Counted from the first letter of the stretch, positions 1-64,000 are shown. The stretch is DNA of 64,000 nt from an uncultured Gemmatimonadaceae bacterium (GCA_963829055.1 CAWHHI010000016.1:384001-448000), one strand, 5' to 3'. Notes: generated from the sequence alone by a model not told the origin. Translations and numbers: made by a program.

Positions 1-1142
1 GGCTTGGCCGAATCCCGGCGCACGGAGTCAACGGCTACGACCGGCGGCACCACAATCCGTGGTGGCGGTACGGCCGCCACTGAAGACTCGGCCTTCACCG
101 GCGGCGGCGGTGGCTGCACGGTACGCGACGGTGCGAAGAAGCGCATTCCGACGGCTATCAATGCCAGCGCAGCGGCGCCAACGACCCACGGAGTGGCATT
201 CGACCGCTGCTCCGGTGCGTCGCCGTTCATGGCGACCGCGGGCTGCGAGTCGGTCCGCACGATGACCGTCGGCTCGGATCCGGTGAAGCGCGTCCGATAG
301 GCCGACGTTTCGAGCGTGGCCGGCAGCAGCGTTGCGAGCTCCTGCGCGAAGAGCTCGCCGGTGGCGGGCCGGTCGTCCGGAAGCTTCTGCAAGCAATGCA
401 GAATTGCCGATTCGAACGCAGGCGTCAGGTCGGGGTTGATACCGCGAGGCGCGGGCGGCGGCTCTTCGACGTGCTGCCGGGCAATCTCGTACCAGTCGTC
501 GCCCTCGAAGGGCAGCCGGCCTGTGGACGCCCGGTAGAGGGTCACGCCCAGCGAGTAGATGTCCGCGCGACCGTCGAGCGGCTTTGCCCGCGCCTGCTCC
601 GGCGCGAAGTACTGCGGTGTCCCCACCACCATGTTCGTCCCGGTCTGCCCGGTGTAGCCGCTCACGGCTCGGGCGATCCCGAAGTCCGCCACGACGGCAT
701 TGCCGTGCGCGTCGAACAGGATGTTATCGACCTTGATGTCCCGGTGAATCACGCCTTCGCGGTGCGCGTAGCCGAGCGCTTGAGCGACGTCGATGCCGAC
801 GCGGACGACGAACTCTTCGGGAAGGGAACTTGCGACCTCTAACCGGTCAGCCAGCCCGGACGGGTAGTAGTCCATGGCGAAGTAGACGGCTTCGCCATGA
901 CGCCCAACCGAGTAGATCTTGATGATGTTCGGGTGGCGGAGCTTCGCGGCCGTGGCTGCTTCGCGGCGGAACCGCTCCTCGAACGTCGGGTCGCCCGCGA
1001 ACTGCGGCTTGAGGACCTTGAGCGCGACGTGAATCTCGAGCTCCGGGTCGAACGCTTTGTACACCCACGCAAACCCACCGGAGCCGATCAGCTCTTCGAT
1101 CCGGTACTTTCCGAGAGTTTGTCCAAGGTGGCGTTCAGACAC
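1..1142 (-). CDS. Hanks-type Ser/Thr protein kinase with a downstream TM segment (3' end runs off the window)
   Basis: Manual translation from GTG 1142 (absent from ORF track): MSERHLGQTLGKYRIEELIGSGGFAWVY..VALKVLK..HPNII..HRDIKVDNI..VADFG..GTPQYFAPEQ..DIYSLG. Confidence 0.92.
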   Translation of the reverse strand, partial: MSERHLGQTLGKYRIEELIGSGGFAWVYKAFDPELEIHVALKVLKPQFAGDPTFEERFRREAATAAKLRHPNIIKIYSVGRHGEAVYFAMDYYPSGLADRLEVASSLPEEFVVRVGIDVAQALGYAHREGVIHRDIKVDNILFDAHGNAVVADFGIARAVSGYTGQTGTNMVVGTPQYFAPEQARAKPLDGRADIYSLGVTLYRASTGRLPFEGDDWYEIARQHVEEPPPAPRGINPDLTPAFESAILHCLQKLPDDRPATGELFAQELATLLPATLETSAYRTRFTGSEPTVIVRTDSQPAVAMNGDAPEQRSNATPWVVGAAALALIAVGMRFFAPSRTVQPPPPPVKAESSVAAVPPPRIVVPPVVAVDSVRRDSAK

Positions 1143-1153
1143 TACGCGGAGCC

Positions 1154-1182
1154 TTTACAGAGGTGGGCAGGTCCAGTAAAAT
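1154..1182 (+). promoter_or_regulatory. sigma70-like promoter for rpsO
   Basis: TTTACA-N17-TAAAAT upstream of rpsO. Confidence 0.6.
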
Positions 1183-1240
1183 ACTGTGCTCCAACCAATT
1201 GAGCGCTCAGGCGTAGCTGGACGCGCGGGGAATATATCAC

Positions 1241-1501
1241 ATGGCTTTTGAAAAAGCACCGACGGTCACGAAGTACCGGACGCACGACACCGACACTGGA
1301 TCGACTCGTGTGCAGGTCGCGCTCCTGACGGAGCGGATCAACTATCTGCGGGACCATTTTGATGCGCACGCGAAGGATCATCACAGCCGTAGAGGGCTGC
1401 TCATGATGGTCGGAAAGCGCAAGCGCCTCCTGAGCTATCTGCGACGCACCGACGTCGACGGATATCGGCGCATCATCCAGGAACTTGGACTCCGCAACTA
1501 A
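1241..1501 (+). CDS. rpsO: 30S ribosomal protein S15
   Basis: [36 protein letters not shown]. Confidence 0.98.
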
Positions 1502-1520
1502 CTGCTGAGTCGTTTCCGTC

Positions 1521-1556
1521 CGCGCGGGCGCGCACTTTTGCGACCCGCGCGTTTTG
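1521..1556 (+). terminator. GC hairpin plus T tract between rpsO and pnp
   Basis: CGCGCGGG..CCCGCGCG followed by TTTT. Confidence 0.55.
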
Positions 1557-1577
1557 CGTTTACTGAGGCGTGACATA

Positions 1578-3918
1578 ATGATGCATTACGTTGAACGGAC
1601 CTTCGCCGGTCGTCGTCTCCGCATCGAGACGGGCCGTATGGCGAAGCAGGCCGCTGGCTCGGCCGTCGTCCAGTTCGGAGACACCATGGTCCTCGCCGCA
1701 GTGACGGTGAGTGATCAACAGAGCCCGCTGCCGTTCTTCCCGCTCACGGTCGAGTATAAGGAAAAGACCTACGCGGCTGGCAAGATTCCCGGCGGCTTCA
1801 TCAAGCGCGAGGGTAGACCGCACGACGCTGAAATCCTTTCGGCACGGATCATCGACCGATCGATCCGCCCGCTGTTCCCGGAAGGATTCAAGAACGAAGT
1901 GCAGGTCTTCATCTACGTCATCTCCGCCGACCAGGAGAATGACGCGGACGTCCTCGCGCTCATCGCGACGTCGTACGCGCTGAACGCCTCGAGAATCCCA
2001 TTCTCGGGTCTGATCGGCGGCGTTCGCGTCGGCCGTATCCAGGATAAGTGGGTACTCAACCCGACGTTCCAGCAGCTCGGCTACAGCGATCTGGAGCTGG
2101 TCGTCTCGGCGTCCAATGACTCGATCGTGATGGTCGAGGGTGGCGCGCTCGAGGTGAGTGAGACCGATGTGCTCGACGCGCTCGGCGTTGCCCACAAGGG
2201 CATTCGCGAGCTCATCACGGCGCAGGAAGAGCTTCTGGCCAAGGCCGGTCGCGAGCCGAAGATGGAGTGGACCAAGGCCGTACCGCCCGAGGGCGTCGTC
2301 GCGCGCGTGAAGGCGCTCGCAGAAGGACGCATCAGCGAGGCGCTCAACCAGAAGGACAAGCACACGCGCATCGAAGCCGTGGAGCGCGCGAAGAAGGAGC
2401 TCGCCGAGCAGCTGCTCGTCGGATTTCCCGGACAACTCGAAGGACATTCACACGCTGCTCGGCGACGTCGAGTACAACAGCCTGCGTTCGCAGGTGCTCG
2501 ACACCAAGCACCGCGTCGATGGCCGTGGTCCGCGCGACGTCCGCGCGATCTCGATCGATACGGGATTGCTGCCGCGTGCGCACGGGTCGGCGTTGTTCAC
2601 CCGCGGTCAGACGCAGGCGCTCGTCGTTGCCACGTTAGGCACGGCCGACGACGTGCAGCGTCTCGACACGATCGACGACCCCGCGGAAACGACGAAGTCG
2701 TTCATGCTGCATTACAACTTCCCGCCGTTCTCCACGGGCGAAGTCCGACCCATGCGCGGCACCAGCCGCCGCGAGATCGGCCACGGGAATCTGGCCGAGC
2801 GCGCACTACAGGGCGTTCTGCCGCCGTTCGAGGAGTTCCCGTACACGATTCGCATCGTGTCCGACGTTCTCGAGTCCAACGGCTCCTCGTCGATGGCGTC
2901 CGTTTGCGGTGGCTCGCTCGCGCTGTTCGATGCCGGCGTTCCGACGCGTGCCGCCGTCGCTGGTGTGGCGATGGGCCTGATCAAGGAAGGCGAGCGCTAC
3001 GCGATCCTCACCGACATTCTCGGCACCGAGGATCACCTCGGCGACATGGATTTCAAGGTCGCCGGCACGACGAACGGCATCACGTCGATCCAGATGGACA
3101 TCAAGATCGAGGGACTCGAGCTCTCGATCATGAGCGAGGCCCTCGATCAGGCGAAGGAAGGCCGTCTCCATATCCTTGGTGAGATGGAGAAGGCGCTGGC
3201 TGCCCCGCGGGCCGACCTGTCGCCGTACGCTCCGCGCATCGTCACGGTGCAGATCAACCCCGAGAAGATCGGCGATCTCATCGGCCCGAAGGGCAAGACG
3301 ATCCGTGGCATCCAGGACGAGACTGGCGCAGAGATCAGCGTCGACGACTCGGGTACCGTCACCATCGCGGCCGTTGGCGGCGAGGCGATGGAGCGCGCGC
3401 GCCAGATGGTGCAGGCGATCACGCAGGAGCCGATCGTCGGAGACGTGTACGAGGGACTCGTGAAGAGCACGACGGCGTTCGGCGCGTTCGTGGAAATTCT
3501 GCCGGGCACCGAAGCGCTGCTTCACATCTCGGAGATGCGCCACGGCCGTACGGAGCGCACCGAGGATGTGGTCAAGAAGGGCGATCGCGTGAAGGTGAAG
3601 CTCATCGATCGCGATGAGCGTGGCCGCCTGCGCCTGTCGATGAAGGCGCTGCAGCCGAAGCCGGAAGGCGATACGGGCGAGGGTGCCGGCAACGGCTCCG
3701 AACCGCGTCGTGATCGAGGCGATCGTGGCGATCGCCCGCCGCGTGAGACTGCTGGCGCTGCCGGCGGCGAAGGTAGCGAGCCGTCGTACGCCGCTGCGAC
3801 CGCACCGGAGGAAGGCGAGGCGTCTGGCGAGTCCGCCGAGCGTGGCGAGAGGCCTCGTCGTCCGCGCCGTGGTGGCGGTGGCCGCGGTGGATCAGGCGGG
3901 GGACGCTCGCGCGAGTGA
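1578..3918 (+). CDS. pnp: polyribonucleotide nucleotidyltransferase (one frameshift near 2430)
   Basis: KIPGGFIKREGRP, FTRGQTQ, RREIGHG, ESNGSSSMAS, GDMDFKVAG, KH and S1 domains; split across ORFs 1554..3182 and 2494..3918. Confidence 0.97.
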
Positions 3919-5190
3919 TTACCCGCGTCGATACGCGCCTCGCCCCGGCGCTGCGGCGCTCTACGTTACCGAATGGACTGACCGTGCTCTCGGAGACCAT
4001 GCCGGGAGTGCGGTCGGTGTCGTTTGGGGCGTGGGTGCGCTCGGCCTCCATCCACGAAGAGCGTGAACGGATGGGCGTCTCGCACATGCTCGAGCACATG
4101 GTGTTCAAGGGGACGCGTGATCGCTCGGCGCGCGACATCGCGCTGGCGCTCGAGGTGCTCGGAGGATCGCTCGACGCCTACACGGCGCGTGAGCACACCT
4201 CGTTTCAGGCCCGTGTGCTCGATGAGCATCTGCCTCAGGCGGCGGACGTGATCGCCGATCTGATGTTCCGGCCCGTACTCCGCGCCAAGGATCTCACGCT
4301 CGAGCGAAAGGTTGTGCTCGAAGAGATCAGCATGGTCGACGACACACCGGATGACCTCGTGTTCGAGCTGCATAACGAGGCAATGTGGGGGAAGCACCCG
4401 TACGGATACTCGATCCTCGGCACGCGAGAGACGGTGTCCGCGCTGAGTGTCCGCGACCTGCGCGACCTGCACGAACGCGCGTACCACCCCGAGCACGTCG
4501 TCGTCGCTGTCTCGGGGAACGTGGACCATGACTCGCTGCTCGAGACGCTGGAGCGGACGGGGTGGTCGGATATCCCGCGCGGCAACACGCCGCTCGTCGA
4601 GACCGAGCGCCCTAACGCGGTGCCGGCACAGACGCTGCACGTCGATCGCGACTCGACGCAAACGCATCTCGTGTTCGGCGCACCCGCCATCCCGCACGGT
4701 GATCCGCGTCGATACGCGATGACGCTCATCAGCATGTTGCTCGGTGGCGGCATGAGCTCGCGGCTTTTTCAGCGCGTGCGTGAGGAGCTCGGGCTCGCCT
4801 ACTCCGTGTTCACGTACCAATCGTTCCATGCCGACGCCGGCGTGCACGGTGTGTACGTCGGTACCGCGCCGGAAAACGCGGAGGCGGCGGCCGACGCGAT
4901 CCGCACGGAATTGCGCCTGGTGGCGGAGCAGGGCATACCAGAATGCAGAACTGGCCGCGGGCAAAAGCCAGCTGAAAGGCCAGATCACGCTCTCGCTCGA
5001 GAGTGTGTCGTCGCGGATGTATCGCGCCGCGGCGGTGGAGCTGTACAACGAACCGTACAAGCCACTCGACCAGCTGTTGGCGGAGATCGATCGCATCGAC
5101 GGCGACACTGTGGCCGCAATCTGTCGTGAATTCTTTGCACCGGAACTTCACACGGTGCTCAGCCTTGGCCCCGCCGCTTCGGCGGCTTGA
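3915..5190 (+). CDS. M16 family zinc peptidase (frameshift near 4940)
   Basis: HMLEH (HxxEH), GGGMSSRLFQRVREELGLAYS; C-terminus lies in ORF 4780..5190. Confidence 0.93.
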
Positions 5191-5225
5191 CCTGAGACCC
5201 ACCACTTCACCACGACGGCACGACT

Positions 5226-6341
5226 ATGCGCATTGGCGTACCCAAAGAGATCAAGACGAACGAGAATCGTATCGCCCTCGTTCCGGCAGGAGCCGAGTCG
5301 CTGGTCGCGGCAGGCCACACGGTGATGATCGAGCAAGGCGGTGGAGAGGGTAGCGGATTCGCGGACTCCTTGTACACCGACGTTGGTGCGACCATTGCGC
5401 CCGATGCCGCGACGGTCTGGCGCGAAGCCGACATGATCATGAAGGTGAAGGAGCCGATCGAGCCGGAGTGGAAGCACATGCGCCGCGGGCAGGTGATCTT
5501 CACCTACTTCCATTTCGCGGCCGACGAGCGCCTAACGCGCGCACACATGGACTCGGGCGCGATCTGCATCGCGTACGAGACCGTCGAGCTACCGTCGCGC
5601 GAACTGCCGCTGCTCACGCCAATGTCGGAAGTCGCGGGGCGCATGGCCGTGCAGGAGGGCGCGAAGTACCTCGAGAAGCTGTACGGTGGTCGCGGCGTGC
5701 TGCTCGGCGGGGTTCCCGGGGTCGCGCCGGCAAAGGTCGTGATCCTTGGCGGCGGCGTGGTCGGTATCAACGCGGCAAAGATGGCGGCCGGGATGGGCGC
5801 GAAGGTGGTGGTGCTCGACATCTCGCTCGAGCGGCTGCGCTATCTGTCGGACGTCATGCCGGCGAACGTGCAGCTGATCCACTCGAATCGCCACAACATC
5901 CTCGAGCAGATCGAGACCGCGGATCTCGTGGTCGGCGGCGTGCTCATTCCCGGAGCGAAGGCGCCGAAGCTCATCCGGCGTGAAGACCTCAAGCGCATGC
6001 GTCCGGGCTCGGTCATCGTCGACGTGGCCATCGACCAGGGTGGCTGTATCGAGACCATCCACGCGACGACGCACGAGAACCCGACGTATGTGGTCGACGG
6101 CATCATCCATTATGGCGTCGCGAACATGCCGGGCGGCGTCCCGCGTACGTCGACGCTCGCGCTCACGAATGCGACGTTCCCGTATGCCGCGAAGTTGGCG
6201 AACAAGGGGTGGAAGCAGGCGCTCCGCGACAGCCCGGCGTTGCTCAAGGGGCTGAACGTGGTTGATGGCAAAGTCACCTATGCTGGTGTGGCCGAAGCGT
6301 TCGGTATGGAGTACTGCGAACCGGCTGCGTTCATCGCGTGA
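5226..6341 (+). CDS. ald: alanine dehydrogenase
   Basis: [38 protein letters not shown]. Confidence 0.97.
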
Positions 6342-6778
6342 GCCGCGTTCGCGTTCTCCGGCTGCCTAACAATCTGGATCTGCCGCTTCCGTCGCGGCAG
6401 ACGACCGGCTCCGCGGGTTTCGACCTGGCATCCGCGGAGCCGGACTTCGTTCTCGCGCCCGGAGAACGTCGGCTGGTCGCGACCGGGCTTTCGATCGAGC
6501 TTCCGCCGGGGGTGGAAGGGCAGGTACGCCCACGGTCGGGACTCGCGCTTCGGCACGGCCTGACGATGCCTAACGCGCCTGGTACCATCGACTCGGACTA
6601 CCGAGGCGAGTTGAAGGTGATTCTCCAGAATGGCGGACCCCAGCCAGTCACGATCGCGCGGGGGGACCGCATCGCGCAGGTGGTGTTCGCGCGGTATGAG
6701 ACGCCGGAGCTGGTGGATGCGACTGAGCTCGCGGACAGTCCGCGGGGCACTGGAGGGTTCGGAAGCACCGGCCTGTAG
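6338..6778 (+). CDS. dut: dUTP diphosphatase
   Basis: [33 protein letters not shown]. Confidence 0.97.
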
Positions 6779-6781
6779 CCG

Positions 6782-7579
6782 GTGACATCGCGGCGCGGTG
6801 CGATGTTTGCGCTCCAGCCTCGCGTGATCCCACCCGTTCTCTGTTACCACAAGATCGAACGCCGGCGCGAGCTCGGCGTGACGCGCCTGTCTCCACGCCG
6901 TTTCTCGGCACAGATCGGGGCGTTGGCCGCGGCCGGGTGGCGCGGGATGTCGCTCGCGGATTTCGCGGCGACGGTGAGGGGTGAGCGGCGCGGAAGCGGT
7001 CGTGAACTCCTCGTCACCTTCGACGATGCCTACCGCGGTCTTCGCGACTTCGCGTTCCCGGTACTGCGCGACGCGGGGTTCTCGGCCGCGTGTTTCGTGA
7101 TCACGGATTTCGCGGGGCGACTGAACCGCTGGGACGTCGCGTATGGCGGCCGCCGTTTCGCGCACCTGGCGTGGCGCGACATCGAGAGGTGGAGCGCGCA
7201 CGGTGTCTCGTTCGAGTCCCACACGGTGAGTCATCCACGATTGTCGTGGGTGGATGATCGCCGGCTCGCCGAGGAGCTTTCCCGGTCACGGTCGGCGCTG
7301 GCAGCAGCGTTAGGTGCTCCGCCTCACGCGGTCGCGTATCCGTTTGGGGCGGTCGACGAGCGTGTCCGCGCAGCCTCGGTAGCGGCCGGCTACTCGCTTG
7401 GATTCGGCGTCGGTGGTCGGTGGCGCGGTGACCTGCTCGCGATTCCACGCGCTCCAGTGCACAGCTGGTCGCCGCTACTCCCGGCCGTCGGTCCGCTCGG
7501 TCCGTTGGAGCGCGGAGCGTCAGCGCTCGCAGGCCGCTGTTCCGTCGGCACGACGCTCTGGCACCACCTAACGGGATGA
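6782..7579 (+). CDS. polysaccharide deacetylase (NodB/CE4 family)
   Basis: LCYH, TFDD, HTVSHP, AYPFG motifs. Confidence 0.88.
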   Translation: MTSRRGAMFALQPRVIPPVLCYHKIERRRELGVTRLSPRRFSAQIGALAAAGWRGMSLADFAATVRGERRGSGRELLVTFDDAYRGLRDFAFPVLRDAGFSAACFVITDFAGRLNRWDVAYGGRRFAHLAWRDIERWSAHGVSFESHTVSHPRLSWVDDRRLAEELSRSRSALAAALGAPPHAVAYPFGAVDERVRAASVAAGYSLGFGVGGRWRGDLLAIPRAPVHSWSPLLPAVGPLGPLERGASALAGRCSVGTTLWHHLTG

Positions 7580-7585
7580 TGGTGT

Positions 7586-8776
7586 CTACACGAAGTACTT
7601 CATGACGACCGGGAGCAGCGACGGGTGCCTGACGAGTGCCTCGCCAAAGATCCGGCGCAGCGTTCGTCGTCGTTCAGGAATCCTGTTCACCGTCTGCGCG
7701 AGCGAGTCGTAGAACGCGTCGTCGAAGCGGGCAAGCGCTTCCTTCACCTGATAGAAGCGCACGTGGTCGTCGCCAAGGAGGCGCATCCACCGCGTCTGGT
7801 ACGATGCCAACGCGTCGGCGCCCGTGTTGCCCGCGGCGAGGGCGGAAAGTGCTGTCTCCGCGGCCAGGCGACCCGACTTCATCGCGTTCACGATACCGCC
7901 GCCGGATAGCGGATTGATCATGTGCGCCGCGTCTCCACACAGCATGAGGCCGTCGGCCGTTAGGCGCGGGATCGTCGCGGAGACGATGACGCCACCAATC
8001 GTTCGGCCCGATACTGCCGCGTTAGGAAAGTTCGCCGCCATGTAGTCGTCGAGCCACGCGAGCGCCGATCGGCCTCCGGCGCGCAGACCAAGAATGCCGA
8101 GGCCGACGTTGGCGGATCGAGTGCCCTTCGGGAATACCCATGCGTAACCACCCGGCGCGACGCGGTCACCGAAATGCAGCACGATCGCATCCGCGTCGAT
8201 CGGCTGATCATCGACGACATACTGCGCGCAGCTTTCCATGTCGCGGGCGCGGACGCGCGTGTCGATGCCCGCCCATCTGCCGACAGCCCCCTCGACACCG
8301 TCCGCGCCGACGACGATGCGCGCGCGAATCTCGCCTGTCTCGCCACCCGCAGAGACGCGCACACGCCATCGAGCGCCGTCGCGCTCCATGCTCGTGGCTT
8401 CGACAGACGAGCGGATGTCCGCGCCGGCTGCGCGAGCCTCCACCGCGATCGCTGGTTCGAACCGCGTGCGATCGAGGATGAAGCCAACGTCGCCCTCGGC
8501 GACTCGCACCTCGGTGCCATTCGGCGCGCGAAAGAGAACCCGTGTAATGCGACGCGAGATCCACGGCGCGAGAACACCGCCGGGCGCCGGATCGAGAAAC
8601 TCAGCGACACCGGCGGAGCCGACGCCTTCGCCGCACCGGACCGGCGCACCGATCGCGGCGTCGCGCTCGAGTACGATTACGGAGTGGCTGCGCCCGCGAG
8701 CTGCCGCTTCTCGCGCCGCGATCAGACCCGCAGGTCCGCCGCCAATGATGAGAACATTGCAATCTTCGATGCGCAC
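7586..8776 (-). CDS. geranylgeranyl reductase family FAD oxidoreductase
   Basis: GGGPAG, RCGEG, GADG, PGGYAWVFPK, GDAAHMINPLSGGGI. Confidence 0.9.
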   Translation of the reverse strand: MRIEDCNVLIIGGGPAGLIAAREAAARGRSHSVIVLERDAAIGAPVRCGEGVGSAGVAEFLDPAPGGVLAPWISRRITRVLFRAPNGTEVRVAEGDVGFILDRTRFEPAIAVEARAAGADIRSSVEATSMERDGARWRVRVSAGGETGEIRARIVVGADGVEGAVGRWAGIDTRVRARDMESCAQYVVDDQPIDADAIVLHFGDRVAPGGYAWVFPKGTRSANVGLGILGLRAGGRSALAWLDDYMAANFPNAAVSGRTIGGVIVSATIPRLTADGLMLCGDAAHMINPLSGGGIVNAMKSGRLAAETALSALAAGNTGADALASYQTRWMRLLGDDHVRFYQVKEALARFDDAFYDSLAQTVNRIPERRRTLRRIFGEALVRHPSLLPVVMKYFV

Positions 8777-8792
8777 GAAGCGAGTGGGGCGG

Positions 8793-9011
8793 TTACTCGG
8801 CGATGAGCGAGGCGCGATCGATCATCGCGAGCGCGAACACAGGGCACGGCGCGATGCACTTTTGACACCCTGTGCAGACTGGCGCGTCTATAAGCAGTCC
8901 GCCCTGGCGCAGGTGTATGGCGCTTGGGGGACACAGCGGCACGCAAAGGCCACATGCATCGCAGCGGTTCGCGTCGACGACAGCAACTTGGAGGGAAGCG
9001 ACTCGCGCCAT
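8793..9011 (-). CDS. 2x[4Fe-4S] ferredoxin
   Basis: Two CxxCxxCxxxCP motifs (CDACGLCVPLCP, CTGCQKCIAPCP). Confidence 0.9.
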   Translation of the reverse strand: MARVASLQVAVVDANRCDACGLCVPLCPPSAIHLRQGGLLIDAPVCTGCQKCIAPCPVFALAMIDRASLIAE

Positions 9012-9019
9012 CGCGAGCG

Positions 9020-9086
9020 ACGTTACGGAGTTGCCTAGGTTGTGTCAAGCCAATGCCTTGCTCGCCCATACCCGCTCCGCTACCTT
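9020..9086. promoter_or_regulatory. divergent sigma70-like promoters (ferredoxin-GGR and mreB)
   Basis: Minus: TTGACA(9048-9043)-N17-TAACGT(9025-9020); plus: TTGCTC(9058)-N17-TACCTT(9081). Confidence 0.6.
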
Positions 9087-9148
9087 ACGCCCCGATGTGC
9101 TGTTTTTACGACCCTCCGTGCCTCATGGCACGCCTGAGCCCCTGCTAG

Positions 9149-10189
9149 ATGCGCTGGCCCTTTTTGAAAGCGGGAAGATCGTTTTTCCCGGCGAACGCCA
9201 TTGCGGTTGATCTCGGCACCGCCAACACACTGATCTACGTCAAGGGCGAAGGTATCGTTCTCAACGAACCCTCGGTCGTCGCGATCGATCGCGAGTCGAA
9301 GAAGATCAAGGGTGTCGGTCTCGAGGCCAAACGCATGCTCGGTCGCACGCCCGATGGCGTGCTCGCCGTACGACCGATGAAGGACGGCGTGATCGCCGAC
9401 TTCGACGTCACCGAGAAGATGCTCCGGTACTTCCTAACGCTGATCATCGAGAACCACGTGTTCAAGGTGAAACCGCGTGTGATTGTCTGTGTACCATCGG
9501 GCATCACGGAAGTGGAGAAGCGCGCAGTGCGCGATTCCGCGCTCGGAGCAGGCGCCAAGGAAGTGTTCATGGTCGCGGAGCCGATGGCCGCCGCGATCGG
9601 CGTCGGATTGCCGGTCGAGACGCCGACGGGCAACATGGTCATCGACATCGGCGGCGGCACGACGGAGATCGCGGTCATCGCGCTGTCCGGTATCGTGAGC
9701 GATACGTCGATTCGTACCGGCGGCGACGAGCTCGATACCGCGATCGTGCAGTTCATGCGCAAGAACTACAACTTGCTCATCGGCGAGCCGACGGCGGAGC
9801 AGATCAAGATCAACATCGGATCCGCCGCGCCGGTTGGCGACGAGCGCGAGATGGACGTGAAGGGGCGCGACCTCGTCTCCGGAATTCCGAAGACGGTGCG
9901 CGTGCATTCGAGCGAGATTCGTGAGGCGGTCCAGGAACCCATCCAGCAAATCGTCGACGCTGTTCGACGCGCACTCGAGATCACTCCACCGGAGCTCGCG
10001 AGCGACATTGTCGATCGTGGTATCGTCATGACCGGCGGCGGAGCGCTCATCCGCGGACTCGATCTGATGCTGGCGCAGGAAACCGGGCTGCCCATTCACG
10101 TCGACGAGGATCCGCTGACGTGTGTCGTGCGCGGCACCGGTCGCATTCTCGACGACGAAGAGAAATACTGGTCCGTCCTCAGTAGCTGA
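9149..10189 (+). CDS. mreB: rod shape-determining protein MreB
   Basis: [27 protein letters not shown]. Confidence 0.98.
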
Positions 10190-10199
10190 GGCACATCCA

Positions 10200-11261
10200 G
10201 TGGCTCGCGCCGTGCGGTCCGGCACACGCGTGGACACCGCGCTCCTGGTGGCCTGTTGTGCAATGGCTCTGCTCGCGACGGTGCTGCCCCTGAACCTGCG
10301 TGAAGCGATCGCTGGAGGGCTACGCCGAACCGTCGTGGCCCCGCTGGTCTCCCTGCAGCAGCAAGCAGAGCGCGGCCGATCGGCGTTCCTCTCGCGGGAA
10401 GCAACCACGAGTCGCCTCGACTCGATCTCGCTTCGCAACATGCAGCTGGCGAAGCTCGAGAGCGAGAACGAGCGGCTCCGCGCGCTGCTCGGCCTCGGGC
10501 GACAGCTGGAGTGGGGCTTCGTCTCCGCCGAAGCGTTGCGTGTCACTGACATCGGCGAGGAGAACACGCGGACGCTGACTGTCGGCTCACGCGCCGGCGT
10601 CGAGCCGAAGACGCCCGTCGTCGCGCCTGAAGGACTCGTGGGCATGGTGCTGACCGTCGACCCGGCGTCGAGCATCGCGATTCTGTGGACGCACACCGAT
10701 TTCGCCGCGAGCGCGATGTCGGCCGACCGCAGTGCCTACGGCATCGTGTATCCCCATCTCTCGGAGTCGGGCCGTGGCGAGGGAACTCCGCCCGAACGGT
10801 ACCTCCTCGAGCTCCGCGGCGTGGCGTTTCGCTCTGCGCTCAAGCCGGGGACGCCGATCGTCACGTCGGGACTCGGGGGCGTGTATCCAGCCGGCATCCC
10901 GATCGGTTCTGTGCTCGGCGAACTACGCACGTCGGAAGGGTGGGCGCGAACGTACCTCGTTCGTCCGGCGGTTCGGCCGCCTGATGTGTCGAACGTGATC
11001 GTGCTGCTACCGGGAAAGACAAAGGACCAATCGCTCGATCGCGTCTGGCGATCGACTGTGAGCGCTGACTCCGCCGCTCGAAGAATCGCAGCCGCCGGGG
11101 ACTCCATTGCGCGTCGCGTCGCTGCTGATTCGGTGCGTGGCGCGGAGGCGGCCGCGGCGCGCCGCGCGGCGGACTCTGTCGCGAAGGGCGTCGCGCGGCC
11201 GGATACCGCGGTGCGCGCACCCGCGCGACCGGCCACGCCGCGACCCGGAGGACGACCGTGA
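10200..11261 (+). CDS. mreC: rod shape-determining protein MreC
   Basis: N-terminal TM, ENERLRALL coil, GLVG, TSGLGGVYPAGIPIG; operon position. Confidence 0.93.
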   Translation: MARAVRSGTRVDTALLVACCAMALLATVLPLNLREAIAGGLRRTVVAPLVSLQQQAERGRSAFLSREATTSRLDSISLRNMQLAKLESENERLRALLGLGRQLEWGFVSAEALRVTDIGEENTRTLTVGSRAGVEPKTPVVAPEGLVGMVLTVDPASSIAILWTHTDFAASAMSADRSAYGIVYPHLSESGRGEGTPPERYLLELRGVAFRSALKPGTPIVTSGLGGVYPAGIPIGSVLGELRTSEGWARTYLVRPAVRPPDVSNVIVLLPGKTKDQSLDRVWRSTVSADSAARRIAAAGDSIARRVAADSVRGAEAAAARRAADSVAKGVARPDTAVRAPARPATPRPGGRP

Positions 11262-11746
11262 ACTGGACGCGCAGCGCGCGAGCCGTGCTCGCGTTCGCCC
11301 TTCTGGTGGTGCTGCACTACACTGTCAGGCCGCTGCTCGGTTGGCGCACGCCGGTGGACTTTCTCGTGATCGCGGTGCTACTCTCTGCTGTGCGAGTGCG
11401 GCCGGGTGCCGCGGCACTCATCGGTTTCTGCACCGGTCTCGTCGCCGATTCGTTGATGCCGAGCGCGTTCGGTGCTGGGGCGCTGGCCATGACGGCGGTG
11501 GGCGCGACCGCCTCGTGGCTCAAGGCCGTATTCTTCGCCGATAACGTGGTGCTCCACGGATTTTTCTTCTTCGTGGGCAAGTGGGCGTTCGACATCGTCT
11601 ACGTCACCGCTGAGCGGCGCATGCGCGGGGTCGAGCTCGCGACGCAGTTGTTGTTATGGTCCCCTCTGTCGGCCGCACTGACCGCCGTGGCCGGCGTGAT
11701 TCTGCTTCTGATGTTACGCCCGGTGCTGGAGCCGCAAGCTGCATGA
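11258..11746 (+). CDS. mreD: rod shape-determining protein MreD
   Basis: Multi-TM protein, GLVADSL..FG; lies between mreC and mrdA. Confidence 0.88.
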   Translation: MNWTRSARAVLAFALLVVLHYTVRPLLGWRTPVDFLVIAVLLSAVRVRPGAAALIGFCTGLVADSLMPSAFGAGALAMTAVGATASWLKAVFFADNVVLHGFFFFVGKWAFDIVYVTAERRMRGVELATQLLLWSPLSAALTAVAGVILLLMLRPVLEPQAA

Positions 11747-11768
11747 GCTTCCACGCATGAGCTTCCAC
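11741..11768 (+). repeat. exact 14-bp tandem duplication GCATGAGCTTCCAC
   Basis: Two adjacent copies, 11741-11754 and 11755-11768. Confidence 0.95.
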
Positions 11769-13549
11769 CCTAACGAGGTTCAACGACGCGGACGCACGGC
11801 GTCGGTCATACTCGCGGGAGCATTCGTGTTCCTCGCGTCGGCGTTCTTCCGCACGCAGATCCTCGAGCACGCCGCGTACACGCTGCAGTCGGAGACGAAC
11901 CGCCTGCGCGAAGTACCGCTGCCCGCGCCCCGGGCGATCATCTACGATCGGCACGGAGCCGTCATCGCGGAGAATCTGCCCGGCTACTCCGTCTCGATTC
12001 TCGCCAAGACGTCGGACTCGCTTCGCGTCGCGCTTCGTGGACTCGCGGGCGTCATCAACCTAACGCCAGAGCAGATCGAGGCCGCGGTCCGGCGTTTCAA
12101 GCAGGCGCCAAACCGGCCGACGACCGTGCTGGCGGATGCGAGCTTCGACGTCGTCTCGGTTCTCGAGGAGCATCGCGTCGACTACCCCGGTCTCATCATC
12201 CAGGCCGCGCCGAAGCGATACTACCCCGACAAGGAAGCAGTGGCGTCCTTCGTCGGATACACTGGCGAAATCACAGAATCCGAGCTGAACCAGCGTCCGT
12301 ACCGCGGCTACAAGTCGGGCCAGGAGGTCGGCAAGGCCGGACTCGAGCGGCAGTACGAGGCGCAGCTTCGCGGGAAGGAAGGCACACACTTCGTCGAGGT
12401 CGACGCGCGCGGACGCGTCGTCGGCGAGGCAGGCAGTGGGCGTGGCGACGTCGCGCCCGAGTCGCCAGACGCACTCTATACGAACATCGATCTCGATCTG
12501 CAGCGTTTTGCGGCCTCGTTGTTCGGCGACACGTTGCAGGGCGGCGTCATGGCGGTGGATCCGAAGACGGGGGAGGTGCTCGCGATCCATAGTGCGCCGA
12601 GCTTCGATCCGAATCGCTTCATTGGCGGCGTGTCGACTGAGTACTACTCGCAGCTTCGCGACGACCCACGTCGGCCGCTCTACAACAAGGTCATTCAAGG
12701 CCTCTACCCACCGGGATCGACGTTCAAGCTCGCGACGGCGATCATGGGGCTCGAGGCGGGCATCGTCGGGCTGGACGATCACATGCCGACGCCCTGCACG
12801 GGCGGGTACTTCTTCGGCAACCGCTACTTCCGTTGCTGGGACAAGAAAGGCCACGGCAACGTCAATCTGCGGCAGGCGATCGAGAAGTCCTGCGACGTCT
12901 ACTTCTATCAGCTCGGGCTGCGACTTGGCATCACGCGCATGCTCGCGGGCGGCGTGTCGCTCCGCATGAACGACAAGAGCGGCATCGACCTGCCTAACGA
13001 AAAACGGCCGCTCTGGCCATACGCCGCGGAATACTTCAACAAGCGCTACGGCCCCGGCGGCTGGAGCAACGGTGTGCTGCTGAGTCTCTCCATCGGGCAG
13101 GGCGAGAACTCACAGACCGTCGTCAACATGGCGAAGTTCTACACCGCGCTCGCCACGGATGGCTCGGTGGTGCGGCCGGAGATCGTGAAGCGGCAGACGG
13201 AGCGCACGAAGCTGTTCAAGCTGACGGCCGAGCAGATGGCGGGGCTGCAACAGGCGATGGCCGGCGTCGTGTCGTCGCGCGGCACCGCCGCGAGCGCGCA
13301 GATCCAGGGCGTCGTGATCGCGGGCAAGACCGGTACGGCGCAGAGCGGTGTCTTCCGCAACGGCATCGAGTTGAACCACGCCTGGTTCACCGGGCTACGC
13401 GCCCGCTGACGATCCCGAAGATCGTGGTCGTGGTGATGCTCGAGCAGGTGCCGTTTCACGGCACCGTCGCGGCGCTGATGGCGTCGAAGATGATCGAGCA
13501 TTACCTCAAGCGGCCGACTATTCAGGGCGCGCAGTTGGAGGGCGATTGA
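11757..13549 (+). CDS. mrdA: penicillin-binding protein 2 (frameshift near 13400)
   Basis: PGSTFK (SxxK), SCDVYFY, GKTGTAQ, HAWF; C-terminus continues in another frame to TGA 13549. Confidence 0.95.
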
Positions 13550-14796
13550 TGCGGAAATCGGTCAGCGACTATCCGCTCGTCATCCTCGCGCTCCTGCTCT
13601 CCGCGTACGGCATCGCGATCGTCTACTCGGCTGGCCAGACGGATTTTCCGGTCGCGTATATCGTCGGTGCGTGGAAGCGACAGCTGGGGTGGTTCGTATT
13701 GTCGCTCTTCGCGGCGTACGTGCTGTTCCGCGCGTCCGTGCGCCTCGTGGATTGGATGACGGTGCCGCTCTACTGGATCGGCATTGGTCTGCTCGTGGTG
13801 ACGCTCGTATTCGGCTCCGGTGCCGGCACCGCCGCGAGCGTGAAAGGCTGGCTGACGATCGGTGGCGTGCGCATTGGGCAACCGTCCGAGCTCGCGAAGC
13901 TGACGGTCGTGCTCATGCTGGCGCGCGTCCTGGCGTCGCGGAAAGAAGCGCCGAAATCGCTGCTCGATCTGTGGAAGCCGGCTGCCGTCGTGGGGCTGCC
14001 GTGGCTCCTGATCATGGCGCAGCCGGACCTCGGTACGGGCATCGTCTTCATCGGCATCTTCTTCGCCCTGTTGTTCTGGTCGGGCGTCTCATGGCAGTTA
14101 CTGGCGCTCATCGCGAGTCCGGCCGTGAGCTTGATTCTCGCGTTCAGCACCGGTCTCTGGGGCGCGTGGTTCCTGATACTCATCGCGCTCGTACTCTACT
14201 ATCGGCCGTACATGGTCGAGGGCGTTGTGCTGGTCCTGGCGAACGTTGCCATGGGCGTGATCGCACCGCTGCTGTGGGAGCGTCTCGCGCCATATCAGCA
14301 GCGACGACTTCTCGTGTTCCTCGATCCATCGGCGGACCCGAGAGCGTCGGGCTACCACGTGCTGCAGTCGCAGGTCGCCATCGGGTCCGGCGGGTGGTTC
14401 GGCAAGGGCTACACACTCGGCACTCAGAAGCGGCTGGCGTTTCTACCGGCGCAGCACACGGACTTCATCTTCTCGGTCGTTGGCGAGGAGCTGGGTTTCA
14501 TAGGCGTGACGCTCGCGCTCGCGCTATTCCTGCTCCTGTTCATGCGCGTCGTTCGGGTTGCGTCCCGTGCGAACGACTCGTTCGGCAGCCTCGTCGCGTT
14601 CGGCCTCGGCGCCAGTTGGTTCGTCCACGTGGTCGTGAATATCGGCATGACGCTCAACCTGATGCCGATTACGGGCATTCCGCTGCCGTTCTTCAGCTAC
14701 GGCGGCTCGTTCATGCTGGCGAGTTGGCTCGCGATCGGGATCCTCCTCCGGATCTCCAGTGAGGGGCGGGGCAGGGCGGACACGCTCGCCGTCTGA
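13549..14796 (+). CDS. rodA: rod shape-determining protein RodA (SEDS)
   Basis: QPSELAK, QPDLGT, LPAQHTDFIF, GIPLPFFSYGGS. Confidence 0.96.
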   Translation: MRKSVSDYPLVILALLLSAYGIAIVYSAGQTDFPVAYIVGAWKRQLGWFVLSLFAAYVLFRASVRLVDWMTVPLYWIGIGLLVVTLVFGSGAGTAASVKGWLTIGGVRIGQPSELAKLTVVLMLARVLASRKEAPKSLLDLWKPAAVVGLPWLLIMAQPDLGTGIVFIGIFFALLFWSGVSWQLLALIASPAVSLILAFSTGLWGAWFLILIALVLYYRPYMVEGVVLVLANVAMGVIAPLLWERLAPYQQRRLLVFLDPSADPRASGYHVLQSQVAIGSGGWFGKGYTLGTQKRLAFLPAQHTDFIFSVVGEELGFIGVTLALALFLLLFMRVVRVASRANDSFGSLVAFGLGASWFVHVVVNIGMTLNLMPITGIPLPFFSYGGSFMLASWLAIGILLRISSEGRGRADTLAV

Positions 14797-14852
14797 TACG
14801 AGAAGCTGGTAGCTGCCCGCTCGTGCTGGCCGCTGGTCGAAGCAAGGGTGCG

Positions 14853-14926
14853 GAATTGGGGTCAGACTCGAATTGAACCATTCTCGCGCGGTCGAGTCCA
14901 AGGAAATTCGAATCTGACCCCAATTC
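14853..14926. repeat. REP-like inverted repeat (22-bp arms, 1 mismatch)
   Basis: GAATTGGGGTCAGACTCGAATT ... AATTCGAATCTGACCCCAATTC. Confidence 0.85.
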
Positions 14927-15024
14927 ACTCAGCGTCACCAAGCGACCAGCACGACCACCCAGCACCCAGCGAGTAGTTGCGAGGGTCCCTTCCGTCATTG
15001 GACGGTCGGGCTCAGATTTCCCGG

Positions 15025-15888
15025 ATGGCATGGTGGAAAAAGGAGAAAAAGTCCCGCGCCCCGCGCACCGAGAAGCTCGAGATCCCGGCCGACGCGTGGG
15101 AGAAGTGCGAGGCGTGCGGGCATACCGACATCCGCGAGAAGTTCGTTCGCAATCTGAACGTCTGCCCCAACTGCGACTATCACCGTCGCATTCGTGCGGG
15201 CGACTACGTCGGGATTCTCCTCGATGAGGGGTCCGCCGAGGAGACCGAGGCCGATCTCCGCTCCACCGACCCTCTCGGCTTCCCGGAGTATCAGCAGCGC
15301 CTCAAGAAAGCTCGCGCCAACGCGGGTGAGGGCGATGCCATCATGACCGCGACGGGAACGCTCGCGGGTGCCCCGCTCAACGTCGGCGTCATGGACTTCA
15401 GCTTCATGGGTGGATCCATGGGCTCTGTCGTCGGCGAGAAGATCGCGCGACTCGGCCAGCGCTCCCTGGAGCGCAAGTATCCACTCGTGCTCGTCTCGGC
15501 TTCTGGTGGCGCGCGGATGCAGGAGGGCGTGCTATCGCTCATGCAGATGGCGAAAGCGTCCGCGATGCTCGCGCAGTTGGCCGAGCGCCGCATTCCGTAC
15601 GTCTCGATCCTGACGAATCCGACGACGGGCGGCGTCAGCGCGAGCTACGCCATGCTGGGCGACGCAATCCTCGCTGAGCCTGGAGCTGTCATCGGATTCG
15701 CCGGACCACGCGTGATCAAGCAGACGCTCGGACAGGACCTGCCGGAAGGATTTCAGACGGCGGAGTTTCTCCTCGATCACGGCATGGTCGATCGCGTCGT
15801 GCACCGCCGCGAGCTCAAACAGACGGTCGGGCAACTGCTGCGGCACATGAGCGGAAAGCCGGCCGCGACGGGGTGGGCGTCGCCCTGA
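15025..15888 (+). CDS. accD: acetyl-CoA carboxylase carboxyltransferase beta subunit
   Basis: C4 zinc finger (CEAC..CPNC), FMGGSMG, SGGARMQEG, PTTGGVSAS, GFAGPRVI. Confidence 0.97.
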   Translation: MAWWKKEKKSRAPRTEKLEIPADAWEKCEACGHTDIREKFVRNLNVCPNCDYHRRIRAGDYVGILLDEGSAEETEADLRSTDPLGFPEYQQRLKKARANAGEGDAIMTATGTLAGAPLNVGVMDFSFMGGSMGSVVGEKIARLGQRSLERKYPLVLVSASGGARMQEGVLSLMQMAKASAMLAQLAERRIPYVSILTNPTTGGVSASYAMLGDAILAEPGAVIGFAGPRVIKQTLGQDLPEGFQTAEFLLDHGMVDRVVHRRELKQTVGQLLRHMSGKPAATGWASP

Positions 15889-17174
15889 GCGACCAGCGCA
15901 GCGACTATCGCGGGGCGCTCGACTACCTCTTCACACGCACGACGGGAAAGTCGAAGCTCGGTCTCGAACGAACCGCCGCGTTCCTTCGCGAGCTCGGCAA
16001 CCCGCACGAGCGCTTGCCGTCACTTCACGTCGCCGGCACGAACGGAAAGGGTAGCGTCTGCGCGACGCTCGAAACCGTGCTTCGCGCGAAGGGGCTCCGC
16101 GTCGGCAAGTACACGTCCCCACACCTCGTCGATTTTCGCGAACGATTTCTCGTCGACGGCAGGCGCGTCGATGAGGACTACGTCGTGGATTTCATCGAGC
16201 GGTGGACGCCAACCGTGGAGCGTATCGGCGCGACGTTCTTCGAAGCGACGACGGCAATGGCATTCGACCTGTTCGCGCAGCAACACGTCGACGTCGCGGT
16301 CATCGAGACGGGGCTCGGCGGACGCCTCGACTCGACGAATGTCGTTCGCCCGCTCGCAGCTGGCGTGACCTCCATTGGCATCGATCACGTCGAGTATCTG
16401 GGCGAGACACGCGAGGAGATCGCGGCGGAAAAGGCCGGGATCTTCAAGCGTGGTATCCCGGCCGTGATCGGTGAGCGAGACGAGGCCATTCGCGCGCTTC
16501 TCGCTGAACTCGGACGAAAGCATGGCGCGACGCCGATTCTCGACGTCACCACTGCGTCTGCGCCGGAAGACGTTTCCGTCGGGCGCGACGGGACCACGTT
16601 CACGCTCACGGTCGGAGGCGAGCGCGGGCAGGTGCGCACCGGGCTCGCGGGAGCGCACCAGGCGTCAAATGCGTCGTTGGCGCTCCTCATGCTCAACGCC
16701 GCCGGAGGAACGCTGGCGACGAGTCTGAGCGAGGCGCGCCTCGCTCTACCCTCAGTTCGCCTCCCCGGGCGCTTCCATCGCGTCGGGCCGTACATCTTCG
16801 ACGTCGCGCACAACCCGGATGGAGCTTCGGTGCTCGCCCTGACCGTGGCTGCCGTTCAACCACCGTCACCGCGTGCCGCCGTGCTCTGCGTGCTCGCTGA
16901 CAAGGACTGGCGCGGCGTCATGACGGCGCTCGCTCCGGTCGTCGACGTCTTCGTGTTGACCGACGCCCCGACGGCACCAGCGAGCCGCGCCTGGAACCGC
17001 GATGACGCGGCGGCGTTCGCGCGCGAGCAGGGCTGGCAGGTGACGTCCGAGCCGGATTTCGATCATGCGCTCGCGAGGGCGGCGGCCACGGCGAAGACGG
17101 TTATCGTCACCGGGTCGTTCCACACCGTAGGAGACGCGATGGCGCGCTTGAACGTCGATCCCGTGGACGGGTAG
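15873..17174 (+). CDS. folC: folylpolyglutamate synthase/dihydrofolate synthase
   Basis: HVAGTNGKGS, YTSPHL, ETGLGGRLDSTN, DVAHNP. Confidence 0.96.
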   Translation: MGVALSDQRSDYRGALDYLFTRTTGKSKLGLERTAAFLRELGNPHERLPSLHVAGTNGKGSVCATLETVLRAKGLRVGKYTSPHLVDFRERFLVDGRRVDEDYVVDFIERWTPTVERIGATFFEATTAMAFDLFAQQHVDVAVIETGLGGRLDSTNVVRPLAAGVTSIGIDHVEYLGETREEIAAEKAGIFKRGIPAVIGERDEAIRALLAELGRKHGATPILDVTTASAPEDVSVGRDGTTFTLTVGGERGQVRTGLAGAHQASNASLALLMLNAAGGTLATSLSEARLALPSVRLPGRFHRVGPYIFDVAHNPDGASVLALTVAAVQPPSPRAAVLCVLADKDWRGVMTALAPVVDVFVLTDAPTAPASRAWNRDDAAAFAREQGWQVTSEPDFDHALARAAATAKTVIVTGSFHTVGDAMARLNVDPVDG

Positions 17175-17183
17175 ATTTCCCGG

Positions 17184-18503
17184 ATGTCTACAGGAGCATT
17201 GCCCGGGTTTCGCGATTTCTACCCCGCCGAGTTCGCCGAGCGATCGCACATCTTCGCCGCGTGGCGTGATGTCGCGCAGCGGTTCGCATTCGCCGAGTAC
17301 GATGGACCTCCGCTCGAGCCGCTCGATCTCTACACGAAGAAGAGTGGCGAGGAGATCGTCGGTCAGCTCTACAACTTCGAAGACAAGGGTGGTCGCCAGG
17401 TCGCACTGCGACCCGAGATGACGCCCACGGTTGCCCGCATGGTCGCCGCGCGCGCGAACGCGCTCCGTAGACCCGTGCGCTGGTTCTCGGTCCCACAGCT
17501 GTTTCGGTACGAGCGCCAGCAGAAGGGCCGACTGCGCGAGCACTTTCAGCTCAACGTCGACATCTTCGGCGAGCCCGATGTTTCGGCGGATGCCGAGCTG
17601 ATTGCGGTCGCCATCGAGATCATGCGCGCGCTTGGGCTCGGCCCGGACGCCGTGCGTGCGCGCGTGTCCGATCGACGACTGCTGAACGCGCTCCTGCTTG
17701 CGGCGGGCGTGACTGAATCGCAACTGCCCGCGACGTACGCCGTGATCGACAAGATCGAGCGGACGCCCCTCGCGCTGTCGCAACAGAAGTTGGCCGATGC
17801 CGGGCTCGCGGGCGACCTCCCTGCGACCATCACGTCGCTCGTGATCGAGGCGCGCTCGCTCGACGCACTGCGTAGCCGCTTTCCCGACGATGCCGCCGTG
17901 AACGAGCATGTCACGCGGTTCGAGCAATACTTCGCGGCGCTCGAGCAGCTCGGGGTCCGGGACTACGTGGATCTCGATCTTCGCATCGTACGCGGGCTCG
18001 CGTACTACACCGGCATCGTGTTCGAGCTGTTCGACGCGACCGGAGAGTTCCGCGCGATCTGCGGCGGTGGACGGTACGACAATCTGCTCCAGGCGTTAGG
18101 CGGCGTCGACATGCCGGCCCTGGGCTTCGGCATGGGCGACGTGGTGCTCGGTGAGCTGCTCCGGGCGCGAGACCTCATGCCCGCCGGCGCGCAGAAGATC
18201 GACTTCTGGGTTGCGCCCGTCACGGCGACGAACCGGCTGCACGCGGTCCGCGTCGCGACCGCGCTTCGCAATGCGGGCGCGTCCGCCGAGTATCCGTTGC
18301 GAGACCAGGCGTTGGGGAAGCAGCTCAAGGCCGCTGGCAATGCCGGGGCCGCGCGCGTCGTATTCGTCGGGCCCGAGCTGGAGGCACAAGGGCAGGTCGA
18401 GGTGAAGTCGCTCGTCGATGGAAACCAGCGAGCGCTGCCCCTCGATGAGCTCATTCGGCAGGTGCGCGATCACACCAGTGGTAGCTCGGATCGACCGCGG
18501 TAG
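17184..18503 (+). CDS. hisS: histidine--tRNA ligase
   Basis: [36 protein letters not shown]. Confidence 0.97.
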
Positions 18504-18507
18504 CCGG

Positions 18508-18540
18508 CGGTCATTCCGGAGTCGTTCGGAATGACGACCG
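18508..18540 (+). terminator. hairpin between hisS and proS
   Basis: GTCATTCCG..CGGAATGAC stem; no strong T tract. Confidence 0.4.
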
Positions 18541-18580
18541 ATCACGCAATCCATCCAACTACCACGGTCTTACTCTTCTC

Positions 18581-20050
18581 ATGTCCGACGATAAAAAACT
18601 GACGACCCGCGCGGCCGACTTCAGCGCGTGGTACAACGAACTCGTACTCCGCGCGGAGCTTGCGGACTACTCGCCCGTGCGTGGCTGCATGGTCATCCGG
18701 CCTAACGGCTACGGCATCTGGGAGCGCATGCAGCGGGCCCTGGATGACAGGTTCAAGGCGACCGGCCACAAGAACGCGTACTTCCCGCTGTTCATTCCGG
18801 AGAGCTTTCTGCACAAGGAGGCCGAACACGTCGAAGGGTTCGCGCCCGAGGCCGCGGTGGTCACGCACGGCGGTGGAAAGAAGCTCGAGGAACCCCTCGT
18901 CGTGCGACCCACGTCCGAGACGATCATCTACTCGATGTACGCGAAGTGGGTGCAGAGCTATCGTGACCTGCCCATTCTGATCAATCAGTGGGCGAACGTC
19001 GTGCGATGGGAGATGCGCACGCGACTCTTTCTGCGCACGCTGGAGTTTCTGTGGCAGGAAGGGCACACCGCGCACGTCTCGCACGACGAAGCGCAGGAAG
19101 AGACGCTCAAGATCCTCCGCCTCTATCGTGATTTCATGGAGGGTTGGATGGGCATGCCCGTGATCACCGGGCAGAAGTCGGACGCCGAGCGCTTCGCGGG
19201 TGCGCTTCGCACGTATTCGTGCGAGGCGATGATGCAGGACAACAAGGCACTCCAGGCCGGGACGTCGCACAACCTTGGCCAGAACTTCTCGAAAGCGTTC
19301 GAGCTCTCGTTCCAGACGGAAACCGGCGGGCAGGAGTTCGCCTGGAATACGAGCTGGGGAGTGTCGACGCGGCTCATTGGTGGCCTCGTGATGACGCACG
19401 GCGACGACGCCGGTCTCGTGACCCCTCCCATGCTTGCCCCCACGGAGCTGGTCATCGTTCCGATCTACCGGAGCGACGAGGAGCGATCCAAGGTGCTGGA
19501 GGCGGCGGGACAGATCGAGCGCGATCTGGGTCGCGCCGACCGCCGGTACCACAATCCGATTCGCGTTCATGTCGACCGGCGCGACGGGATGAAACCCGGG
19601 GCGAAGTACTACGAGTGGGAGCTGCGCGGCATCCCGCTACGGATCGAGCTCGGTCCACGCGATCTCGACAAGGGGCAGGCGGTGCTCGTGCGACGCGACA
19701 CGAAGGAGAAGAAGCCCGTGTCGCTCGATACGTTAGGCACGGAGGTGGAGACACTCCTCGTGCGGATTCAGAACGACATGCTCGCGCGTGCGCGTGACCG
19801 CCGCGAGGCGAACAGCCTTCGTGGCGGAATTACGTACGATCGCTTCCGTGAAGTCATGCAAGGCGACGGCGCGTTCGTCTACGCCGGCTGGTGCGGCAGC
19901 GGCGCATGCGAGGCGCAGATCAAGGAAGACACGAAAGCAACCATTCGCGTCCTGCCGGACGAGGAGTTCCGATCGGCCGAAGCCCCGACGACGTGTTTGA
20001 AGTGTGGGCAATCCGCTACAGCCGAGGCATTGTGGGCGAAAGCGTACTGA
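18581..20050 (+). CDS. proS: proline--tRNA ligase (archaeal/eukaryotic-like type)
   Basis: [30 protein letters not shown]-terminal Zn cysteines and ..AKAY; no INS editing domain. Confidence 0.97.
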
Positions 20051-21326
20051 CCCGGCCGTTCGCCCGCGCGGACAGCGGTGCTCTCGCGTGTGAGGGAGTG
20101 CCGCTGTCCACGATCGCCGAGGCGGTCGGGACGCCGACGTATGTCTACAGCGCCAACGCCGTGCGCGATCAATACGCGCGTCTGGCGGCGGCGCTGAGCG
20201 GTGTTCCGTTCCGCATTCACTACAGCCTCAAAGCGAATTCGAATCGCGCACTGCTGTCACTGCTTCGTTCGTTAGGCTCGGCCGCCGACGTCGTGTCCGG
20301 TGGGGAGTTGTATCGCGCGCAGCGCGCCGGGTTTCCCGCGAGCGACATCATCTTCGGTGGCGTCGGGAAGACGGAGCAGGAGATTGCCGACGGCTTGGAC
20401 GCCGGCGTGCTGCTGCTGAACGTGGAGTCCGATGATGAGGTACGGATCGTCGACCGGCTGGCGCGCGAGCGAGGGATAGTCGCGCGGATCGCGCTTGCGC
20501 GTGAACCCGGAGATCACGGTCGAGACGCCACACTCCTACATCCGCACGGGCGAAAAGGGCCACAAGTTCGGAATCCCGTACGATGAGGTACGTGAGGTCG
20601 CGCGCCTGGCGGCGTCGCTGCCTAACGTCGTGCGTGCACGGGCTCGACATGCACGTCGGGTCGCAGCTATCGCGGCTCGATGCCTACCGACATGGCATCG
20701 AGCGTGTGCTGGAGTTGCTCGCGCAACTTCGCGCCGACGGCGCACGCGACCTTCGGTACCTCGACATCGGCGGGGGCCTGGCCGTCACGTATGACGCCGA
20801 GGAGCCGACGGACCTCGAGCAGTATGCGGAGATCGTGGTGCCGGCAGTGCGCTCGACGGGGCTACAGTTGATCGTCGAGCCAGGCCGGTTCATGGTCGGG
20901 AACGCGGGTGTGCTCATCAGTCGCGTGCTGTACCGAAAGCGCAGTGGCGGCAAGGAACTGCTGGTGGTCGACGCCGGCATGACCGACCTGCTTCGGCCGT
21001 CGCACTACAACGCGTACCATCGCATCGAAGCGGTGGAAACGATCGAGGGTCGGTCGCGCGTCGATGTCGTCGGGCCCGTGTGCGAGAGCGGTGACTTCCT
21101 CGCGCTGGACCGCGAGCTCGAAGATCTGCGGGCGAGCGATCTCATCGCGGTACATTCCGCGGGCGCGTACGGGTATGCGATGTCCTCGAACTACAACACG
21201 CGCGGTCGCCCAGCGGAAGTACTGGTCGACGGTGATCGCTTCGCGCTCGTCACGCAGCGAGAGAGTTACGAGCACCTGGTAGCGCCGGAGGTTCTCGAAC
21301 CCGAATGGAGGGGGAGGGTCGACTGA
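20032..21326 (+). CDS. lysA: diaminopimelate decarboxylase (frameshifts near 20495 and 20630)
   Basis: [48 protein letters not shown]. Confidence 0.95.
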
Positions 21327-21834
21327 TGCTCATAGGGCTGATGTCTGATTCGCACGACCGAGTGCCGGCGATTCGTGAGCTGCTCGAGCGCATGATCGAA
21401 CACGGCGCCGGGATGGTACTGCACGCGGGCGACTACTGTTCGCCGTTTTCACTCGCGCCGTTTCTCGAGCTCAACGTGCCGTTCGCCGGTGTGTTCGGGC
21501 GCAACGATGGTGACCGCGAAGGGCTCAAGGCGTACGCCGCGAAAGGTGTCGGCATCGAGCTCCACGAGTCACCGCATAGCTTCGAGGTCGGCGGGCGCCG
21601 CATCCTGCTCGTTCACGACCTGGGCGAAGTCCACGAACGTTCGCTCGAGTCGCACGAGATCATCATCAACGGCTTCACGCATCAGCAGGAGATGCGAGAG
21701 CTCGAAGGCGGCGCGTTGATCGTGAACCCGGGCGAGGCGTGCGGCTGGCTCACTGGTACGCCCGCCGCCGCCATCCTCGACCTCGACACGAAGCACATCG
21801 AGTTCATTTCCCTCACGGAGCCCGCGTGGAAGGT

Positions 21835-21838
<4 letters not shown>
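21326..21838 (+). CDS. YfcE/MJ0936-like metallophosphoesterase
   Basis: SDSH, HAGD, GRND, GFTH, NPG. Confidence 0.88.
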
Positions 21839-23386
<1,548 letters not shown>

Positions 23387-23390
23387 GATA

Positions 23391-23514
23391 GGGACTGGGA
23401 ATTGGGAACTGGGGAATCGGGAAAACCAAAACCCTCGGGATGCATGTCTCTCAGAGCGAGAGTGCGTCTCGAGGGCTTCTCAGTCCCCAGTTCCCGATTC
23501 CCGATTCCCGAGTC
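23391..23514. repeat. inverted heptamer arrays enclosing an inner hairpin; likely bidirectional terminator
   Basis: GGGA(A/C)TG/GGGAATC-type units 23391-23423, complementary CAGTTCC/CGATTCC units 23481-23514, inner CCCTCG..CGAGGG stem; lies between convergent genes. Confidence 0.8.
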
Positions 23515-23515
23515 G

Positions 23516-23968
23516 CTACACTCCCTTCTCCTCGAGGAGCTTCATGAACTCCGGCGGGTTCGTGAGCGCCATCAGTCGCTCCGGAACGTCCGGCTCCTTG
23601 CTGAACTGCGCGATCTTCCCGAGCACGGGGAGATACTGATTCGAGACCTCGAGCGGCGGCGCGACGATCAGGAAGAAGAACCTCACAGGCTTCTCATCGA
23701 TCGCCTTGAAGTCCACGCCTCCGCTCTTCCTGCCGAACGCCACGCGGAGCTTGTTCACGACGAGCGAGCGGCAGTGGGGAATCGCGATACTCCGCCCGAT
23801 GCCGGTCGACCCGAGATTTTCGCGGCGCTTCAGCATCTTGAACAGCATCCCCTCCGACTTCTCGTCGAGTTTGAGGAGGCTGATCATTTCCTTCAGGATG
23901 TCGTCCTTGGTCGTCGCTTCGAGCTCGAGCTTTACGGCATCTTCCGAGAAGAACTCGCGCAGTTCCAT
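23516..23968 (-). CDS. PTS EIIA domain protein (PtsN/fructose-like)
   Basis: RENLGSTGIGRSIAIPH phospho-His motif, GVDFKAIDEKPV. Confidence 0.92.
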   Translation of the reverse strand: MELREFFSEDAVKLELEATTKDDILKEMISLLKLDEKSEGMLFKMLKRRENLGSTGIGRSIAIPHCRSLVVNKLRVAFGRKSGGVDFKAIDEKPVRFFFLIVAPPLEVSNQYLPVLGKIAQFSKEPDVPERLMALTNPPEFMKLLEEKGV

Positions 23969-24025
23969 CCGTTCCCCGATCGTCGTAGAAAAAGAGGGGC
24001 ACCCCCGGCGCCCCATAAGCGACCG

Positions 24026-24092
24026 AAGTTACCCGACTCGGCAAGTCGTGTCAAACCTTCACGTTGCACGACTTCCAGAGCCCGGTTAGCTT
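24026..24092. promoter_or_regulatory. divergent sigma70-like promoters (PTS IIA and dusB)
   Basis: Minus TTGACA(24054)-N17-TAACTT; plus TTGCAC(24064)-N17-TAGCTT, 6 nt before the dusB ATG. Confidence 0.7.
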
Positions 24093-24098
24093 GCCCAT

Positions 24099-25139
24099 AT
24101 GCGCTTCCCGTACCCCGTCGACCACGAGATTCCAGTCATCCTCGCCCCTATGGCGGGGGTATCGGAGTCGCCGTTCCGCCGATTGTGCCGGAAGCATGGA
24201 GCGGACGTCGTCGTCACGGAATTCCTGTCCGCGGAGGGCATCCGTCGCGAGAACCAGGCGACGATCAGCAAGCTCCGGTTCGGGCCTGACGAGCGCACGA
24301 TCGGTGTACAGATCTTCGGCGCCGATCCGGACGCGATGGGTGACGCCGCACGCCTCGTTACCGACGTTTTCCAGCCGGACTTCATCGACATCAACTTCGG
24401 CTGCCCGGTCAAGAAGGTCGTTCGGCGAAATGGCGGCTCTGGGTGCCTGAAGGATCTCGGCCTCGTCCAGGACGTCATTCGGGCCGTCGTGAAGGGCACG
24501 TCGCTGCCCGTAACGGTCAAGATTCGGAGTGGCTGGAGCGAGGAGATGCGCGACCCGGTCACCATCGGCCTGCGCTGTCAGGACGCCGGCGCACGCGCGC
24601 TCGCGCTTCACGCACGGACGCGCACGCAGATGTATACGGGCAGCGCGCGCTGGGAGGAAATCGCCGCGGTTGCGGCGGCGCTGGAGATCCCCGTCATCGG
24701 CAATGGCGACATCAAGACGGCCGCCGACGCGCACCGCATGTACAAGCAGACCGGCTGCGCCGGCATCATGATCGCACGCGGATCGTTTGGGCAACCATGG
24801 ATCTTCGCGCAGACGCGAGCGCTGATCGATGGCACGCCCGTCCCGCCCACGCCATCCGTCGCCGAGCGCTTCGCCGTCGCGCTCGATCATGCCGCGATGG
24901 TCCAGGCGTACGAGCCCGATCCCGAAGGCGCGGCGATCGAATTCCGCAAGCACCTCGGCTGGTATGTGAAGGGGCTGCCTAACTCGGCGGACCTTCGTCG
25001 CCGGTTGCACTCAGTGAACGGCTTCGGGGAAGTCGAAGGCATCTTCGCCGACTACCTTCGCTGGCACGAGGAGCGTGCGGAGCACACGTCGTACGACGAC
25101 GTCGCGGACGCCGCGGATCTGGAGACCGCCGAGGCGTGA
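24099..25139 (+). CDS. dusB: tRNA-dihydrouridine synthase B
   Basis: LAPMAG, DINFGCP, VKIRSG, HART, GNGDI, RKHLGWY. Confidence 0.95.
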   Translation: MRFPYPVDHEIPVILAPMAGVSESPFRRLCRKHGADVVVTEFLSAEGIRRENQATISKLRFGPDERTIGVQIFGADPDAMGDAARLVTDVFQPDFIDINFGCPVKKVVRRNGGSGCLKDLGLVQDVIRAVVKGTSLPVTVKIRSGWSEEMRDPVTIGLRCQDAGARALALHARTRTQMYTGSARWEEIAAVAAALEIPVIGNGDIKTAADAHRMYKQTGCAGIMIARGSFGQPWIFAQTRALIDGTPVPPTPSVAERFAVALDHAAMVQAYEPDPEGAAIEFRKHLGWYVKGLPNSADLRRRLHSVNGFGEVEGIFADYLRWHEERAEHTSYDDVADAADLETAEA

Positions 25140-25894
25140 TTCGTGACCGTGTGCTGGCGCTGCTGCGCCAGGTCGCGGACGGTCAGCTGGACATCACTGC
25201 GGCGCTCGATCGACTGAGTCAGGATCCGCTCGAGTCGTTGCCGTTCGCGACGATCGATCACCATCGCGCGCTCCGGCAGGGCTATCCCGAAGTGATTCTC
25301 GGGCAGGGGAAGACCACCGAGCAGGTCGTGGCGATCGCCGATCGAATTGCCGCACGAGGCGAAGGGTTCCTCGTCACACGCGCCACCGAGGACGCCCTCG
25401 CGTCTCTCCGCCAGCGCTTTCCCTCGGTCGACGTCAATGCGCTGGCGCGGTGCGCACACCTGGCTCCGCGTGAACCCGTGCCGATGGGCCGCGGGACCAT
25501 TCTGATTGTGACCGCCGGCACAAGCGATCTCCCCGTCGCCGAGGAGGCCGCGGTGACCGCGCGCGCGTTAGGCAACGCGGTAGAGCGACTCACCGACGTC
25601 GGCGTCGCGGGAATTCACCGCGTGCTCGCGGGCGCTGAAGCACTGACAAAGGCGGCGGTCGTGATCGTCGTCGCGGGCATGGACGGCGCGTTGCCGTCGG
25701 TCGTCGGCGGGCTCGTCGCGACGCCTGTCATCGCGGTGCCGACGAGCATCGGCTACGGGGCGAGCTTCGGTGGCGTTGCGGCGTTGCTGGCCGCGCTAAA
25801 CAGTTGCGCCGCAGGCGTAACGGTCGTCAACATTGACAACGGATTCGGTGCTGCCGTGGCAGCGTCCCGGATCACACACGCGTCGATCTCGTAG
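25136..25894 (+). CDS. larB: nickel pincer cofactor biosynthesis protein LarB
   Basis: DHHRALRQGYPE, AGTSD..AEEA, DVGVAG, PTSIGYG, NSCAAG..VNIDNGFGA. Confidence 0.92.
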   Translation: MIRDRVLALLRQVADGQLDITAALDRLSQDPLESLPFATIDHHRALRQGYPEVILGQGKTTEQVVAIADRIAARGEGFLVTRATEDALASLRQRFPSVDVNALARCAHLAPREPVPMGRGTILIVTAGTSDLPVAEEAAVTARALGNAVERLTDVGVAGIHRVLAGAEALTKAAVVIVVAGMDGALPSVVGGLVATPVIAVPTSIGYGASFGGVAALLAALNSCAAGVTVVNIDNGFGAAVAASRITHASIS

Positions 25895-25915
25895 CTTCCC
25901 GCCAAAACCCCTCTC

Positions 25916-27974
25916 GTGGTCAAAACGCGGATCTGGGTCAATGTGGCCGCGATCTCCGCGTGGGTCCTCGCTCTGGCCGGCATGCTGGCGCTGGCATGGG
26001 GAGCACAGGCGCCCTCGTGGACATCCGGTGTCGCCGCCGCTGCGTCAGTCGCCGCAGTGACGTACGCGTGGCTGCTCATCAGCCAGCGTCTCGACCCGCC
26101 GCAACGAGAGTTCATCAAACAGTACCTCGCGCTCGCGCTCGCGCCTGTGACGTGGCTCGCCGCGGCGTCAGGCGGCCCCGGGTCTCCCGCCGTCGTCGCA
26201 TTGGCGCTTGGCGTCCGCGTCGTTGCCGGCGCCGAGAACATTCGGGCCGCGATATCGGTTGCCGCTGGGGCGCTGGTCGCACTCACGGCGATTCACTACT
26301 CGGTTGGCGGTGCGATCGCGTTCTCCAATGTGCTGAGCGGCGGCGTCATCTTCGCGGCGCTCGCGCTGTTCCCGGCGTGGCAGGTCCAACGCGCGCAGGA
26401 GAACGCGAAACGTCGTCGCCGGGCCACGCGGTCCGAGAGCGTGTTCGGCGGCGAACGTACCAACACGCCGCGCGGTCACGAGGCGATGCCGTCCGATCTG
26501 CGGCGCGGCGTCGAGGTCACGCGACAGGAAGCAGAGGAGCGTCGGCAGACCGAAGTCCTCAGCCGCTATCTGTGTGACGTCCGTGATGCGTTAGGCGCCG
26601 ACGAGGTGGTGTTCTGGCGCTGGACGGGCGGGCGCGACACGCTCGTTGCCGCCGCCTGTTCGGGAGAGGGGACAGAGACCGAGCCGACGAAGTTCAACCA
26701 CGCCGAGTGGCTTCCGCTCGTGAAGTGGTCGGCCGAGGAGCGGATCGTTCACTTCGATGACGGCAATCCGGGACCGCGAGTCGCGATGGGACCGGTGGCC
26801 GGGCTCAAGCGCGCGTTCGGCGCGCTCAGCATCTCGTCGGAAGCCGGGCCTCAAGCCGTCGAAAGACGAGCTCAAGACGTGGGTGCCGCGATACACGGCG
26901 CAGGTCGCCGTGCTCGCGGAACTGCTCGAGACGCGAGAAGAAGTTGGTCGGCAGAATCGCCGGACGCAGGCACTGTTGCGCGCGGCGCAGCAGTTCCAGT
27001 CGAACCGCACGATCGAGTCACTCGGCCGCTCGATCTGCGAGACCGCGCTGGAGGTGACGTCCGCCTCACGCGGGGCGCTCGTGCGCTGGCATCCGAACTC
27101 GAGCGACGGCGAGGTTCAGAGCGTTTCCGAGGGCCATCGGATCGCCGAGGGCTGGCCGATCAGCGAGGACTCGCAGGTCGGGACCATGTGCAAGAATGGT
27201 CTGCCGCAGGTGTGGGAGGACGCGCGCATGATCGCGCGTCACACGCGCATCTACGGCGCGTGGGAAACGCCTCGGCCCATCGGGTCGCTCGGGATCATTC
27301 CTCTCAAGCGCGAGGCTGGTGTCATTGGTGCGATTGTCATCGAAGGCGACGAGCCCGGAGACGTGCTGATCGCCGAGGTCCGTAACGTTCGACTGCTCGC
27401 GGCCATTGCTGCGGTCTCGCTCGAGACCATGTGGGAGATCGAGGAAGTCACTCGCCGCGCCCGTACGGACCAGCTGACGGGGCTCGCGAACCGCCGCCAT
27501 TTCGATGAGCAGATCACCCGAGTCCTCGCGGAAACGGATCGGTTCGGCGGTTCGGCGTCGCTAGTCGTGGCCGACATCGATTTCTTCAAAGCGGTCAACG
27601 ACACGTTCGGTCACGATGGCGGCGACGCAGTACTCCAGAGCGTCGCACAGACGTTCCAGGAAGGCGTACGGAACGTGGACACGTGCGCGCGCTATGGCGG
27701 TGAAGAGATCGCGGTGCTGTTGCCGCAGACGAGCATGGACGGCGCGCGCGACTTCGCGGAGCGGCTGCGCAAGGCGATCGAGTCGCGCGTGGTCATCCAC
27801 GCCGGGCGCGAGATGACGGTGACGGCGTCGTTTGGTGTCGCGACGTATCCGGATAGCGCGGCGGCGCATGATGCGCTGTTCCCGACGGCGGACCGGGCGC
27901 TCTACCAGGCGAAGGCCGAGGGGCGAAATCGGGTTCGGTGCGCGATTCCAGGCGTAGTGCAGAAAGCAACTTAG
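25916..27974 (+). CDS. membrane-bound GAF-GGDEF diguanylate cyclase (frameshift near 26845)
   Basis: N-terminal TMs, GAF-like region, TDQLTGLANRR, DIDFFKAVNDTFGH, RNVD I-site, RYGGEEI. Confidence 0.9.
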
Positions 27975-28013
27975 CCGTTCGACTTCGAGTCACTTTCGAG
28001 CCAGCGGCTCAGG

Positions 28014-28042
28014 TTGATCCGGCGGCGGTGACCGATTAGGTT
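28014..28042 (+). promoter_or_regulatory. ssrA promoter
   Basis: TTGATC-N17-TAGGTT, 9 nt before the mature 5' end. Confidence 0.6.
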
Positions 28043-28051
28043 TGGTGCTAC

Positions 28052-28412
28052 GGGGGCGACTGGCTTCGACGGGGTTAGTGAAGCTGTGGCCGCGTGCCCA
28101 GGTACTCGGGTCCCTGGTAAAACACTCGGGAAAATCACAACTGCCAACAACAACCTGGCAATGGCTGCGTAAAGCTTAGGCTTTACAGCACCTGCCCATG
28201 GGGAAGCCCGCCCGAGGCGGCTTCGTGGGTATCGCAAATTCGGGATAGTCCTGCGCGTGCGCTCTCCGCGTCGGGGCGAAAGAATAGAGAGCTCGTCCAG
28301 GAGTGGGCTGCCTACTGGCCAGCGACTGGAGACCTCAACCGGTGGGCTACGCACGTAGACGCTGTGGTGGATCTAGTTTCGGACCGGGGTTCGATTCCCC
28401 GCGCCTCCATCA
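28052..28412 (+). ncRNA. ssrA: tmRNA; tag reading frame ANNNLAMAA* (28143-28172)
   Basis: 5' GGGGGCGA pairs with 3' CGCCTCC-A; T-arm CGGGGTTCGATTCCCCG; tag ends in AA-stop; length about 360 nt. Confidence 0.96.
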
Positions 28413-28452
28413 AACGAGAACGGGCCCGCCTAAAGGCGGGCTCGTTTCGTTT
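28412..28452 (+). terminator. intrinsic terminator after ssrA
   Basis: AAACGAGAACGGGCCCGCC-TAAA-GGCGGGCTCGTTTCGTTT. Confidence 0.85.
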
Positions 28453-28453
28453 G

Positions 28454-28485
28454 AGCTATCAGCCATCAGCCATCAGCCATCAGCT
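28454..28485 (+). repeat. (AGCCATC)n heptamer array, left arm
   Basis: AGCTATC AGCCATC AGCCATC AGCCATC AGCT. Confidence 0.95.
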
Positions 28486-28887
28486 CAAACGGCGCAGCTC
28501 GCGATCGCCGGCGCGTCGCCGGATCGCGCTCGCGATCGCCAGAGACGCGCTCGAGCGACGCGAGCATTCGACGAACTTCCGACAGGGCGCTCTGGCAGCT
28601 CGTCGCGCACACTGGCCTCGGTATAGCTCAGGTCGTGGGCGAGGATCAGGTAGTACGACAGCTCGCTCGCGGAGCCCAGCGAGGTTCGGGCGTGCTTCGC
28701 CAGCTCCGCGTCGCTGTTCTTGCCGCAGCCTTCCGCAATGTTTGCCGGAACCGAAACGGCTGCTCGACGCGCTTGCGACGTCAGCCCGTACAGCTCATGC
28801 TCGCGGCCAGCGCGCCGTTTCGCGGTAGACGGCGAGGGTCAGCTCGTGCGCCTTCTTCCACACTGCCAGCTTCGTGAAGTCTCCCAT
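28485..28887 (-). CDS. four helix bundle protein (23S rRNA IVP / bAvd-like family), frameshifted; not in ORF track
   Basis: Manual translation: [76 protein letters not shown]; 3' end approximate. Confidence 0.88.
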
Positions 28888-28991
28888 GATTGGCCTCGCG
28901 GGTTCGAGGCCAATCTCGGTGCGCAAGCTTGACTGCGCTGCGACATCCATGTCGCGTGCGCGACAGCACGCAATCGAACGCGCCGTCTTCT

Positions 28992-29023
28992 AGCTGATGG
29001 CTGATGGCTGATGGCTGATGGCA
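28992..29023 (-). repeat. (GATGGCT)n heptamer array, right arm (inverse of 28454-28485)
   Basis: AGCT GATGGCT GATGGCT GATGGCT GATGGCA; 30/32 match to the reverse complement of the left arm. Confidence 0.95.
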
Positions 29024-29024
29024 G

Positions 29025-31695
29025 CCGGTCGGGGTCGCCGCCAAGCGCGGCATGGGCTGCGGCCAGACGGGCGATCGGCACTCGGAACGGCGAACAGGAC
29101 ACGTAGTCGAGTCCCAGCTCGTGACAGAGCTTCACCGAACGCGGTTCGCCGCCATGCTCGCCGCAGATGCCCACCTTGAGATCCGGACGCACGCGGCGGC
29201 CATCCTCGACGGCCATCCGCATCAGCTTGCCCACGCCCGTCGCATCGAGCACGTGGAACGGGTCGTCCGGAAGAATACCTTTCTCGACGTAGTACGGCAG
29301 GAATCGACCGGCGTCGTCGCGGCTCAGGCCGAACGTGGTCTGCGTCAGGTCATTCGTGCCGAACGAGAAGAACTGCGCCGTCGCCGCGATCTCGTCGGCG
29401 GTCAGCGCCGCGCGCGGCAGCTCGATCATCGTGCCGATGAGATAGGGCACGTCCTCACCCATTCCGCCGAGCACCTGGCGCGCGACGTCCTCGAGGATGG
29501 CGCGCTGGTTCTCGAACTCGCGCGCCGTCGCCACCAGCGGAACCATGATCTCCGGCTGCACGTCGATGCCGCGCCGCGATGCCCGCACCGCCGCCTCGAA
29601 GATCGCGCGCGCCTGCATCTCCGTGATCTCGGGGTACGTGATGCCGAGTCGGCAGCCGCGATGTCCGAGCATCGGATTCGTCTCGCGCAGCGACTCGACG
29701 ATGCGGTTCAGCTCGTCGCGCGGCATGCCAAGCGTGCGCGCGAGCAGCTTCGACTCCTCGCCGCCGTGCGGCAGGAACTCGTGCAGCGGCGGATCGAGCA
29801 GCCGGATCGTCACCGGGAAGCCGTCCATCGCCTCGAAGATCCCCTCGAAGTCCGCGCGCTGCATCGGCAGCAGCTTCGCGAGCGCGCGGCGGCGTCCGCC
29901 CTCGTCGCGCGCGACGATCATCTCGCGCATCGCCGTGATGCGATCGCCCTCGAAGAACATGTGCTCGGTGCGACACAGCCCGATGCCTTCCGCGCCGAAC
30001 TGCCGCGCGACGCGCGCGTCCTGCGGCGTGTCGGCGTTCGCGCGCACCGCAGGCGACGCACCTCGTCGGCCCAGCTCAAGACGCTCGAGAACGACTGATA
30101 CATCGGCGCGCGTGCGGCGGGCGAGCGTCCCGCTCGTCACCGCACGATCTCGCTCGGAATCGTCGGCAGATCGCCGAGGAAGACGCGGCCGGTCGCGCCG
30201 TCGAGCGTGATCCAGTCGCCTTCGGAGACCGTCGTGCCGTCGACGCTGAACGGCGCTTCTCGGCGTCGACGTCGATGTCCTTGCAGCCGACGACGGCGCA
30301 CTTGCCCATGCCGCGCGCGACGACGGCGGCGTGACTCGTCATGCCGCCGCGCGCGGTGAGCACCGCGCGCGCCGCGACGATGCCGTGAAAGTCCTCCGGC
30401 GTCGTCTCGTCGCGCACGAGGATCACCGCGTCGCCCGCGGCCGCGCGCCGCTCGGCGACGTCGGGATCGAACACGGCGACGCCGCTCGCGGCACCCGGGC
30501 TCGCGGGCAGCCCGGTGCAGAGCGGCTTCGCGCGCGCCTGCGGGTCGATGATCGGGTGCAGCAGCTGATCGAGCTGGTCGGCGACGACGCGCTTGCACCG
30601 CCTCGTGTCGCGATCGATGAGCCCTTCGTCGACCATGTCGCGCGCGATGCGCACCGCGGCGGCCGCGGTGCGCTTTCCGGTGCGCGTCTGGAGCAGATAG
30701 AGCTTCCCGCGCTCGACGGTGAACTCGATGTCCTGCATGTCGCGGAAGTGCCGCTCGAGCCGGTCCTTCGTCTCGAGCAGCTCCGCGTACGCGCTCGGGA
30801 AGCCGATTCGCCATCTCCTCGATGTCGAGCGGCGTGCGAATGCCGGCGACGACGTCCTCGCCCTGCGCGTTGACGAGGAACTCGCCGTAGAACTTTCGCT
30901 CGCCGGTCGACGGATCGCGCGTGAACGCGACGCCGGTGCCCGAGTCGTCGCCGAGGTTGCCGAACACCATGGCCACGATGTTGACGCCGGTGCCGAGCGT
31001 CTCGGAGATGCCGTTCACCTGCGGTAGTCGACGGCCTTCTTGAGCGTCCACGACTTCCACACCGCTTCGATCGCGCCCCAGAGCTGGACGACCGGGTCCA
31101 TCGGGAACGTCTGCGCCGGTGACGTTGCGAACGAGCGCCTTGTACTCCTCGACGAGATTCCGCAGCGCATCCTCGCTCAGCTCGGCGTCGGTCTCGACGC
31201 CCTCGGTCATGCGCTTCGCGCGGAGCAGATGCTCGAAGTTCTGGATCGGGACGCCGAGCACGACGTCCGACGTACATCTGGATGAAGCGGCGATACGAGT
31301 CGTAGGCGAAGCGCGCGTTGCCGCTCTGGCGCGCGAGCGCCACGACGGTGCGATCGTTCAGCCCGAGGTTGAGGATCGTCTCCATCATGCCCGGCATCGA
31401 CACGGGCGCGCCGGATCGCACCGAGACGAGCAGCGGATTCGTCGCGTCGCCGAACCCCTTGCCGGTCACCTCCTCGAGGCGCGCGACGTGCGTCTCGACC
31501 TCCGTCGCGAAGCGTCGGCGGGAACGTGCCGTCGCGCAGGTAGTCGATGCAGACCGCGCACGCGATCGTGAACCCCGGCGGAACCGGAACGCCGAGATTC
31601 GTCATCTCGGCGAGGTTCGCGCCCTTGCCGCCGAGCACGTCGCTCATCTCGCGCGTGCCTTCGGCCTTTCCGTTGCCGAAGAAGTAGACGAGCAT
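29025..31695 (-). CDS. ppdK: pyruvate, phosphate dikinase (multiple frameshifts; stop uncertain)
   Basis: [71 protein letters not shown]. Confidence 0.95.
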
Positions 31696-31735
31696 CGGGC
31701 GACCGGTGTGGGACGTGCTACAGGGCGGTCAGCGA

Positions 31736-33140
31736 TCAGCATCCGCAGCCGAATCGCAGCTTGTCGGGATCCGTCGGGGGCGGCGTTGGATAGTCGCCGG
31801 AGAAGCAGGCGTGGCAGAAGCCGCCCGGTCCGCCGGGCACCGACTCCGAGCATCCCGTCGAGCGACAGGTAGCCGAGCGAATCGACGCCAATGTGCGCGG
31901 CGATCTCGCTCGGTGGTCATGTTCGCCGCGATCAGCTCCTCGCGATTCGGCGTGTCGATGCCGTAGTAGCACGGACCGGTGATCGGGCGACGAGCGACAC
32001 GCGCATGTGCACTTCTCGCGCCCCGGCCGCGCGAACCATCGCGACGAGGCCGCGCGTCGTCGTGCCGCGCACGATCGAGTCGTCGACCATGACGACGCTC
32101 TTGCCGTCGAGCACCTCGCGCACGGCGTTGTACTTCACCTTCACCTTCGCGTCGCGGCCGGCCTGCGTCGGCTGAATGAACGTGCGGCCGACGTAGTGAT
32201 TGCGGATCAGCGCGAGCTCGAGCGGAAGGCCGCGACTCCTCGGCGAAGCCGAACGCGGCGGAGTTCGACGAGTCGGGAACGCTGAACACGAGCTCGGCGC
32301 TCGGGGCAGGGCACTCCTGCGCGAGTCGACGGCCGAGCGCGCGCCGCGCGCGATCGACCGAGCCGCCGAACACGCGGCTGTCGGGACGCGCGAAGTACAC
32401 GTACTCGAACACGCAGCTGCGCGAGTCCTTCGGCGCGCGAACGGCATGATCGACCGCATCCCGCTGCGCGTCGACCGCGACGATCTCACCCGGCTCGACT
32501 TCGCGCATCGACCGTCGCGCCGACGATGTCGAGCGCGCACGTCTCGGACGCGACGACGTACGCGCCGTCCGACGTTCGCCCGATCACGAGCGGACGCCAG
32601 CCGCGCGGATCGCGCGCGGCGAGCAGCGTGTTCGCCGATCAGCACGAGCAGATCGAGTACGCGCCTTCGACGCCCTGCAGCGCCTCGGCGAGCTTGCTCT
32701 CCGGGCGTCTCGGCGGTCGACTTGCGCGAGGCGATGCACGAGGACCTCGGAGTCCATCGTCGACGTGAAGATCGATCCCTGGTCCTCGAGCTCGCGGCGC
32801 AGCTCGGTCGCGTTGGTGAGGTTGCCGTTGTGCGCGAGCGCGATGTGGCCGCCACGGAAGCGCGCGAGCACCGGCTGCGCGTTCTCGATCGTCGACGAGC
32901 CGGCCGTGCTGTAGCGCGTGTGGCCGATGGCCAGCGACGCCGTCGAGCGATCCGACGGTGTCGCCGTCGAAGCCGTCGGACACGAGGCCCATCTTGCGCG
33001 CTGACGCGCGCCGATCCCGTCGTCATCGATGGCGACGATGCCGGCCGATTCCTGTCCGCGATGCTGCAGCGAGTAGAGGCCGAGGTGCACGACCGACGCC
33101 GCCCGCGGCAGACCCCTGAACGCCGAAATATGCCGCACAT
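31736..33140 (-). CDS. purF: amidophosphoribosyltransferase (frameshifted)
   Basis: MCGIF start, [42 protein letters not shown]. Confidence 0.95.
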
Positions 33141-33143
33141 AAA

Positions 33144-35521
33144 TCAGCTGCTCTCGGTCGAAGGAGCATCGCGTCGGCCAGTGGCGTCGTCCGCCACGGC
33201 CACGCGGGTCATGATGGACGGAATCGCGTCGTGGTAGGCGCTGCGCAATCTGCTGCGACCGGCGCAACGAGCTCGCCGCCGCTGTAGCTGGATGCGGAAC
33301 GGCCGATCGGCCGCGCTCGACGACACCGATGCGCGTCGCACCGGAACGCCGTGCGCCGCGGCAATTCGCTCGACGTCTGCCGGCGAATCCGTCGAGACGA
33401 CGACGCGTGCCCTGCGCCTCGCCGAAGAGCAGCGCGCGGCGATCGAGATCTCCGGCCCACGACGACGAGATCGACGGTGGCGCTGAGCGGTCGCTCGCGG
33501 TTCGCCATCGCGCACTCGGCGAGCGCGACGGCGAGCCCGCCGTCGCTGCAGTCGTGCGCCGATGACACCACGCCGGCCTGAATCGCCTCGAGCAGCGCGT
33601 CGATCAGCGCGCCGCTCGGCCTCGAGGTCGCACGCGCGGTGGCGCACCGGCGGTGACGCCGTGAATCGCGCGCCAGATACTCGCGACGCGCCAAGCTCGC
33701 GACGTCGGCTCGCCGAGCAGGACGATCGCGTCGCCCGCCGTGCGGAACGTCGCGCGCGTGACGTGGTCGACGTCATCGACGAGGCCCACCATGCCGATGA
33801 CGGGCGTCGGGATACACCGCGCCGTTCGGACTCTCGTTGTACAGCGAGACGTTGCCGCCCGTCACCGGCGTGCCTAACGCCACACACGCCTCCGCCATGC
33901 CGCCGACCGCCTCGCGGAACTGGAAGAACACTTCCGGCCGCTTCGGATTGCCGAAGTTGAGGCAGTTCGTGATCGCCATCGGCCGCGCGCCGGTGCACGC
34001 CACGTTGCGCGCCGCCTCGGCGACCGCGATGCGGCCACCGACGCGCGGGTCGAGGTAGACGTAGCGGCCGTTGCAGTCGGTCTTCACCGCGAGCGCCTTC
34101 CGCGTGCCGCGCAGGCGAAGGACGGCCGCGTCGCCGCCGGGTCCGATCACCGTGTTCGTGCGAACCGTCGTGTCGTACTGTCGGTAGACCCACGCCTTGC
34201 TCGCGATCGTCGGCGACGAGAGCAGCTCGCGCAGCGTCCACGCGGCGTCGCGCTCCTCCGGCACGCTCCGGCGATCGCGTTCGACGTCGCGACGCGCGAA
34301 GCGCCACGATCGCGTCGCTCTCTCGCGCCTCGGGGTGATAGACGGGACAGTCAGTGACGAGACGCGAGCCCGGGAACTCGGCGACGACGCGATCGCCTTC
34401 GGTCACGCGATACACCGGCTCGGCGATGACCTCGCCGATGACCTCGGCGGTGAGATCCCATTTCGCGAGGATCGCCTTGACCTGCCGCCTCGTGTCCGCG
34501 ATGCGCGACGACGAGCATGCGCTCCTGCGATTCGCTGAGCAGGATCTCGTACGGCGTCATGCCCTCTTCGCGCACCGGCACCTTCGTCACGTCGATCGTG
34601 ACGCCAACGTCGCCGCGCGCCGCCATCTCCGCCGACGACGACGTGAGGCCGGCCGCGCCCATGTCCTGAATCGCGACGATGTGGCCGCTCGGATCAGCTC
34701 GAGCGACGCCTCGAGCAGCAGCTTCTCGGTGAACGGATCGCCGACCTGCACGCGCGGGCGCTTCGCGTCGCTCTCGTGTGAGAGATCCTCGGACGCGAAC
34801 GACGCGCCGTGGATGCCGTCGCGTCCCGTGCGCGCGCCGACGGCGATGATCGGATTGCCGACGCCCTCGGCCTTCGCGCGAATGAGATCGCGCTCGTTCA
34901 TGACGCCGACGCACATCGCGTTGACGAGCGGGTTGCGTCTCGTACGCCGGATCGAAGACGACCTCGCCGCCGACCGTCGGAACGCCGACGCGAGTTGCCG
35001 TAGTCGCCGATGCCCTTCACGACGCCGGCGAACAGGTAGCGCACGCGCGGGTGATCGAGCGATCCGAAGCGCAGCGAGTCGAGCATCGCGATCGGACGCG
35101 CGCCCATCGTGAACACGTCGCGCAGAATGCCGCCGACGCCGGTCGCCGCGCCCTGATACGGCTCGACGGCGGACGGATGGTTGTGCGACTCGATCTTGAA
35201 CGCGACGGCGAGGCCATCGCCGATCGGAATGACGCCGGCGTTCTCGCCCGGGCCCTGCAGCACGTACGGTGCCTTCGTGGGAAGCGTCCGCAGCAGCGGG
35301 CGCGAATGCTTGTAGGAGCAGTGCTCGCTCCAGAGCGCGCTGACGATCCCGAGCTCGGTGAACGTCGGCGTGCGGCCGAGCATGTCGACCAGGCGTTGGT
35401 ACTCGTCAGGCGTTAGGCCGTGCTCGGCGACGAGCGCCGGGGTGATGACGGGATCGCCAGGGCGGGGAAGTGCCGTCACGCGTTCCGCTACGTTCCGACT
35501 CGGTCTTTCTTCCGTTGCCAT
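33144..35521 (-). CDS. purL: phosphoribosylformylglycinamidine synthase subunit PurL (frameshifted)
   Basis: [48 protein letters not shown]. Confidence 0.95.
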
Positions 35522-35560
35522 TGGCGCGCGAAAAGTTGAAGATCGTCTGGTCGACTGCGC

Positions 35561-36256
35561 TCAGACACCGACCTGGGCGAGCAGCGACTCGAACAACGCG
35601 ACACCGTCCGCGGATCCGACGACTTGCCTCGGCGGCGCGCTCGGGGTGCGGCATCAGACCGAGCACGTTTCCGCGTTCGTTGACGATGCCGGCGATGCCG
35701 CGCATCGACCCGTTCGGATCGTGCGCGATGGGTCGACTTCGCCCGTCGCGTTCACGTACCGGAACACGACCTGTCCGTTCTGCTCGAGTCGGTCGAGCGT
35801 CGCATCGTCGGCGGTGTAGCGGCCGTCACCGTGCGCGATCGGCAGGCGCAGCATCTGGCCGGCGTCGTACTGATTCGTGAAGCGCGTCTCGGTGTTCTCG
35901 ACGCGCACGCGGCAGAGCTCGCTCACGAACTGCAGGCTCGCGTTGCGCAGCAGCGCGCCGGGAAGCAGGCCCGCCTCGCACGCGATCTGAAAGCCGTTAC
36001 AGATGCCGATCACCGGACCGCCGCGATCGGCGTGCGCGATCACCTCTCGCATGATCGGCGAGAAGCGCGCGATCGCACCGGCACGGAGGTAGTCGCCGTA
36101 GCTGAATCCGCCCGGCAGGATCACGACGTCCACACCGCGCAGGTCGTGGTCCTTGTGCCAGAGGTACACGCCTTCCTGGCCGAGCACGTCGGTCACGGCG
36201 AGAAACGCGTCCTCGTCGGAGTTCGAGCCGGGGAAGGTGATGATGCCGAATTTCAT
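35561..36256 (-). CDS. purQ: FGAM synthase glutaminase subunit PurQ (frameshifted)
   Basis: [38 protein letters not shown]. Confidence 0.95.
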
Positions 36257-36510
36257 GCCTGCTCCACGTTGGCGATCTCGAAGTCTTCCGTCACCGGATT
36301 CGCGAGCAGCTTCGCGCACATGTCGCGGACGACGCGCTCCGCGGACTGCGCTTCGGGCGCGTCGGCGTCGATGACGAGATGGCGGCCGACACGCACGTCA
36401 CGCACGCCGTTGAATCCGAGCGAATGCAGCGCGTCGGCCACCGCCTTGCCCTGCGGGTCGAGCAGGCCGCGCCGGGGAACGATGTGAACGGCGACGCGAT
36501 ATCGACTCAT
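36253..36510 (-). CDS. purS: FGAM synthase subunit PurS
   Basis: [17 protein letters not shown]. Confidence 0.95.
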
Positions 36511-37520
36511 GTTCGCGATCCTCGTGCTTGGGATTGGTGGGCAGGCGGATTCGGGACGATCGCCGCGGTGCCGGCGACGCCGACGCCGCCGTCGGTTCGT
36601 CGGCTCCTGACCGTCCGCTGCCTCTCCGTTGAGCGATGCGCCAGTCGGCAGCCCGCGGCCGCACTGCATCGCTCGTGTTCGGGGAGGTCGTCAGCGAGCG
36701 TTGGATCGACATCGGCTTCTTCCTCGAGGAATACCGACCGTCGGTCGGGAACATGATCGAGGAAGCCGAGAGCCGCCCACTTCACCGCACCGAACAGCAC
36801 GTAGGCTACCAATGCGGGAAAGATAAACTCGCGGGGAAGGAAGATGAGCCCGAGAATGCTGCCGACGACGATGCGACGTGCCCACGATCTGGCGCGTCGA
36901 CCGGTAGCCGATCGTCGGCACGGCCGGATACGGCACGTCGCTGATCATGAGGTACGCGAGGCCCACCATGAGCCAGCGCAGAATCGTGTGCCAGGGCAGC
37001 TCGGCGAGCGTGCGGTTGTCGGTGAAGAAGATGACGGTGTCGTTGTACAGCGACGTCTGGCTGAACCAGTAGTACGTCGCGAGCGTCATCCCGGCGGCGG
37101 GACTCGGCAGCCCGTGGAAGTGCGTCTTCGCCCGACCAGCCTGCTCGACGTTGAACCGCGCGAGACGAATCACCGCGCACGACGCGAAGATGAAGACGTA
37201 GATCCAGTCGTTGCCGTCGGTCTTGAGCGCGGCGAAGAACATGATGAGCGCCGGGCGCGAGCCCGAACGAGATGGCATCGACGAGGGAGTCGAGCTCCTC
37301 GCCGAACCGACTGCCGGTGCCCGTCGCACGCGCGATGCGACCGTCGAGCGAGTCGGCGACGCCGCCGAGCACGATGAAGAACGCCGCGGTGCCGAAGCGG
37401 CCACGCGACGCCAGCACCACGGCGTAGATACCGCAGAACAGATTGAACAGCGTGAAGCCGTTAGGCAGCAGCACGACCGCCCGCCGGACTTCGGGCCGGC
37501 GAAAGCGCGCGCGCGTTCAT
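36507..37520 (-). CDS. pssA: CDP-diacylglycerol--serine O-phosphatidyltransferase (frameshifted)
   Basis: LPNGFT..N, DSLDGRIAR..G..LDSLVD CDP-alcohol motif, RLARFN, GLPSP; 3' end approximate. Confidence 0.9.
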
Positions 37521-38172
37521 TTCGCTGGCAGCTCCGCGAGGACGGTTGTGCCGGCGACGGTGAGCTGTCGCCGACCTTGACGCGCACCTTGGACGCCGGC
37601 GGGACGAACACGTCGACGCGCGATCCGAACCGGATGATGCCCATCCGCTCGCCCTGCTCGACGCGTTCGCCCTCACGGCTGTAGGTGTGAATGCGCCGCG
37701 CGATGAGGCCGGCGATCTGACGCACGAGAATGCGCGCCCGCCCGCCTCGAGCCCGACCGACGTCTGCTCGTTCTCGAGACTCGATTCCTCGGCGGCGGCG
37801 TTGAGGAACTTGCCCGGGTTCCGGTGGACGTACTTCACGGTGCCCGACACCGGATACCGGTTCACGTGGACGTTGAAGACGTTCATGAAGATCGACACCC
37901 GCATCGCGCGACCGTGCACGAACGTCGGCTCGTCGACTTCCGTGATCATGACGACCTTGCCGTCGGCCGGCGCGATGATCAGCTGGTCGCCGCGCGCGCC
38001 GGTGCGCTCGGGGTCGCGGAAGAAGTACGCGACCCACAGCGCGACGAGCGTGAGCGACGAACGCGAGCAGCCACAGCGGCCACGAGCGGCGCGTGAGGGC
38101 AGCCGCGTACGCGGCCGCGGCGATCAGCGCCGCGACGATGATGAACGCGAGACCTTCGCGGGCGAAATTCAT
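37517..38172 (-). CDS. psd: phosphatidylserine decarboxylase proenzyme (frameshifted)
   Basis: [39 protein letters not shown]. Confidence 0.93.
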
Positions 38173-39099
38173 GAGAGGTCAGCGATGTTCAGGTCGCTGC
38201 CCGTGATGCGCCGGAATGCGTCGAGATACCGCGTGCTCGTCGCGTTCACGACGGCCTCCGGCAGCGGTGGCGGCGGATAGTCTGCCCGACCACCGGCCGG
38301 CGACGTCGCTCGCGCGTCGAGGTAGTCGCGCAGCGGCTGCTTGTCGAAGCTCGGCTGCGACCGGCCCGGCGCGTACTCGTTCGCCGGCCAGAAGCGCGAG
38401 CTGTCCGGCGTGAGCACTTCGTCGACGATGATGATGCGCCCGTCGCGCACGCCGAACTCGAACTTCGTGTCGGCGATGATGATGCCGCGCGGCTCGGCAA
38501 TCACTCGGCCGCGCGCGTAGACCGTGCGGGTCAGCCGCTCGAGCTCGTCGGCGCCGCGTCCGCACCGACGATCGCCGCGCCATGCGCTCGATCGTGATGT
38601 TTTCGTCGTGCCCGGTCTCCGCCTTCGTCGCGGGGCTGAAGATCGGCGGCTCGAGCCGGTCGCTCTCCCGGAGGCCGGCCGGCAACGCCTCACCGGCCAG
38701 CGTGCCGTGCGCGCGGTATTCCTTCCACGCCGAGCCGGCGATGTAGCCGCGGATCACGCACTCGACGGGAAACACGTCGGCGCGCCACGCGAGCATCGCG
38801 CGGCCGCGCAGCAGGTCGCGGTGCACGTCGAGCGCCGGAACCTCCCGCACGATCTCGTCGACATCGGCCGAGATCATGTGGTGCGGCACGTCGGCTTCCA
38901 GCTGCCGAAGCCACCACGCCGTGAGCTGCGTGAGCACCGCACCTTTGTACGGAACCGTCTCGCGCATCACGACGTCGAACGCGCTCACGCGATCGGTCGC
39001 CACCACCAGCAGGCGATCCGCATCGACTTCATAGACGTCGCGGACCTTGCCGCGCCGCAGCACGCTGAGCGGGAGCGTGGTCGTCGCGACGCCGGTCAT
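38169..39099 (-). CDS. purC: SAICAR synthase (frameshifted)
   Basis: [46 protein letters not shown]. Confidence 0.95.
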
Positions 39100-40560
39100 A
39101 CGCGCACCTCGGCCACGTCCCGCAGGTCCACCGCGGGCGTGCCCGCGAGCAGCGGATCCACGATCTCGTCGAGGAACTCGTCGACCTGCTCGGCGGCGCG
39201 ACCGATGAACCGCGTCGGGTCCAGCGCGTCGCGCAGGTCGTCCGATCGGCACGCCGTACTCGGGGTCGCCGGCCAGGCGTTCGAGCATGTCGTTTCGCTT
39301 GTCCGTCGTCCTTCATGGCGCGGGCAGCCGCGACGCTGTGACGGCGAATCACTTCGTGTGCCGCCTGACGGTCGCCGCCCGCGCGCACCGCGCGCACGAT
39401 CAGGTCCTCCGTCGCCATGAACGGCAGCTCGTCGCGCGACGCGCTGGCGGATGCGCGCCGGATGCACCTCCAGGCCGCTCGCGATGTTCACCATGAGAAT
39501 CAGAATGGCGTCGGTCGGCGAGGAACGACTCGGGAATCACCAGCCGCCGGTTCGCGCTGTCGTCGAGCGTCCGCTCGAAGTACTGCACGCCGTGCGTCTG
39601 ATTGGCGTTAGGCTCGAGCGACCCGACGAACCGCGCGAGCGACGCGATGCGCTCGGCGCGCATCGGGTTGCGCTTGTACGCCATCGCCGACGATCCGATC
39701 TGCTCGGACTCGAACGGCTCCTCGATCTCGCCGAACGCCTGCAGCATGCGGATGTCGCTGCCGAACTTCGCCGCGCGACGCCGCGACGCCGGCGACGACG
39801 CCGAGCACCTGCGCGTCGAGCTTCCGCGTGTACGTCTGTCCGGTGACGGCGAGCGAGTGCGTGAAGTCCATCGCCGCGGTCACGCGACGGTCGAGCTCGC
39901 GGACCCGCTCGTGGTCGCCGTCGAACAGCTGGAGGAAGCTCGCCTGCGTCCCGGTCGTCCCCTTCACGCCGCGAAACGGCAGCGTCGCGCGGCGGTAGTC
40001 GAGGTCCATCGAGGTCGAGCACGAGATCCTGCATCCAGAGCGTCGCGCGCTTGCCGACGGTCGTGAGCTGCGCCGGCTGGAGATGCGTGTAGCCTAGCGT
40101 CGGCTCGTCCCGCCACTCGCGCGCGAACGCCGCGAGCGCGCGCAAGCGCGGTGATCAACCGCCCGCGCAGCAGATCGAGCCCGCGGCGCATGAGGATCAG
40201 GTCGGCGTTGTCGGTGACGAACGCGCTGGTCGCTCCGAGGTGGATGAACGGCTTCGCCGCCGGCGCCACGTCGCCGAACGCGTGGACGTGCGCCATGACG
40301 TCGTGACGGAACCGCCGCTCGTAGGCGGCGACCGCCGTCGAAGTCGATGTCGTCGAGATGCGCCCGCATCTGCGCGATCGCCTCGTCGGGAATCGGAACG
40401 CCGAGCGCCTGCTCGGATTCGGCGAGCGCGAGCCAGAGCTGGCGCCAGAGGCCGTAGCGCGTCGCGGCGGACCAGAGCCGTAGCATCTCGGCGCGACGCG
40501 TAACGCTCGGCGAGCGGGGAGCTGTATTGCGTGAGCCGTTGATCGATCGATGGTCGTCAC
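39096..40560 (-). CDS. purB: adenylosuccinate lyase (frameshifted)
   Basis: [42 protein letters not shown]. Confidence 0.94.
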
Positions 40561-41977
40561 TGAATCACGACGTCGTGTGTAGTAGACTGCGTCCGCCGCG
40601 CTCGTAGACGACGCGCATGGCCGAGCGGCCGGCGTACGTGTCGAGCGCGCTTCTGCACGTCGCCGGCGGACGCGATCGGCATACGGTTGATCTGCACGAT
40701 GACATCGCCCCGCTGAATCCCAATGTCGTTCGAGACGCGGTCGCTGACGTTGTAGACGACTGCGCCACTGCGGCGACCGAATGCCGCGTTCGGCGCGAAT
40801 GGCCGGTGTGAGCGTCACGAGCTCGAGCTCCTGCAGCACCGCGACCTTCGGCGCGCTCACCTCCGGCAGGTCCGCGACCTCGACGTTGACCGTCTGATTC
40901 TCGGCCACCGCGGCGGATGACCATCGGCACGCGATCGCCGACCCGGAGGTCGAGTCGTTCCGCTTCCCAATCGAATGCGTTCTTGAGCGTGCGCGTTCCG
41001 GCTCGCACGAGTCTGATCTCCCGGCTGAATGCCGGCACGCGCCGCAGGCGATCCAGGCACGACCGCGCTGACGATGACACCGGCGTTCAGCGCATCGCGC
41101 GGATTGTTCGCCGCTAGGCGGCTGCGACCTTGATGCCGATCCACGGCTGTCGCAGCCGCCCGTGCGCGACGAGATCCTCGGTCACGCGCTTCGCGCGATT
41201 GATCGGGATCGCGAACCCGAGACCCGACCGAGCCGCCGCTCGGTGAGTAGATCGATGCGTTGACGCCGATGACGACGCCGTCGGCGTTCACCAGCGGCCC
41301 GCCCGAGTTGCCCGGGTTGATCGACGCGTCCGTCTGGATCATGTCGACGTACGCGCCGCCGCCCTCGGCCTGGCCGATCAGGTTGCGCCCGGTCGCGCTG
41401 ATCACGCCGGCGGTCACGCTCGGCTCGGTGTTGCCAAGCAGGAACCCGTACGGGTTGCCGATCGCGATCGCCCACTCGCCGATGATGATGTCGTCCGAGT
41501 TGCCGAGCGGAGCGACGGGCAGGTTGCTTCGCGTCGATCTTCAGCACGGCGAGGTCGTTCTGCTCGTCGACGCCGAGCACCTTGGCCGGGAACGTCTTGC
41601 CGTCGCGCATGGCGACCGAGACTCGCGTCGCGCCGGCCACGACGTGCGCGTTCGTGACGATCGTTCCGTTTGGGTCCGTAATGAAACCCGATCCGAGTCC
41701 CGCACCGACGCGTTCACCCGACTGACGCCCGTGATCCAGTCGAACGGATCGACGGGGACTCGCTCGACGACCTCGGTCTGAACGGTGACGACGGCCGGTG
41801 CGACGCGAGCGACCGCTTCGGTGATCGCGGTTCGGCGTGACGCGGAAACGGACTGCGGCGCGGTCGCCGGTGACTTCGGGATCGTTGCGCGAGCTGAATC
41901 GGCCGGGCTCGCTCCTCGCACATCCAGTCGACAACGCGGCGGCGAGCGCCAGCGACGGTGAAGTGCTTCGCGAACAT
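40557..41977 (-). CDS. HtrA/DegP-family serine protease with PDZ domains (frameshifted)
   Basis: [39 protein letters not shown]. Confidence 0.92.
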
Positions 41978-42641
41978 TACTTGACTCTCGTGCGATGAGT
42001 TCGGCTGAGATCGGTGAGGAACTGATCGAGTCCCTCGATCTGTCAGCGGATGCAAGAGCAGGGCGCGCAGCACGTCACTCGACACGGCGATGGCGTCAGC
42101 ACCGGCGAGTGCACAGCCGGTGAACTGCGCCGCGTTGCGCGGCAGCGCGGCGAGTACGTCGCACTCCACGCCGTGCATCTCGAACACCTGATGGATCTCG
42201 GCGATCGTGTTCGACGCCGTCCTGACCCTGCGCGTCGATCTGATCGAGGTGGACGCACACCATGCCGGCACCCGCCTTCGCGGCGAGCATCGCCTGCGCC
42301 GCGTTGAACACGAGCGTCGCCGCGACGCGCACGCCCTCGGAGCGCAGCCGCTTCATCGCGTCGATCGCGTCTTCGACGAACGGGATCTGCACGATCACCG
42401 AATCGGACAGCTTCGCGAGCTCGCGCGCGTCGCGGTAGATGTCGTTCGCATTCACCGCGCCGACCGTCACGGCGACGGGGAACGTCGCCACGCGGCAGAT
42501 GTCGGCGAGCAGGTCGTTCGCGCCCGCGGGGTGAACCTGTGCCGTCAGCAATGACGGCGTCGTGAGGACGCCGTCAACGAGTCCGTGGCTGTGGGCCCAC
42601 CGAATGTCGTCGAGCTTTGCGGTCGCGATGAAGATTCTCAT
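41977..42641 (-). CDS. transaldolase/FSA-fold protein lacking canonical catalytic residues
   Basis: MRIFIAT..DGVLTTPSL..VIVQIP..TLVFNAAQAMLAAKAGA..HPLTDRG follows the TalC/FSA pattern; frameshifts near the C-terminus. Confidence 0.85.
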
Positions 42642-43417
42642 TCGGCTGGCAGATACAGGTCGGGAGGGTACGTCACGCGATCGAGAAAGAGGCCGTGCGG
42701 CGGCGCGGGCGGTGACACGTCGTCGTTCGCGCCTGCGGCGAGGAGCCGATTCGACGACATCCTGCTCACGACGACCCGAGCTGACCTCGAGCAGCGTGCC
42801 AACGAGAAAGCGCACCATGTGGTGAAGAAAGCGATTCGCCTCGATCTCGAAGACGAGGCCGCCCGCGCGGTCTCGCCAGTTGGCCGAATGCACGATGCAG
42901 CGATGGTCATCGCGTGTCCGGCGCGGTGCCGCGGACCGCGAACGCGACGAAGCAATGGTCGCCGACGATGATACGCGTCGCGCGATCGAGCAGGGCGCGG
43001 TCGAGCGCGCGTGAGTACGGCCACTCGATGTGGCGGCGAAACGGCGAGCGGGCCTCTTCGTCAGTTCCAACGTAGTAGCTGTATCGGCGGGCGAGGGCGC
43101 TGTAGCGCGCGTGGAATTCGGGCCGCATGTCGTGCGCCGCGGCGACCCAAATGTCGCGCGGCAACAGTGCGTTCAGTGCGCGTCTCAAGTTCGCGGCGGA
43201 CCATCGTTCGCTCACCCGAACACCGACTGCCTGGCCGCGTGCGTGCACGCCCGGCATCGGTCCGACCCGCACCAAGAGCCGCGACGTGACCGCCTGTGAG
43301 GCGCGTCAACACCCGCTCCAGCTCGCCCTGCACGGTGCGCTCGTTCGGCTGACGCTGCCAACCCGCGAAGGCAGAGCCGTCGTAGTGCAGCACGAGCTGC
43401 ACGGTGCGCACTGTCAT
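42638..43417 (-). CDS. truA: tRNA pseudouridine(38-40) synthase (frameshifted)
   Basis: YDGSAFAGWQRQ, AGRTDAG, FHARYSA, ANRFLHHMVR, APPHGLFL. Confidence 0.95.
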
Positions 43418-43424
43418 CGCTCGG

Positions 43425-43452
43425 AAACTAGCCCGACCCACCCCTCTGTCAA
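43425..43452 (-). promoter_or_regulatory. truA promoter (leaderless geometry)
   Basis: TTGACA-N16-TAGTTT, 7 nt before ATG. Confidence 0.65.
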
Positions 43453-43568
43453 GCAAATGGACGGGCGTCGAGCCGAAGGGCGGAAGCGATTGACTTTGCG
43501 AGACGTACGCCTCAACATTCGCGTCGCCGATCGAAGCGAATTCGCGCCCGCCGACGGCCTCCCACTTC

Positions 43569-44885
43569 ATGTCTTCGCGGAACCTTCCCTCGCTCGCGCA
43601 CGCCCTGAGCGTCGCGCCCGACTACGATGCTGCCCTGGTCGCACTCGGCGAAGGTCTCGCCGACGTCGACCGCACCGCACACCTCGGGCTGCTTCGCTAC
43701 GACGCGCGCCGGGAGATGCTGCGCGAGCGCCTGACGCCGCAACGGCGGGCGAGTCACGAAGACGCCAGTCGAGACGACGTTCGACCATCTGCCGGCGACC
43801 GATCCGCATGCAGGTCGCAGCCGGCGGGCAGTTCGTCGACCTCGGCGACCGATCGGCGGAGTACGCGCGCATGTTCAGCTTTCCGCCGTTCCCCGACGGC
43901 GGGATTCTGTCGCTGCGCGGCGTCCACGTCGACGGCTGTCTCGCGGCGGTCGTCGCGCTGTACGAGCAGAAGAAGATGTTCGGCACGCGGTCCGTCGAAC
44001 GCTTCGCGCCATTCGTCGCGTTGTTCGAGCTCGGGTACGCGCGGCTGGCCGAGCGCGAGGCGCGCGACGAGGCGGTGCGCACGCTCGAGGACGTCACGCA
44101 GCGCGTCCACGGCGAGTACGTGCGTCGGCTCGCGGAGCTCGAGCACGAGCTCATTCGCGCAAGGGACGAAGCCCGAGCGCCGACGAGCGATGAGGTGTCC
44201 GCTCGCATCGTCGCGCTCGAGCGCGAGGTCGCGAAGGCGAACGAGCAGGCGCGCAAGGCGAAGCGCCACTCCGATGAGATCGAAGGACACGTCACCGCCG
44301 CCGTGAGCCAGCTCGAGCAGGCGCACGTCGAGCTGCATCGACGCAGCGAGTCGCTTCGCCAGCGGACGCGAACGCTCTATCTCATCGAGCGCGTGCTCAA
44401 GCTCGACGCGACCGTCGCGGACCCCAGGCAGCTCGTCGACGGTCTGCTCGCACTCGTCGGCGACGACATGCAGGCGCAGCGCTGCTCGCTCATGCTCGTC
44501 GCCCCGGAGCCCGGGTACATCTTCCTGGCTGCGTCGCGCGGCCTCGCGCCGTTCATCGCCGAGGGCTCACGGATCAGGATCGGGCAGGGCGTCGCCGGCC
44601 GCGTCGCGCAGGCGCGCGAGCCGCTGCTCGTGCAGGACGTCAGGCAGGCGACGTCGCACCCGCTGCTGCTCGACCAGCATTTCACGACCGGCTCGTTCAT
44701 CAGCTTTCCGCTGGTCTATCAGGGTGAGCTGGTCGGCGTCGTGAACCTGACGAATCGCGCGCAGTACGGCGTGTTCGTGGACGAGGACCTCGAGCGTGTG
44801 CAGGCTCCTGGCGCTCGTCATCGCGCTCGTCGCCACGAACGCGTCGCTCGCGACGCGGCTCGTCGAGTCGATCGGCGCGCGTTAG
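43569..44885 (+). CDS. coiled-coil/GAF domain protein with no recognisable output domain (frameshifted)
   Basis: Long heptad coil then GAF (CSLML..GQGVAGRVAQ..SFISFPL..GVVNLTN). Confidence 0.8.
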
Positions 44886-44896
44886 GCGTACGCCGA

Positions 44897-45961
44897 GTGA
44901 CCGGCCCTGCCGCATCCGCACTCGCGACCGCGCTCCAGGCGGCGATCAAGCGCATCGCGTTCGGCGATTCGCTCGACGCGGAGCTGGCGACCGAGGCGTT
45001 CGGTATCATCATGCGCGGCGAGGCGACCGCCGCGCAGATCGCCGCGCTGCTCATCGGCCTTCGCGTGAAGGGCGAGACAGCCGACGAGGTCACCGGGCGC
45101 AGCCCGCGCCCTGCGCGGGGCCATGGTTCGTCTGCCGGTGGCGACGACGGACGATCTCGTCGATACGTGCGGTACCGGTGGCGGCGCCGTGCCGACGTTC
45201 AACATCTCGACCGCAGCGGCGCTGCTCGCGGCCGGCGCCGGCGTTCGGATCGCGAAGCATGGCAATCGGTCGTTCACGACCCAGTGCGGCAGCGCGGACG
45301 TTCTGGAGCAGCTCGGGGTGACGCTCGAGGCGCCGCGTGGAAGTCGCGGCACGCGCGCTCGACGAAGCCGGGCATCACGTTCATGTTCGCGCCCGCGATG
45401 CACCCGGCCATGCGACACGTCGGGCCCAGTCCGTCGTGAGCTTGGGATTCCAACCGTGATGAACATTGTCGGACCGCTGGCGAATCCCGCGGGCGCGGCC
45501 CGCCAGGTCGTCGGCGTGGCCGAGCGGGGCAGGATGCCGCTGCTCGCCGGCGCGCTCGCGGCGCTAGGCGCGGCACACGCGCTCGTCGTGCACGGCGAGC
45601 CCGGGATGGACGAGATCTCGCCGATCGGCCCAACGCACGTCGCCGAGGTGCGCGACGGCGCGGTGACGGAGTGGACGATCGACCCGGCGGACTACGGGTT
45701 CTCCGAGATTCGCGCGTCGCGAGCTGGCGGCGGCAGGTCCGGCGGACAACGCGCGCACGATCATCGATGTGCTGGCAGGGAAAGGGACACGCCGGCAGCG
45801 CAGGGCGGCGGTGGTGCTCAACGCGGCCGGCGCGCTCTACGTCGCGCCGGGAAGTCGCTCGTTCGCCGAGTGCGTCGCCGCGGCGACGCGAGGCGCTCGC
45901 GAGCGGGGCGGGGACGGCGGCGCTCGACCGGATGCGCGCGCGCGCTACATCGACCCGCTGA
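44897..45961 (+). CDS. trpD: anthranilate phosphoribosyltransferase (frameshifted)
   Basis: KGET, DTCGTGG, FNIST, AKHGNRS, GSADVLE, GPLANP, GMDE. Confidence 0.95.
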
Positions 45962-45975
45962 TCGGCAGCGGAGCT

Positions 45976-46587
45976 CTAGTACCGCCGCAGCACGCCGACG
46001 ACGACGCCCTGAATGCTGATGTCGTTCTCGTGGACGTAGATCGGCGCCATGGTCTCGTTCGCCGGCTGCAGGCGAATCCGCCCATCCCGCTCGCGGTAGA
46101 ATTTCTTCACCGTGGCCGAATTCCCGCTGCAGCATCGCGATGACCATCTCGCCGTTGTCGGCTCGCTGACGCTCGTTCACGACGACGAAGTCGCCGTCGC
46201 GGATCTGCTCGTCGATCATCGAGTTTCCGCGCACGCGCAGCACGTAGTGGTTGCCCGTGCGCCGCACGAAATCGTCCGGCACCGCCACGCTCTCGTTCGC
46301 CGTCATCGCCTCGATCGGGATAGCCCGCGGCGACGCATGCCGAGCAGCGGCAGCTCGACCGCGCGCTGGAAAATCTCCGAGGGCAGGATCTCGATCGCGC
46401 GGCTCTCGTTGTAGCTCCGCTTGATGTAGCCCTTTCGCTCGAGGTTGCTCAGGTGCTCGTGCACCGTCGCGAGCGAGTTATAGTTGAAGTGCGACGCGAT
46501 CTCCTCGAAGCTGGGCGCGTAGCCACGCTCCTCGGCGTACGACGACAGGTAGTTCAGGATTTCGCGTTGACGTTTGGTGAGCGGCAT
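45976..46587 (-). CDS. lexA: LexA repressor (frameshifted)
   Basis: [39 protein letters not shown] cleavage site; GNSM serine; TVKKF lysine. Confidence 0.95.
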
Positions 46588-46624
46588 AGTGGTTCCCCGC
46601 AGGTTGAGCCGACGGCCGCTGTTC

Positions 46625-46674
46625 CCGAACAACAGCCGAAGAGTACGATATCCGAACAAGGGCCCGAAGTGCAA
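46625..46674 (-). promoter_or_regulatory. lexA promoter overlapped by two candidate operators
   Basis: TTGCAC(46674-46669)-N18-TATCGT(46650-46645); CCGAAC-N5/6-CCGAAG at 46625-46641 and 46652-46669. Confidence 0.7.
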
Positions 46675-47498
46675 GCAAATCGTTCGTGGACCCCTCCGAT
46701 CGGTCCGCTTGGCCGGCTTTCGGCCGCCGCCGCCGTCCGCGCCGCGGCCCTGGACGCTCGAGACGGTCGGCGAGCTGGAACCGCTGGCGCAGGACGTTCC
46801 CGCCGGCAGCGGCTTCGCGGCTGCGCTCCGCGCGCTGACGTCGCGGTCATCGCCGAGGTGAAGCGTCGGTCGCCGTCCAAGGGCGTGATCAACGCGTCGA
46901 TCGACGCGGCGGCACAGGCCTCGGCGTATGCGCGTGGCGGGGCCGCGGCGCTCTCGATCCTCACCGAGCCAGACGGAATTCGGCGGATCGCGTCAGGACC
47001 TTGCGCGACGCGCGAGCGGCCACGACGCTGCCGACGCTCAAGAAGGACTTTCACGTCCACCCGATGCAGGTGCTCGAAGCCCGCGCGGCCGGCGCGTCGG
47101 CGCTGCTGCTCATCGCGCGCGCGCTTCCGCCGGACGACCTCCGCGACGATGGCCGACCGGGCATCGGAGCTGGGGCTCGAGGTGCTCGTCGAAGTGCGGA
47201 GCGAGGCGGAGCTCGAGGACGCGCTCGCGATCGACGACGCGGTCATCGGCGTGAACAGCCGAGATCTCGAGACGCTCGTCATCGATCCCGCCGTGACGAC
47301 GCGTCTCATCGCGCTGATCCCGCGCCGATCGGATCGCGATCGCGGAGAGCGGCGTGAGCACGCGGCTGGACGTCGAGCGCGTGGCGCAGCGCCGGTGCCG
47401 ACGCCGTGCTCGTCGGCTCGAGCATCTCGGCCTCGCCCGACCCGACGGCGGCCGTCGCGGCACTGACCGGCGTGACGCGGAGACGCCGTGGCGGTTGA
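46669..47498 (+). CDS. trpC: indole-3-glycerol phosphate synthase (frameshifted)
   Basis: IAEVKRRSPSKG, SILTE, KKDF, LVEV, GVNSRDL, AESG. Confidence 0.93.
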
Positions 47499-48159
47499 GA
47501 TCAAGTTCTGCGGGCTGACGCGCGCAGACGGACGCGGCAGTTCGCCGCGTCGTTAGGCGCCGTCTACGTCGGCGTCATTTTCGCCGAGAGTCCGCGCCGC
47601 GTCGACCCGGGGCACGCGACCGCGGTGCTCGCCCGGCGTCGCGAGAGCGGGCAAGCACCGTCGGCGTGTTCGGTCCGGCGACCGTCGAGACCGATCGCGA
47701 CGATCGCCGCCGAGGCGGCACTCGACGTCGTGCAGCTTCACGGCGACCCGTCGCCGGGCGATCGTGGAGCGCATGCGACCGTTCTTCGGCGGCGAGGTCT
47801 GGGCCGTGGTCCGCATCGCCGGCGCGGAGCTGCCGGACGGACGCCGCGCGCGCTCCTCGCCGTGGCCGACGCCGTCGTGCTCGATGCGAAGGTGGCCGGG
47901 CGCAGCTCGGCGGCACGGGCACGGCGTTCGACTGGGACGGCGATCGCGCGAACACTCGACCGCGCAACGCGTTCGCGCGCGCGTCGTGCTCGCGGGCGGG
48001 TTGAATCCGGAGAACGTCGCACACGCCGTACGCATCGTCGCTCCCGACGTCGTCGATGTATCATCCGGCGTCGAGAGCGCACCCGGAATCAAGGACCACG
48101 CACGGATGCGCGCCTTCCGCGACGCCGTGCGACGACGAGGAGAGACGCTGAGTGAGTGA
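47488..48159 (+). CDS. trpF: phosphoribosylanthranilate isomerase (frameshifted)
   Basis: [41 protein letters not shown]. Confidence 0.93.
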
Positions 48160-48160
48160 C

Positions 48161-49382
<1,222 letters not shown>

Positions 49383-49386
<4 letters not shown>

Positions 49387-51099
49387 CGCTTTCTTCCGTT
49401 CCGACTCCCGCCCAGGAGTCGGGTCGGCCCGAACCGCCGTTTTCGAGCACTCTCGTCGAGGAGATGCTCAAGAGTTCTCGTGAAGGCGGCCCGGGCCCAC
49501 CAGCTCTATCTGCACAACAATCCCACGTACCTGCGCGCGCTCGATATCGCCCGCGCGGCGTTCGCGCCCATCTGGGAAGTGACGGACGAGCTGGTGTTCG
49601 ACGTCACCGAGACGGAACTCCGGTGGCACGGCGAGGCGGTGCTGCGACGAGCCGGAGAAGGCGACCGACAACATCCCGTGGATGATGTACAAGGACGGGA
49701 TTCGCGAGCTGCGCCTGCTCAAGGAGTTCGAGCGCGACGAGCTCGTCCCGCTGCTCGACATCCTCCAGCGCGTCGCGCAAGGTCTCGCCGGAAGAGGACG
49801 ACCTGCTGACGATGCTCTGGGAGCAGGAGTTCTCGTATCTCCGCTATCGCTACATCGATCTCTCGACCGATCAGGCCGCGCCGATCGACAAGGCGGGGTT
49901 CCGCGGTGGCGAGGCCGGCGCGCAGGCGACTCCAGGAATCCGCGCCGCCGATCGACTCGACGGTCGTCGTCCGTCGTCAACCTCGAGGACTTCGACTCCA
50001 CGCTGTACTTCCTCGAGGAGAGCGAGGTCGAGTACCTCCGCGAAGAGGTGCGCAAGGAGTACGAGATCGACATGCGACGAAACGTCGTCGCGATGCTGCT
50101 CGACACGTACGAGACGCAGGGCGATCGCGGCGTGCGCGAGGAGATCGCCGGCGCTGCTCGACACGCTGATGCTGCACATTCTCTCGTCGGGCGAGTTCAA
50201 GACCGCGGCGTTCCTGCTCCGCGAGACCGCGCAGACGTGCCGAGCGCGCGCCGGGGATCACGCCGGAGCAGAAGGAGCAGCTGCTCCGCATTCGCGAATC
50301 GGCTCGAGCGAGCCCGAGGTGCTCGCGCAGCTCCTGCAGTCGCTCGACGAGGCGTCGCAGCTGCCCGACCAGGAGGACCTGAACGAGCTGTTCGACCAGT
50401 TGCGCGTCAGCGCGCTCGCGACGGTGTTCTCGTGGCTCACGAAGGCGCAGACGCCGCGGCTTCGCGTGCTGCTCGAGAACGCGGCGGCGCGCCTCGCCAT
50501 GGCGAACACCGCGGAGCTCGTGCGGCTCATCGGCTCGAGCGACCGCGACGTCGCGCGCGAGGCGATCCGCCGCGCCGGCGCCGTCACGCGCGACGGCCGC
50601 GGTCGCCGCGCTGGCGAAGCTGACGACCGATCCCGACGTGCAGATGCGCCTCGCCGGCGGTGCAGGCGTTAGGCGAGATCGCGTCGCCCGGCGCGCTGCA
50701 GTTTCTCGAGCGGACCATCGACGACGCGCATCGCGACGTCCGGGTCGCGACCGCGCGCGCGATCGCGGCGCGCGCGCATCGCCCGGCGCTGGCCGAAGAT
50801 CGAGGCCGCCATCAAGGGCAAGCTCGCCAGCGACGCCGACCTCACGGAGAAGATGGCGTTCTTCGAGGCATTCGGGACGCTCTGCGGCGACGGCGGCGTC
50901 AAGCTGCTCGACGGCATGCTCAACGCGCGCGGGCTGTTCGGCAAGAAGGAGGACCCGGAGCTGCGCGCCTGCGCCGCCATGGCGTTAGGCCGCAGTCGGC
51001 AGCGAAGCGGCCATCGCGACGCTGCGGCGCGCCGCCAACGAGAAGGAGGTGCTCGTCCGGAACGCCGTGAACCGCGCGCTGCGCGGAGGCACGGCATGA
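49383..51099 (+). CDS. HEAT-repeat protein (frameshifted)
   Basis: N-terminal ..RAHQLYLHNNP..YKDGIREL domain; C-terminal helical repeats (DVRVATARA, ELRACAAMALG, VRNAVNRAL). Confidence 0.75.
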
Positions 51100-52593
51100 C
51101 CGCGGTCCCGGACCGTACGCCGCTCGATCGCAGCACCGCGAACGCCTCGTCGAGCGACATCGGCTGGCGACCCGTACATCCGCCGCGATGGGCCGGTCGT
51201 TCATCATCGCGCTGCACGGCGCCACGCGCGCGATCCGCCTGTACCCGGTCGAGAACGAGGCGGTCAAGAAGGCGCTCGACGACCTGACCGCCGTCACGAC
51301 GGAGATCCTCACGCGCGAAGGCGAGTTCGAGCTGCGCGTCACGAGCGAGTTCATCTTCATCAACCAGACGCGACTCCGACTCGACCTCGACAACTACGCG
51401 AGCTTCACGCAGATCCTGTCGCTGTTCCGCGCGGCGGGCGTCGGCGTCGCGCGCGTGCATGCCCGGCGTCACGCCGCGCGATTGGCTCGTCTTCCTCTCG
51501 CTGCTGCAGGCGCCGTCGTCGGGCGAGGCGGAGGATCGCTTCGTCGACGTGATGGAGCGGCTCGCAGGCCGGCGGCGTGACGCTGATCGAGGTCGGCCCG
51601 CCGTCCGGCGTCGACGAGGACGGCGACTTCCGCGAGCGCGCGAAGGAAGCGGCGAAGCGCACGTACAGCCAGTCGGTCGCCGCCACGAAGGACGTCATCA
51701 ACTCGGTCCGCATGGGCCGAGGCGCGAACCTCAAGAAGATCAAGCGCGTGGTGCAGGGCATCGTCGACCAGATCCTCAACGAGGAGACGTCGCTGCTCGG
51801 CCTGACGACGATTCGCGACTACGACGAGTACACGTTCACGCACAGCGTGAACGTCTGCATCTTCTCCGTCGCGCTCGGCCGGCGACTCGGGCTTCGGCAA
51901 GCGCCAGCTGTACGATCTCGGGCTCGCGGCGCTGTTCCACGACATCGGCAAGTCGCGCGTGCCGCTCGAGGTGCTCAACAAGGTCGAGCAGCTGACCGAC
52001 AACGACTGGCGCTTCATCGCCGCGCATCCGTGGCTGGGGCTCCTCACGCTCTTCCAGCTGCGCGGGCAGCAGGAGCTGCCGTATCGCGCGATGACGGTCG
52101 CGTACGAGCACCACATGAAGTGCGATCTCACGGGCTATCCGAAGAACGTCCGGCCGCGCACGCTGAGCATCTTCAGCAAGATCGTCGCGGTCGCCGACGG
52201 CTTCGACGCCGCGACGTCGCGGCGCGTCGTACCAGACCGATGCCGCTGTCGCCGGCCGCGGTGCTCGCCGGAGATGCGCGACAACCCGCGGCGCGGCTTC
52301 GACTCCGTCGTCGTGAAGGCGTTCATCAACCTGCTCGGGATCTATCCGGTCGGCACGCTCGTGGTGCTCGATACGTTCGAGCTCGGCGATCGTGCACTCG
52401 GCGAATCCGAACCCCGAGGCCGTGTCGCGACCGATCGTGCGCATCGTCAGCGACGAGCACGGCAACGTCGCGTACCCGGGGCGCAACGTCGATCTGGCCG
52501 AGCAGAACGCGGACGGCGCGTATCGTCCGCACGATCATCAAGACCGAGAATCCCGACCGTTATGGCATCAACGTCGGCGACTACTTCGTCTGA
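51096..52593 (+). CDS. HD-GYP domain protein (frameshifted)
   Basis: [40 protein letters not shown]. Confidence 0.88.
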
Positions 52594-53374
52594 CGCGCTG
52601 ACCCAGCGCTTCGCGCGCGCTGCGCGAGCAGGGCGCCGCGCGCTCGTCTGCTACGTCACCGCCGGCCATCCCGACCCGGCGCGATCCGTCGCGCTCCTCC
52701 GCGGCATCGAGGCCGCCGGCGCGGACGTCATCGAGCTCGGCGTCCCGTTCTCCGATCCGATGGCCGACGGCCCGATCATCCAGGCGAGCTCGCAGCACGC
52801 GCTCGAGCACGGGCATGACGCTCGCGCGGCACGCTCGATCTGATCGCGCGAGCGCGCGCTCGCGCACGCCGGTCGTGCTGTTCACGCTATCTCAATCCGC
52901 TCCTCGCCGCCGGCACCGGACGTGCTGGATCGCGCGGCGGCCGCCGGGCGCGCACGGCGTGCTGGTCACCGATCTGCCGGTCGGCGCTGATCCCGTGCGC
53001 GAGGCAGTGGTTCGGCAACGGGCCGCTCGGCGTTCGTCCGCCTCGTCGCGCCGACGACGCCGCTCGCGCGCATGCGCGAGATCGCGGCGCACGGCAGCGG
53101 CTTCGTCTATCTCATCAGCCGGCGCGGCGTGACCGGGGCTCAGGACCGACGTGCCGGCGGAGCTGCCGGCGACGATCGCGCGCCTGCGCGCAGGCGACGA
53201 CGCTGCCGGTGTGCGTCGGCTTCGGCATCTCGACCGCCGAGCAGGCGCAGGCGGTCGGCCGCGCTCGCCGACGGCATCGTCGTCGGCAGCGCGATCGTGC
53301 AGGCGGCCGGCACGTCGGTGGACGCCGCGATCGATCTCGTGTCCACGCTCCGTCGCGCGCTGGACGAGATCTGA
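52562..53374 (+). CDS. trpA: tryptophan synthase alpha subunit (frameshifted)
   Basis: [50 protein letters not shown]; start approximate. Confidence 0.95.
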
Positions 53375-53430
53375 GCATGCGACGCGGCTCATCGACTCGT
53401 ACGCGTCCGACGCTCGCGACGGGCACTCGG

Positions 53431-55539
53431 ATGAATCGCTTCCTCTCGCTGTACGCGCGGCTCGTCGCGAGCCTCGGCACGGTGCTGCTGCTCGTGGCGC
53501 TCGTCGTCGACCCGCGGTGGATCGCGCGGCCGCTCGCGGTCGCGGCGATGATCGGCGTCGTCGCTCCTGCTGCGCACGTTCCAGATCCCGCTCACCAAGT
53601 ACTCGGCGCTCAACCTCCTCGGCATGGTGGCCGCGGGCGGTGCGGTCATCATCGGCGCGCCCGCGACCGCGTTAGGCCTGTACCTCGGCGTCTTCGTCGC
53701 CGACTGGTGGCTGCTGCGGAAAGCACCGCGCGGCGAGCGCGATCAACGCGGGCCGCGAGGCGCTCGCGCTGTTCGCGGCGTTCGGGTTCTACGCCTGGTT
53801 CGTCGGCGCTGAACGGCGGCGACGGACGTCGGCCGCATCACGACGGACATCGGTCCCTGCCGTCGCGCTGCTGCTCGCCGCGCACTTCCTGTTCAGCCGC
53901 GGGCTGCTCTACTGCACGCTGCTCATTCGCGACAAGCTGTTCGCCGACGAGCGGTCACTGATCCTGCGCTACGAGGTCATTGCGTTCGGCGCCGGCACGA
54001 TCGCGGTGCTCGTCGTCGCTCGTCACGATCGCCAGCGTCGGCTGGACCGGCTGGGTGGTCGTCGCGTTCGTGCTCGTCTTCGCCGGGCTGCTGCTCAAGC
54101 GCATCCTCGAGGAGGCCGTCGCGGCCGAGGAGCTGAACAAGATCCACGCGATGGAGCAGGTCGTGTCGTCGGACGCGAACCTCGCCGAGTCGCTGCACGC
54201 AGATCGAGCGCCTCGCGAACCGACTCGTCGACTGGAACGGCTTCCGCATCTGGCGACTGAGCAACGGGTCGCTTCGGCTCATCTACCAGGCGGGTGAAGG
54301 GCTGCTCGCCGAGCCGCGAGAGAACGGCGTGTTCGGCGGCCGGCTCCGCGACACGGCGATGAGCACCGGCGAGTCCACTCGTGATCGTCCGACGCCGCGC
54401 GCGACGCACGCGCCGAGGGCATCGGATCCGTCCGCCGTGAGTCTGGCGGTCGTTCCGCTGCGGTTCGGCGATCGCGCGATCGGGCTCGTCGAGCTCGATC
54501 ATCACAAGCGCGGCACGTACGGCGCCAAGGAGATCACGCTCGTCGCGCGCTTCGCGAACCAGCTCGCGACGGCGCTGCACATTCAGGATCTGCGACAGCC
54601 ACTGCTCGCGGCGCTCACTCGCGTCGAGACGCAGCTCGACACGCTCAACGACTCCGCGCGCGCACTGCGCGGCGGTGCCGAAGTCGTCGCCCGGAACACC
54701 GCGGAGATCACGCGCGGCATCGGCGAGGAGAGCGAGCAGGCGGACCGGAGCCTCGACGTCGCGCGCTCGTTCCACGACAAGACGTCCACGATCGTGCGCG
54801 ACGGCGGCGACGCGGCCAGCGCGAGCGAGCGCGCCACGCGCATCGCGACCGAGCATCGCGACACGATCGGCATGGCCATCGAGCGTCTCGTGAACGCGAA
54901 GCGGTTCGTCGGCGAGAGCGCGACGCAGATCGGCGGTCTCTCCAAGAGCACGCGGCGCATCACGGACTTCATCGCCGTGATCAAGGAGCTGGCCGACCAG
55001 ACCAACCTGCTCGCGCTGAACGCGGCGATCGAGGCTGCACGTGCTGGCGAGCAGGGGCAGGGCTTCGCCGTCGTGGCCAACGAGGTCCGAAAGCTCGCGG
55101 AGCAGAGCGCGCGCGCGTCGGAGGACGCCGGCGACATCGTGACCGGGTTCGAGGATCAGATGCGACAGGTCGCGTCGCAGGTCGGTCGCGGCCAGACGAT
55201 GATGAGCGACGTCGAGTCGCTCTCGGAATCGGCGCGCACCGCGCTCGACGAGATCGTCGAAGCGACCGCGCGCGCAGTCTGACGTGGGGCCAGCGCATCG
55301 CGGACACGTCGCGCGTGCAGGAGTCGGAGGTCGGGCGTCTCAGCGAGCGCGTCGCGCGCATCGCGGAGATCTCGCGCCGCAATCGTGAAGGGGCGGAGAA
55401 CGTCACGCGATCGGCGGCCGATCAGGCGCGAGCGCTCCGCGAGCTCGAAGGCGCTGCGCACGAGCTCCGCGAGGTCGCGGCGTCCCTGAGCGATCTTACG
55501 CGCCGAATCGCGCGCGTCGCGTCGCATTCGGCGAACTGA
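53431..55539 (+). CDS. methyl-accepting chemotaxis-type protein: multi-TM, GAF, MA domain (frameshifted)
   Basis: Hairpin tip [40 protein letters not shown] ([21 protein letters not shown]); several N-terminal TMs. Confidence 0.88.
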
Positions 55540-55565
55540 TCCGCGGCTCGACGCGTCCGGATGAA

Positions 55566-55595
55566 TTGACACCGCTCGGCGGCGCTTTCTACGTT
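55566..55595 (+). promoter_or_regulatory. folK-panBC promoter (leaderless geometry)
   Basis: TTGACA-N18-TACGTT, 7 nt before GTG. Confidence 0.65.
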
Positions 55596-55602
55596 CCGCG
55601 CC

Positions 55603-56034
55603 GTGAGCGAGATCGCGTACATCGCGCTCGGATCGAACCTGGGCGATCGTCACGCGTATCTGGCGCGCGCGCGAGACGCCATCGCCGCCATTCCGGAGTG
55701 TCGCGTGATCGCTGCGTCCGCAGGTCGAGGAGACGGCGCCACTCGGCGGCCTCACGCAACCGCGCCTATCTCGAATCAGATGCTCGCCGTCGAAACGACG
55801 CTCGAACCCGCCACCCTGCTCGCGCGGCTGCAGCGATCGAGGCCGATGCGGGCCGCGATCGCTCGGACCGCTGGGACGTCGCGAACTCTCGATCTGGACA
55901 TCGTGCTCTTCGACGATCGCGTCGTGAGCACCGCGGACCTGATCGTTCCACATCCCGGCCTCGCGCATCGCGCGTTCTGGCAGCGCGAGCTCGCCGAGCT
56001 GCGAGCAGGCGATGGGATCGGCGACGCGCAATGA
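55603..56034 (+). CDS. folK: 2-amino-4-hydroxy-6-hydroxymethyldihydropteridine diphosphokinase
   Basis: AYIALGSNLGD, RTLDLDIVLF, PHP. Confidence 0.93.
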   Translation: MSEIAYIALGSNLGDRHAYLARARDAIAAIPECRVIAASAGRGDGATRRPHATAPISNQMLAVETTLEPATLLARLQRSRPMRAAIARTAGTSRTLDLDIVLFDDRVVSTADLIVPHPGLAHRAFWQRELAELRAGDGIGDAQ

Positions 56035-56855
56035 GTAGCGGAGGCGCGCGACGGTCCGCGCATCACGGTGCGCGAGGTGCTGGCGAAGAAGCAGCGCGGC
56101 GAGCGACTCGTTATGGTCGTCGGCGTACGACGCGCTGTTCGCGCGACTCTCCGAGGAGGGAGGCGCCGATCTCATTCTCGTCGGCGACTCGACTGGCCAA
56201 CGTCATTCTCGGGCTCGATTCGACGGTGCCGGTCACGCTGGAGCAGATGATCCACCACGGCGCGGCCGTGCGCCGCGGCGCGACGCGCGCGCTGGTCGTC
56301 GTCGACATGCCGTTCATGAGCTATCAGGTCAGCACCGAGGACGCGCTGCGCAACGCCGGCCGGATCATGAAGGAAACGAACGCGCACGCGGTGAAGGTCG
56401 AAGGTGGAGAGACGACGATCGCGGCGACGGTTCACGCGATGACGCGGGCGGGAATCCCTGTGATGGGACACATTGGCTTCACGCCGCAGTCGGTGAACAC
56501 ACTCGGCGGGTTTCGCGTGCAGGGCCGTGGCCCAGGAGACCAGGAGCGGCTGGTCGAGGAAGCGCGTCACGATCGAAGCCGCGGGCGCGTTCTCTGTCGT
56601 GCTGGAGCTCGTGCCCACGGCGGTCGCGAAGGCGGTCACGGCGGCCGTCCAGATTCCGACGATCGGGATCGGCGCCGGTGTCGAGTGCGATGGCCAGGTG
56701 CTCGTGCTCCACGACTGCTCGGTCTCAACGATCGATTCCGGCCGAAGTTTCTGCGACGGTATGCGGAGCTTCGCGGCGACGTGCGCTCCGCGGTGACGCG
56801 ATTCGCGGACGACGTCCGCGCCGGTCGCTATCCGGACTCCGAGCACAGCTTCTGA
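56031..56855 (+). CDS. panB: 3-methyl-2-oxobutanoate hydroxymethyltransferase (frameshifted)
   Basis: [39 protein letters not shown]. Confidence 0.95.
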
Positions 56856-56858
56856 CTC

Positions 56859-57713
56859 GTGGAGCAGATCGAGCACTATCGCCAGGCGTCCGCGCGGCGG
56901 TCGCGGCGGCGCGCGCGCGCGGCGAGCGCATCGGATTCGTGCCGACAATGGGGTTTCTGCACGAGGGCCATCTGCGACTCGTCGACGAAGCGAAACGGCG
57001 CGCGGGTTGCGTGGTGATGAGCCTCTTCGTCAACCCGACGCAGTTCGGCCCGAACGAGGACTTCTCGCGCTACCCTCGGGACCTGAGCGGCGACATGGCG
57101 AAGGCCGAAGGTCGAGGCGTCGACCTGTTGTTCGTGCCGGACGTCGCCGAGATGTATCCGACGCCGCCCGCACTCCACGTGATGGCCGATGACTTGCCGA
57201 CGCGATGGGAAGGCGAGGTTCGGCCCGGCCACTTCGGCGGCGTGCTGACGGTCGTGGCAAAGCTGTTCAACATCGTCGCGCCGGACGTCGCGATATTCGG
57301 ACGAAAGGATTTCCAGCAGGCGACTCTCATTCGGCGCATGGTGCGCGAGCTGAACTTCCCGATCGAGTCGTCGTCGCGCCGACGGTGCGCGAGCACGACG
57401 GCCTCGCGCTGTCGAGCCGCAACACCTATCTCGACGCATCGGCGCGCGCGAGCGCGTCTGGCGCTGGTCGAGAGCCTACGCGCGGCGCGAGCGCGCGTTC
57501 GCGGCCGGCGAGCGCGACGGTGAGCGGCTGACCGCGATCGGCCGCGAGTCGCTCGCCACGCATCCCGAGGTCGGCGTCGATTACTTCGCGGTCGTCGATC
57601 CGACCGAGATGCAACCAGTCGAGAAAGCGACGAGCGACAGCGTCGCCATCGTCGCGGCGCGCGTCGGTCCGACGCGTCTCATCGACAACATGATCCTCGG
57701 CGAAGGGACATGA
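56859..57713 (+). CDS. panC: pantoate--beta-alanine ligase (frameshifted)
   Basis: [45 protein letters not shown]. Confidence 0.95.
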
Positions 57714-58284
57714 GTGGCGATCATGTCGCCGCCGACGGTCACGGCCTCGGAGCATCGGGCTGCCGGCATGGGCGCAGGTCACGGAGAAGCGGCGCGCGCA
57801 CATTGCGCGCGTCACCGCCTGCTGGATCAGTGGGCCGGCATCGCTCGGCCTTGCCGCCGGACGAGCGGCAGGCGTGGCACGACGTCGGCGTGCTTCACGA
57901 CGCGCTTCGCGACGCCGCGGAGGAGGAGCTCCGGCGTCTGACGGGTGACACGCGATCGCCCAATGCACATCCTGCACGGGCCCGCTGTGGCCGAGCGCCT
58001 CGACGCGGGAAGGGGAGGCGCGGCCGGACGTGCTCGAGGCGATCCGCTGGCACACGTTAGGCAGCGCACACTGGGCGCGCACCGGGAAGGCGCTCTACAT
58101 GGCCGACTTTCTCGAGCCCGGCCGTCCGTTCTCGCGCGCTGACCGCGCGTTTCTCGCCGCGCACGTGACGACCGACTTCGACGGCGTGTTCCGGCAGGTG
58201 GTGCGGACGCGCATCGAATGGACGGTGCGGGAAGGGAAGATGCTGTTTCCCGAAACCGCCGATCTCTGGAACACCGTCCGATGA
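57710..58284 (+). CDS. YqeK-like HD-domain hydrolase (frameshifted)
   Basis: HIARV, VLHDA, LHGPA, AIRWHTLG, LYMADFLEPGR. Confidence 0.78.
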
Positions 58285-58728
58285 AGCCACGCGCTCGATG
58301 GTTGATCGCCGCGCATCATCGTGCTCGCGGCCGGTGGTGGCGTCGCCGCCGTTGCCTGGCGTCGCCCGCTCCCGGTTCGTTCGACACGCGCTCGGTCGTC
58401 TCGTCACTCCAAGGCGCACGGCGCCGCGCGAACACGCGCGTGCGCGTCGAGATCATCAACGCGACGCGGACACGCGGCCTCGCTCGTCGCGCGACCCGTT
58501 TGCTGCGGGACCGCGGGTTCGACGTGGTGACGTTCGGGAACAGCGACACGACGCAGGACTCGACGGTCGTGCTCGACCGCACGAATCACGCGGAGTGGGC
58601 GCAGGCTGGTCGGCAAGGCGTTAGGCGGGGCGCGCGTCGAGGCGCGCCCGGACACGTCACGCTACGTGGACGTCACCGTGGTGCTCGGCGCCGCGTGGCG
58701 GCCGCCGCCGCAGCCGTTCAGCCCGTAG
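58281..58728 (+). CDS. LytR C-terminal domain protein (frameshifted)
   Basis: N-terminal TM, VRVEIINAT..GLA..LRDRGFDVV..GN, DVTVVLG. Confidence 0.82.
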
Positions 58729-59737
58729 CTGGCCGCAGGCCGCGGCGATGTCCATCCCGCGGCTCTTTCGCACCGCGACCTCGACGCCCTCGCGCCGGAG
58801 CCACGCCGCGAATCGGCGAATGTCCTCGGCGGTCGTCGGCGTGAAGTTGCCCGCGCCGCCCGGGTGAAGCGGAATCAGGTTCACGAACGCCCGGCACTGC
58901 CGCGCCAGCTCCGCGAGCTCGCTGCGCGTGTTCGAGGCCGTCGTTCACGCCGCCGAGCATGACGTACTCGAACGTCACCCGCCGGTCGAACTCCTCGGCG
59001 GCCGCGATGACGTCCGCGAGCGGGTACTTCGTGTTGATCGGCATGAGCGTGTGCCGCAGCGCGTCGTTCGGCGCGTGAATCGAGATCGCGAGCCGGAACT
59101 GCTCCGGACGCGCCGCGAGCGCGACGATGCCCGGCAGCACGCCGACGGTCGAGACCGTGATGTGCCGCGCGCCGATGCCGAAGCCGTGCGCGTCGTTGAG
59201 AATCGTGAGGACGCTGTCGACGCGCCGTCCAGTTCAGCAGCGGCTCGCCCATGCCCATGAAAACGATGTTCGTCGCGTGAAGCGGCGGGTCGAGCAGCGC
59301 GAGCTCGCGCACCTGGCCCGCGATCTCGTACGGCTCGAGGTTGCGCGCGAACCCCATCAGGCCCGTCGCGCAGAACGCGCACCGGAGCGCGCAGCCTGCC
59401 TGCGACGACACGCAGAACGTCAGTCGATCGCCCTTCGGGAATCGCCACGGTCTCGATGTGCTGTCCGTCGTGCAGGCGGAACAGGAACTTCTCGGTGCCG
59501 TCCGCCGACGTCTGTCGCGACGCGATCTCGAGACGCGGGATGTCGAACTGTTCGGCGAGTGCGCTACGAAACGACTTCGGTAGCTCGGTCATCTCCGTCG
59601 AAGCTCGCGACCGGCGAATGCCACAGGTGCCGAACGACCTGGCCGCCGCGGAACGCGCGCTCACCACGAGCAACCGCGAAGTCGCGCACGGCCGACAACG
59701 CGGCTGCTGGATCGAGGTTCAGGAGATTGATAGTCAC
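58718..59737 (-). CDS. rlmN: 23S rRNA m2A2503 methyltransferase, radical SAM (frameshifted)
   Basis: [44 protein letters not shown]. Confidence 0.95.
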
Positions 59738-60637
59738 CGAAATACGCCACTCAGCACGAACTGATACGTCGGGTCGAACCCGCCAGCGCTGTCTTCTCGA
59801 GACAACCCAACGGTGTAGCGCGCATAGCGCAGGCCGAGGGCGAGGCGCAACGTGGTGTCGGTGTTGCCGTACGCGTCGGTGCGCGCGATACCGGCGCGAC
59901 CGATCCACCGTGAGTATCGCCCTGATGATGAAAACGTAATGGCCGGCGGCGGCCCCGTCGCCGAACGTGTACGAGTAGCCGACCCGCGCCTGGTGCGTCG
60001 AGTCCGCCCCGATGACCCTGGCATCGAACGCCGTGTGGAGCGACGCGTCGTCGCCCTCTCCGGCGCCCGGGCCCCAGAGGAAGCTCGACACACCGACGCG
60101 CGCATCATAGCCGAACAGGTGTTCCGCGATCACGCCACCGTCGAGCCCGAACGCTGACCCTCTCGTACGGCCGATTTCGCCCGTGCGATAGCGAACGGCA
60201 ATGCCGGACGTGATGTGCTTCAGCGAACGCCGAGCACCCGAGAGCGATAGCACGAGCGTGTTGTATGGGATTTCGCGGCCGATCGGCGCTGGGTCATTCA
60301 GCGGTCGGAGCGATGCCATTGATGGACGGCATGAACGGCTGAGAAGCCGACGGTAATGTCGTCCGGAACCGAAACGGCGATGGCGATCGAGCTGCGCGCC
60401 GACACCGCGATCCGTGCCCGTGTTCAGCGCGACGGCGGTTCCGCGAATCCGGGTACGCTCGGAAGCCGAGATGGCCGCAGGGTTCTGGAAGCCATCACCG
60501 GTATCGAGCGCGAGCGACGGCGCTTCAGCCAGCGTACCGATCGGGTAGTACAGGAGATCGCGGCCGGGAACGCGTTGCGCTTCGCTCGGGGCCGCCAGGA
60601 CGAAGGCCGCGACAGCGGCGAAGTTCAAGCAACGCAT
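59734..60637 (-). CDS. exported protein, probable outer-membrane beta-barrel (frameshifted)
   Basis: Signal peptide (..AAPSEA), NPAA motif, alternating beta strands, C-terminal [10 protein letters not shown]. Confidence 0.6.
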
Positions 60638-60644
60638 TGACTTG

Positions 60645-60673
60645 AGCATACCAGTGCGGACTCTGCCGGTCAA
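60645..60673 (-). promoter_or_regulatory. promoter for the barrel gene and rlmN (leaderless geometry)
   Basis: TTGACC-N17-TATGCT, 7 nt before ATG 60637. Confidence 0.65.
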
Positions 60674-60722
60674 GACGGCTCCTACCGACTGCGGCCGTGC
60701 CGCGTGTACATTTTGCGACGCG

Positions 60723-61048
60723 TATGCCACTACCACGCTGTCGCTTACGTTCGACTCGCCGCACCGCCAACCGGTGCGCGCCAAGGAGCACGCCTCGCGT
60801 CACGCCGCCCGGAAGCGCGGGCGACTGTCCGATTGCGCAGGCTCCTTCAGCGCTGGTGCCCGGCGCTAGACCGGGTCACGCTCATTCCCATCGACATCTC
60901 CGCACGCGCCATCGCCACGCCCGCGTCGCTTCGTTCGGTAAGCGCGCAGTGGTACGCGCTCGGCTCGTCGCGTAGCTCCGCGGTTGACGGAGCATCCGTC
61001 GCTCTCGCATTTCAAACGGCGCCCTGTCGCCGGGAGCCCGCTTCGTGA
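60723..61048 (+). CDS. possible small hypothetical protein
   Basis: Fills the gap before aspS and its stop overlaps the aspS GTG; frame uncertain, no motif. Confidence 0.3.
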
Positions 61049-62869
61049 GTTCCACCTCGCCGTTCAAAACCGCTCTTCGCGATGTGCTCTGCGGCTCGCT
61101 CACGCAGCGAGCACGTCGGCACTCAGGTTCGCCTCGGTGGCTGGGTTCATCGCCGCCGCGACCTCGGTGGCCTCGTGTTCATCGACCTTCGCGATCGCGC
61201 CGGCATCGTGCAGGTGTCGTTCGATCCGGCGTACGCGTCGCGCCGAATCGCTGCGATGTCGCGCGCTCGCTCGGGACCGAGAGCGTCGTGCTCATCGACG
61301 GGCGAGGTCGTGGCGCGGCCGCCAGAGATGCGGAACGCCGAGCTCGCGACCGGCGACGTCGAGGTGCGCGGCGAAGTCGCTGCGCATCGTCGGTCCGGCG
61401 GAGACGCCGGTCATTCCCGTCGCGCGCAATCGCGGCGAGCCTCTCGCCGCGGAGGAGCTTCGCCTTCGCCACCGGCACCTCGACCTGCGCCGCCCGGAGC
61501 TGCAGCGACAACATCATGCTGCGCCACCGGCTGATGCAGGCGACGCGCGCGTTTCTCAGCGGCGAGGGCTTCTTCGAGATCGAGACGCCGATCCTCACGA
61601 AGCCGACGCCGGAGGGCGCGCGCGACTACCTCGTGCCGAGCCGCGTGCACCCGGGCGAGTTCTACGCGCTGCCGCAGTCGCCGCAGCTCTACAAGCAGCT
61701 GCTCATGGTCTCCGGCTTCGATCGCTACTTCCAGATCGCGCGCTGCTTCCGCGACGAGGACCTGCGCGCGGACCGTCAGCCGGAGTTCACGCAGATCGAC
61801 ATCGAGGCGTCGTTCGTCACGCGCGAGGACATCATGGCCGTCGCCGAAGGGCTGATCTGCGCGCTCTGGGCGAGCCGGCGGCACGACGGTGCCGGCCCCA
61901 TTCCGCCGCATGACGTACGCGGACGCGATGGAGCGCTACGGCAGCGACCGCCCGGACCTGCGCTACGGCCTCGAGATCAGCGACGTCGACCGACGTCTTT
62001 CGCGGCGTCGGACTTCGTCGTTACGCGAAGCAGGCGCTCGAGAGCGGCGGCCGCGTGCGCGGCATTCGCGTCCCCGGCGGCGCGTCGCTGTCGCGCAAGC
62101 AGACCGACGAGCTCGAGGCGGTGGCGAAGATCGGCCGGCGCCGGCGGGCTGCATCGCGCTCAAGCGCGTCAACGGCGCGGCTCGAAGGGCCAGGGCGCGA
62201 AGTTCCTCGCCGGAAGGCACGGCCGACCGGCTCGGCCTCGCTCGAGGGCGACCTCGGCCTGTTCGTCGCCGCGACCGGACGCCGTGTCGTCGAGCCCAGC
62301 GCTCGACCGCGTGCGGCAGGACGTGGCGCAGCGGCTGAACCTGGTTCGCCGGAGCGAGCTCGCGTTCGTCTGGGTCATCGACTTCCCGATGTTCGAGCGC
62401 GACGCGGCGACGGGCGCGCGTGGCGCCGGTCCACCACCCATTCACGGCGCCGCATCCCGACGACGTCGCGCTGCTCGCCACCGAGCCCGGCAAGGCGCGC
62501 GCGCTCGCGTACGACCTCGTGCTCAACGGCACGGAGCTCGGCGGCGGCAGCATCCGCATCAGCGATCCCGCCGATGCAGTCGCGCGTGTTCTCGGCTTGC
62601 TCGGCATCGACGACGCGACGGCGCAGGCGCGCTTCGGCTTCCTGCTCGAAGGGCTGCGCGCCGGCGCGCCGCCGCACGGCGGCATCGCGTTCGGCTTCGA
62701 CCGCATCGCGATGCTGCTCGCCGGCGCGACGTCGCTGCGCGACGTCATCGCGTTCCCGAAGACGACCGCCGCGCGCGCGCTGTTCGAAGGCGCGCCGACG
62801 CCGGTGCCGAGCGAGGACCTCGACGACCTGCACATCGCCATCGCTGAGACTGACGGAGCAACGCGTTGA
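61045..62869 (+). CDS. aspS: aspartate--tRNA ligase (frameshifted)
   Basis: [63 protein letters not shown]. Confidence 0.96.
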
Positions 62870-63833
62870 CCGACGAACAAACCACGCACCGGTTGACCAC
62901 CGAAGGCGCCGACCTGCTGACGCTGGCCGGCGTGAACGACGCCAATCTGATCGAGCTGTCGCGGCAGACGGGCACGCACGTCGCGCTGCGCGGCGACACG
63001 CTGACGCTCGTCGGGCCCGGCGGAGCGCGGTCGAGCGCGCCAGCGAGCATCGCGCAGCGCATGATCGACGCGGCGCAAGCAGCGGCATGGTGCTCGACGC
63101 CGGATGACGTCCTGCGCATGAGCGACGCGACGGCGCGCGCGACCCCGGCGAGCGGCGCGCGACGACGACGCGCATCGCGCTGCCCGGCGTCCGCACGCGT
63201 CATCCAGCCGAAGACGCCGGGCCAGGCGGAGTACCTCGGGCAGATCGCCGGACAACGACATCGTCGTCGGCATCGGGCCCGCCGGAACGGGCAAGACGTA
63301 TCTCGCCGTCGCCGCGGCCGTCGACGCGCTGACGCGAAAGCGCGTGCGCCGCATCGTGCTCGCGCGTCCCGCGGTCGAAGCGGGCGAGAGCCTCGGCTTC
63401 CTGCCCGGCGACATGCAGGCGAAGGTCGATCCGTATCTGCGTCCGCTGTACGACGCGCTCGACGACATGATGCCCGTCGAGCGCATGCAGAAGGCGCTCG
63501 AGACGCGCACCATCGAGATCGCGCCGCTCGCGTTCATGCGCGGCCGCACGCTCGGCGACGCGTTCGTGATCCTCGACGAGGCGCAGAACGCCACGGCCGT
63601 GCAGATGAAGATGTTTCTGACGCGTCTCGGCGTGAATTCGAAGATGGTGATCACCGGCGACAAGACGCAGATCGACTTGCCGAAGCGCGAGGAATCCGGC
63701 CTGATGCAGGTCGAGCGCATCCTCACCGGGCATCGACGGCATCGCGTTCCACTACTTCAACGAGACGGACGTCGTGCGTCACCGGCTCGTGCGCGACATC
63801 ATCAAGGCGTACGCCGAGGACGGCGGCGATTGA
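62866..63833 (+). CDS. phoH: PhoH family ATPase (frameshifted)
   Basis: [54 protein letters not shown]. Confidence 0.93.
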
Positions 63834-64000
63834 GTACGTCGGTCGGGTGGTTAGGCGGCGGCGACGCCGACGATGGAAGTCCGCGCAGGTCGCGCGCTTC
63901 GCTTCCATGGCGCGCGCGCACTCATCGCGCTTGGCGTCGCCGCTGTCACGTATCTCGTCTTTCCCGCGTCACCGGCCGTCGATTCGCCGGTGCTGGAAGT
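63830..64000 (+). CDS. 5' part of a membrane protein, possibly a 7TM-HD phosphohydrolase
   Basis: TM segment [16 protein letters not shown]; identity inferred only from the usual position after phoH. Confidence 0.4.

What the first reader, a model, noticed from the sequence alone, without database searches (positions are those of the whole stretch)
2633..58625. Window-wide over-represented motif CGTTAGG(C)/(G)CCTAACG written into genes through rare codons
Seen: a manual scan found 30 copies of the 7-mer, 24 of them the 8-mer CGTTAGGC/GCCTAACG, at 2633, 4611, 5531, 6569, 7308, 7567, 7958, 8020, 9433, 11769, 12059, 12993, 18094, 18701, 19731, 20270, 20621, 25566, 26589, 33873, 35411, 37459, 39606, 44880, 47551, 50667, 50983, 53670, 58055 and 58619. 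A rough base-composition estimate at 68% GC gives about 7 seven-mers and 2-3 eight-mers, and TA is depleted here. Most TTAG/CTAA in the window belong to this motif. It occurs in both orientations and several frames of core genes (TTA-GGC Leu-Gly, CTA-ACG Leu-Thr, CCT-AAC Pro-Asn), using TTA and CTA codons that are otherwise rare. Inference: the signal acts at DNA level, like Neisseria DUS, Pasteurellaceae USS, cyanobacterial HIP1 or Chi. Candidates are an uptake sequence, a recombination or nucleoid-protein site, or a methylation target. I know of no description for this lineage.
Basis: partly seen in the sequence, partly recalled or inferred. Interest (0 to 1): 0.8.

Follow-up and report, generated by a model that had tools for sequence, protein, structure and literature searches.

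The report
Genome-wide DNA word CGTTAGGC in Gemmatimonadaceae
This soil bacterium has written one eight-letter DNA word thousands of times across its genes and spacers, much as Neisseria and Haemophilus carry DNA-uptake tags; the word matches the crossover core of integron gene cassettes, and what reads it is unknown.

Summary
Observation confirmed.

In the whole 7.78 Mb Gemmatimonadaceae genome, CGTTAGGC is the top 8-mer. It has 5004 copies, 49x an order-2 Markov model and 23x a synonymous-codon shuffle.

It is a strict 7-8-mer with no conserved flanks. Orientation is balanced with no replication polarity. Copies avoid lying within 200 bp of each other. It is denser outside genes, uses all four open frames, and supplies 240 of 4300 stop codons.

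It is not an assembly artefact. Orthologous sites recur in other assemblies of the genus and in contigs from four independent studies.

Enrichment is patchy, with at least 4 lineages within one order. Three phage records carry the word too.

The word equals the R' core of this order's integron attC sites, but attC sites explain under 2% of copies. Neither intI nor AddAB nor four methyltransferase families co-distribute with it.

Best reading (0.4): a DUS/USS-like tag kept up by biased transmission. The reader protein is unknown.

The scan has noted this word before on other Gemmatimonadaceae DNA. My searches found no paper on it.

The parts
2633..2640 (+). CGTTAGGC, read ACG-TTA-GGC (T-L-G), in the PNPase-like gene 2494-3918
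4611..4617 (-). 7-mer (CCCTAACG on the + strand), read CCT-AAC (P-N), in the M16 peptidase gene 3915-5129
5530..5537 (-). 8-mer, read CGC-CTA-ACG (R-L-T), in the alanine dehydrogenase gene 5226-6341
6568..6575 (-). 8-mer, read CCT-AAC (P-N), in the dUTPase gene 6338-6778
7308..7314 (+). 7-mer (CGTTAGGT), read GCG-TTA-GGT, in the polysaccharide deacetylase gene 6782-7579
7567..7573 (-). 7-mer, read CAC-CTA-ACG, at the 3' end of the same gene
7958..7965 (+). 8-mer antisense to the FAD oxidoreductase gene 7589-8779 (- strand), read there CGC-CTA-ACG
8020..8026 (+). 7-mer (CGTTAGGA), read CCT-AAC in the same - strand gene
9433..9439 (-). 7-mer, read TTC-CTA-ACG (F-L-T), in mreB 9149-10189
11769..11775 (-). 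7-mer, read CCT-AAC, in the PBP2 gene 11757-13409
12059..12065 (-). 7-mer, read AAC-CTA-ACG, in the PBP2 gene
12992..12999 (-). 8-mer, read CCT-AAC, in the PBP2 gene; kept in 4 of the 5 aligned genus genomes, and the fifth differs by one base
18094..18101 (+). 8-mer, read GCG-TTA-GGC, in the HisRS gene; the three aligned orthologues have a CTC-GGC (Leu-Gly) run there (CGCTCGGC in two, CACTCGGC in one), so TTA replaces the common Leu codon CTC
18700..18707 (-). 8-mer, read CCT-AAC, in the ProRS gene 18581-20050
19731..19738 (+). 8-mer, read ACG-TTA-GGC, in the ProRS gene
20270..20277 (+). 8-mer, read TCG-TTA-GGC, in the N-terminal piece of the split Orn/DAP decarboxylase gene
20620..20627 (-). 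8-mer between the two pieces of the split decarboxylase gene
25566..25573 (+). 8-mer, read GCG-TTA-GGC, in the AIRC-domain gene 25136-25894; one base off in G001, G002 and G005, two off in G003 and G004
26589..26596 (+). 8-mer with no called gene; kept in G001, G002 and G005; CGCTCGGC in G004 and CACTCGGC in G003
33872..33879 (-). 8-mer, read GCG-TTA-GGC, in the - strand ORF 33776-34267
35411..35418 (+). 8-mer antisense (GGC-CTA-ACG) in the PurL-like fragment 34901-35482; kept in all five genus genomes compared
37459..37466 (+). 8-mer in a frameshift-ridden stretch with no reliable gene call
39606..39613 (+). 8-mer with no reliable gene call
44880..44887 (+). 8-mer, read GCG-TTA-GGC, in ORF 43808-45439 (GAF and TrpD-like pieces)
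47551..47558 (+). 8-mer with no called gene
50667..50674 (+). 8-mer with no called gene
50983..50990 (+). 8-mer with no called gene
53670..53677 (+). 8-mer with only a weak gene call
58055..58062 (+). 8-mer, read ACG-TTA-GGC, in the small ORF 58030-58284
58619..58626 (+). 8-mer with no called gene

Best explanation
(C)GTTAGGC is a lineage-specific genomic 'self word' of the DUS/USS kind. Some step of DNA exchange or maintenance in these Gemmatimonadaceae prefers DNA that carries the word. Point mutations that create it are therefore passed on or fixed more often than mutations that destroy it (molecular drive, possibly helped by selection). Over time the word spreads wherever protein constraint allows: synonymous rare codons, stop codons and spacers. 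Shown here: it is hyper-abundant at the DNA level, it arises by substitution, it turns over yet is retained about twice as often as background, and it is spaced more evenly than chance. Inferred: the preference acts at DNA uptake or recombination. Unknown: the protein that reads the word.
For: The word is a strict 7-8-mer with no flanking consensus, so it is not a repeat element. Among 7103 GTTAGG copies, C precedes in 90% and follows in 79%.

Enrichment is 49x over order-2 Markov and 23x over synonymous shuffle.

The USS/DUS traits listed by Findlay and Redfield 2009 (passages read) are mostly matched:
- Orientation is balanced, 2547 forward to 2457 reverse.
- Spacing is more even than random: 213 gaps under 200 bp against about 611 expected.
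- Density is lower in coding DNA, 0.56 against 0.92 per kb.
- All open frames are used, with a bias towards NCG-TTA-GGC.

Gains are substitutions, for example CGCTCGGC to CGTTAGGC.

Retention between genus genomes is 58 of 117 ordered pairs against a 23% baseline, and 17 of 30 against 29%.

There are lineage 'dialects': NGTTAGGC in locus L071, and C-preferring in this genus.

Three stretches of 31-50 kb lack the word and appear to come from another organism.

Three phage records carry the word. Temperate Pasteurellaceae phages likewise carry USS (PMC6776037, passages read).

ComEC is present in 31 of 31 genomes; DprA and a PilQ-like secretin are present in G000.

The other known hyper-abundant 8-mer, HIP1, is now proposed to act in transformation (abstract of PMC13756078).
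Against: No uptake bias or natural competence has been shown for this phylum in anything I saw.

ComEA (TIGR00426) was not found in G000, which is 86% complete. The PilQ hit scores 258 bits, under the 284-bit cut-off. ComEC is universal here, so it cannot distinguish the groups.

Close inverted pairs acting as terminators, typical of DUS/USS, are rare: 74 pairs at 40-135 nt.

One phage record rated 98% complete (G032) carries 29 copies but has no detectable tyrosine integrase or repressor. Drive through a prophage stage would not predict that.

Protein-level dipeptide enrichment is small: PN 1.39 against NP 1.24 of expectation. USS are reported to roughly double their tripeptides.

The same word appears in at least 4 separate lineages and matches the attC core. 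Uptake bias alone does not explain this.
Confidence: 0.4

Rival explanations
1. A HIP1-like word kept by selection in place. In this reading it is the binding site of an abundant chromosomal protein (nucleoid organisation, repair or replication) and has nothing to do with DNA exchange.
For: Spacing is even. Retention is about twice background. There is no position preference relative to promoters. Phages that replicate in such hosts would benefit from the same sites. HIP1 was argued to be kept by selection and to relate to chromosome structure (abstract of PMC5861425).
Against: Close relatives with the same cell biology lack the word entirely, at 3-60 copies, below the reversed-word control. 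Half of the sites turn over within a genus. No candidate protein was found.
Confidence: 0.2
2. The word is read by the integron recombination machinery (IntI or a related tyrosine recombinase). The chromosome is seeded with R-box cores that serve as landing, exit or decoy sites for gene cassettes.
For: In motif-poor relatives the only dense clusters of the word are integron cassette arrays. Their attC sites run GCCTAAC(A) ... about 90-136 nt ... (C)GTTAGGC, and one array lies next to intI. In the L071 lineage the enriched word is exactly the 7-base R box. The same word arose in at least 4 lineages of an order where integron integrases are common, 18 of 31 genomes over cut-off. G000 has an intI at C20:208041-208958 with word-bearing repeats beside it.
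Against: intI does not follow the word. It is strong in many motif-poor genomes, not found over cut-off in motif-rich G002, G004 and G010, and broken into three pieces in G014. Over 98% of copies have no attC partner or hairpin. Sites that a recombinase cuts should be lost rather than gained, and recombination between 5000 sites would scramble gene order, yet the genus is collinear over the 41 kb aligned. The R'' variant GTCTAAC is common in attC sites, but CGTTAGAC is not enriched, with 24 copies.
Confidence: 0.12
3. A Chi-like or other anti-nuclease self tag. In this reading a host helicase-nuclease or defence system spares DNA that carries the word, so chromosome and phages both gain it.
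For: Three phage records carry it at 0.37-1.83 copies per kb. An AddAB-like gene pair exists in G000 and some genus members.
Against: The leading-strand share is only 59% and 53% on C16, and runs of one orientation are near chance. RecC was found in 0 of 31 genomes. AddAB-like genes were not found in the motif-richest genome G014, nor in G001, G002, G005 and G010, but are present in eight motif-poor genomes. The orientation bias in phage G032 follows gene direction and the TTA-GGC frame.
Confidence: 0.1
4. A by-product of methylation and mismatch-specific (VSP-like) repair, or the target of a restriction-modification methylase.
For: HIP1 is tied to two methylases (abstracts). A D12-class adenine methylase is present in 7 of 7 genomes of the genus.
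Against: C5 methylase was found in 0 of 7 genus genomes and not in G014. N6_N4 was found in 0 of 7 and N6_Mtase in 1 of 7. The D12 class is also present in six motif-poor genomes and was not found in G014, G010 or G030. Repair of a single mismatch type cannot produce two-step changes that include transversions, such as CTC to TTA.
Confidence: 0.05
5. An artefact of base-calling, polishing or assembly.
For: The assembly does contain indel errors.
Against: The word is present at the same positions in other assemblies and in contigs of four runs from four studies.
Confidence: 0.01

Closest known systems
DNA uptake sequences: DUS of Neisseriaceae and USS of Pasteurellaceae
   Same: A short non-palindromic word at about one copy per 1-1.5 kb. 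Both orientations are equal, spacing is more even than random, and density is higher outside genes. The word is written into several reading frames and has lineage dialects. It is carried by phages of the hosts and missing from foreign DNA (passages of PMC2817400 and PMC6776037).
   Different: The phylum is different and has no shown competence. The core is 7-8 bases with no AT-rich flank. Almost no inverted terminator pairs occur. It uses rare rather than preferred codons and has little effect on peptide frequencies. It is identical to the integron attC core. Uptake bias is untested.
HIP1 (GCGATCGC) of cyanobacteria
   Same: A hyper-abundant 8-mer, reported at 15-300x, found in and between genes, conserved above background, and of long-unknown function (abstract of PMC5861425).
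   Different: HIP1 is a palindrome recognised by two methylases (abstract of PMC13756078). This word is asymmetric, and none of the four methylase families tested follows it. I did not test for long-range periodicity.
Integron attC recombination site, R' core (consensus GTTRRRY, recalled from memory and not found in the paper I opened)
   Same: The letters are identical. attC sites of this order end in (C)GTTAGGC and begin with GCCTAAC. Arrays in unrelated viral-collection contigs end the same way.
   Different: Genomic copies have no partner box, no hairpin and no regular cassette spacing, and most lie inside housekeeping genes.
Chi sites and FtsK-orienting polar sequences (KOPS and similar skewed words)
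   Same: Over-represented short asymmetric words that act on DNA.
   Different: Those are strongly skewed towards the leading strand (recalled). This word is at 59% and 53% on C16, and its enrichment is far greater.

Membership tests
DNA uptake sequence (DUS/USS) | DNA carrying the word is taken up preferentially by competent cells | not testable with these tools
   This needs an uptake or transformation assay. My searches turned up no report of competence in this phylum.
DNA uptake sequence (DUS/USS) | Hundreds to thousands of copies, far above composition-based and codon-based expectation | tested here: met
   5004 copies against 102 expected (order-2 Markov). In CDS, 2992 copies against 129 under synonymous shuffle.
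DNA uptake sequence (DUS/USS) | Equal numbers in both orientations and spacing more even than random | tested here: met
   2547 forward and 2457 reverse. 213 gaps under 200 bp against about 611 expected.
DNA uptake sequence (DUS/USS) | Frequent inverted pairs that act as terminators between genes | tested here: not met
   Only 74 inverted pairs at 40-135 nt in the genome, few of them with stem complementarity. Density does rise about 2-3-fold from 50 nt before to about 100 nt after stop codons.
DNA uptake sequence (DUS/USS) | Uptake machinery present (type IV pilus secretin, ComEA, ComEC, DprA) | tested here: inconclusive
   ComEC is present in 31 of 31 genomes and DprA in G000. The PilQ-like hit scores 258.5 bits, under the 284 cut-off. 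ComEA TIGR00426 was not found in the 86% complete genome.
HIP1-like iterated palindrome | Palindromic word containing the sites of cognate orphan methylases | tested here: not met
   The word is not a palindrome. PF00145, PF01555, PF02384 and PF02086 do not co-distribute with it.
Chi / KOPS-type polar word | Strong strand skew that switches at the origin and terminus | tested here: not met
   On C16, around the skew switch near 550 kb, 158 of 269 and 197 of 370 copies lie on the presumed leading strand. The runs test gives z = -2.8, and there are 12 runs of 9 or more against about 10 expected, my estimate.
Chi | A cognate RecBCD or AddAB enzyme present wherever the word is enriched | tested here: not met
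   RecC was found in 0 of 31 genomes. PDDEXK_1 AddAB-like pairs were found in 13 of 31 genomes, without relation to motif load, and not in G014.
Integron attC site | R''-L''...L'-R' imperfect inverted repeat of about 55-140 nt that folds as a hairpin | tested here: not met
   This is met in the arrays of G021, G019 and G029. It is not met for the genomic copies: flanks carry no information, and there are 74 candidate pairs against 5004 copies.
Integron attC site | Presence tied to an integron integrase | tested here: not met
   TIGR02249 is over cut-off in 18 of 31 genomes, both motif-poor and motif-rich. Among the motif-rich genomes, G002, G004 and G010 have none over cut-off, and G014 has three broken pieces.

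The most novel reading that the evidence does not exclude
The word is hyper-abundant because it is the integron R box. Either these bacteria take up or recombine DNA by recognising the cassette core, which would tune their gene import to integron cassettes. Or IntI-family proteins use thousands of chromosomal cores as entry and exit points, which would make such genomes a place where new cassettes are made. The origin of cassettes is an open question (recalled). That the same 7-mer arose in at least 4 lineages of an integron-rich order fits a shared, pre-existing reader.
Probability: 0.1. Interest if true: 0.9.

Novelty: new member of a known kind. Interest (0 to 1): 0.65.

Why it matters
Words this abundant are known from only a few groups: USS, DUS and HIP1. 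Each has become a handle on how bacteria tell their own DNA from foreign DNA. A new case in Gemmatimonadota, a common but little-studied soil phylum, would extend the phenomenon beyond Proteobacteria and cyanobacteria.

It also gives a concrete assay: DNA fragments with and without CGTTAGGC. It has practical uses too. It can flag chimeric or foreign stretches in metagenome bins, as with the three deserts found here, and it can help assign phages to hosts. Its identity with the integron cassette core raises a testable link between genome-wide tagging and cassette traffic.

Tried and rejected
- Maximal-order Markov z-scores were uninformative, because the word's own sub-words dominate their counts. 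I replaced them with order-2 and order-3 models.
- My first gene caller, with a hard GC3 threshold, covered only 56% of the genome. I replaced it with a codon log-likelihood caller. That one still covers only 77% and is poor in window 30-64 kb, so 'non-coding' counts are upper bounds.
- The + strand run at window 25-59 kb looked polar, but runs of that length are at chance level genome-wide.
- I expected the motif deserts to be prophages. They hold housekeeping genes instead.
- I looked for other hyper-abundant words in motif-poor relatives' loci. Nothing was convincing except GGAATTCC in two loci.
- Searching the literature for the two letter strings gave 478 papers. The 25 I saw listed were primer or oligonucleotide uses.
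- Phyletic tests found no co-distribution with the word for intI, ComEC, RecC, PDDEXK_1, or the four methylase families.
- ComEA was not found.
- Read laying returned contigs only, so it gives no read-level or methylation information. 205 further differences were not shown, so identity at every motif site cannot be claimed.
- Supplementary files of the papers were not consulted. They may hold USS counts per phage that bear on the phage comparison.
- I did not verify the earlier notes' claims about a cultured motif-rich strain or about Chthoniobacterales.

Full report
**The observation**

All 30 listed positions hold CGTTAGG or its complement, against 2.1 expected from dinucleotide-preserving shuffles (largest 7). 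The 8-mer CGTTAGGC occurs 23 times, not 24, against 0.88 expected. Window GC is 67.4% and TA stands at 0.44 of expectation. Of 43 TTAG/CTAA tetramers, 30 belong to the 7-mer. The genes include mreB, PBP2, HisRS, ProRS, dUTPase and alanine dehydrogenase.

**Whole genome**

The window is G000:C16:384001-448000 of a 7.78 Mb genome in 20 contigs, 86% complete. Titles of 75 orthologous PBP2-region loci place it in Gemmatimonadaceae. The genome has 6391 7-mers and 5004 8-mers, 2547 forward and 2457 reverse. CGTTAGGC ranks first among 8-mers under both Markov models: 102 expected (49x) at order 2 and 258 expected (19x) at order 3.

Around 7103 GTTAGG cores, C precedes in 90% and follows in 79%. Nothing further out is conserved except the three-base rhythm of coding DNA, so this is a bare word and not a repeat element.

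In 5141 called CDS (5.2 Mb) there are 2992 copies, against 129 on average in ten amino-acid-preserving synonymous shuffles. 1223 of 2613 TTA codons and 821 of 7531 CCT codons sit in the word.

By my gene calls, which cover 77% of the genome and so undercount genes, the copies divide as follows:

| Context | Copies |
|---|---|
| NCG-TTA-GGC | 1325 |
| G-CCT-AAC-G | 919 |
| GC-CTA-ACG | 609 |
| C-GTT-AGG-C | 455 |
| the two stop-codon frames inside called genes (likely miscalls) | 28 |
| outside or at the edge of called genes | 1666 |

Density is 0.56 per kb in coding DNA and 0.92 per kb in non-coding DNA.

The two remaining frames are used as stop codons. 103 of 1124 TAG stops and 137 of 552 TAA stops lie in the word, 240 of 4300 genes in all. 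Density is also 2-3-fold raised from 50 nt before to 100 nt after stop codons. There is only a slight rise (about 1.4-fold) in the 100 nt before start codons, in line with the higher density of non-coding DNA.

Protein composition is barely changed. Pro-Asn is at 1.39 of expectation against 1.24 for Asn-Pro, although 26% of Pro-Asn pairs are written with the word.

**Polarity and spacing**

Contig C16 shows a terminus-like switch of GC skew and gene direction near 550 kb. Only 158 of 269 copies to its left and 197 of 370 to its right lie on the presumed leading strand. Runs of one orientation are close to chance, so the + run in window 25-59 kb means nothing. Copies avoid each other at short range: 213 gaps under 200 bp against about 611 expected from an exponential distribution.

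**Not an artefact**

The six other genomes of the genus, in 260-1170 contigs, hold 2501-5112 copies. Over 21 kb aligned with four public assemblies of the genus, about 80% identical, the word recurs at aligned positions. Contigs from four runs of four studies cover window 11001-21000. One X2 contig spans two motif sites with six differences, all listed and none in the sites.

The same table shows indels against the window at 14839, 20493 and 20632/3. This fits the split decarboxylase gene and the fragmented domain hits in window 30-64 kb. The assembly therefore has frameshift errors, but the word is real.

**Evolution**

Sites are gained by substitution, often two steps from a common codon (CGCTCGGC to CGTTAGGC). 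Between genus genomes a motif site is identical in 58 of 117 ordered pairs, against 23% for any 8-mer window. Over another 20 kb it is identical in 17 of 30, against 29%. These pairs are not independent.

G003 and G004 have about half the copy number and share 1 of 6 window sites each. G001, G002 and G005 share 5 of 6.

**Distribution**

Among 31 relatives, the genus (7 of 7) and G014 (6360 copies in 5.1 Mb) are rich, and G010 and G030 are moderately so. The rest have 3-194 copies, usually below the reversed-word control. In a phylum-wide sample of 151 genomes, only G000, G162, G117, G127 and G170 exceed twice the control, and all are in one order. These tallies include the unpublished genomes G013, G081 and G120 as single motif-poor rows; nothing rests on them.

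On a PBP2 tree, at least four separate motif-rich lineages sit among motif-free ones. This is a single-gene FastTree, and motif density was taken from loci of 22 kb or less.

One lineage, L071, prefers NGTTAGGC, so the common core is the 7-mer. In G000 the enriched one-off variants are TGTTAGGC (435), CGTTAGGT (827), CGTTAGGG (428) and CGTTATGC (583).

**Integron link**

In motif-poor G021, G019 and G029 the word occurs in dense same-strand clusters. These are cassette arrays. Their attC sites of about 90-136 nt begin with GCCTAAC(A) and end with (C)GTTAGGC, and in G021:C80 the array lies beside intI. Arrays in unrelated contigs of the viral collection end the same way.

G000 has an intact but divergent intI (265.7 bits) at C20:208041-208958, with word-bearing repeats beside it. 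However, only 74 inverted pairs at attC-like distance exist in the genome, so attC sites explain under 2% of copies. intI also does not follow the word across genomes.

**Foreign DNA and phages**

Three deserts of 31-50 kb without the 7-mer all lie at contig ends. They hold housekeeping genes (AroC, FtsK, FolD and others) that have second copies elsewhere at 47-59% identity. They are therefore most likely chimeric or contaminant stretches.

A scan of viral contigs found three motif-rich phage records:
- G031, a 17 kb fragment with head, portal and terminase genes: 31 copies against 0.36 expected.
- G032, a 44 kb record rated 98% complete: 29 copies.
- G033, a provirus: 18 copies.

G032 has RecT, a replication initiator, terminase, portal and endolysin genes. 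It has no detectable tyrosine integrase, and no integrase or repressor family was matched at E <= 1e-5. 18 of its 29 copies are in the sense TTA-GGC frame. Temperate Pasteurellaceae phages accumulate USS to host-like levels (PMC6776037, passages read). Phage carriage therefore fits the uptake analogy, unless G032 proves to be lytic.

**Search for a reader**

| Family tested | Result |
|---|---|
| ComEC | 31 of 31 genomes |
| DprA, PilQ-like secretin | present in G000 (PilQ-like just under cut-off) |
| ComEA | not found in G000 |
| RecC | 0 of 31 |
| AddAB-like genes (PDDEXK_1) | 13 of 31, unrelated to the word |
| C5 methylase | 0 of 7 in the genus |
| N6_N4 methylase | 0 of 7 in the genus |
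| N6_Mtase | 1 of 7 in the genus |
| D12 methylase | 7 of 7 in the genus, also in six motif-poor genomes, not in G014 |

**Verdict**

This is a real, strong, DNA-level genomic word of the DUS/USS/HIP1 kind in a new phylum. It equals the integron R box, and its reader is unknown. I put 0.4 on biased transmission through uptake or recombination. The rest is spread over an in-place binding site, an integron-linked reader, a Chi-like tag and methylation.

My searches found no paper on it. The scan has noted it repeatedly on other Gemmatimonadaceae DNA.

Noticed in passing
window 14839, 20493, 20632-20633; split gene 19993-21326; window 30000-64000: The assembly has indel errors. Contigs of up to four independent runs carry one extra A after 14839 and lack one base at 20493 and at 20632/3. 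The Orn/DAP decarboxylase gene is split. Many housekeeping genes in the second half give truncated or fused domain hits.
   Followed up: partly
G000:C6:5441-55037, C6:591809-623330, C11:7377-46790: Three stretches of 31-50 kb lack GTTAGGC, and all lie at contig ends. They hold core genes (AroC, FtsK, DAHP synthase, FolD, M17 peptidase) that have second copies elsewhere at 47-59% identity. They are likely chimeric joins or contaminant DNA in this bin.
   Followed up: yes
genome-wide; window 28454-28501 and 28981-29025: A second repeat family with a core like TGTCATTCCGAGCG has roughly 700-1000 copies by k-mer counts. A separate inverted pair of about 45-base repeats in the window matches well over a hundred places in genus genomes. 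I did not check whether the two are the same element.
   Followed up: no
G000:C20:189000-218500: The genome's own integron has intI at 208041-208958 (- strand, 265.7 bits, intact 336-aa frame). Repeated word-bearing 13-mers such as TCCGCCTAACGCC (three times) lie on its 3' side. A same-strand run also lies on the other side.
   Followed up: partly
genome-wide (4300 well-scored genes): The word supplies stop codons: 103 of 1124 TAG stops sit in CGT-TAG-GC and 137 of 552 TAA stops in GCC-TAA-CG.
   Followed up: yes
G000:C16 about 550 kb; C16:540795-541592: GC skew and gene direction switch in a terminus-like way near 550 kb. A Xer-like tyrosine recombinase gene lies about 9 kb away.
   Followed up: no
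genus g1 (G000-G006): These 5.7-7.8 Mb genomes show no C5 methylase and no N6_N4 methylase hits at E <= 1e-8, and one N6_Mtase hit among seven genomes. Many smaller relatives have several. The genomes are 77-92% complete.
   Followed up: partly
L046 and L048 (other Gemmatimonadaceae lineages): The palindrome GGAATTCC occurs 8 and 7 times in 16-22 kb, against about 0.2-0.3 expected from base composition. It may be another iterated word.
   Followed up: no
L111 (viral-collection contig, 42% GC) and L155 (30% GC): In L111 the 12-mer CGTTAGGCGATG (CCGTTAGGCGATG in 13 of the 14 copies) recurs 14 times on one strand at ORF boundaries, with no GCCTAAC partner. L155 has roughly 110-190 bp tandem units ending in CGTTAGGCG. 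The word is thus part of other repeat systems outside this phylum.
   Followed up: no
L174 = G031; G032; G033 (IMG/VR records): These phage records carry the host word at 0.37-1.83 copies per kb. The word could serve to assign phages to motif-rich Gemmatimonadales hosts.
   Followed up: partly
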